Positions 1 through 33,079 of a stretch of 33,079 bases of DNA are shown here, piece after piece (the first letter of the stretch is position 1; each line of letters opens with the position of its first letter). The stretch comes from an uncultured Dehalococcoidales bacterium. GTDB lineage: Bacteria; Chloroflexota; Dehalococcoidia; Dehalococcoidales; CAYYQY01. Under the pieces are notes generated by a model. The model did no database searches and was not told the DNA's origin. It worked only from the letters and a program-made list of their open reading frames with translations. The translations under genes and the position numbers were made by a program. The stretch is from positions 1 to 33,079 of the forward strand of contig CAZMZA010000002.1 in the NCBI GenBank assembly GCA_964570635.1, written 5' to 3'.

Positions 1-704
1 TGGTCGGCGTTGTCCTTGCTCCTGATTATCCTGCCGCTGCGATAATAACCATCGGCACAAATGAGCATTCTTGCCCCACAGTCCAGCATTCTATCCCTCA
101 GCGCATCAGCACTGAAACCACCAAAGACAACGCTGTGAATGGCACCAATCCTGGCACAGGCGAGCATGGCAATTGGCAGCTCAAGAATCATGGGTAAATA
201 AATGCATACCCGGTCACCCTTCTCAATACCATGCTTCTTTAATACGTTGGCGAATCGGCACACCTCATGGTGCAGCTGTTGATAAGTGAGCGTCTTACTG
301 CCACCGAGGTCTCCTTCCCAAATCAGCGCTGCCTTGTTCTTCCTCCACGTTTTTAGGTGCCTATCCAAGCAGTTGTAGGTGACGTTGAGCTTACCACCCA
401 CGAACCACTGATGCTTGCCCTCTTTGAAGTCCTCGACAAGTACCTTATCCCACTTCCTATACCAGTCTAACTGTTGCCCTATCTCACCCCAGAATCCAGC
501 AGGGTCCTCAATAGAGCGCCTGTAGACCTCTCTGTACTCGTCCAGACTCCTGATATACACCCCTTGACTCAACCCCTCCAGACTCTTAATATACGCCTCT
601 TGACCGAACTCCTCAAGGGGGTTAAATGCCCTTTTCTCCGTCATCACCGGAGTAATGGCTCTCCCTTCCTCCACTGCAATGGTATCTTTCTCTGTCTCTT
701 CCAT
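1..704 (-). CDS. acs: Acetyl-CoA synthetase (AMP-forming), N-terminal ~234 codons; the gene runs off the left edge
   Basis: My own minus-strand translation from the ATG at 704; the ORF is absent from the track because it is open at the edge. It reads MEETEKDT...[53 protein letters not shown]...[83 protein letters not shown]. The NCLDRH and [15 protein letters not shown] motifs are typical of Acs. An SD-like GGAAAGGGTG lies upstream. The track ORF 474..794 (+) is its antisense shadow. Confidence 0.85.
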
Positions 705-723
705 ATCCGCACCCTTTCCAGAC

Positions 724-790
724 CTGCGCCGAGCCAGTGCCAGACCGTAGGTAAACTAGCTAGGGAGTTGGTACTCCTGGCTCGGCGCAG
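724..790 (-). terminator. Perfect 14-bp stem-loop between the small membrane-protein ORF and acs; terminator-like but without a U-tract
   Basis: CTGCGCCGAGCCAG (724-737) is the exact reverse complement of CTGGCTCGGCGCAG (777-790), with a 39-nt loop. It lies 35 nt past the stop of 825..977 and 20 nt before the acs ATG. Confidence 0.35.
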
Positions 791-824
791 TTAAAGATGG
801 CAATAATCACTTCACACCTCATAG

Positions 825-977
825 TTATGCAGCGTGTTTGCCCCAGGCTACGACATGCCTAGCTCTCCGGGCCCAGTGCTCTTTCAGAATAACCAGCCCG
901 ACTATGGCAAGACCGAGCACCGTGGGGGCGACGACGTAAATCGCCAATGCCATCAAGATTGCTAATGCCGTTCCCAT
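825..977 (-). CDS. 50-aa single-pass membrane protein, below the ORF-track size cutoff; paralogue of 6077..6304
   Basis: Translation: MGTALAILMALAIYVVAPTVLGLAIVGLVILKEHWARRARHVVAWGKHAA. It is a hydrophobic helix followed by a basic tail. A strong SD is present (GAAAGGAGGTGAAATCG-ATG). About half of the first 31 residues are identical to METFLAVLMVVGIYLVVPSLIGLAIAGVFVL at 6304, and the SD context is nearly identical at the DNA level. Confidence 0.6.
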   Translation of the reverse strand: MGTALAILMALAIYVVAPTVLGLAIVGLVILKEHWARRARHVVAWGKHAA

Positions 978-1253
978 CGATTTCACCTCCTTTCTTACCT
1001 ATTCACCACCCTTCCTTCCCCCTACTATTAGGTTATCATCTCACGGGTGAAGCGCCATCGGCTTCAAGTCTGATTTCCCCATGCTACAGTTGCCTAATTG
1101 CGACGGGCTCGTGCTAGGCAAGGATGCTTAGTACAGGGGTCTTTAATTAGGCCTTTTTGGCGGTTCAGGTCAGGCCCTGCGTATAAGGGAACGGAGAGGA
1201 TGTGCCTGCTGATGGGGCCTGGCCGAGTAGAAGCCGCCCGCAGCATAAAGCTA

Positions 1254-1289
1254 GAAGCGGGACCGTTCATTATTGAACAGTCCCGCTTC
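1254..1289 (-). terminator. Strong stem-loop, either a terminator of the Lrp/AsnC-like gene or part of a structured RNA
   Basis: GAAGCGGGAC (1254-1263) pairs with GTCCCGCTTC (1280-1289). An inner stem GTTCA/TGAAC (1265-1269 / 1274-1278) follows, with one C.A mismatch and a TTAT loop. On the minus strand it is followed by TAGCTTTATGC, a weak U-tract. Confidence 0.3.
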
Positions 1290-1424
1290 ATACTAAAGGA
1301 GTGACACCCGGCACAACAGAGACCGCCGTAAAAGTGATTGAGTAGTCTAAGCCGCGGTCAGAACCTAGAAAAGTAGCCCCGGAGTGTTAACGACATGGCT
1401 GTGGCTACCACCCCGGGGCAGGAA

Positions 1425-1751
1425 CTATGCTATCTGGGCAATTTTAGCAGTCGCCAGGGGTACCCCTGCCTGCAGCAGGTCAGTAAGCACCGGCCTCGGG
1501 CGTCCGTGGGGTCGGGTCGGCTGAACCGTCAGGATCCGCAGGCGTTTGACCCACTCCTTAGCGAGTATCTTGTTAGCTACCAGTATCACTCTTATGGGGG
1601 CATCAACCTGTACGAATAGGTCACAAGCACCGCTCGCGGGCTCCACAGCTATTACCTCAGGCATAGCCTCCAACTCCCTGACTGCCCTTTCACAACCCCC
1701 AAGGAGGAACTCCTCCGCTACCGTAACCAGGAAATACGCCTTAGTTCCCAT
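1425..1751 (-). CDS. Small Lrp/AsnC-type ligand-binding-domain protein with no HTH domain
   Basis: The N-terminal ~77 aa read MGTKAYFLVTVAEEFLLGGCERAVRELEAMPEVIAVEPASGACDLFVQVDAPIRVILVANKILAKEWVKRLRILTV. This follows the stand-alone AsnC_trans_reg pattern (KAY.L..V......v...L..ip.V......G.yD....V.a). A strong SD is present (GGAAAGGAGGTGCGAA-ATG). The C-terminal 30 aa have no recognisable features. Confidence 0.5.
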   Translation of the reverse strand: MGTKAYFLVTVAEEFLLGGCERAVRELEAMPEVIAVEPASGACDLFVQVDAPIRVILVANKILAKEWVKRLRILTVQPTRPHGRPRPVLTDLLQAGVPLATAKIAQIA

Positions 1752-1968
1752 TTCGCACCTCCTTTCCTGAACTTTATTGAGAGAGCTTGAGACCCTTTTC
1801 TCCTTTCACCTATAGCTTACTATGTTGCTTATCGGTTGCCATCTGGTATAGCGCTTAATCTTGGCCACTGGGAAGACCTAGTTATTAGGCCATTCTTCTA
1901 AGCATTTTTACTTACTGAAGACGCTGGGATTAAGCCATTTTGCTTACGCCATTTAGAACTTACCTTTA

Positions 1969-1997
1969 TTGAAGTACCCGTTGAGGTGGGTTATAAT
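1969..1997 (+). promoter_or_regulatory. Sigma70-type promoter of the two-component operon
   Basis: TTGAAG (1969-1974), a 17-nt spacer, then TATAAT (1992-1997). The -10 box lies inside the track ORF start (GTG 1986), which supports the ATG at 2025 as the true start. Confidence 0.5.
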
Positions 1998-2024
1998 TGT
2001 AAAGAGCAAACATCCGAGGGTGTT

Positions 2025-2690
2025 ATGGACAAGATTAAAGTGCTACTGGCTGAGGACCATGTGATAGTGCGGGAAGGCACGCGTGAGCTTGTTATGCGCG
2101 AACCGGACATGACAGTCGTTGGTGAAGCAGGTGATGGTGAGGAGGCAGTTGAGCTAGCCAACAGACTGCACCCGGATGTAATCGTAATGGATATTAACAT
2201 GCCCAAGCTCAACGGCATAGAAGCCACCAAGCAAATAAAGGCGCTTTACCCGGCCACGGCAGTCTTAATACTCACCGCCTATGATAATGAGCAGTATATC
2301 TTTGCTCTACTGGAGGCGGGAGCGGCCGGATACCTGTTGAAGAATGTGCGGGGAGGTGAATTAGTTGATGCCATTCGTGCGGTAAATGCTGGCGAGTCAG
2401 TGCTTCACCCCTCAATCGCACGCCGGGTTATAGGGCGACTAATATCCCCCGCCGCCAGTCAAGCCGGGGGCGCAGCCGTCGAACTCCTCAGTGAACGCGA
2501 GTTAGACGTGCTGAAGCTGGCGGCCAAAGGGTTGAGCAACAAGGATATCGCTGAAGAGCTCTTTCTGAGCCCGCGCACAGTTCAGACCCACCTAAGTAAT
2601 ATCTTCAACAAGCTGGACGTTGGTTCGCGCACGGAGGCCATTCTACACGGGCTAAGGGAGGGCTGGTTTAACCTGGAAGAGCTGTCCTGA
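2025..2690 (+). CDS. NarL/FixJ-family response regulator (REC domain plus LuxR-type HTH)
   Basis: REC domain: DKIKVLLAEDHVIVREG...DVIVMDINMPKLNGIEATKQIK. HTH domain: LSERELDVLKLAAKGLSNKDIAEELFLSPRTVQTHLSNIFNKLDV. The start was moved to ATG 2025, which has the SD GAGGGTG. Confidence 0.9.
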   Translation: MDKIKVLLAEDHVIVREGTRELVMREPDMTVVGEAGDGEEAVELANRLHPDVIVMDINMPKLNGIEATKQIKALYPATAVLILTAYDNEQYIFALLEAGAAGYLLKNVRGGELVDAIRAVNAGESVLHPSIARRVIGRLISPAASQAGGAAVELLSERELDVLKLAAKGLSNKDIAEELFLSPRTVQTHLSNIFNKLDVGSRTEAILHGLREGWFNLEELS

Positions 2691-2729
2691 CTAAACCTAC
2701 CTTGTTAAGGCTCAAGATGTGTTAGGTCT

Positions 2730-4397
2730 ATGACTGCACTTATGTCTAGTCGAGTGCCGACGGTTATACGTAGCCCCCATTTCTGGGTTTTGTTGTCAGT
2801 ATTTGCCATCGGCACCGTTGTCCACTACCCCCAGCAGATACTCGGTACTGATTCACCATCGCTTTTCACATTTCTCGGTCTGACCCGGCACGCTGTGGAA
2901 CGGATTCTTTTCCTGTTGCCGGTAACCTATGCTGGCCTCATCTTCGGGGTGAGGGCGGGAGCAGCTGTCCTGGCAGCAGCATTCATCGTTATGCTGCCCC
3001 GCGCTCTCCTGGTGTCTGAATATCCACCCGATGCCCTGCTTGAGACCATTGGTGTTGTTATCATTGGCATTCTGGTGAACCTGTGGTTCGAGGGCTATAG
3101 AAGAGAAAGGGAGCGCCGTCAACAGGCACTGTTAAAACTCGAAGCGGCTCAACAGGAGCTTCAATCGCATATTCAAACCATAGAGAGCGACGAGAGGCGT
3201 CTGGCTGCCCTGCACGAGGTTTCGACCATTGTCAGTCAGTCTCTGGAACTGCAGGATATCCTGGATGCCGCCATCCTTAAGGTCATGGAGGTAATGGACA
3301 TAGAGGTGGCTCTGACATTCATCGTGGATGATGATACCAAAGAGCTTGTGCCCAGAGCTTACCGGGGAGTATCCGCAGAATTCATGGCCGGGCTGGAAGG
3401 GCTAAAGGTAGGTGAGGGCTTCAACGGACAGGTTGCCCAGAGTGGGGAGCCGTTAGTGGTAGAAGATATCGCCAGTGACCCCAGGCTTACCCGCCAAGTC
3501 GTGGAACAGGAAGGGCTGCGAGCCGAGCTTATCGTGCCGATGAAAGCCAAGAGTAAAGTGGTAGGTACCCTCTGTGTAGCGACACACAAGCCTCGAAAGT
3601 TTGCTCCGGAAGAGATAGTGCTACTCTCTCAGGTTGCCAACCAGATCGGGGTGGCTGTCGAAAATTCTGGCCTCTACCAGAAAGAGCGCTTGATGGCAGA
3701 GCAGATTGCCGAAGACGCAGCTCAGGAAAAGCAGATGAAAGAGAACCTGAGGTTCTATCTCCAGCAGGTCACCAGGGCCCAGGAGGAGGAGCGCAGGCGC
3801 ATCGCCCGGGAGCTTCACGACGACACAGCCCAGGATTTGGTGGTGCTGTCGCGCCGGTTGGATGGCCTTATCCACAGTGCCAATCAGTGGTCGCCCGATG
3901 ACCTCACCCACTTAGAGCAGATGAGGCAGCAAGTCAGCAGGATACTGGACGGGGTGCGTCGTTTCAGCCAGGACCTGCGACCATCGGTACTGGATGACCT
4001 GGGTCTACTGCCCGCACTGGAATGGCTCGCCTCTGATATATCCCAGCACTTCGGGGTAGATGTGGCCATGGATGTGGTGGGCGATGTACGCCGTTTCCAT
4101 CCTGAGACAGAGCTGGTAATGTTCCGAATTGCTCAGGAGGCGCTCAGGAACGTATGGAAGCATTCGGGGGCATCGAAGGCCTGGATAACAGTGGAATTTG
4201 ACGCTGATAAGACGGTCTTAACTGTGAAAGACAATGGTAAGGGTTTTGAGCTACCGGAGAGACTGGGCGACCTAGCCGGTACCGGCAGGCTTGGGCTGGC
4301 TGGTATGCAAGAGCGGGCACAGCTCATCGGCGGCACGCTAAACATACAATCAAAGCCGGGCAAGGGGGCAACCGTAACTGCCGAGGTTCCAGACTAG
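2730..4397 (+). CDS. Membrane sensor histidine kinase with GAF, HisKA_3 and HATPase_c domains
   Basis: The N-terminus is hydrophobic. A GAF-like segment reads LHEVSTIVSQSLELQDILD...VPMKAKSKVVGTLCVATH...QIGVAVENSGLY. The H-box is RRIARELHDDTAQDL. The ATPase boxes are EALRNVWKHSGAS, VKDNGKGF and GLAGMQERAQLIGG. Confidence 0.9.
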   Translation: MTALMSSRVPTVIRSPHFWVLLSVFAIGTVVHYPQQILGTDSPSLFTFLGLTRHAVERILFLLPVTYAGLIFGVRAGAAVLAAAFIVMLPRALLVSEYPPDALLETIGVVIIGILVNLWFEGYRRERERRQQALLKLEAAQQELQSHIQTIESDERRLAALHEVSTIVSQSLELQDILDAAILKVMEVMDIEVALTFIVDDDTKELVPRAYRGVSAEFMAGLEGLKVGEGFNGQVAQSGEPLVVEDIASDPRLTRQVVEQEGLRAELIVPMKAKSKVVGTLCVATHKPRKFAPEEIVLLSQVANQIGVAVENSGLYQKERLMAEQIAEDAAQEKQMKENLRFYLQQVTRAQEEERRRIARELHDDTAQDLVVLSRRLDGLIHSANQWSPDDLTHLEQMRQQVSRILDGVRRFSQDLRPSVLDDLGLLPALEWLASDISQHFGVDVAMDVVGDVRRFHPETELVMFRIAQEALRNVWKHSGASKAWITVEFDADKTVLTVKDNGKGFELPERLGDLAGTGRLGLAGMQERAQLIGGTLNIQSKPGKGATVTAEVPD

Positions 4398-4421
4398 CTC
4401 AGGAAGCTGCTAGCTGAGCTA
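4395..4421. terminator. 8-bp hairpin spanning both stop codons of the convergent kinase and cytochrome b genes
   Basis: TAGCTCAG (4395-4402) pairs with CTGAGCTA (4414-4421), with an 11-nt loop. The + strand continues TCCTTCCCTGTTTG. Confidence 0.3.
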
Positions 4422-5057
4422 TCCTTCCCTGTTTGAAATCTTACCGTACCACTTACCATGGTGAGTCTTGGCATAGACACCGGACACCTTACCGTCGACC
4501 ATCGATAACAGCGATTCGTCCATCCTGGGATGGAAGACGCCGAGTTGGACATGCAGGAAGAAGAAGCAGAGGGCCACGATAAAGGTGAAATCGTGTACGA
4601 TAACACTCCATTGAAAAACTACCGGGGGCACCACCCCCTTGAGAAACCACATAATGAGTCCGCTAATTACAAAAACCACCCCGCCAAAGAGGATAGCTAA
4701 CCGGTATAGCTTCATCCCGGTGTTAATATACCCCTGCGGAGGCATCATCCTCGGGTCACCACCGAAGTAATAGCCCGGTGCCGCTCTTAACCATCTCAGG
4801 TCGTCCATACCCCAGATGAAGGCCTCCTTAACGAAGTACCACGCCCGTTTCCAGTCCACCAGCGCAAACATGACAGGGGCTGCCACCAAGATTACCGCAC
4901 CAATGCGGTGGATAATACGAATCCAGTTGCCCACTATGGGAAACCCGAACCATTGCAGAAAAATGAGCAACCCGGACAATACCAGCTCTAGGAAGACCGC
5001 GGCAAAGAGCCAGTGAAACCACCTTGCCGATGGCGTATAGCGCTCGACCAACTCCAT
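4419..5057 (-). CDS. FdnI / Ni-Fe-hydrogenase-type b-cytochrome membrane subunit
   Basis: Four hydrophobic helices carry His residues: RWFHWLFAAVF, IIHRIGAVILV, SVIVHDFTFIV and FFFLHVQLGVFHP. I chose ATG 5057 because it has the SD GGAGAGGAGGAAGG and sits 1 nt after the upstream TAG. The track start at 5078 is a GTG inside that SD. Confidence 0.75.
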   Translation of the reverse strand: MELVERYTPSARWFHWLFAAVFLELVLSGLLIFLQWFGFPIVGNWIRIIHRIGAVILVAAPVMFALVDWKRAWYFVKEAFIWGMDDLRWLRAAPGYYFGGDPRMMPPQGYINTGMKLYRLAILFGGVVFVISGLIMWFLKGVVPPVVFQWSVIVHDFTFIVALCFFFLHVQLGVFHPRMDESLLSMVDGKVSGVYAKTHHGKWYGKISNREG

Positions 5058-5058
5058 T

Positions 5059-5874
5059 CTAGCCTTCCTCCTCTCCACGGATATGTCTAGCCCGGGCGAC
5101 CAGAACGTTGATTGCCAAAGCCCCAGCCGCTACCAACCACAAAATCCAAGCATAGGGACGGAAAACGTCCTTCTGGACAGTGGCTAATACAGGGAACTCC
5201 GGATTGCTAGGCAGTCCATAGACTTCAGGCAAGTCATCCAAGACATAAAGGACATGCAGCCCACCCAGCTGGGTTTCTCCATAGAGTGTTGCCCTGGGCC
5301 AAGCCCGGGAGTGAGGCGTCCTAAGCTTGGCAACCAGTTCTCTGCCTTTGGCCACCAGTTCTTCCTGGTCGCCGTAGATGAGTGCGCCAGCGGGACAGGT
5401 CTTGACGCAGGCTGGTTCCTCACCTACGGAGAGGCGGTCAAGACCCGGCGTAGTACATAAGGTGCACTTGTCCATCTTACCCACACCGGTAATTGCTTCG
5501 GCGTCCAGGCGAGGGACATTAAAGGGACAAAACTGCACACAATAACCACAGCCGATACACTTGTCTCTGTCATAGGCAACGAAGCCGTGCTCATGGTGAT
5601 ATAGGGCTCCGGAAGGACAGACTTCCACACAGGCAGCTTCCGTACAGTGCATACAGCTTCGCCGGGTAAACAACCACCTGACGGTGTCACCCTCCACCTC
5701 TTCTTTAAACTTGATTGTTAGCCAGGTGGCAGGTGAGAGATCAGGGGGATTCTCATAAGTGCCCCGGTTGGTCGTTTCGGTCGCCTTAAGTTCGTTCCAT
5801 TGCTTACAGGCTACCTGACAGCCCCGACACGCTATACACTCAGTAGCATCAAACAGGATGGCCTTGTCACCCAT
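5059..5874 (-). CDS. Four-cluster [4Fe-4S] electron-transfer subunit with a C-terminal TM anchor (FdnH/DmsB/NrfC-like)
   Basis: The Cys groups are CIACRGCQVAC, CMHCTEAACVEVCP, CIGCGYCVQFCP and CTLC...ACVKTCP. The C-terminal helix is YAWILWLVAAGALAINVLV. I prefer ATG 5874 (MGDKAILFD) over the track TTG at 5892. Confidence 0.8.
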   Translation of the reverse strand: MGDKAILFDATECIACRGCQVACKQWNELKATETTNRGTYENPPDLSPATWLTIKFKEEVEGDTVRWLFTRRSCMHCTEAACVEVCPSGALYHHEHGFVAYDRDKCIGCGYCVQFCPFNVPRLDAEAITGVGKMDKCTLCTTPGLDRLSVGEEPACVKTCPAGALIYGDQEELVAKGRELVAKLRTPHSRAWPRATLYGETQLGGLHVLYVLDDLPEVYGLPSNPEFPVLATVQKDVFRPYAWILWLVAAGALAINVLVARARHIRGEEEG

Positions 5875-5984
5875 TGTCAACCAACCTCGCAATCTAGATA
5901 AGCTATCACAACCGTCTGTTCACTGTCAACTACTCGGAGAAGCAGTCCTCCCCTCGTGAAGGGAGGTGATTGTTGCATACACGA

Positions 5985-6041
5985 ACAGCATTACTGGCAG
6001 CCTGCTACCCTTAGATTCCCAGCAGCTGCCAGTAATGTTGT
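5985..6041 (-). terminator. Long stem-loop between the small membrane-protein ORF and the FdnH-like gene
   Basis: CATTACTGGCAGC (5989-6001) is the exact complement of GCTGCCAGTAATG (6025-6037). Four outer pairs (5985-5988 / 6038-6041, one of them G.U) and four inner pairs (6003-6006 / 6021-6024) extend the stem. There is no U-tract. Confidence 0.4.
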
Positions 6042-6076
6042 CTTTCGTCGGCGCTCTCTATACCCCATCGTTCGCA

Positions 6077-6304
6077 TCACCGTGTGGTGACAGGTACCTT
6101 TCTCACCTCCTCGGTTATAGCCTTCTCGGGCATCCCGGTTCGTTGCGTGGCTAGGGCTTCAGCTTCGGCTACAAGCCTGGCTCGCTTGGCTCTCTGGGCC
6201 CGGCGGGCACTCAGCACAAACACCCCAGCAATGGCAAGCCCGATTAGAGAAGGCACGACGAGGTAAATCCCGACCACCATCAAAACCGCCAGAAAGGTCT
6301 CCAT
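6077..6304 (-). CDS. 75-aa single-pass membrane protein; paralogue of 825..977
   Basis: Translation: METFLAVLMVVGIYLVVPSLIGLAIAGVFVLSARRAQRAKRARLVAEAEALATQRTGMPEKAITEEVRKVPVTTR. I chose ATG 6304 because the track GTG start at 6313 lies inside the SD (GAAAGGAGGTGAAGTCT-ATG). Confidence 0.6.
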   Translation of the reverse strand: METFLAVLMVVGIYLVVPSLIGLAIAGVFVLSARRAQRAKRARLVAEAEALATQRTGMPEKAITEEVRKVPVTTR

Positions 6305-6509
6305 AGACTTCACCTCCTTTCATACTGTTGATTTCCTTTTCCATCTTCAATCTACCATGTGCCTCAGCAGAGCGTCATCGAGTTCGATACCTATATTTAC
6401 CTTCCTATAAGGCTTAAAAAACGGCTGGCAGCCCTAGGCATTTATGCTTAAACTAGGTGATTATCCCAGCAGTGTCTGGCACGCGACCTGGCTAGTACCA
6501 GCACAAAAG

Positions 6510-6538
6510 TTGATATCCGCACAAAACTGCAATAGAAT
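6510..6538 (+). promoter_or_regulatory. Sigma70-type promoter upstream of the cNMP-binding protein gene
   Basis: TTGATA (6510-6515), a 17-nt spacer, then TAGAAT (6533-6538). Confidence 0.4.
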
Positions 6539-6576
6539 AGCAACAGGTCACCGCAACAACTGACGGCTACCTTACG

Positions 6577-7050
6577 ATGACAGGAGGTAAACAAGTGGAC
6601 AAGTTCGAGGTGCTCAGAAAGTGTGATTTGTTTCGCGGCTTGGATAAGGAGCAGATAGACGTGGTGGAGGGATTGTGCACTGCCGAGGAATTTGAGCCAG
6701 GGACAGTTATGTGCAAACAGGGTGCAAAAGCTGACAAGATTTATGTTATCGAAGACGGTGTGGCAGGAATTATTCTAGAAGTGGGGCAGCTGTCACAACG
6801 CCAAGTCCAGGCCGCTCTCGATTTTGATGTCGCGGGCTGGTCAGCTTTGATAGAACCATACGTTTATACAGCTACCGTCAAGGCCATAGAGAAGACAAGG
6901 GTGCTGACCTTTAATGCCCGGGAACTGGGTCGCCTGTTGCGCGATAGAACTGACATAGGCTATAAAGTCGGCCCGGCGATAGCTTATGTGGTGGCGAAAA
7001 GGTTACACTACGCTTACAACCAGTTGCTCGGTGTTACCTCTCAGGAATGA
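6577..7050 (+). CDS. Stand-alone cyclic-nucleotide-binding (CAP effector) domain protein with no DNA-binding domain
   Basis: LRKCDLFRGLDKEQIDVVEGLCTAEEFEPGTVMCKQGAKADKIYVIEDGVAGIILEV...ATVKAIEKTRVLTFNARELGRLL matches the cNMP-binding fold pattern. The protein ends about 25 aa later, so no HTH is present. An alternative GTG start at 6595 sits 7 nt after an AGGAGG. Confidence 0.8.
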   Translation: MTGGKQVDKFEVLRKCDLFRGLDKEQIDVVEGLCTAEEFEPGTVMCKQGAKADKIYVIEDGVAGIILEVGQLSQRQVQAALDFDVAGWSALIEPYVYTATVKAIEKTRVLTFNARELGRLLRDRTDIGYKVGPAIAYVVAKRLHYAYNQLLGVTSQE

Positions 7051-7265
7051 GCGGTCACCTGGTAGTCCATCACCCCCGGATTTAACGCATGCACGTCGGC
7101 TAAGAGAGCACGGAATTTTGACAATGCGGGTCTTGTAATGCCCTTAACAATATGATAAGGTCTTATATTGGTGTCTTGAGTAGTAAAGCAGGAGGGCAAA
7201 GATGACGATATGAGAGGGTAGCCGGTTAGAACCCTGGATGGAGTGGGACGAAAGGAGTAAAAAGT

Positions 7266-8765
7266 ATGGCTGACTCTATATATGAGCGTTTAAAGGCGAT
7301 TGCGGGTACTGAGAGAGTAAGTACGGAACCCGACATACTTAAGAAATACAGCCAAGACCAGAGCTTTGTCCGACCGGGCATGCCCGACTATGTTTTTTTC
7401 GCAGAAAATGTGCACGAAGTCGAAGAGGTGCTGAAAGCAGCCAATGACACCATGACCCCCGTCGTTCCTGTAAGTTCAGGTATGAATCTGCGAGGAGCGG
7501 CTATTCCCAAGGAGGGGGGGATTATACTGGACCTGTCTAGGATGAACAAGATTGGCCAGCTTAATGACCGTGAGGGATGGGTGGTCATTGAACCTGGCGT
7601 TACCTATAGTCAACTGTCTGAAGAGCTGGAGAAACACAATCTGAGGCTTATGATGCCTTTAGGTGTACCTGGCTCAAGGTCAGTCGTAACCAGCATCATG
7701 GAAAAAGACCCCACTCTTGCCAGTGCCAGCTTCGAATATGGCAACGCTCTTTTCATGGACATTGAGATTGTCCTGCCAGCAGGCTGGACCTGGAGAGTAG
7801 GCAAATGGCGGACGCGCATAGAAGGCGAATGGAGTCCTCCCGGCGGTGGGGGTAAGGTTACCACCAATCAGTATCCGTTGATGTGGGAAACAGTTCAAGG
7901 AAGTCTGGGGGTAATCAGCAGGCTGGTAGTAAAGGTTGAGTATTCAATACCCGAAGTTAGCAAAATCTTCGTCATTCCATTTGAAACATTGGAGGCAGCA
8001 ATAGAACCCCTGCGCCGAATCCAGAGAAAAGAGCTGGGTCTGGAGTGTTTCCTGCTGAACAATTTCAATCTGGCGGCGGTAAGGACAGAAGACTGGGACG
8101 TGCCCGAAAGATTCCCCTGTCCTAAGAGTGCCTCCGATGGATTCGATTCCCTCAGGGGCAGGTTACCAAAATGGACATTGGCGATTCACCTCGCCGGCCT
8201 TCCCTATTTCCCTGAAGAAAAAGTTGCCTATGAAGAAGAGGCCTTAAAGGCAGTCTGCAGTGAAATGGGCCTGCCCTTGGCGCAAACGGTAGCTGGAGAA
8301 GAAGGGCTGGAGGCAACTTTGCTCGATTTAATAATGCACCCCTGGCTGGCACTGAAGAAGGCTGGCTTTAAGGGGTCGTTCCATCCGGTCAGCTTTTACA
8401 CCACCTTGAGAAAAGCCCCGGAATTTGAAGAGGCTATTTCAGCCCTGGCGCAGGAACACGGCTATCCGGTTGGTGATATTGGCGGATACGTGTTGCCGAT
8501 AGAAAGGGGCAGGAATTGTTACCTTGAATTCGACTTCCACTGCGATTTGGAGAATCCCGGTGACGTGGAAAGGGTTAAAAATCTATGGCTACAAGCCAAC
8601 AGACTCTGTGCCGATAAGGGGGCAGTGCTGGCTAAGCCCTATGGCCCATGCGCCGACATAATTTACCGCAGGGTCGAAGCAACCTATGTGGATATACTTA
8701 GAAAGTGGAAGAGGGAGCTAGACCCAAACAACATAATGAATCCAGGACAACTATGTTTCTGTTAG
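7266..8765 (+). CDS. Module A1: FAD-linked oxidoreductase, VAO/GlcD family, short subunit (499 aa)
   Basis: FAD_binding_4-like region: PDYVFFAENVHEVEEVLKAANDTMTPVVPVSSGMNLRGAAIPKEGGIILDLSRMNKI...VVIEPGVTY. The C-terminal RELDPNNIMNPGQL motif is typical of the family. SD: GAAAGGAG. Confidence 0.9.
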   Translation: MADSIYERLKAIAGTERVSTEPDILKKYSQDQSFVRPGMPDYVFFAENVHEVEEVLKAANDTMTPVVPVSSGMNLRGAAIPKEGGIILDLSRMNKIGQLNDREGWVVIEPGVTYSQLSEELEKHNLRLMMPLGVPGSRSVVTSIMEKDPTLASASFEYGNALFMDIEIVLPAGWTWRVGKWRTRIEGEWSPPGGGGKVTTNQYPLMWETVQGSLGVISRLVVKVEYSIPEVSKIFVIPFETLEAAIEPLRRIQRKELGLECFLLNNFNLAAVRTEDWDVPERFPCPKSASDGFDSLRGRLPKWTLAIHLAGLPYFPEEKVAYEEEALKAVCSEMGLPLAQTVAGEEGLEATLLDLIMHPWLALKKAGFKGSFHPVSFYTTLRKAPEFEEAISALAQEHGYPVGDIGGYVLPIERGRNCYLEFDFHCDLENPGDVERVKNLWLQANRLCADKGAVLAKPYGPCADIIYRRVEATYVDILRKWKRELDPNNIMNPGQLCFC

Positions 8766-8776
8766 GGGAGGGATAG

Positions 8777-10036
8777 ATGCCCAAGAAAGAAGCGGAAAGA
8801 TACGAACTGGCAGAGAGAAAATATATAAGGGGAAGATTTAAGGAGCTAGAGGACTATAGAGAAGAGGCCTGGCATTGCAACCGGTGCAACATGTGCAAGG
8901 AAGTCTTCGGCTGGTACATGGAGAGCAACGAGTTTTCTGACATCTGCCCTGCTTTCGCCTTTCGTAAGTGGGACACCTACAGTGCTCAGGGCAAAATGCA
9001 TATCGCTCGCGCTCTGATAGATGAAGAAATGGGATGGGACGACTCGGAGCTTCTGCCTCAGATTATCTTTTCTTGTGATATGTGCGGAGGGTGCACCATC
9101 GAGTGTCTTCGGATAATGGAGAACAGCCCTCTAGAGGTGTTCAGGGCACTCCGTGCCCGCGCTCTGGAGAAAGGGCTGACCCCCACAGCGCATAAAAGAT
9201 TCTATGAGAGCACGATGAAGCATGGCAATCCTCTGGCAGCACCAAAGGAGGAGAGACTGACCTGGACCAAGGGGCTCGGCTTCAAGATTAAGACCCTGCC
9301 CCAGGAGCATGCCTCCGTACTACTATATACCGGCTGCCAGTACGAACTGGAACCCAGAGTCCGAGATACCCTTAAGAGTATTGCCCAGTTGTTGAAAGCC
9401 GGAGGAGTTGATTTTGGTTTCCTGGGAGCAGAGGAGAAGTGTTGTGGCGGCATACAGCTTCTAATGGGTGAAACGGGGATGTTTGAACAGCTGGCCAAGG
9501 ATAACATAAAGACGTTCAATGAGCTAGGGATAAAAACTCTAGTCACCCCCTGTGCCCACTGTTACAATACCTTCGTCAATGAGTACGTCGAGCTTGGGGA
9601 GCTGAATTTTGAAGTCCTCCACACCGTTCAGTTATTCGACCGGCTGATAGCCGAGAGGAAAATCAAACTGGTTGGGCTACCGAGGGAGGTGGTAACCTAC
9701 CACGACCCGTGTGACCTGGGGAGAAAGAGCGGCGTATATGACGCCCCGCGCCAGCTGCTTAATAACATCAAAGGGGTTGAACTGCGGGAGATGGAAAGGA
9801 TGAAAGACCAGACCTGGTGCTGTGGGGCCGGCGGTGGGCTGCTGGAAGCTTACCCGGACCAAGCCGGCTGGGCAGCACGAGAAAGGATTAAAGAGGCCAG
9901 GACCACTACTGGCGCCGAGACTCTGGTCACTGCCTGCCCTTGGTGCGAATACAGCCTTAAGAATGCCGCCGAAGCCACGGGGGCTAGAATAAAGATTAAC
10001 AATATCGCCGAAATCATCCAAAGAGCGTCAAAATAG
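8777..10036 (+). CDS. Module A2: HdrD/GlcF-like Fe-S protein (two ferredoxin-type Cys motifs plus two CCG domains)
   Basis: Ferredoxin-type motifs: CNRCNMC...ICP and CDMCGGCTIEC. CCG-domain motifs: YTGCQ, EEKCCGG, PCAHC, YHDPCDLGR, TWCCGAGGG and ACPWC. The gene starts 11 nt after A1. Confidence 0.9.
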   Translation: MPKKEAERYELAERKYIRGRFKELEDYREEAWHCNRCNMCKEVFGWYMESNEFSDICPAFAFRKWDTYSAQGKMHIARALIDEEMGWDDSELLPQIIFSCDMCGGCTIECLRIMENSPLEVFRALRARALEKGLTPTAHKRFYESTMKHGNPLAAPKEERLTWTKGLGFKIKTLPQEHASVLLYTGCQYELEPRVRDTLKSIAQLLKAGGVDFGFLGAEEKCCGGIQLLMGETGMFEQLAKDNIKTFNELGIKTLVTPCAHCYNTFVNEYVELGELNFEVLHTVQLFDRLIAERKIKLVGLPREVVTYHDPCDLGRKSGVYDAPRQLLNNIKGVELREMERMKDQTWCCGAGGGLLEAYPDQAGWAARERIKEARTTTGAETLVTACPWCEYSLKNAAEATGARIKINNIAEIIQRASK

Positions 10037-10047
10037 GGGGAGAATAA

Positions 10048-11817
10048 ATGGCAACAGAGAAAGCAAAGGTAGTGCCACAAAGATTGTCTCGAGAAGCCTA
10101 TCATGCTCTGGAAAGCGTCGTCGGCAAGGAATGGGTTACCGAGGATAGAGCCATCATCGAGGGGTATGTGGTTCACTGCGACGACGCCGGGGCTAGCCTG
10201 CGGCTTTTGCATAGGGACCCCAGGATGCGGCCGGCAGCCGTCGTTATGGCTGCCAGCACCGAGGAAGTGCAGGGAGTGGTCAGGGTAGCCAACCGGTATG
10301 GGCTTCCCATCGTCGCCGTCAGTAACATGCAACTGGCGAGCACACCACAGCTACCGAGAACAATAATGCTCAGTCTGAGGAGGATGGATAAAATCTGGGT
10401 GGATGAGGAAAACATGAGGATGACCGTCCAGCCCTTCATTGACTACTCGAAGATTCATCACGAAGGGGCAAAGAGGGGATTATGGCTCGGTGGTTCTGGC
10501 TGGCACGGTGCCATCGCCAAGCCCTGTTCTCAGTATGTAACCTACGGATTGTGGCAGTCAGACTTGAAATATTCCGGGCTGTCTAGGAGCACCCTGGGAG
10601 TGACCGTGGTTCTGGCGGACGGCAGTATCCTGAGGCTTGGCTCCTCGGTGATAAACGGAACTGACGAGGTTGCCTTCACGGAAACCTTCCCAGGGCCAAA
10701 CCTGATGGGGATGATTAAAGGCTCGTTTGGCGGGTGCAGGGGGATAGTCACCGAGGTAACCCTCAAACTCTACCCCTGGGCAGGAGGACACCCCTTCCCG
10801 GAGGATAGAGGACGCCCTTCCATTGAGCATTACTTCGAAGAGGCAAAGGAGAAAAAATTCGACCGGCCTCCAACTCACCCCAGGCACAAGATATTCTGGT
10901 TTGAATACCCTGACCTACCCAGCATGTGTGAAGGAACACTCCGATTGGCGCGCTCCGGGATAGGAGCCGCCGTCAATATGTGCGGTGATTACAATGCATC
11001 GATGTGCTCCTACACCATTGCTGAGGCCAATGAGCGCTCAAAAGGCTACTTCCACCTCTCGGGCTACATGGTCCTCATCGGTGTTTCGTCACAGAAGCAG
11101 CTAGAGTATGAGGAGAAAGTGCTAAGGCACATAGTCGCAGAAACGGGAGGCAAGCTGTGGTCGTCTAAATACAAGCCGGAACTTCTGGACGCGGTATCTC
11201 CCTGGAACGTAGAATACATCCTGAATACCGAGACCGGAATGCGGACCATTCGCAGCAACTATATTTCACAGATTCTCCCCCAGTATAGCCCGTTCAATCA
11301 ACCAATGGACACTTCGGAATTATGGAAGGAGATTGATAAGGAGTACGGAGTCATTGGTGAAGAAAGGGGAGAATATCACAGCCGAGTGAGCGAGGAGTGT
11401 CCCTACGGTTACATTGCCGACCGGGGTCATCAGATGATGACCGAGCTGGACCAATTTCCGGAACGGACCAGTGAAAAAGAAATGGTAGTCTGGATCCAAC
11501 AACTTATATACCTGCAGCTGGGTCTGATGAAGAAGGGATATCCTGGTTTCATTACTCTGGATGTGGGAGAACCCTGGACGAGTACCTGTCCCGAAATAGG
11601 CCCGGACACCTACATGCTACTGAGGGCGTATAAAGAGATAACAGACCCCAAGGGAGTTATAGCTCCACGAAGGGATGTGTACTTAAGGGACGAATTCAAA
11701 ACATTGATGAAAGAGCCAGGGACAATGCTGCGGCAAATATTTGCCATGAGAGACAGGTTTGGACTCCCCAAACTGGAGCTGACGCCAGAAGGGGATAGAT
11801 GGAAACCTACAGAGTAA
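10048..11817 (+). CDS. Module A3: divergent FAD_binding_4-family protein, long subunit (589 aa)
   Basis: RPAAVVMAASTEEVQGVVRVANRYGLPIVAVSNMQLAS...IMLSLRRMDKI...MTVQPFIDY follows the FAD_binding_4 layout but lacks the SxG glycine loop. Segments are shared with 14903 and 23209 (KLYPWAGG.., EYEEKVLRHIVAETGGK). The gene starts 11 nt after A2. Confidence 0.8.
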   Translation: MATEKAKVVPQRLSREAYHALESVVGKEWVTEDRAIIEGYVVHCDDAGASLRLLHRDPRMRPAAVVMAASTEEVQGVVRVANRYGLPIVAVSNMQLASTPQLPRTIMLSLRRMDKIWVDEENMRMTVQPFIDYSKIHHEGAKRGLWLGGSGWHGAIAKPCSQYVTYGLWQSDLKYSGLSRSTLGVTVVLADGSILRLGSSVINGTDEVAFTETFPGPNLMGMIKGSFGGCRGIVTEVTLKLYPWAGGHPFPEDRGRPSIEHYFEEAKEKKFDRPPTHPRHKIFWFEYPDLPSMCEGTLRLARSGIGAAVNMCGDYNASMCSYTIAEANERSKGYFHLSGYMVLIGVSSQKQLEYEEKVLRHIVAETGGKLWSSKYKPELLDAVSPWNVEYILNTETGMRTIRSNYISQILPQYSPFNQPMDTSELWKEIDKEYGVIGEERGEYHSRVSEECPYGYIADRGHQMMTELDQFPERTSEKEMVVWIQQLIYLQLGLMKKGYPGFITLDVGEPWTSTCPEIGPDTYMLLRAYKEITDPKGVIAPRRDVYLRDEFKTLMKEPGTMLRQIFAMRDRFGLPKLELTPEGDRWKPTE

Positions 11818-11862
11818 TGGCAGCATTAAGGCATACGAGGTAACAGGACTAAGCTCACAATA

Positions 11863-11905
11863 CCCTGCCGGCGTGGTCGCGTCAGCTGTCTCCGCGCTGG
11901 CAGGG
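11863..11905. terminator. 11-bp hairpin in the convergent gap after module A and the acyl-CoA dehydrogenase gene
   Basis: CCCTGCCGGCG (11863-11873) pairs with CGCTGGCAGGG (11895-11905), including one G.U pair, with a 21-nt loop. There is no clear U-tract. Confidence 0.35.
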
Positions 11906-11976
11906 CGAGGAAAACTATTCTTTGGGTCCGATGTAAGTGACCGGGTCCGCAGCCACGTTGGGGTTAAAGGTCTACT

Positions 11977-13128
11977 TTATTTTTTGTATCCAGTAACGAG
12001 GTTTCGGGCAATAGTCATTCGCTGCATCTCATCGGTGCCTTCATAGATTCCCGTAATCTTGGCATCGCGGAAATAGCGCTCCACAGCGTAATCCTTAATA
12101 TAACCATACCCTCCGAAAATCTGGATGGCCTTAGTAGTAACGAACATAGCTGCATCAGAAGCAAAAAGCTTGGCCATACACGCTTCTTTAATAAAAGGCA
12201 AGCCTTCGCTCTCGAGGTAGGCAGCCCGGTAGGTTAGCAAGCGAGCCGCGTCAATTTGGGTAGCCATGTCAGCCAGCATCCACTGAATTGCCTGGAAGTT
12301 AATAATCGGTTGACCAAACTGCTGGCGCTCCTGGGCATAGGCCAAACATTTATCAAAAGCCCCCTGAGCAATACCTGTCGCCTGAGCCGCGATGCCGGTC
12401 CGGCTGGAATCTATCGACTCAAGGGCAATCTTAAAACCCTGCCCTTCCTCACCTAGGCGATTTGCCTCGGGCACAAAGCAGTCTTGAAATATCAGCTCTG
12501 CTGTCGATGTGGCCCTTATACCCAGCTTATGCTCCAGCTTCCCCACGGAAAAACCGGGAGTACCTTTCTCGACAATAAAAGCGGTAATGCCTCGATGCCG
12601 CAATGACTTATCTATGGTGGCAAAAACGACTATGATTTCGGCTTCATCGCCGTTAGAGATAAAGAGCTTATTTCCATTGAGTATATATCCCCCCTTTTGC
12701 CGGGTGGCAGAAGTCTCCAGGGAGGCTACATCACTACCGGCACCAGCTTCGGTCAGGGCAAAACAGGCTATCTTTTCTCCTTTAGCCAGTGGAACGACGA
12801 AGCGCTGCCTTTGCGCCTCATCGCCAAAGCGGTATAAAGGTTGCCCGGCAAGTCCAACGGTTACGGCATAGATAGTGCCGATAGCTGCACACACACGTGA
12901 TATCTCTTCTCCAACAATGGTAAACTCAATCTTACTGCCGCCACTACCACCGTACTCCTCTGGGAAAGGGATGCCCATTAATCCAAGCTCAGCCATCTTC
13001 TTAATGCTCTCGGTGGGGAACCTGGCCTCTTCATCTATTTCAGCAGCAATTGGCTCAACTTCTTTGTTGGCCAGGTCCCGTACCATCGTCCTGAGCATCT
13101 TCTGTTCTTCGGTTAGTGAAAAATCCAT
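11977..13128 (-). CDS. Acyl-CoA dehydrogenase, short/medium-chain (butyryl-CoA dehydrogenase-like)
   Basis: Sequence: MDFSLTEEQKMLRTMVRDLANKEVEPIAAEIDEEARFPTESIKKMAELGLMGIPFPEEYGG...CFALTEAGAGSD...IFGGYGYIKDYAVERYFRDAKITGIYEGTDEMQ. I chose ATG 13128. Confidence 0.9.
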   Translation of the reverse strand: MDFSLTEEQKMLRTMVRDLANKEVEPIAAEIDEEARFPTESIKKMAELGLMGIPFPEEYGGSGGSKIEFTIVGEEISRVCAAIGTIYAVTVGLAGQPLYRFGDEAQRQRFVVPLAKGEKIACFALTEAGAGSDVASLETSATRQKGGYILNGNKLFISNGDEAEIIVVFATIDKSLRHRGITAFIVEKGTPGFSVGKLEHKLGIRATSTAELIFQDCFVPEANRLGEEGQGFKIALESIDSSRTGIAAQATGIAQGAFDKCLAYAQERQQFGQPIINFQAIQWMLADMATQIDAARLLTYRAAYLESEGLPFIKEACMAKLFASDAAMFVTTKAIQIFGGYGYIKDYAVERYFRDAKITGIYEGTDEMQRMTIARNLVTGYKK

Positions 13129-13265
13129 CGTTTTTACTCTCACCAAGAACCGTTACGTGAGTTGCCTCCTTCCTCAACTTGGTTGCCTGCGACAAATAGC
13201 AGAAAGACCCTGAGACAATTTCCCTAATCCGGTCTCTCTCAGGTGATTCTAAGTGTTAGAACTTT

Positions 13266-13294
13266 AATGTAGCCCTATCTAGAACGCTTGTCAA
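13266..13294 (-). promoter_or_regulatory. Sigma70-type promoter for the acyl-CoA dehydrogenase gene
   Basis: On the minus strand: TTGACA (13294-13289), a 17-nt spacer, then TACATT (13271-13266). Confidence 0.4.
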
Positions 13295-13376
13295 TATCCC
13301 CAACATAGAGCGATAAGATGGACTGTGTGCGGTTACACGTTTGTTAAGCACCTTGGGGCTGGCCACGGAAGTTCAC

Positions 13377-13405
13377 TTGACAGCTAGTGAGCAGGGGCTT
13401 AACAT
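13377..13405 (+). promoter_or_regulatory. Sigma70-type promoter for the CrtI-like / flavoprotein pair
   Basis: TTGACA (13377-13382), a 17-nt spacer, then TAACAT (13400-13405). The -10 hexamer is the same as at 28099. Confidence 0.45.
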
Positions 13406-13444
13406 AGCCACCAGACCTGAAAATTCCCATACTCAGAGGAGGCA

Positions 13445-14776
13445 ATGAGTACTAAGCAGGACCATTATGACGTGGCTATTATAGGTTCGGGCATAGCGGG
13501 GATGTGTGCGGCAGCACTGTTAGCTCACGAAGGTTACAGAATCTTAGTAGCGGAGAAGTTAGCCCAGCTCGGGGGAAGGTGCTCCACTATCGAATACAAA
13601 GGGTTTAAGATTCCTTACCTAGCTCAGGAGAAACCACTCGCTGAATGGGGTGGAGTGGAGGGGGAGATTTTCAAAGAAGTGGGGGCTGATTTTGATGTTG
13701 TACCTCTACCCCCAATTGTTTACCGGATTAGAGGGAAGGACTATGAATTGCCGGAGCGGGGGCAACTCGCCTTCCTCCTTTCTCAATGTTGCCAGAATGA
13801 GACGGAATTTGACCGGATAAGAACCGCCCTGCGCAGAGCGAGGACATGGGCAGAACCCTCGAGTTCAATCTCTTTTCGTGACTGGCTCCTTCAGTACACG
13901 GATAATGAGATGGTCATCCTACTACTAGAGAACTTCTTATGTTCTTTGCTTATGATGCGGTCTCATGAAGCGCCAGCCAGGGATACCATCGGGTTCTATA
14001 AGGTTGGCCTAAGCCGGTGGGGCCATACCGGTCGTCCCCGTCTAGGTAACATAGCCCTTATGGAGTCGCTGGCCAAAGTCATACGGGGAAGAGGCAGCGA
14101 GATTTGGACATGCTCACCGGTGAAACGGATTCTGACATCGGGCGGGACAGTAAAAGGGATAGTGGTGGATAAAGAGGGAGACGAGGTTGAAGTAACGTCG
14201 AAGGCAGTTATTAGCAATGCGGGGCCTAGGGAGACAGCGACGTTAGTGGGGGAACAGAATTTGGACCGGGGGTATGTCAGAGAGCTGGAGGAGAATATCC
14301 ATCACGGTTCCCAAATGCTGATTTCTTTTGTCAGTGATAGACCTCTTATGACAAATGCTGGTGGTCTGGCGACAGTCGGGGCACGCCGGGTAGTAAATAT
14401 TTCCTGTCTGACACTTTCTTGCCCGGAATTATCTCCTCCCGGGAAATACCTGCACACGGCACAGTGTCAGCCAAGATCGCAATTTACGCTATTGGACCGT
14501 AGTCAAGAAATCGAAGCTGCAATGGAGGATTTGAGGGAGCACGTGCCGGGATTCGATAAATATGCCGAAGTATTAAACATCTCGTGCATGTTCAACCCGG
14601 ACTGGCCGGGCTATCGCAACCTATCAGGCTACCATCTACCTCTAAAGACGCCTATAGAGAACCTCTACAACGTAGGAGACGGCGTGTGTTTCTTCCCTGA
14701 AGGTCCTTATGCGGCTACTACGAGTCGGTCGGTGGTGGACGACCTGAAGCAACGCTCGAAACCTGGGGAGACATAA
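13445..14776 (+). CDS. Module C4: CrtI/phytoene-desaturase-family FAD-dependent oxidoreductase (443 aa)
   Basis: The N-terminal dinucleotide fold is YDVAIIGSGIAGMCAAALLAHEGYRILVAEKLAQLGGR. The C-terminal NLYNVGDG motif is typical of COG1233-type proteins. Confidence 0.8.
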   Translation: MSTKQDHYDVAIIGSGIAGMCAAALLAHEGYRILVAEKLAQLGGRCSTIEYKGFKIPYLAQEKPLAEWGGVEGEIFKEVGADFDVVPLPPIVYRIRGKDYELPERGQLAFLLSQCCQNETEFDRIRTALRRARTWAEPSSSISFRDWLLQYTDNEMVILLLENFLCSLLMMRSHEAPARDTIGFYKVGLSRWGHTGRPRLGNIALMESLAKVIRGRGSEIWTCSPVKRILTSGGTVKGIVVDKEGDEVEVTSKAVISNAGPRETATLVGEQNLDRGYVRELEENIHHGSQMLISFVSDRPLMTNAGGLATVGARRVVNISCLTLSCPELSPPGKYLHTAQCQPRSQFTLLDRSQEIEAAMEDLREHVPGFDKYAEVLNISCMFNPDWPGYRNLSGYHLPLKTPIENLYNVGDGVCFFPEGPYAATTSRSVVDDLKQRSKPGET

Positions 14777-14902
14777 CAAAGCTCTTGACCAAAGTCTCTC
14801 CCCGTGTGAAGAACGATTACTGAAGAGAATCCCTGACCTCAGGCTGGTTGAGATAGAGTCGAGCTGGCTCGTGCCTGAGTCCAAGAGAGGAGGTTTTCAG
14901 AG

Positions 14903-16462
14903 ATGCCCCTGGATGGCAAGGTGTATAAAGTACTTGAGGACATCGTCGGGCCGGAGAATATATCACAAGAGCCGGCAATACTGGATACCTATGCTTACCA
15001 AATGGGGACAAGGGCACTCCCAAGCCGGGTATGGATGGTACGACCCGAAGCCGTGCTTCTGCCAGGTAGCGTCGAGGAAGTCCAAGCTATAGTTAAAACA
15101 TGTGGCAGATACGGGATAAGGTTTAAGGCAATTAGTACTGGCTTTGTAACCGCGGCCAATGTTGGTGGTGAGGGAGCAGTCCAGCTGGACCTGCGCCGGA
15201 TGAACCGCATTCTGGAGTTAAACGAGAGAGACAGGTACGCGCTAGTGGAACCGTATGTTAGCTGGATTCAACTTCAAGCTGAAGCCATGAAGAAGGGGTT
15301 GAACTGCAATACAATAGAGGCCGGTGGTCAGTGCTCGGTACTGGCCAGCTGTACCTCTGGCTGGGGAATGGGCGGAAAATCAATAGCCATGGGGTACAAT
15401 GAACGAAACGTGCTGGGCGTGGAATGGGTTTTACCCACCGGGAATATCCTGAGGCTAGGCTCGGTGGGGGCTGGAGCGGGCTGGTTCTGCGGTGACGGTC
15501 CGGGACCGAGCCTGAGGGGCGTGATGAGAGGTCATATTGGTGCCTTCGGCGGGCTGGGCGTGTTTACCAAGGTCGCCGTCAAACTGTACCACTGGTCAGG
15601 ACCTCCCGATTTTTTCCCAATTAAGGGAGTATCACCAGTATATGAAGCCGAGCTACCCTCTACCGTTAGAAACTACTACTGCTTCTTCACTAACTGGGAG
15701 AACTTTGCTAATGCCGGGATTAAGATAGGTGAGGCTGAAATAGCTACCGAATTTCAGAAGGTCACCCCGATTATGCTTGCCCTGATGACGTCGACAAGCA
15801 ATCAGGAGTTTTCCCAAATATACCCGATGATAAAAAATCTGGTAAAGGGACCTGGCTTTCAAATTGTTATCATGGCAGACTCTGAAAGGGAATTTGAATA
15901 TAAGGAAAAGGTATTAATGCAGATTTTAGCCGAGACAGGCGGCAAAAACCTGGCTCTGGTAGCTCATGAACTTATGCAAAGCCGGGTAATTCCTCAGACG
16001 GAAAAGGTGAGCACGATTGGCCGGGGAGTTTTCCGCGGCTCGGGCACATTCACATCGACCATGGGAGGTATGGACACCTGGGATTTGGCGGTGGCAGAGA
16101 CCAAAATAGGAACTGACATTAAGAAGAAGTACGTTGAGAGAGGCGTAGTAGTGGATGACGGCGTTGAGAATGCCTGGGCGATACTGTATGAGGACGGTAA
16201 CTTCGGGCATGCTGAAATGGTCAACTATTACGACCCCGCCGACCCGGCATCGCGCAGGGAGTTTGAGCAAGCCATGTCTGAGACGAATGACGCTATGATA
16301 AGCGAGTGCCTCGGGACTCCGTTCGCAGCTGGGGGTGACCGGATGGCAGACTTTCTCGGACCACATATTATGAACTACCACCACTGGCTGCGAAAGATTA
16401 AGAAAGCCTTTGACCCCGGTGTAGCCGCTGATGCCGCCGCTTACGTCAAGCTAAAAGAATAG
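14903..16462 (+). CDS. Module C3: FAD-linked oxidoreductase, VAO/GlcD family (519 aa); paralogue of the long subunits
   Basis: RPEAVLLPGSVEEVQAIVKTCGRYGIRFKAISTGFVTAANVGGEGAVQLDLRRMNRI..ALVEPYVSW. Shares KLYHWSGPPDFFPIKG and EYKEKVLMQILAETGGKNL with 10048 and 23209. SD: GAGAGGAGG. Confidence 0.85.
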   Translation: MPLDGKVYKVLEDIVGPENISQEPAILDTYAYQMGTRALPSRVWMVRPEAVLLPGSVEEVQAIVKTCGRYGIRFKAISTGFVTAANVGGEGAVQLDLRRMNRILELNERDRYALVEPYVSWIQLQAEAMKKGLNCNTIEAGGQCSVLASCTSGWGMGGKSIAMGYNERNVLGVEWVLPTGNILRLGSVGAGAGWFCGDGPGPSLRGVMRGHIGAFGGLGVFTKVAVKLYHWSGPPDFFPIKGVSPVYEAELPSTVRNYYCFFTNWENFANAGIKIGEAEIATEFQKVTPIMLALMTSTSNQEFSQIYPMIKNLVKGPGFQIVIMADSEREFEYKEKVLMQILAETGGKNLALVAHELMQSRVIPQTEKVSTIGRGVFRGSGTFTSTMGGMDTWDLAVAETKIGTDIKKKYVERGVVVDDGVENAWAILYEDGNFGHAEMVNYYDPADPASRREFEQAMSETNDAMISECLGTPFAAGGDRMADFLGPHIMNYHHWLRKIKKAFDPGVAADAAAYVKLKE

Positions 16463-16526
16463 CTTGGCCACAGGTGTAACCATATCATCCTACCCGGGGA
16501 ATGTGTTTTGAGCTTTCTTTGACAGT

Positions 16527-16751
16527 TCACAGCATCTTAAGCAGGTTTACCTTGCCCTCGTAAGCGAAGACATCTTCAATCTTGACACCAAATAGCTCTG
16601 CTATCTTAAAAGCAAGCTCTAACGATGGGTCATACTTACCCTTTTCGATAGATAGCACGGTCTGTCTGGTTATACCGAGTCTTTCAGCAAGAGCTTCCTG
16701 TGTCAGGTCATACATTGCTCGATAGACTTTCAGTTTGTTCTTCATTTCCAT
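16527..16751 (-). CDS. XRE-family HTH transcriptional regulator (short YozG-like type)
   Basis: NKLKVYRAMYDLTQEALAERLGITRQTVLSIEKGKYDPSLELAFKIAELFGVKIEDVF. Confidence 0.85.
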   Translation of the reverse strand: MEMKNKLKVYRAMYDLTQEALAERLGITRQTVLSIEKGKYDPSLELAFKIAELFGVKIEDVFAYEGKVNLLKML

Positions 16752-16762
16752 CCAGATACCCT

Positions 16763-17143
16763 TTAGCTTTTCCTGCTATAGTAGGAGTAGAAGGTCAAAT
16801 ATATTATCAATAGCGCACAAGCTGAAAAAACCAATGTAAGCCCTACCTCTTTAAAGGGGGAGGTACCACCGAGATTTAATGCTGCTAAAACGGTCCCGAT
16901 GATTGCCATTAAAAAGGCGGCGATTTGTATTGTGGACCTGGACGCTTTCTCGCTGATTCTGTAGTTTCTCTCGTCTTCTACCACTTCCCTTAACTGTCTC
17001 CTACATAGATACAGTAATCCTGCTCCTCCAATCGCTACGGGTATTGGTATGACCGCGTTTCCGATTGCTACCGACCAGCCAATCAAAGCCCCCATAGTTA
17101 CGACAATTACAGCCCCACACACACGAAACCATCTCCTACTCAT
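16763..17143 (-). CDS. Four-TM membrane protein, DUF2178-like; the usual partner of the short XRE regulator
   Basis: Hydrophobic helices flank an EDERNYRISEKASR segment. The stop lies 11 nt upstream of the XRE gene start. Confidence 0.65.
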   Translation of the reverse strand: MSRRWFRVCGAVIVVTMGALIGWSVAIGNAVIPIPVAIGGAGLLYLCRRQLREVVEDERNYRISEKASRSTIQIAAFLMAIIGTVLAALNLGGTSPFKEVGLTLVFSACALLIIYLTFYSYYSRKS

Positions 17144-17177
17144 AAGTCTGACCCCCTATGTAAAGTATACATTAATT

Positions 17178-17206
17178 ATTGTAAAGGTTTCTGTATATAT
17201 TGTCAA
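17178..17206 (-). promoter_or_regulatory. Sigma70-type promoter of the DUF2178-like / XRE operon
   Basis: On the minus strand: TTGACA (17206-17201), a 17-nt spacer, then TACAAT (17183-17178). A short inverted repeat ATGTA-N5-TACAT follows immediately downstream and could be an operator. Confidence 0.5.
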
Positions 17207-17326
17207 GTCTTTTTAACATTATTGCTCAGATTTACTTGGATCGACAAAAATTAAGTGGAACTTGCTTTCTATATATCTCGTGCGGAATGCAGTTATAAAA
17301 TTGAAAGTGAAGCTGGTGAAGGTAGC

Positions 17327-17755
17327 CTATGTTTTTAAGTCTGGGGTTTGCCTTACCACATATGTCTTGGCTATGCGGTCTCCAAATCTCTGTTCCCTTT
17401 GAGAAGTGGCAATAAGAATAATGCCGAGGATATTAAACGCCGGTAGCCCATCCACGAGTCTAAGCAGGTTTCTGATTACTGATTTAGAAAGACCAATCTT
17501 ACCACCACTTCCATCCACTACTCTCATGCCCAGTATTATCTTACCTATTGTCCAACCAACGTATGCCTCCATGAGAATAAGATAGGCAAAGATAATGAAC
17601 AGAAAAACGATACAAATGGGATCACTGATACCCCAAAGGTGCTCTTCAGGACCCATTACCCATTTACCGGAATACAGATAAGTAGCAGGAAAGAAGAAAA
17701 CAGACAAGAACAAGATGTCGAGAAGCCAAGCAATACCTCTTCTTATTACTGCCAC
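17327..17755 (-). CDS. RDD-family membrane protein
   Basis: RRGIAWLLDILFL...GWTIGKIILGMRVV...VIRNLLRLVDGLP...FGDRIAKTYVV matches the R..D..D layout of RDD proteins. The start codon is GTG. Confidence 0.7.
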   Translation of the reverse strand: MAVIRRGIAWLLDILFLSVFFFPATYLYSGKWVMGPEEHLWGISDPICIVFLFIIFAYLILMEAYVGWTIGKIILGMRVVDGSGGKIGLSKSVIRNLLRLVDGLPAFNILGIILIATSQREQRFGDRIAKTYVVRQTPDLKT

Positions 17756-17801
17756 GGTCTCGTCTTATCCTTTCTGTTCCACTGACGACAACCTTTGTTC
17801 T

Positions 17802-17841
17802 ATCTTTCCAGATTTTTTGCCTTAGCATCAGCTGGAAAGAT
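17802..17841 (-). terminator. 10-bp hairpin downstream of the HesB-like gene
   Basis: ATCTTTCCAG (17802-17811) pairs with CTGGAAAGAT (17832-17841), with a 20-nt loop. There is no U-tract. Confidence 0.3.
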
Positions 17842-17916
17842 TACCTGACGCAGAGCCAAGAGGCCACCTGCCAGTACACAGATGCCAAATGAATCGTGCC
17901 TGCTCAATTGCTGACT

Positions 17917-18192
17917 CTAAGGTTCAGCGGATACGACTAACTTGGCACCCTCTGGAGTGTCTTCAACATCAATAGTGATTCCCTGAAGTCTATCGGCCAG
18001 ACTCCCTTCCACCAGTAGCACTTTCGAGTCCTCATGTTCTATCGCTTGGTCACCTTGTCTTTCCACATCTACAGCCAATCCAAGCTGCCCCTTCTCATCA
18101 GACGTGAGCCTTAAGCATGCTTCAGGCTTATCTGTGTTATCATCCAGTATCCTCTTTAGCTCCTGTTTAGCGCGCTCAGTAGCTCCTATCAT
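17917..18192 (-). CDS. 91-aa HesB/IscA-fold-like protein lacking the cluster-ligand cysteines
   Basis: ATERAKQELKRILDDN...CLRLTSDEKGQLGLAVDVERQGDQAIEHEDSKVLLVEGSLADRLQGITIDV follows the A-type carrier N-terminal pattern. The protein ends before any CGCG motif. SD: AGGAGGTGGGAA. Confidence 0.45.
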   Translation of the reverse strand: MIGATERAKQELKRILDDNTDKPEACLRLTSDEKGQLGLAVDVERQGDQAIEHEDSKVLLVEGSLADRLQGITIDVEDTPEGAKLVVSAEP

Positions 18193-18308
18193 TTCCCACC
18201 TCCTTATTTATTCTTCAGCTTCCCATTAGTTCTGACCAACAGCATAGAACCTTAACTTGTGAGACTAAACCTAACTTCTCCAGAAAATCTTCATTAAAAC
18301 CAAGTGAT

Positions 18309-18626
18309 TTAGTACCTTCTCTTTCTTCCTTCATCAAACCCACCACCCCTCCTACCCCCGTAGGACCCGCCACCTCTGTTATCAGAGCGAGGTCGAGCTG
18401 CATCAACAGTGAGCGTCCGGTCCCTTAGAGTTTTCCCGTTGAGAGCCGTGATTGCCGCCTGACCTTCTGATACCGATGACATCTCAACAAAGGCAAATCC
18501 CCTGGGTCGACCGCTGTACTTGTCGGTCGGAATGCTTACAGATGTCACCTCTCCAAAAGAAGCGAATTCCTGCTGCAATTCCTCTTCGGTTACATCGAAT
18601 GGTAAGTTGCCAACGTAGATTTTCAT
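18309..18626 (-). CDS. RRM-type RNA-binding protein with a Gly/Arg-rich tail
   Basis: RNP-2 is KIYVGNL, RNP-1 is RGFAFVEM, and the tail reads DNRGGGSYGGRRGGGF. Confidence 0.9.
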   Translation of the reverse strand: MKIYVGNLPFDVTEEELQQEFASFGEVTSVSIPTDKYSGRPRGFAFVEMSSVSEGQAAITALNGKTLRDRTLTVDAARPRSDNRGGGSYGGRRGGGFDEGRKRRY

Positions 18627-18676
18627 AATTAAAACCGCCTTACTAAATTACTCCATAGATATCTGGCACCAGGATA

Positions 18677-18862
18677 TTATCTCTGACGTTGCCTCCGTCT
18701 GGCGCTATTCTTTGCCTTTATGCGAGCAGCATCCCTCTCGGATACGAAACGGCGGTGAGCTTTTGCCTCCCGCAAGATGCCACTCATCTGCACCATCCTT
18801 TGAAAGCGCCGCAATAATGATTCCTGGGATTCACCTTCACGTATCGTAACTGCCAATGCCAT
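18677..18862 (-). CDS. rpsU: 30S ribosomal protein S21
   Basis: VTIREGESQESLLRRFQRMVQMSGILREAKAHRRFVSERDAARIKAKNSARRRQR matches the classic S21 pattern. Confidence 0.9.
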   Translation of the reverse strand: MALAVTIREGESQESLLRRFQRMVQMSGILREAKAHRRFVSERDAARIKAKNSARRRQRQR

Positions 18863-18883
18863 AACACACCATCACATTCTAGA

Positions 18884-18922
18884 GGCATATACAGGCCGGG
18901 TATCCCCCAGCCTGTATATGTC
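18884..18922 (-). terminator. Perfect 11-bp (extendable to 13-bp) hairpin between the zinc-ribbon gene and rpsU
   Basis: CATATACAGGC (18886-18896) is the exact complement of GCCTGTATATG (18910-18920). A G.U and a G-C pair extend the stem outward. There is no U-tract. Confidence 0.35.
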
Positions 18923-18939
18923 CTGACGTCAACTCAGCA

Positions 18940-19239
18940 TTATCTGCTCAGTCTGACTTTGCGGTAGCAATCGCTACAGTAAACCGGTTTATCACCACGG
19001 GGTTCAAAGGGTACCTCAGTGTCTTTGCCACACTCGGCACATACCGCGGGAAACATCTGGCGCTGGGACCCGTAGTTGCTATTTCCGCTGCGCTCCGACT
19101 TCCTTGCCTGACGACACGAGGGACAGCGCTTAGGCTCATTAGTATAGCCTCTGGATTGGAAAAGTTCTTGTTCTTCAGCGCTGAAGGTGAAAGTAGTCCC
19201 GCAATCGGAACACTGGAGTGACTTGTCCTTAAAGCTCAT
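18940..19239 (-). CDS. Double zinc-ribbon protein (CxxC-x17-CxxC type)
   Basis: MSFKDKSLQCSDCGTTFTFSAEEQELFQSRGYTNEPKRCPSCRQARK...AVCAECGKDTEVPFEPRGDKPVYCSDCY. I chose ATG 19239, which has the SD GGAGGAGAGGAGG. The track start at 19284 lies upstream of that SD. Confidence 0.8.
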   Translation of the reverse strand: MSFKDKSLQCSDCGTTFTFSAEEQELFQSRGYTNEPKRCPSCRQARKSERSGNSNYGSQRQMFPAVCAECGKDTEVPFEPRGDKPVYCSDCYRKVRLSR

Positions 19240-19287
19240 TGGATGACCTCCTCTCCTCCAAATTTTAGTTAGAGTTCCGGTCATCCA
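19240..19287 (-). promoter_or_regulatory. 9-bp perfect stem abutting the zinc-ribbon gene start codon and overlapping the 3' end of its SD
   Basis: On the minus strand, TGGATGACC (19287-19279) pairs with GGTCATCCA (19248-19240), followed directly by ATG. The 30-nt loop carries most of the SD, GGAGGAGAGGA. Confidence 0.4.
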
Positions 19288-19351
19288 TGCTTAAGTAATT
19301 TGGGGTAATTTTGAAAGCTTGTAATAACCTAAACCTACACTAATTGACTAC

Positions 19352-19380
19352 ATTATACACTAAAAGAATATCCTTCACAA
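19352..19380 (-). promoter_or_regulatory. Sigma70-type promoter of the zinc-ribbon / rpsU / RRM gene block
   Basis: On the minus strand: TTGTGA (19380-19375), a 17-nt spacer ending in TG (extended -10), then TATAAT (19357-19352). Confidence 0.45.
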
Positions 19381-19451
19381 GAGACCAGTGTTAGCTTTTG
19401 AAAAGCAGGGTGATAACTACAAATCAGAACGCAGACCAACAGACCCTGGCC

Positions 19452-19489
19452 AACAAAAACGCAGGCCGTGCCGGTCTCGAACCGGCGAC
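19452..19489 (-). terminator. Hairpin plus U-tract just after the AOR stop codon
   Basis: On the minus strand: GTCGCCGG-TTCGAGA-CCGGCAC (19489-19468, one bulge), then GGCCTGC, then GTTTTTGTT (19460-19452). Confidence 0.35.
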
Positions 19490-19492
19490 ACC

Positions 19493-21439
19493 CTACATAA
19501 TGAGTCCCCTTGACTCTAAATCCTGGGCAACGTCCTGGAGCCCGAGCTCCTCAAGCTTGGCCCTTGTTTGAAGTCCGCTCGACACATCCCAGCCTCTGAG
19601 CTGATAGTATTCGTCTTTCATCTTTTCAAATTGCTCCCTATCAACTACCGCCCCCTTCCGGGATATTATCTCTCCCCCTTTCCCGGGCACCAGGCATTCG
19701 GGGTTATCGGGAGCAAACTTTATAGGCACGGTGAAATCAGACTCCACCAGGGTATCGTTTTTCCGTCCCTCATATCCTTCCCTGACCAGTACCGCTCTTT
19801 GGAGATTAAAAACCCCTTCACCCTTCCGGTAAAGTCCTTCTTCATCTATTTCCGCTCCGGTAACTGCCTGAAAGACCCTGCTTTCAATGGTGGGGTCACC
19901 GACATGGTCCTCCGAGTGTACGACACTGGTCATAGGCCAGGCCATGTCACAAAGGATAAAGCATTCTTTGGCATACTCACGGTCCTGGATAATTTTGGCG
20001 GCAAGGGCTTTTCCCTCGTAAGTAGAGATGTCCACCGCAAGCTCACCGCCAAAGAAACGCCTGGCAATGGCACGAATCACGTCACTGGATAGATAGGCGC
20101 CCTCAGCCTTGTCGCACCAGTCCAGCCAGTAGTGCATCAGGAAAACTATTTCATGCAGCGAATGAATTGGCTGCTTTGGCTCAGTAGCATATAGAAGACC
20201 GGTCAGGATATAAAGCTTGGGACCGTAGACGTGGTATCGTCCATACTGGTCGATACCAGCCGGTATCTGGGATTCCGCACCGCCTCCAACCAGACTGGCG
20301 GCTTTGAAGACCCCGTTAGCCAGGATATCGCCAAAGCCTTCCCTAAGCGCTGTTTTCCTCACCAAGGTCTCAATAAACTCAAGACTACCCAGTTTGGATA
20401 TAGGAATACCGGTACTATCGTCGGTCAAAATACCCGCCTTGCTACACCTCCTTAGCCATTCAGCAAGCATGCCGACAACCTGTGAATCAAGCCCGTACTG
20501 GTTACAAAGCCAAGCGGCATGGAAAGGAGTGTCCTCCAACTTTCCATAGTATCCCTGAGACCAAGGGGTATAAAAATCCGGGGGCTGGCAGAAAAACTTC
20601 CCCAGGGTGCCATTGTCTGCCCGGTAGGTTGCCCGGTCACAGCCGCTGATACAGCCATAGCAAGCGAACTTTTTCATCCTGGGGTTTCCTTTAGCCGCAG
20701 AGTTGCGGTAGCCACCAGTGTATATACCCGGGGCGTCTCTCCTCAATTCAAGAATGTATTTTCTCAGCTCCCTGAGCCTTTCCGGGTCGGCTACGGCTAC
20801 TTTGCCGCTACCTCTCACCGCAATAGCCTTCAGCTTCTTAGAGCCCATAACCGCCCCGAAACCGCTGGAGCCGGAGGCATCATCGTCGGCCAGGACGGTA
20901 GCCATAACCGCCATATTGTCACCGGCGGGGCCGGTAGCTACGACTCTTACCGCTCTCCCCAGCTCTCCCTTGAGGATTTCTCTTGTCTCAATGGCCCCTT
21001 TGCCCCACAGTGGCGAAGCATCCCGTATCTCGGCCGTCCCGTCCTGTACCAGGAGATAGACTGGCCTATCGGACTTGCCTTGAATTACCAGCCCGTCATA
21101 ACCGGCAAACTTGAGGTGAGCCCCCCAGCTCCCCACCAAGCTGGCACAAGAGAAGTGCTCAGGAGCATCGGGAATCCGGCGCGGGGACTTACTGCAGATT
21201 TGCCAAACAGAAGCGGCTAAACCAGTGACCCCACCCAAGGGGCCAGTAACAAATATCAAGCGATTTTCGGGACTGAGAGCTTCGGTCTCCGGCGGGACCT
21301 CATCCCAATAAATCTTGGCTGCGATGCCCCGCCCCCCAAGAAACCTATCACTGTAATCGGTCGTGGGAAATTCGGTTATGCTTCTTGAGGACAGGTCTAC
21401 CCGCAGCATTTTCCCGGTATATCCAAACAGTCCTGCCAT
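19493..21439 (-). CDS. Module B5: aldehyde:ferredoxin oxidoreductase family (tungstopterin type)
   Basis: The AOR N-terminal domain reads MAGLFGYTGKMLRVDLSSRSITEF...FLGGRGIAAKIYWDEV. The protein also carries GSGFGAVMGSKKLKAIAVRG and the cluster motif CYGCISGC. I chose ATG 21439. Confidence 0.9.
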   Translation of the reverse strand: MAGLFGYTGKMLRVDLSSRSITEFPTTDYSDRFLGGRGIAAKIYWDEVPPETEALSPENRLIFVTGPLGGVTGLAASVWQICSKSPRRIPDAPEHFSCASLVGSWGAHLKFAGYDGLVIQGKSDRPVYLLVQDGTAEIRDASPLWGKGAIETREILKGELGRAVRVVATGPAGDNMAVMATVLADDDASGSSGFGAVMGSKKLKAIAVRGSGKVAVADPERLRELRKYILELRRDAPGIYTGGYRNSAAKGNPRMKKFACYGCISGCDRATYRADNGTLGKFFCQPPDFYTPWSQGYYGKLEDTPFHAAWLCNQYGLDSQVVGMLAEWLRRCSKAGILTDDSTGIPISKLGSLEFIETLVRKTALREGFGDILANGVFKAASLVGGGAESQIPAGIDQYGRYHVYGPKLYILTGLLYATEPKQPIHSLHEIVFLMHYWLDWCDKAEGAYLSSDVIRAIARRFFGGELAVDISTYEGKALAAKIIQDREYAKECFILCDMAWPMTSVVHSEDHVGDPTIESRVFQAVTGAEIDEEGLYRKGEGVFNLQRAVLVREGYEGRKNDTLVESDFTVPIKFAPDNPECLVPGKGGEIISRKGAVVDREQFEKMKDEYYQLRGWDVSSGLQTRAKLEELGLQDVAQDLESRGLIM

Positions 21440-21486
21440 TTTTCTTTCCCCTTTCGTCACCCTCCCTGACATCGCACAGGCGGAGG

Positions 21487-23064
21487 CTACTGAGCTATTA
21501 CCTTCTTAAAATCGATGTCTAGGTCCTCCATTACCACTTGAACAGCGGCTCTGCCACCGCCGGTTACTCCACCGCCGGGATGGGTACTTGCTCCGCACAT
21601 GTAGAGGTTCTTCACCGGGGTTCTGTAGCTGCCCCAGCCCGGGAGGGGGCGGTTGCTGAGGTATTGATTTAAGAAGGAGCCTATATGGTTGAGGTCTCCA
21701 TGGACGAAAGCCGGATTATCCCTCTCAATATCGATAGGACTGGCTATCCACCTACCCAGAATGTTGTCCGGGCCCAAGTTTGTGGTATACTCCCGTGCCG
21801 TCTCCAGAACGGCATCGGCGACCTCCTGTTTTATTTCATCCCACCTACTTGGTCCTCCGTCCTTCAGGTTATAGGGTTCGTAGTGATAAAGGTAAAGGGT
21901 ATGTTTTCCCTCCGGGGCACGGGTGGGGTCGACGAGAGTGCAACACATCAATAGTGGCATTTTGGCATTAGTAATACCGTACATATATTCATCAAAAGAC
22001 TTCAGGTAGTCCTCCATGAAAGGACAAATCTCCACAAACCAGGTCTTGTCAACATCTCCGCCCGCCTTCCATTTTGGCGCCTCATTGAGGGCAAAGGCCT
22101 GGTTCATAGGGGCGAAACTGCTGTGTCGGATATTCTTGACTCTGTCCACAAAACCCGACGGCAGCTCATCGGGTTTTAGCAGTTCAAGGAAGAGCTGCTT
22201 AACATTTAGATTGGACACGACAGCTTTTCTGGCCTTAATCTCCTCGCCTGTACCCAGGACCACCGCCCTGGCACTACCGCCTTCAACCTTAATGCCCTTT
22301 ACCGGGCTTGAAAGCCTCACTGTACCTCCGTTATCCTTTATGACGGCTTCGAGCCGTTCGCTTACGGCTCCTGAGCCGCCCTCAGGCACTGAGAACCCCC
22401 AGTTGTGAATGAACGGTACCATACCCAGTGCGTAGGTTCCCGTTCCTTTCTCTTGAGGAGCAATCATAGACTCAGAGGCAAATCTGGTTAGCGCTATTTT
22501 CACCTGTTCGCTCTCAAACCAGTTTTCTGCCAAGTCTCCGGCACTGCCCAAGATTATGTTCAAGACCTCCCGGCCTTCCTCGCTCGAATCCAGCAGGTAT
22601 ACCAGACGGCCAAAGGTAGGTGCCGGGGAGAACATGGCCCAGGTTCCGGCACGGATCAGCTTCTGGCAAGCCTCAACGTACCGGTAATAGGTCTCAGCAT
22701 CTCGCTGGGAGAACTGCGCTATAGATTCGCATGTCTTATCAATTTCCTTGTGAAAAATTAGCGCCCTGTTATCGGGGAAGACAACAGCGAGCTGTGGGTC
22801 TGTGGGGATATACTTGAGCCCGTATTTAGACCTAAGGCCTAACTCATCCCGATGGAGGAGCGGGTTACTGGTGAGGACTCCATGAATAACAGAGTGCGGG
22901 TCGTGCTTGAAACCCGGCAGAGTCAATTCCCTGGTAATGACCCCGCCGCCGACTTTATCATTCCCCTCCACCACACAAACATCCAGCCCGGCTTTAGCCA
23001 AATAAGCGGCCACAATTAAGCCATTGTGCCCCCCGCCGATTACTACCACATCATGTTCGTTCAT
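21487..23064 (-). CDS. Module B4: CrtI/phytoene-desaturase-family FAD-dependent oxidoreductase (525 aa)
   Basis: Sequence: HDVVVIGGGHNGLIVAAYLAKAGLDVCVVEGNDKVGGG...NLYMCGASTHPGGGVTGGGR. I chose ATG 23064, which follows the SD GAGGAGG. Confidence 0.85.
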   Translation of the reverse strand: MNEHDVVVIGGGHNGLIVAAYLAKAGLDVCVVEGNDKVGGGVITRELTLPGFKHDPHSVIHGVLTSNPLLHRDELGLRSKYGLKYIPTDPQLAVVFPDNRALIFHKEIDKTCESIAQFSQRDAETYYRYVEACQKLIRAGTWAMFSPAPTFGRLVYLLDSSEEGREVLNIILGSAGDLAENWFESEQVKIALTRFASESMIAPQEKGTGTYALGMVPFIHNWGFSVPEGGSGAVSERLEAVIKDNGGTVRLSSPVKGIKVEGGSARAVVLGTGEEIKARKAVVSNLNVKQLFLELLKPDELPSGFVDRVKNIRHSSFAPMNQAFALNEAPKWKAGGDVDKTWFVEICPFMEDYLKSFDEYMYGITNAKMPLLMCCTLVDPTRAPEGKHTLYLYHYEPYNLKDGGPSRWDEIKQEVADAVLETAREYTTNLGPDNILGRWIASPIDIERDNPAFVHGDLNHIGSFLNQYLSNRPLPGWGSYRTPVKNLYMCGASTHPGGGVTGGGRAAVQVVMEDLDIDFKKVIAQ

Positions 23065-23141
23065 CACCCCTCCTCGGATTCTGTAATTCGTGAAGTAACC
23101 ATACCAGAAACCGAAGGCATTCCTCCATGCCCATCTGGTGT

Positions 23142-23176
23142 CGGGGACTCCCGCGAACTATTCGTGGGAGTCCCCG
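23142..23176 (-). terminator. 16-bp hairpin separating B1-B3 from the CrtI-like / AOR genes
   Basis: CGGGGACTCCCGCGAA (23142-23157) pairs with TTCGTGGGAGTCCCCG (23161-23176), including one G.U pair, with a CTA loop. It lies 33 nt after the B3 stop. There is no U-tract on the minus strand. Confidence 0.4.
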
Positions 23177-23208
23177 CTCTTTACTTTGACCGACCAATCA
23201 CCCAGGGG

Positions 23209-24918
23209 CTACTTCCCCCGATTGCCCTGCCACGGCCTTGCCGCCATCTCCCTTACCGTCTCCTTACACTCCTCACTTATTACCGGCACTTCGGGAGGAA
23301 CCCCCTCCAGCACCATATCTATGACGTAGGGCCAGTTACAACCGGACAGAGCACTGGGGTCGAACTCCTTCTTGAACCGGTCAATCCAGACAGGAAAGTT
23401 TTGTTTTGCTGGTCCAAAAGTCTTCATGGAGTGAATCTGAGCATCGAAGATACTCTGGCAGCCACACCTTACGTTAATCGTTTGCCCCTCGCTCAGCTGC
23501 CACTGCATCACAAATCTCAGGTCCACATCCGGGTCAAACTCAGGGTCCTCAGGGTCAGTCTTCTTGGGGTCGGGGAATCCGTGTTCCTCCATATAATGAA
23601 TACGCCCTAAGTTCCAGACAGCGAACCAGGGAAGGTCGCCCTTCTGGTCAAAATGGTCTGATTTATGGGGATTTTCAGCCAGCCTCCTGGCAAACTCCCG
23701 TATCGAGTACTGAGTGCATTTCCAGCTCTCTGAACCGGCATCGGTCAGCCCAAAAGACCCGCTCGGCATCCACATATCGGCCGTATTGGCGTATAGGAAG
23801 CTAGCTTCGTCCGTCTGGGGAGTACGGCGAATAGTGCCACCGCATTCGTTTACGATGTCTTCCAAGACCCGCATCTCATAGTCCATATGCTCCTGAGAGG
23901 TGCGACCTATGAGCAGCACTCGAAGAATGTGGGTCTTGGCTACCTCCTCAGGTGTCACCGCCTCCCAGCTTTCCCAGAAGGTATTCCTGAAGTCCCGGTT
24001 GCCCCGGGCCTTGGCAATAGACCTCCAGTAAGCGGGTACAATGTTTATGGCAGCCCCGATTTGAGCCCTTGTTATCTCCTGTATTGCCTTCATCAAGGCT
24101 TCTTCACTGGGGAAGGTAACGTTCTGCCAACTTACCCTTGACGGAAACTCGACACAGGTATTAGGTCCCGTGCCAGCGGGTTTAAGCTCCTCTGGTTGAA
24201 ACGGGTAGAGCTTGGTTGAGACTTTGGTGAAGATGCCCATGCCCCCTACCCACCAGGAGCTACCTTTCAGCAGCCCGATGGTGCTGGGTCCCAGCCCATC
24301 ATGGTAATAACCGTTCTCATCACTATCCACAAGCGACCCCATCCGGTATATCTCCCCCTCCGGGCTGACCCATTCCACACCATTCACCCGGCGAATGCTG
24401 ACAGTGGTTATCCGATAGCAAAGGTGCCCCTGACCCTGATGGAAGGCATTAATTGCCACTGATACCACGCCGCCACCCCCGGGGGTGACGCTGGTCATGT
24501 CCCTCCTCAGGATTTCGCTCTGGAGCTGGAAATAGGTTACCCCTGCTCCCAGGACGGCAAACATGTTCTTGTCATCGATAAACATGTCATTCAGCCGTCT
24601 CAGGTCAATCTCAACGGCATCCTGGCGAAAGGAAGGACTGGCATTGGCTACGGTATGCTGGCTCATTGGGACATACGGAATATTATGGCGGTTGCACACC
24701 TTAACTATGGCGGCAACCTGCTCCGTGTTCTCGGGCCTGACGATGCAGGCTGCCAACTGGTTTACTCCGTGATAAAACAGTACCTCTCTCACGCATCCGG
24801 AACCAGCCAGAGCCCGCCTGTAGACAGGGTCGGTGGTGATATACTCCGGTCCAACGATAGCTTCTAGCTCCCGGCAAATCTCCTCAGATATATGCTCAAA
24901 ATCTGCGACACCCTTCAT
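23209..24918 (-). CDS. Module B3: divergent FAD_binding_4-family protein, long subunit (569 aa)
   Basis: LAACIVRPENTEQVAAIVKVCNRHNIPYVPMSQHTVANASPSF..VEIDLRRLNDM. Shares KLYPFQPEELKPAGTG and DYEMRVLEDIVNECGGTIRR with 10048 and 14903. SD: GGGAGG. Confidence 0.8.
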   Translation of the reverse strand: MKGVADFEHISEEICRELEAIVGPEYITTDPVYRRALAGSGCVREVLFYHGVNQLAACIVRPENTEQVAAIVKVCNRHNIPYVPMSQHTVANASPSFRQDAVEIDLRRLNDMFIDDKNMFAVLGAGVTYFQLQSEILRRDMTSVTPGGGGVVSVAINAFHQGQGHLCYRITTVSIRRVNGVEWVSPEGEIYRMGSLVDSDENGYYHDGLGPSTIGLLKGSSWWVGGMGIFTKVSTKLYPFQPEELKPAGTGPNTCVEFPSRVSWQNVTFPSEEALMKAIQEITRAQIGAAINIVPAYWRSIAKARGNRDFRNTFWESWEAVTPEEVAKTHILRVLLIGRTSQEHMDYEMRVLEDIVNECGGTIRRTPQTDEASFLYANTADMWMPSGSFGLTDAGSESWKCTQYSIREFARRLAENPHKSDHFDQKGDLPWFAVWNLGRIHYMEEHGFPDPKKTDPEDPEFDPDVDLRFVMQWQLSEGQTINVRCGCQSIFDAQIHSMKTFGPAKQNFPVWIDRFKKEFDPSALSGCNWPYVIDMVLEGVPPEVPVISEECKETVREMAARPWQGNRGK

Positions 24919-24936
24919 GACTAACCTCCCTTTTTG

Positions 24937-26229
24937 TTACTTCACAATAGCTTCGGCTATTAGTTCAGTAATGTCATACACCTTCATGCCTTTTTTGGCG
25001 GCATCGGTGAAGTTTTCCTTACACCCGGGACAAGCTGAAACAATCCCCTCAGCACCAACGGTAGCTGCTTCCCGCAGCCTCTCTCCCGCCGTCCACAAGG
25101 AAAAGTCGGTGAAGGCTTCCTTGACACCAGCCTCATGCCCGCAGCACCAGGCATGGTCGCGGCGGCGCAGCATTTCCACCAGCTCGACGCCGGGGATGGC
25201 TCTAAGTATATCCCTCGGTTGCTCATAGACACCGCTGGTACCCCGTCTGACCTCGCGAGGTGGGTCCAGCCTGCCCATCTGGGCAACTACCCCCTCCCAG
25301 GGAATCCAGGGCTCACTGAGCCGCCCCAGGTTGCACGAGTCGTGGTAGGTCAGCTTCATGTCAATCCTGTTCCCCAGCTTGAGCTTGCCCTCCTTGACCC
25401 ACTGGTCAGCCAGCTCGGTAATGTGGACCGGCTCAAAACCCAGGTCTGCGGTAGCGAAACCTAAGAGCTTGGGGTAGTCAACCTTTACTGCCTTGTAGCC
25501 CTCGGCACAGCTAAAGACGACCGTCCTGGCGCCAGTATCCCTCAATAATTTGAGGTTGCTCTCAGCCAGCTTCCTCGCCTTTTCTATCTGCCCGGTAGTG
25601 AATAGGAAGTGACCGCAGCACGGCTCGTCCTTCATTATCATGAAGTCAGCACCAGCGGCATTTAAGATTCTTACTGTTGCCACCGCAATCTCAGTACTAA
25701 CAAGGTCGGCTCGGCAGCCGACGAAGTAGAGGATATCCGCTTTGCCGGCAGGACTGACATCCTTTGGCATCCAGCCTAGCCGCTTCGTCTGGGGCAAACC
25801 GTAGCGGTTATGGCGGCTCTCTATGTTATTTGTTATGGGTACGTGTTGCGGCATAGGTCCGTACCCCTCCTCCACCATCCTTGCCCTGAGTGATTCAAGC
25901 ATTAACTGGATTTCGTGGTCCAGGTTGCGCTTGCAACCAGTATCACAGGCACCGCACAGCAGGTCTTTATAAACCACTTCCTGAAGCGTAGGACTAGAGT
26001 AGTCCATCTTCCCCTTCAGCAGGTCATAGACCAGGTTGCATTTGCCCATGGCACCATAAGCATTGTCTAGCTCATTCTGCCAAGCAGGACATCTCCAGGA
26101 AAAGTCTATGCCTCTAGCATAATTGAGGTCTATCCACCGGCAGTGCTGTTGCCCATCGCAATGCCTCGCCTCATATATATAATCATCAAGGTTCAGTCCC
26201 AGTTTAATTTGCTTTTTTCCCTCGGCCAT
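24937..26229 (-). CDS. Module B2: HdrD/GlcF-like CCG Fe-S protein (430 aa)
   Basis: Cys motifs: CGACDTGC, YFVGCR, DEPCCGH, SCAEG, YHDSCNLGR, AWCCGHEAG and ACPGC. The first ferredoxin motif is altered to HCDGQQHC...RCP. SD: AGGAGGG. Confidence 0.9.
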   Translation of the reverse strand: MAEGKKQIKLGLNLDDYIYEARHCDGQQHCRWIDLNYARGIDFSWRCPAWQNELDNAYGAMGKCNLVYDLLKGKMDYSSPTLQEVVYKDLLCGACDTGCKRNLDHEIQLMLESLRARMVEEGYGPMPQHVPITNNIESRHNRYGLPQTKRLGWMPKDVSPAGKADILYFVGCRADLVSTEIAVATVRILNAAGADFMIMKDEPCCGHFLFTTGQIEKARKLAESNLKLLRDTGARTVVFSCAEGYKAVKVDYPKLLGFATADLGFEPVHITELADQWVKEGKLKLGNRIDMKLTYHDSCNLGRLSEPWIPWEGVVAQMGRLDPPREVRRGTSGVYEQPRDILRAIPGVELVEMLRRRDHAWCCGHEAGVKEAFTDFSLWTAGERLREAATVGAEGIVSACPGCKENFTDAAKKGMKVYDITELIAEAIVK

Positions 26230-26266
26230 TCCAGCCCTCCTTTACGGGTTATTAACTTGGCAAATA

Positions 26267-27730
26267 TCAAAAGCATAGCTTGCCTGGATTCAATATACCG
26301 TTGGGGTCAAAGTGCTTCTTAAACCTCTTCAGTAGTGAGGCATATTCATCGTGCTTCTTGTAGACCATGCCAGATATCATGCCATACGGGCGGTTGAAGT
26401 AAGCGCCCCTGTCCAACACCGCAGCTACCGCCTCAGCATAGACCTGGCGAACTTTGTCCTTCTCCGCCTCATCATCCGGGTTATAGTAGAGGTTGAACTG
26501 AAGCTGACAAGCATGCCCATCCTGAATCGGCTGGACGTAGCAGCCTATGTCCCCTGCTGGATACCGGTATTTGGCAGCGACCTCGGCTACCGCCGGGATA
26601 TACCTCTCCACACGCTCTAAGGTGGTTATGAAGGTGAGGTCCTGGCAGCCACCCTTGTAGGCATGTTTCCAATAGGTTCTGTCCTTGGGCCACGGTTTAC
26701 GCAGCATTTCGGGCAGCTTCTTCTCCACAGCATCCAGCCCAGGCAAAGAAGTCAGAAGCTTCAGGTTGCGGTGTTTTGACATCATCTCCCGCAGGAAATT
26801 CTCCTGATAGGCTATTTTCTCCTCTGGGCGACGGTGCAGGGCACTAGAAACCAGGATAACCGTCCAGGGTGGTAAGGTTGCTCTAAGCTGCTCAAACTGC
26901 TCTGGCCACTTCTCAGTAAGTATAGTGGCCAGATTCAGGTTATTGAGGAGCAGACACTCGTTACATACCCCGCGCCTCAATAACTGATACAACGGCTCAA
27001 TAGTGTCCTCCGCCCTGTCTGCGGGAATAAAGAAGGTCTTGGTGAGGGTTGGTATTTCCTCAAATAGAACCACTCCCCATAGCACCAGGCCCATCGTCCC
27101 CTGGGCACCATATAGAAATGTGTCATAGCTCATCGGGCCGGGACCCGTTGGGCTGATACCATCAGCCAGGACGCCTTCAGTGCGAAAGCCACCTATGCCC
27201 GCCGAACCGGTGACAAAATGCTCTCCGTTTCCCCAGATGACCTCCAGACTCATCAGGGGCTCAGCGTATTCATAGTTCTGAACCACTGGCTGCTCTCTTT
27301 CCAGCCAGTCCATAATCACCGACCTTGAGGCGTGAGGAAGCAGGGGGATTATGCCCCGGTATCCCTTAGCTTCCAGTGCCGTCTGGAATTGCTCCCAGGT
27401 CACACCGACCTGCAAGTGGGCTGCCTTTACATCGTCTATTATCTCAACAATGCGGTTCATCCCTGAGAGGTCGAGAACAACCCCTTCTTGTTTCGGCACG
27501 GCTCCCCCATTAAAGTGAACCCCGGAACTCTGGGGAATGACAGCAAATTTAGCCTCATTAGCCAGCTGAACGACTTTCTGGGCCTCGGCCACAGTTCTGG
27601 GGCGCACCACACAGGTGAATGAACCCGGTGGTTCTATGCTGATATCCCTACCATAGCGCTCTATGGCCTCCGGGGAATCCAAGACATTGTCCTTACCTGC
27701 AATCTCTACCAGTTGGTCTTTAATCGCCAT
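26267..27730 (-). CDS. Module B1: FAD-linked oxidoreductase, VAO/GlcD family, short subunit (487 aa)
   Basis: FTCVVRPRTVAEAQKVVQLANEAKFAVIPQSSGVHFNGGAVPKQEGVVLDLSGMNRI, with the C-terminal motif KHFDPNGILNPGKL. It is a clear paralogue of 7266..8765. SD: GGAGG. Confidence 0.9.
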   Translation of the reverse strand: MAIKDQLVEIAGKDNVLDSPEAIERYGRDISIEPPGSFTCVVRPRTVAEAQKVVQLANEAKFAVIPQSSGVHFNGGAVPKQEGVVLDLSGMNRIVEIIDDVKAAHLQVGVTWEQFQTALEAKGYRGIIPLLPHASRSVIMDWLEREQPVVQNYEYAEPLMSLEVIWGNGEHFVTGSAGIGGFRTEGVLADGISPTGPGPMSYDTFLYGAQGTMGLVLWGVVLFEEIPTLTKTFFIPADRAEDTIEPLYQLLRRGVCNECLLLNNLNLATILTEKWPEQFEQLRATLPPWTVILVSSALHRRPEEKIAYQENFLREMMSKHRNLKLLTSLPGLDAVEKKLPEMLRKPWPKDRTYWKHAYKGGCQDLTFITTLERVERYIPAVAEVAAKYRYPAGDIGCYVQPIQDGHACQLQFNLYYNPDDEAEKDKVRQVYAEAVAAVLDRGAYFNRPYGMISGMVYKKHDEYASLLKRFKKHFDPNGILNPGKLCF

Positions 27731-27806
27731 TAATGACCTCCAGATATTTCTCGGCTCCTGATGCTCGCTGATTTACCTCATGCTACTCCTCCTTGCTACG
27801 CTGTAT

Positions 27807-27849
27807 ATAAAAAGTAAAGTGGAGTGCCGAGACAAGCCTGGCACTCCAC
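27807..27849 (-). terminator. Intrinsic terminator inside the module B leader, or the 3' end of a ~280-nt non-coding transcript
   Basis: On the minus strand, GTGGAGTGCC (27849-27840) pairs perfectly with GGCACTCCAC (27828-27819) across an 11-nt loop, followed by TTTACTTTTTAT. No CDS lies upstream of it on this strand. Confidence 0.55.
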
Positions 27850-28098
27850 ACATGCTTTACTATCTGAGCCGGGCCAGCCCGTTTCCTCTTACCCCGCTTA
27901 GCCACTCACCAAATAATCGAATCATACTTTACTTCGCTGGTTTTACTCGGTAGGCAAAAGTCTGCTCTAGTCCACGCACTACAATCTGGCTAAGTCTAAA
28001 AAGCTGTCGTCTCCCTGGAAGCTACTACTATCCGAACTCAAAGTTCTGGCAATTTTAAATTCTTGAGGATTCTTAATTTCGGCAACTTAATAGGGCAA

Positions 28099-28127
28099 AT
28101 GTTACTCGCTTCACTTTTTTTTGTCAA
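28099..28127 (-). promoter_or_regulatory. Sigma70-type promoter driving the module B leader
   Basis: On the minus strand: TTGACA (28127-28122), a 17-nt spacer, then TAACAT (28104-28099). The tandem repeat TTTTGTCAAG x2 (28119-28138) supplies a second TTGACA 10 bp upstream. Confidence 0.45.
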
Positions 28128-28193
28128 GTTTTGTCAAGACCCCTCTGAGAGGCTGACATCCACTCCGCAACGGATAGAGGTTGTCTATACAAG

Positions 28194-28222
28194 TTGATTT
28201 GAGGTGCATAAAAGTCTAAAAT
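28194..28222 (+). promoter_or_regulatory. Sigma70-type promoter of the serine-hydrolase lipoprotein gene
   Basis: TTGATT (28194-28199), a 17-nt spacer, then TAAAAT (28217-28222). Confidence 0.45.
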
Positions 28223-28269
28223 TAGCTCGGTGCATTAAGTCACACCAAGACAAATCCTGGAGGTAAAGT

Positions 28270-30660
28270 ATGAAAAAGCTGATAGTATTCCTGCTCCTCA
28301 CGATTACACTGGTAATGAGCTGCGCTGCCCCCGCCATGCCGGTACCGACCACAGAGGCAGGATTACTACAGCAAAGACTCGACCTTCTGGTGGAACAGCT
28401 TGAACAGCAGCGGCAGACGTTACACGTTCCTGGTATGGCCATCGCTGTGGTCAAGGATGATGAAGTTGTACTTGCCCACGGCTTTGGGGTAACGAATATA
28501 GAGACAGAAACACCGGCCACTCCTGAGACCATCTTTGCCATCGGCTCGTCTACCAAAGCCTTCACCTCCACCCTCGTCGGCATGCTGGTCGATGATGGTA
28601 AGATGGGCTGGGACGACCCGATAACAAAATACCTTCCGTATTTCCAGCTTGAACTACAGAGCGAGGATGAAAGTGCCCAGGTTGCCATACGCGACCTGCT
28701 GAGTCATCGTACCGGCTTTACCCGCATGGGGCTTCTGTTTGCCAGCGGCAAAATCCCGCGCGAGGAGGTGCTGCTCGACGCCACCGCCGCCGAGGCCTAC
28801 GCAGGCTTCCGCGAGAGGTTCTACTACAGCAATGTCATGTACATGGCTGCGGGAGTGGCTGCCGGCAAAGCTGCCGGTACCGACTGGGATACACTGCTCG
28901 CCGAACGCATCCTGGAACCACTGGAGATGGATAGCACAACCACATCCGTAAGCCAGGCCCAGGAAGACCCCCGTCTCTCACTGGGTTATATATGGGACGA
29001 GGACCTGCAAGCATACAAGTATAAGCCCATGCGCAATGTAGACAATATAGGCCCGTCCGGTGCCATTAACTCTAATGTAATGGACATGGCCCAGTGGCTC
29101 CGCCTGCAACTTGGTCTCGGCGTATACGAAGACCAGCCTCTTATCAGTGAAGAAAACCTCCGTGAAACATGGAAGAGCCATATTAAAATAGCCGAGGGAG
29201 TAGACTACGGCATGGGGTGGATGCTCCGGGAATGGGAGGGGCAACCTGTCATTGAACACGGCGGAAACGTAGACGGCTTCACCGCTGAGGTGGCAATGCT
29301 GCCCGAATCCGACCTTGGCTTCGTACTGCTTACCAACGCTTCCGTCTCTCCGCTGCAGCAGACTTCTGTCAACATGGTCTGGGACGCTCTGCTCGGTGAT
29401 TTGGAGGAAGGTGACTCAGGTGATGGTACTCAATATGAGCCCTACCTCGGCAAGTATGTGGCGAACTTCGGCACATTTAAAGATGACGAGTTTACCGTGC
29501 TGGTGCAGAACGACCGCCTGGCCGTTGATGTACCGGGACAGCAGGTCTTCGAGCTCAAAGAGCCTGACGAAGAAGGCAAGTGGTACTTTGCCATTACTGA
29601 CCAGATCGCCGTATCTTTTGACCGCGACGAAAATGAAAACATCATCGGCATGAAAATTTACCAGGCAGGTTACGTCTTCGAGCTGCCCAGGAAAGGTGTT
29701 GAAATTGCTCCAGAGATTCCCACCGCAGAGTTGCAGAAGTACCTCGGCAGCTACCACTCGGAGGAACTGGGCGTCACTGCGAAGGTCCTTATCCAGAACA
29801 ACCGCCTCGCCATCGACTGGCCCGGGGAGATGGTCTACGAGCTATATCCACCAGACGAAAATGGCATCTGGGTTTTTCGGATCTCGGAGAGATTTACCCT
29901 GCGGTTCAACGAAACACCGGACGGACAAGTCGAGTCGTTAACCTATTATCAGGATGGTAAAGAGTATTTAATGCTGCGGACAGAGGGGGAGGTACTGCCA
30001 ACCGTAGAGGAGATACTTGAACTACGGGATACAGATGGCCGAAAGGCAGCCCTTACAGAGATGGGAAACTATATGACAAGCGGTACCGTCCACAGCCTCC
30101 AGTCCGGGGTCAGGGGTGAGGTTTCGGTATATGCTGCTGGAACCGACCGCTACCGCGTCGACTCTGACTATGGCAAATACGGCTATGGCCGTACGGCAGT
30201 CAATGGCGACCAGGCCTGGGTTGAATCCAGTTTCGGACCATTTGACGAACTGCGCGGCAATTTCCTGGAACAGGCAAAGCAGGGGCATCCTTCGGTCATG
30301 CTTGGTGACTGGCGAGACTTCTTTGACTCTATAGAGGTGAGCCATGCCGATAATCTGGACGGACAAAAGGTATATGTCTTGAATTTAAAACGTGGCGATT
30401 TGCCGCCAGTAACCGTCTTTGTCGATGCCGCTACCGGTGACGTGCTCCTATCCTATGTTGTCTCAATTCAAGAAGGGAATATTGGCATACCGGTAACCAG
30501 CCGCTATGAAGACTTTCGAGAGGTGTTTGGCGTTCGTATCCCGTTCCGGACAATCTCAACTAATGAGCAGACCGGTCGCACAATCGTCCAGACCGAAAAA
30601 TATGAATTCAATATCGATATAGAAGACGAGTTCTTTATCCTCACCCCTCCAGCTCTCTAG
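28270..30660 (+). CDS. Beta-lactamase-family (class C / DD-peptidase-like) serine hydrolase lipoprotein with duplicated C-terminal domains (796 aa)
   Basis: The signal peptide carries a lipobox (LLLTITLVMSC). The SxxK motif is FAIGSSTKAF and a YSN motif is also present. An internal repeat of about 85 aa is described in the findings. SD: GGAGG. Confidence 0.85.
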   Translation: MKKLIVFLLLTITLVMSCAAPAMPVPTTEAGLLQQRLDLLVEQLEQQRQTLHVPGMAIAVVKDDEVVLAHGFGVTNIETETPATPETIFAIGSSTKAFTSTLVGMLVDDGKMGWDDPITKYLPYFQLELQSEDESAQVAIRDLLSHRTGFTRMGLLFASGKIPREEVLLDATAAEAYAGFRERFYYSNVMYMAAGVAAGKAAGTDWDTLLAERILEPLEMDSTTTSVSQAQEDPRLSLGYIWDEDLQAYKYKPMRNVDNIGPSGAINSNVMDMAQWLRLQLGLGVYEDQPLISEENLRETWKSHIKIAEGVDYGMGWMLREWEGQPVIEHGGNVDGFTAEVAMLPESDLGFVLLTNASVSPLQQTSVNMVWDALLGDLEEGDSGDGTQYEPYLGKYVANFGTFKDDEFTVLVQNDRLAVDVPGQQVFELKEPDEEGKWYFAITDQIAVSFDRDENENIIGMKIYQAGYVFELPRKGVEIAPEIPTAELQKYLGSYHSEELGVTAKVLIQNNRLAIDWPGEMVYELYPPDENGIWVFRISERFTLRFNETPDGQVESLTYYQDGKEYLMLRTEGEVLPTVEEILELRDTDGRKAALTEMGNYMTSGTVHSLQSGVRGEVSVYAAGTDRYRVDSDYGKYGYGRTAVNGDQAWVESSFGPFDELRGNFLEQAKQGHPSVMLGDWRDFFDSIEVSHADNLDGQKVYVLNLKRGDLPPVTVFVDAATGDVLLSYVVSIQEGNIGIPVTSRYEDFREVFGVRIPFRTISTNEQTGRTIVQTEKYEFNIDIEDEFFILTPPAL

Positions 30661-30718
30661 AGTGCCGCTTAGGCAATCATCCATAAACTGGAGCGGGCAC
30701 CAGGAACTCTAAATGGGG

Positions 30719-32356
30719 TTATCTTCCACGCAGGTCGGCTAGATAATCCCTCGGCTGTCTGGCATAATTTGGTAGCACCAAGGGTGAAAACCGCGTCCCC
30801 CCGGCCACACCAAGCCGTTGCAACTCCTTCTGATGCTGGCGCACATGGTCTAAAGTAAGTTTGCCAGGCTTTACCTTCCTGGCGTACTGAGCTGCTTCTC
30901 TCCCTGCTCTCCGTCCAAAGACATATATATCCAGCGTGGCGTTGCCGCCAAGTCTGTTTCTACCGTGCACGCCACCACCAACCTCGCCGGGAGTCCACAG
31001 GCCTGGTACTTCTGTAGCTGCGTCAGCATCAATCTTGACCCCTCCATTCTGGTAATGAATGGTGGGGTAGACTAACACCGGCTCCTTAGTTATGTCGATG
31101 CCGAAGCGAGCAAACTGGCGGACCATGGTCGGCAATCTACTGGCAGTGGTACCTTCCCCGTGCATAATATCAATCAGCGGCATGTCCTCCCAGACGCCAA
31201 CGTTTCCTGCCGGCGTTGTTACCCCTTTATGCCGCTCCGCGCACTCTCGAATTATAAACGAGGCCAGTACATCTCGCGGCTCCAGGTTACAGGCGACCTG
31301 CTCCCCGTCAATATTGACTATCTCTGCCCCTAAAGCCCTGGCGTTCTCTGTAACCAGTATTCCTACGAGCTGCAAGGGATAAACTACACCTGTCGGATGG
31401 TACTGTATACTATCCCCGTAGATGAGTGAGCAACCTGCTCGATAAGCCAACACCAGCCCATCAGCAGTGGCACCGTAATGGTTCGTCGTAGGGAACCCTC
31501 TGATGTGCAAACGTCCCAGGCCACCAGTGGCCAGGATTACCGCTTTAGCTCGCACTATGCTTACTTCGCCGGTCTCCAGGTTCAGCAATACTGCCCCGGC
31601 AACTCGCCCGTTATCATCCATCACCAGCTCTATTGCCGCCTCAAATTCTATATAATCTATTTTATCTCTACACCTGACCTCATCACACAGGACACGCATT
31701 ACCTCAAGGCCAGTGTGGTCTTTGCACGAATGTACCCGCTTTCTACACTCCCCGGCAAGCTCCAACTCACGCATTGAGCCATCTGGCTCCTTATCCCAAA
31801 TGACCCCCAAATCTTCCAGCCACTTAATTACCATAGGGGCATCTCTTACCATCGCCCAGACCAGTTCAGGCGTATTTTCGAAGTGTCCCCCGCCCATGGT
31901 ATCCAAGTAATGAAGTGGGGGAGAATCATTTGGTCTGTCAGCTGCCTGCGTTCCTCCCTCAGCCCCTATGGTGTTGGAGTCGCCCAAACGCAGCTTCGTT
32001 GCTATCAAGACTTTAGCGCCATTTTCCTGGGCCAGAAGAGCGGCTGATAACCCGGCACCCCCGGAACCAATTACCAGAACATCGGTATCATAGTCAATCT
32101 TACCGAGGTCAATCTTGTCAGGGTCAACACGGCTATTCCCCTCCAGTAGATTTGCCAGCTCCTCAGGCACTATCTGGCCTTTGTTTGGTCCTATTGATAG
32201 CCTGCGCCCACCTGTTTCTTCATAGTCAGGATGATATTTATGTACTATGTTTTCCCTTTCTCCAGTACTGATCAGGGGAATTTCTTCACTCACCCGCCTT
32301 CCCCTAGTGGCCTCCAACCTTCTAATGCTTTCTTGCATATCGACAGGATACGGCAT
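30719..32356 (-). CDS. Succinate dehydrogenase / fumarate reductase-family flavoprotein with an N-terminal extension of about 90 aa
   Basis: Family motifs: DVLVIGSGGAGLSAALLAQENGAKVLIATK, IQYHPTG and VHGRNRLGGNA. The site that normally holds the covalent-FAD histidine reads DSNTIGAEGG. Confidence 0.8.
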   Translation of the reverse strand: MPYPVDMQESIRRLEATRGRRVSEEIPLISTGERENIVHKYHPDYEETGGRRLSIGPNKGQIVPEELANLLEGNSRVDPDKIDLGKIDYDTDVLVIGSGGAGLSAALLAQENGAKVLIATKLRLGDSNTIGAEGGTQAADRPNDSPPLHYLDTMGGGHFENTPELVWAMVRDAPMVIKWLEDLGVIWDKEPDGSMRELELAGECRKRVHSCKDHTGLEVMRVLCDEVRCRDKIDYIEFEAAIELVMDDNGRVAGAVLLNLETGEVSIVRAKAVILATGGLGRLHIRGFPTTNHYGATADGLVLAYRAGCSLIYGDSIQYHPTGVVYPLQLVGILVTENARALGAEIVNIDGEQVACNLEPRDVLASFIIRECAERHKGVTTPAGNVGVWEDMPLIDIMHGEGTTASRLPTMVRQFARFGIDITKEPVLVYPTIHYQNGGVKIDADAATEVPGLWTPGEVGGGVHGRNRLGGNATLDIYVFGRRAGREAAQYARKVKPGKLTLDHVRQHQKELQRLGVAGGTRFSPLVLPNYARQPRDYLADLRGR

Positions 32357-32384
32357 GCTGGCTACCTTCCTTCAAAGATTGTTT

Positions 32385-33071
32385 TTACTTGGGTTCTATC
32401 CACCTCTCTTCATACACACGGCGTAACTCTTCTAAAGGCATCTTGCTCATCTTTTCATACTCGGCATCAAACTTGCCTTCCTCTATCTCTTTTATTCTGT
32501 CCTCTAGGTGCTTGGACCTAGGAACAAGGTGACGACCATACAGGCGCCGACACAGCAGGGCTATGTTATGCGGGGACAGACCTTGAGCACACCTGGCAGC
32601 ACACATGCCACACATGACGCAATGAAAAGACCCTTCAACAACTGAAGGGACATCACCCCTCAGAGCCGCGGACATGAAGGCCATGACTTCCAGGCCTTGA
32701 GGACAGGACCTGGTACAATTGTTACAGCCAAAGCAGGTAACCAGTTCGGGGTAAATCTCCAGCACCTGTTCACCCGTTGGCTTTAACCTGTCTATCTCGT
32801 AAACAGGCTTCGCGGTGGGAAAGAAAAGAATCTGTACCACAGACATGTCTTGCTCCGCAGCCGTCTGGCAGGCAAGGCCGTACCTCAGTGTCGGGTCATG
32901 CTTGAAGTTGTATACCGTGGCGCAAGCACCACAACTTCCGGCACGACATCCACAACCTCGAATCAGCCTGTAGCCGCAATACTCCAGCGCCGTCATAATA
33001 GTCAGCCCTTCGGGTACCCGATAGTGCTTGCCCATAATGTAAATATCAACCATTCGAGCTGCTTCAGTCAT
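32385..33071 (-). CDS. SdhB/FrdB-like iron-sulfur subunit (2Fe-2S plus two 4Fe-4S-type motifs)
   Basis: Cys motifs: CGCRAGSCGACATV...LACQT, CFGCNNCTRSCP and CVMCGMCAARC. The gene lies immediately upstream of the flavoprotein gene, with a 28-nt gap. Confidence 0.75.
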   Translation of the reverse strand: MTEAARMVDIYIMGKHYRVPEGLTIMTALEYCGYRLIRGCGCRAGSCGACATVYNFKHDPTLRYGLACQTAAEQDMSVVQILFFPTAKPVYEIDRLKPTGEQVLEIYPELVTCFGCNNCTRSCPQGLEVMAFMSAALRGDVPSVVEGSFHCVMCGMCAARCAQGLSPHNIALLCRRLYGRHLVPRSKHLEDRIKEIEEGKFDAEYEKMSKMPLEELRRVYEERWIEPK

Positions 33072-33079
33072 TCTTCACC

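Follow-up and report, generated by a model that had tools for sequence, protein, structure and literature searches.

A stretch of DNA of 33,079 nucleotides from an uncultured Dehalococcoidales bacterium (hereafter the window) holds two complete gene modules, each encoding a short flavoprotein (S), a CCG iron-sulfur protein (F) and a long flavoprotein (L), and one partial copy, C3. On our best reading, the modules add new paralogous members to a family of GlcDEF-like oxidoreductases that was described only recently. We consider it fairly probable that each module encodes a flavin/iron-sulfur oxidoreductase of three subunits on the GlcDEF pattern and belongs with the "Magic" proteins #24–26 of ORM2a and their BzS1 counterparts. 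An earlier sequence-only reading had also proposed a heteromeric flavin/iron-sulfur dehydrogenase, which we judge the most reasonable view. We infer the heterotrimer, as do the two reports on the family (PMC13101534, PMC13416013).

Gene content and paralogy of the modules

The window genes considered here are as follows.

7266..8765, + strand: A1, short VAO-fold flavoprotein of module A (499 aa, 55.9 kDa; Pfam FAD_binding_4 and FAD-oxidase_C)
8777..10036, + strand: A2, HdrD/GlcF-like iron-sulfur subunit of module A (419 aa; Pfam Fer4_8 and two CCG)
10048..11817, + strand: A3, long VAO-fold subunit of module A (589 aa, 66.8 kDa; Pfam FAD_binding_4 only)
11977..13146, – strand: acyl-CoA dehydrogenase, convergent with A3 (all three ACAD domains found; local context)
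13445..14776, + strand: second CrtI-like flavoprotein, directly upstream of C3 (Pfam NAD_binding_8 and Amino_oxidase; local context)
14903..16462, + strand: C3, orphan long-type subunit (519 aa; Pfam FAD_binding_4 only)
19493..21472, – strand: tungsten/molybdenum AOR-family oxidoreductase, downstream of the CrtI-like gene (Pfam AFOR_N and AFOR_C; local context)
21487..23067, – strand: CrtI/CrtO-like flavoprotein, downstream of B3 (Pfam Amino_oxidase; local context, outside the conserved module)
23209..24918, – strand: B3, long VAO-fold subunit of module B (569 aa, 64.2 kDa; Pfam FAD_binding_4 only)
24937..26229, – strand: B2, HdrD/GlcF-like iron-sulfur subunit of module B (430 aa, 48.2 kDa; Pfam two CCG; partly degenerate)
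26267..27730, – strand: B1, short VAO-fold flavoprotein of module B (487 aa, 54.8 kDa; Pfam FAD_binding_4 and FAD-oxidase_C)

The sequence-only reading had given these positions and lengths for the seven reading frames of the modules and C3 and had named their domains; both hold, the latter by the Pfam scan it had asked for. Adjacent genes of module A are 11 nt apart in both cases; in module B the spacing is 37 nt and then 18 nt. A further 141 nt separate B3 from the CrtI-like gene, and 14 nt separate that gene from the AOR gene. C3 has no short or iron-sulfur partner of its own in the window.

Subunits of the same type are related across the window. A1 and B1 share 32% identity over 505 aa (E = 1e–82), A2 and B2 31% (E = 8e–63), and A3 and B3 26% (E = 4e–26); C3 is 27% identical to A3 (E = 6e–33) and 26% identical to B3 over 534 aa (E = 1e–39). 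The paralogy claimed earlier for the short, iron-sulfur and long subunits is thus borne out (26–32% identity, E = 4e–26 to 1e–82), and every peptide string then quoted as shared is present in the translations. Judged from these alignments, the paralogy between the modules is real and old. Both module A and C3 belong to other clades of the family than module B, as separate and older paralogues.

Among the neighbours, the CrtI-like protein downstream of B3 scores 298 bits against the NCBIfam CrtO-like model (cut-off 1000), has phytoene desaturase 4dgk as its top PDB match (E = 2e–17) and is 26% identical to the second CrtI-like protein. PDB matches of the AOR-family protein to AORs and to BamB are similar in strength (E = 1e–55 to 1e–62).

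Kinship with proteins of anaerobic benzene degraders

In 2026, relatives of the modules were reported to be the most abundant proteins in bacteria that degrade benzene anaerobically (PMC13101534, PMC13416013): "Magic" proteins #24–26 of Ca. Anaerobenzenivorax ORM2a (WAC08368–70; PMC13101534) and the "putative benzene dehydrogenase" BzS1_12970/80/90 (488/431/577 aa; PMC13416013, section 3.5). Since the module has been described in these organisms, the family is not a new discovery, a point of which the sequence-only reading was unaware; the same architecture is in both papers. As in the window, the genes are consecutive and run in the order short flavoprotein, Cys-rich iron-sulfur protein, long flavoprotein, with Pfam FAD_binding_4 plus FAD-oxidase_C, then CCG, then FAD_binding_4 only. 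The BzS1 sizes are near-identical to those of module B (487/430/569 aa) and module A (499/419/589 aa).

The link of the window proteins to BzS1 and ORM2a runs via shared database matches, at 43–49% identity to both sides. The Chloroflexota trio MFC1869739–41 is the best match of the BzS1 trio outside the benzene clade (48.9/48.2/45.8%; PMC13416013, Table S4). B1, B2 and B3 are 64.5, 61.9 and 43.6% identical to MFC1869739.1, MFC1869740.1 and MFC1869741.1 (our P0403), B1 over its full length and B3 over 566 aa. Similarly, MCX8126348.1 (our P0418) is 43.4% identical to BzS1_12990 (PMC13416013) and 43% identical to B3. Module B is in the Chloroflexota clade nearest the benzene clade. However, the window proteins fall outside the benzene clade itself, whose true members share 63–89% identity (PMC13416013). 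The window also differs in its host, which belongs to Chloroflexota and not to Desulfobacterota or Pelotomaculum, in having two full paralogues plus an orphan long subunit, and in its lack of flanking CoA-transferase, MaoC, AMP-ligase and Bam genes.

Subunits and conservation of the trio

The AF2 model of A1 (pLDDT 86) has a complete VAO fold, which Foldseek aligned over its full length with p-cresol methylhydroxylase (PCMH), vanillyl-alcohol dehydrogenase and LDHD at 18–21% identity. That of A3 (pLDDT 81) shows a complete two-domain VAO fold, and the homology of A3 with the short family extends along the entire protein (hhalign of the L and S families: probability 100, E = 1e–59, 473 columns); a motif (E/D)RG(R/H)...E.D is common to both in the profile alignment. 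FAD-binding loops are well conserved in S, whereas L diverges faster. The long family has no conserved FAD diphosphate loop, and L may for this reason not bind FAD. In a neighbour-joining tree, S and L each form a clade with matching subclades (A1 with A3, B1 with B3), and C3 groups with Asgard-archaeal proteins. Moreover, natural fusions of 960–1066 aa join two VAO-fold units: the N-terminal half of P0628 aligns along A1 and its C-terminal half matches the long-subunit profile, and P0526 and P0611 each carry two FAD_binding_4 stretches. These fusions support a predicted physical association of S and L.

A2 retains all 18 cysteines of its family (2 × 4 ferredoxin-type and 2 × 5 CCG-type). Like HdrD/TfrB/GlpC/DsrK-type proteins, it has ferredoxin-type four-Cys motifs and complete CX(n)CCGX(m)CXXC domains, two of each, and it matches PDB 9ojn, an "iron-sulfur-binding reductase" (E = 2.5e–47); its best NCBIfam match is to the C-terminal part of TfrB, far below the TfrB cut-off. 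Unlike those proteins, the iron-sulfur subunits of the modules are paired with VAO-fold proteins, and no Pfam domain for a membrane or haem b part is found in the modules. B2 has lost three of the 18 cysteines, with Q27, D89 and G244 in their place.

A profile search with the long subunit returned 898 clusters (50% identity) at E ≤ 1e–30, and A1 has orthologues in Chloroflexota at up to 75–85% identity. S-F-L order was found in 35 of 67 related loci from three phyla (Chloroflexota, Bathyarchaeia and Thermodesulfobacteriota); a conserved three-gene unit, widespread in anaerobes, is supported. A larger conserved neighbourhood, in which a CrtI-like and an AOR gene follow the trio, had been proposed at first, and only its S-F-L part stands. 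A CrtI-like gene adjoins one of the 67 loci and an AOR gene two (L010 and L066), and around the orthologues nearest to module B (83% and 59%) the genes are quite unlike those in the window. ACAD genes recur at L065 and L068, and UbiD-family (de)carboxylase genes adjoin B-type trios at L066 and L067. These variable catabolic neighbours (AOR, CrtI-like desaturases, ACAD, UbiD, CoA-transferase, AbfD-like, TRAP/CoA-ligase) point to aromatic, alicyclic or other organic-acid catabolism, and to different substrates for different paralogues. Because they vary from locus to locus, context indicates no single substrate.

Alternative readings and proposed mechanism

E. coli GlcDEF likewise combines two VAO-fold subunits with a CCG iron-sulfur subunit, and the AlphaFold 3 heterotrimer of the "Magic" proteins resembles it overall (PMC13101534). 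One could expect the modules to be ordinary GlcDEF-type dehydrogenases for glycolate or D-2-hydroxyacids (D-lactate), with their genes in an unusual order; the NCBIfam models that fit best are glcD and GlcF/GlpC/TfrB, Foldseek and HMM searches both place mouse LDHD among the top matches, and source annotations label relatives "glycolate oxidase". We regard this as highly improbable. The glcD and GlcF equivalog scores are far under the cut-offs (34–74 versus 568 and 34–35 versus 333 bits), BLASTP identity to E. coli GlcD (21–30%) covers the FAD domain only, and GlcE, of only 350 aa, is matched by A3 (30% over 81 aa) but not by A1, B1, B3 or C3. Identity to GlcDEF is 21–26% over part of the length, E. 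coli GlcD and GlcE fall outside the S and L clades, and the glc gene order is D-E-F. Of the three LDHD metal ligands (His, His, Glu), A1 matches just one, with H425, and Arg stands at the Glu position; LDHD also has a G-T-G-x-G loop where the short subunit has S-S-G-x-N, as do eugenol oxidase (EUGO) and PCMH. That loop, of S-S/T-G-x-N type, and the VAO fold are shared with PchCF and the VAO group. In structure A1 best matches PCMH, vanillyl-alcohol dehydrogenase and eugenol oxidase, and these enzymes also rank among its top profile matches. The modules might thus be anaerobic counterparts of PCMH or vanillyl-alcohol dehydrogenase that convert a 4-alkylphenol or benzylic substrate to alcohol and aldehyde, with the iron-sulfur subunit as acceptor in place of cytochrome c and the adjacent AOR oxidizing aldehyde to acid. 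An AOR adjoins the trio in the window, L010 and L066, and the UbiD genes beside B-type trios would also fit. However, such an AOR neighbour is rare, identity to 4-phenol oxidoreductases is only 17–21%, and the phenolate-binding pair Y473-R474 of PchF is A-K in A1 and N-R in B1, at positions that vary across the family. The modules also have a second VAO-fold and an iron-sulfur subunit, no cytochrome c subunit and no indication of covalent flavinylation, and we think this reading unlikely. Overall, the earlier claim is upheld that neither GlcDEF nor D-lactate dehydrogenase nor PchCF is orthologous to the modules.

Given its 62–65% (S, F) and 44% (L) identity to the best match of BzS1_12970/80/90 outside the benzene clade, and subunit masses nearly equal to those of BzS1 (54.3/48.4/65.7 kDa; PMC13416013), module B could be a functional equivalent of the proposed benzene-activating flavoprotein, its host activating benzene or another unactivated arene without oxygen. 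At L066, this best-matching trio lies beside two UbiD genes and, like its "Magic" counterpart, beside a class III CoA-transferase gene. Nevertheless, this is very unlikely, as module B is far below the identity among true benzene-clade members, a domain scan of the window found none of the "Magic" partner genes (MaoC, CoA-transferases, AMP ligase, BamQ), and its 83% and 59% orthologues are flanked by genes that bear no relation to them. Syntenic homologues (23–42%) occur in NaphS2 and Desulfosarcina variabilis, neither of which uses benzene, and other functions were concluded for them; the benzene role of the BzS1 and ORM2a proteins is itself only putative, and with toluene the BzS1 proteins reach the same abundance (PMC13416013). 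The substrate of the window modules is probably not benzene. It is also quite unlikely that the complex is an electron-bifurcating, confurcating or redox-neutral flavoenzyme with ETF/Hdr partners instead of a simple dehydrogenase. An analogy to bifurcation is discussed for BzS1, where EtfAB is abundant (PMC13416013). Each module has two flavoprotein subunits and an Hdr-like one, and at L002 an A-type trio directly precedes genes for ETF beta/alpha, a CCG iron-sulfur oxidoreductase and an HdrA-like protein; yet Pfam finds no NAD(P)- or ferredoxin-binding domain in the three subunits, and the window has no ETF genes. Nor is any VAO-fold enzyme known to bifurcate without an ETF.

In our main reading, that of a GlcDEF-like dehydrogenase, we infer that the subunits form a complex and contain flavin, and also which acceptor takes the electrons and in which direction the reaction runs. 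An organic substrate would be dehydrogenated at a flavin in the S/L pair, and electrons would pass through the clusters of F, predicted from its HdrD/GlcF-like make-up of two ferredoxin-type [4Fe-4S] motifs and two CCG domains, to a quinone or an ETF/Hdr-type acceptor. L probably sets substrate specificity, because it is the most variable subunit yet strongly constrained within each orthologue group.

Two paralogous trios and an orphan long subunit

Module A and module B each consist of a short flavoprotein, an iron-sulfur protein and a long flavoprotein, and one further long flavoprotein (C3) stands apart from both. All ORF coordinates and lengths of the sequence-only reading were reproduced by the ORF list, and a Pfam scan found its flavoprotein and CCG assignments in both modules:

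7266-8765 (+): A1, short flavoprotein, 499 aa, FAD_binding_4 and FAD-oxidase_C
8777-10036 (+): A2, iron-sulfur protein, 419 aa, two CCG domains and Fer4_8
10048-11817 (+): A3, long flavoprotein, 589 aa, FAD_binding_4 alone
13445-14776 (+): CrtI/amine-oxidase-type flavoprotein, first of two
14903-16462 (+): C3, orphan long flavoprotein, FAD_binding_4 alone
21472-19493 (-): AOR
23067-21487 (-): CrtI/amine-oxidase-type flavoprotein, second of two
24918-23209 (-): B3, long flavoprotein, 569 aa, FAD_binding_4 alone
26229-24937 (-): B2, iron-sulfur protein, 430 aa, two CCG domains
27730-26267 (-): B1, short flavoprotein, 487 aa, FAD_binding_4 and FAD-oxidase_C

Pairwise BLASTP bore out the proposed paralogy for the short subunits (A1/B1, 32 % identity, E 1e-82), the iron-sulfur subunits (A2/B2, 31 %, E 8e-63) and the long subunits (A3/B3, 26 %, E 4e-26; A3/C3, 27 %, E 6e-33; B3/C3, 26 %, E 1e-39). 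Judged by their sequences, the modules are old paralogues and not the product of a recent duplication. The genes between them are small and unrelated (DUF2178, RDD, an RRM protein and a zinc-finger protein); hence, modules A and B are separate operons on opposite strands. The last two of these genes encode a 105-aa RRM-domain RNA-binding protein (18309-18626, -) and a 114-aa double treble-clef zinc-finger protein (18940-19284, -).

Several other genes of the window were recorded. At 1986-5892, a LuxR-type response regulator and a GAF histidine kinase (+) adjoin a cytochrome b561 (Ni_hydr_CYTB) and a Fer4_11 four-cluster protein (-). The latter pair resembles the membrane and electron-transfer subunits of a respiratory oxidoreductase, with no obvious catalytic subunit within the window. 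A 796-aa protein with a beta-lactamase-fold domain, DUF3471 and a weak PepSY match is encoded at 28270-30660 (+). The segment 30719-33071 (-) holds a 545-aa FAD_binding_2 flavoprotein of the fumarate-reductase/KstD-like type, preceded by a 228-aa 2Fe-2S and 4Fe-4S protein that ends near the window edge. The AOR is not specifically a BamB (class II benzoyl-CoA reductase): its matches to AORs and to BamB are of the same order (E 1e-55 to 1e-62).

Subunit folds and the distinction from GlcDEF

AF2 models of A1 (pLDDT 86) and A3 (pLDDT 81) are confident, and Foldseek aligns both nearly full length with VAO-fold enzymes (TM 0.6-0.8, probability 1.0), among them PCMH, vanillyl-alcohol dehydrogenase, eugenol oxidase (EUGO), mouse LDHD and AGPS, at 14-21 % identity. 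Both models have the two-domain FAD-binding and cap fold of the VAO/PCMH superfamily. Since A3 aligns over nearly its full length, the long subunit has the whole two-domain VAO fold and is not a truncated GlcE. Querying the PDB with only the C-terminal half of A1 gave no useful match, and a profile search was needed. In profile-profile comparison the homology between short and long families extends over 473 columns (probability 100, E 1e-59, 18 % identity), and both carry an (E/D)RG(R/H)...E.D motif at the site of the metal-binding HxGDGNxH of LDHD. A P-x-S-S-G-x-N-x-x-G loop, resembling the S-T-G-K/R-N loop of EUGO and PCMH, is retained in the short family; the corresponding FAD loop of the long family is not conserved. 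Alignment columns average 61 % identity in the short family and 42 % in the long one.

In a neighbour-joining tree, short and long subunits form separate clades with parallel subclades (A1 with A3, B1 with B3), and E. coli GlcD, GlcE and generic GlcD-like proteins fall outside them. The family comprises at least three co-evolving short/long clades. In the same tree C3 clusters with proteins of Asgard archaea (Jordarchaeia, Freyarchaeota, Helarchaeota), apart from A3 and B3, and a Hecatellales locus (L009) carries a C3-type gene in another order, Fe-S, long, short. The long-subunit profile retrieved 898 clusters (50 % identity) at E <= 1e-30 and 9,243 at E <= 1e-10. Three of the homologous proteins, of 960-1066 aa (P0628, P0526 and P0611), contain two FAD_binding_4 stretches each and two VAO-fold units. 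The N-terminal half of P0628 aligns to A1 over its length and its C-terminal half matches the long-subunit profile. These proteins look like natural fusions of short-like and long-like VAO-fold units, and lend independent, though distant, support to a physical association of the two flavoprotein types.

The sequence-only reading had set the modules apart from GlcDEF, and equivalog scores, BLASTP and gene order all agree with it. Against NCBIfam equivalogs the proteins reach 74 bits for glcD (cut-off 568) and 34 bits for GlcF (cut-off 333). E. coli GlcD, GlcE and GlcF give only partial BLASTP matches of 21-30 %, and GlcE has no BLASTP match in four of the five window flavoproteins. The GlcDEF genes run D-E-F, whereas the modules run short, Fe-S, long. 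Assignment to the LDHD/D2HGDH type was rejected as well: in low-identity HMMER alignments only H425 of A1 falls on one His of the His-His-Glu metal site, the motif region reads ERGRxxYxEFDFH, and the LDHD Glu aligns with an Arg. As for 4-phenol oxidoreductases (VAO/PCMH), the counterparts of the PchF pair Y473-R474 are A456-K457 (A1) and N-R (B1), both at sites that are variable across the family, and neither module contains a gene for a cytochrome c partner like that of PCMH.

A2 has all 18 family cysteines, eight being ferredoxin-type (two CxxCxxCxxxC) and the others forming two complete five-Cys CX(n)CCGX(m)CXXC motifs. A2 thus has the full HdrD-like CCG pattern and B2 (24937-26229, -) only part of it. 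In B2, three of the 18 family cysteines, each 89-100 % conserved, are replaced: Q27 and D89 stand in the two ferredoxin-type motifs, one per motif, and G244 stands in the first CCG domain. Protein #25 of ORM2a, a benzene-degrading member of the Desulfobacterota, likewise lacks some cysteines (Toth et al., PMC13101534).

A conserved trio in varying gene neighbourhoods

Genomes were scanned with a narrower A3-type alignment, the 19-sequence alignment of all long types being too diverse, and the scan is biased to A3-type loci. Metagenomes or MAGs are the source of every homologue of A3, A1 and B3; those with a named source belong to Chloroflexota/Dehalococcoidia, Bathyarchaeia, Asgard archaea and Thermodesulfobacteriota. 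The order short, Fe-S, long on one strand was found in 35 of the 67 related loci fetched, which upholds the trio as a conserved unit. Eight further loci contain only the Fe-S and long genes and are cut by a contig edge; in the remainder the arrangement differs (short-long, long-short or long-short-long). Several paralogues occur in genomes of Chloroflexota, Bathyarchaeia and Thermodesulfobacteriota, and several Thermodesulfobacteriota MAGs supply 2-4 loci apiece. One Chloroflexota MAG (GCA_042575365.1) carries two trios, at L002, which holds a 75-79 % orthologue of module A, and at L066; hence, multi-paralogue genomes are typical of the lineage.

The sequence-only reading had joined CrtI-like and AOR genes to the trio in one neighbourhood, and this part of it failed: among the 67 loci an AOR-family neighbour occurs in two (L010, L066), a CrtI-like one in one (L034) and an ACAD in two. 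What stands is a conserved, probably heterotrimeric dehydrogenase family distinct from GlcDEF. Close relatives of B3 differ in what follows them. An 83 % orthologue (L067) precedes a nitrilase-family gene, UbiD, isochorismatase and amidohydrolase, and a 59 % orthologue (L068) precedes ACADs and HpaB/AbfD-like genes. Around the B-type trio of L066 (1-21698) lie genes for a class III CoA-transferase and an SDR, together with two of the UbiD family and two for AORs. TRAP transporter genes occur at L065, along with a CoA ligase, a B12/radical-SAM protein and an ACAD. The A-type trios vary too: 3-hydroxyacyl-CoA dehydrogenase and SDR genes lie near archaeal L001 and L003, thiolase and ChsH2-like genes near archaeal L001 and L004, and ETF, CCG-protein and HdrA-like genes follow the trio in Chloroflexota L002. 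As neighbours differ even between the closest relatives, the conserved entity is the trio, which looks like a module plugged into differing catabolic contexts.

Relation to the proteins of anaerobic benzene degraders

The activation of benzene without oxygen is a decades-old question, and two independent 2026 studies make this flavoprotein family the prime suspect (PMC13101534, PMC13416013). In ORM2a, adjacent genes encode the three most abundant proteins; these are a FAD-binding oxidoreductase, an (Fe-S)-binding protein and a FAD-binding oxidoreductase, and AlphaFold 3 predicts a GlcDEF-like heterotrimer (Toth et al., PMC13101534). Their orthologues in a marine sulfate reducer, BzS1_12970/80/90 (488/431/577 aa; 54.3/48.4/65.7 kDa), account for roughly a fifth of the proteome detected during growth on benzene, and for nearly that share on toluene (Musat et al., PMC13416013). 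The BzS1 short subunit has a PCMH-type FAD domain and a FAD-linked oxidase C-terminal domain, the long one an N-terminal FAD domain only, and the middle one two Cys-rich domains (PMC13416013). This description matches the window proteins exactly, sizes are comparable, and both modules share the arrangement of three adjacent co-oriented genes for short FAD, Cys-rich Fe-S and long FAD proteins. The family is thus already in the 2026 literature, and the window contributes probable new paralogous members from a Chloroflexota. Our searches found no literature on GlcD/HdrD/CCG proteins in Dehalococcoidia, or on VAO proteins with heterodisulfide reductase.

We linked the window proteins to BzS1 and ORM2a indirectly, through shared database relatives in Table S4 of PMC13416013 (top 100 BLAST hits). 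One such relative, MFC1869741.1 (P0403), is 44 % identical to B3 and 45.8 % to BzS1_12990. Its neighbours MFC1869739 and MFC1869740, at 48.9 % and 48.2 % to BzS1_12970 and BzS1_12980, are the best outside the benzene clade among the top 100 listed. These three proteins form the L066 trio, to which B1/B2/B3 are 64.5/61.9/43.6 % identical over full length and A1/A2/A3 35/34/28 %. A second relative, MCX8126348.1 (P0418), is 43 % identical to B3 and 43.4 % to BzS1_12990, and genes adjoining P0400, P0381 and P0469 are also listed in the table. The links through Table S4 and the identities to L066 would place module B within that clade of Chloroflexota proteins which lies closest to the benzene clade; module A and C3 would represent further clades of this flavoprotein family.

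The window locus is not itself a member of the benzene clade. Membership of that clade (BzS1, ORM2a, Pelotomaculum BPL, AUK045) calls for at least ~63 % identity and for synteny with CoA-transferase, MaoC, beta-oxidation and Bam genes. The best link of the window runs through a 46-49 % outgroup, and none of these partner genes lies within the window. Homologous proteins P0050, P0051 and P0425 were ruled out as benzene-clade loci by their gene context. NaphS2 and Desulfosarcina variabilis, which do not use benzene, have syntenic homologues at 23-42 % identity, for which the authors conclude other functions (PMC13416013). The size of the family, its several paralogues per genome, the three or more clades and the varying catabolic neighbours argue for a general core chemistry, of which benzene is no more than one specialisation.

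In each module the three proteins would form a complex in which a flavin of the short/long pair takes a hydride from an organic substrate and the Fe-S subunit, in the way proposed for GlcDEF, hands the electrons on to either a quinone or an acceptor of the ETF/Hdr type. Conservation is lower in the long subunit than in the other two (B3 44 % versus B1/B2 62-65 % to the L066 proteins), and many polar and aromatic residues of the long subunit are invariant within one orthologue group. Being the least conserved between groups, yet with many invariant residues within one, the long subunit is favoured as the probable specificity-determining part. The AOR, CrtI-like and ACAD genes nearby would fit oxidation of a compound via an aldehyde or acid, then desaturation; this context is not conserved. 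A further-reaching reading makes the long subunit the exchangeable specificity or catalytic part of a general, oxygen-independent C-H activating flavoenzyme platform, with Chloroflexota paralogues such as module B attacking unactivated aromatic or alicyclic hydrocarbons without oxygen. We consider this very unlikely; if true, benzene-type activation chemistry would reach well beyond the few known Desulfobacterota and Pelotomaculum degraders. As non-benzene paralogues, modules A and B are possible targets for studying the basic reaction, the flavin and iron-sulfur content and the electron acceptor, and they offer comparison sequences for spotting what sets the benzene clade apart.

In the Thermodesulfobacteriota loci (L010-L061), recurrent neighbours of the trio are DUF1329/LolA-like, YCF48/BNR, MMPL and DUF1302 proteins. 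The annotated members of the "Nanopod" cluster of ORM2a are DUF1329, YCF48-related and MMPL proteins (Toth et al., PMC13101534). The same set of loci also encodes a geranylgeranyl-reductase-like FAD_binding_3 protein (12 loci), TetR (8 loci) and a ferredoxin-dependent bilin-reductase-like protein (8 copies in 4 loci). Some members of the 90 % identity cluster of P0090, a 549-aa long-type flavoprotein, are named "photosystem II stability/assembly factor-like" (YCF48) by IMG, which suggests either a clustering artefact or, in some contigs, miscalls or fusions of adjacent genes.
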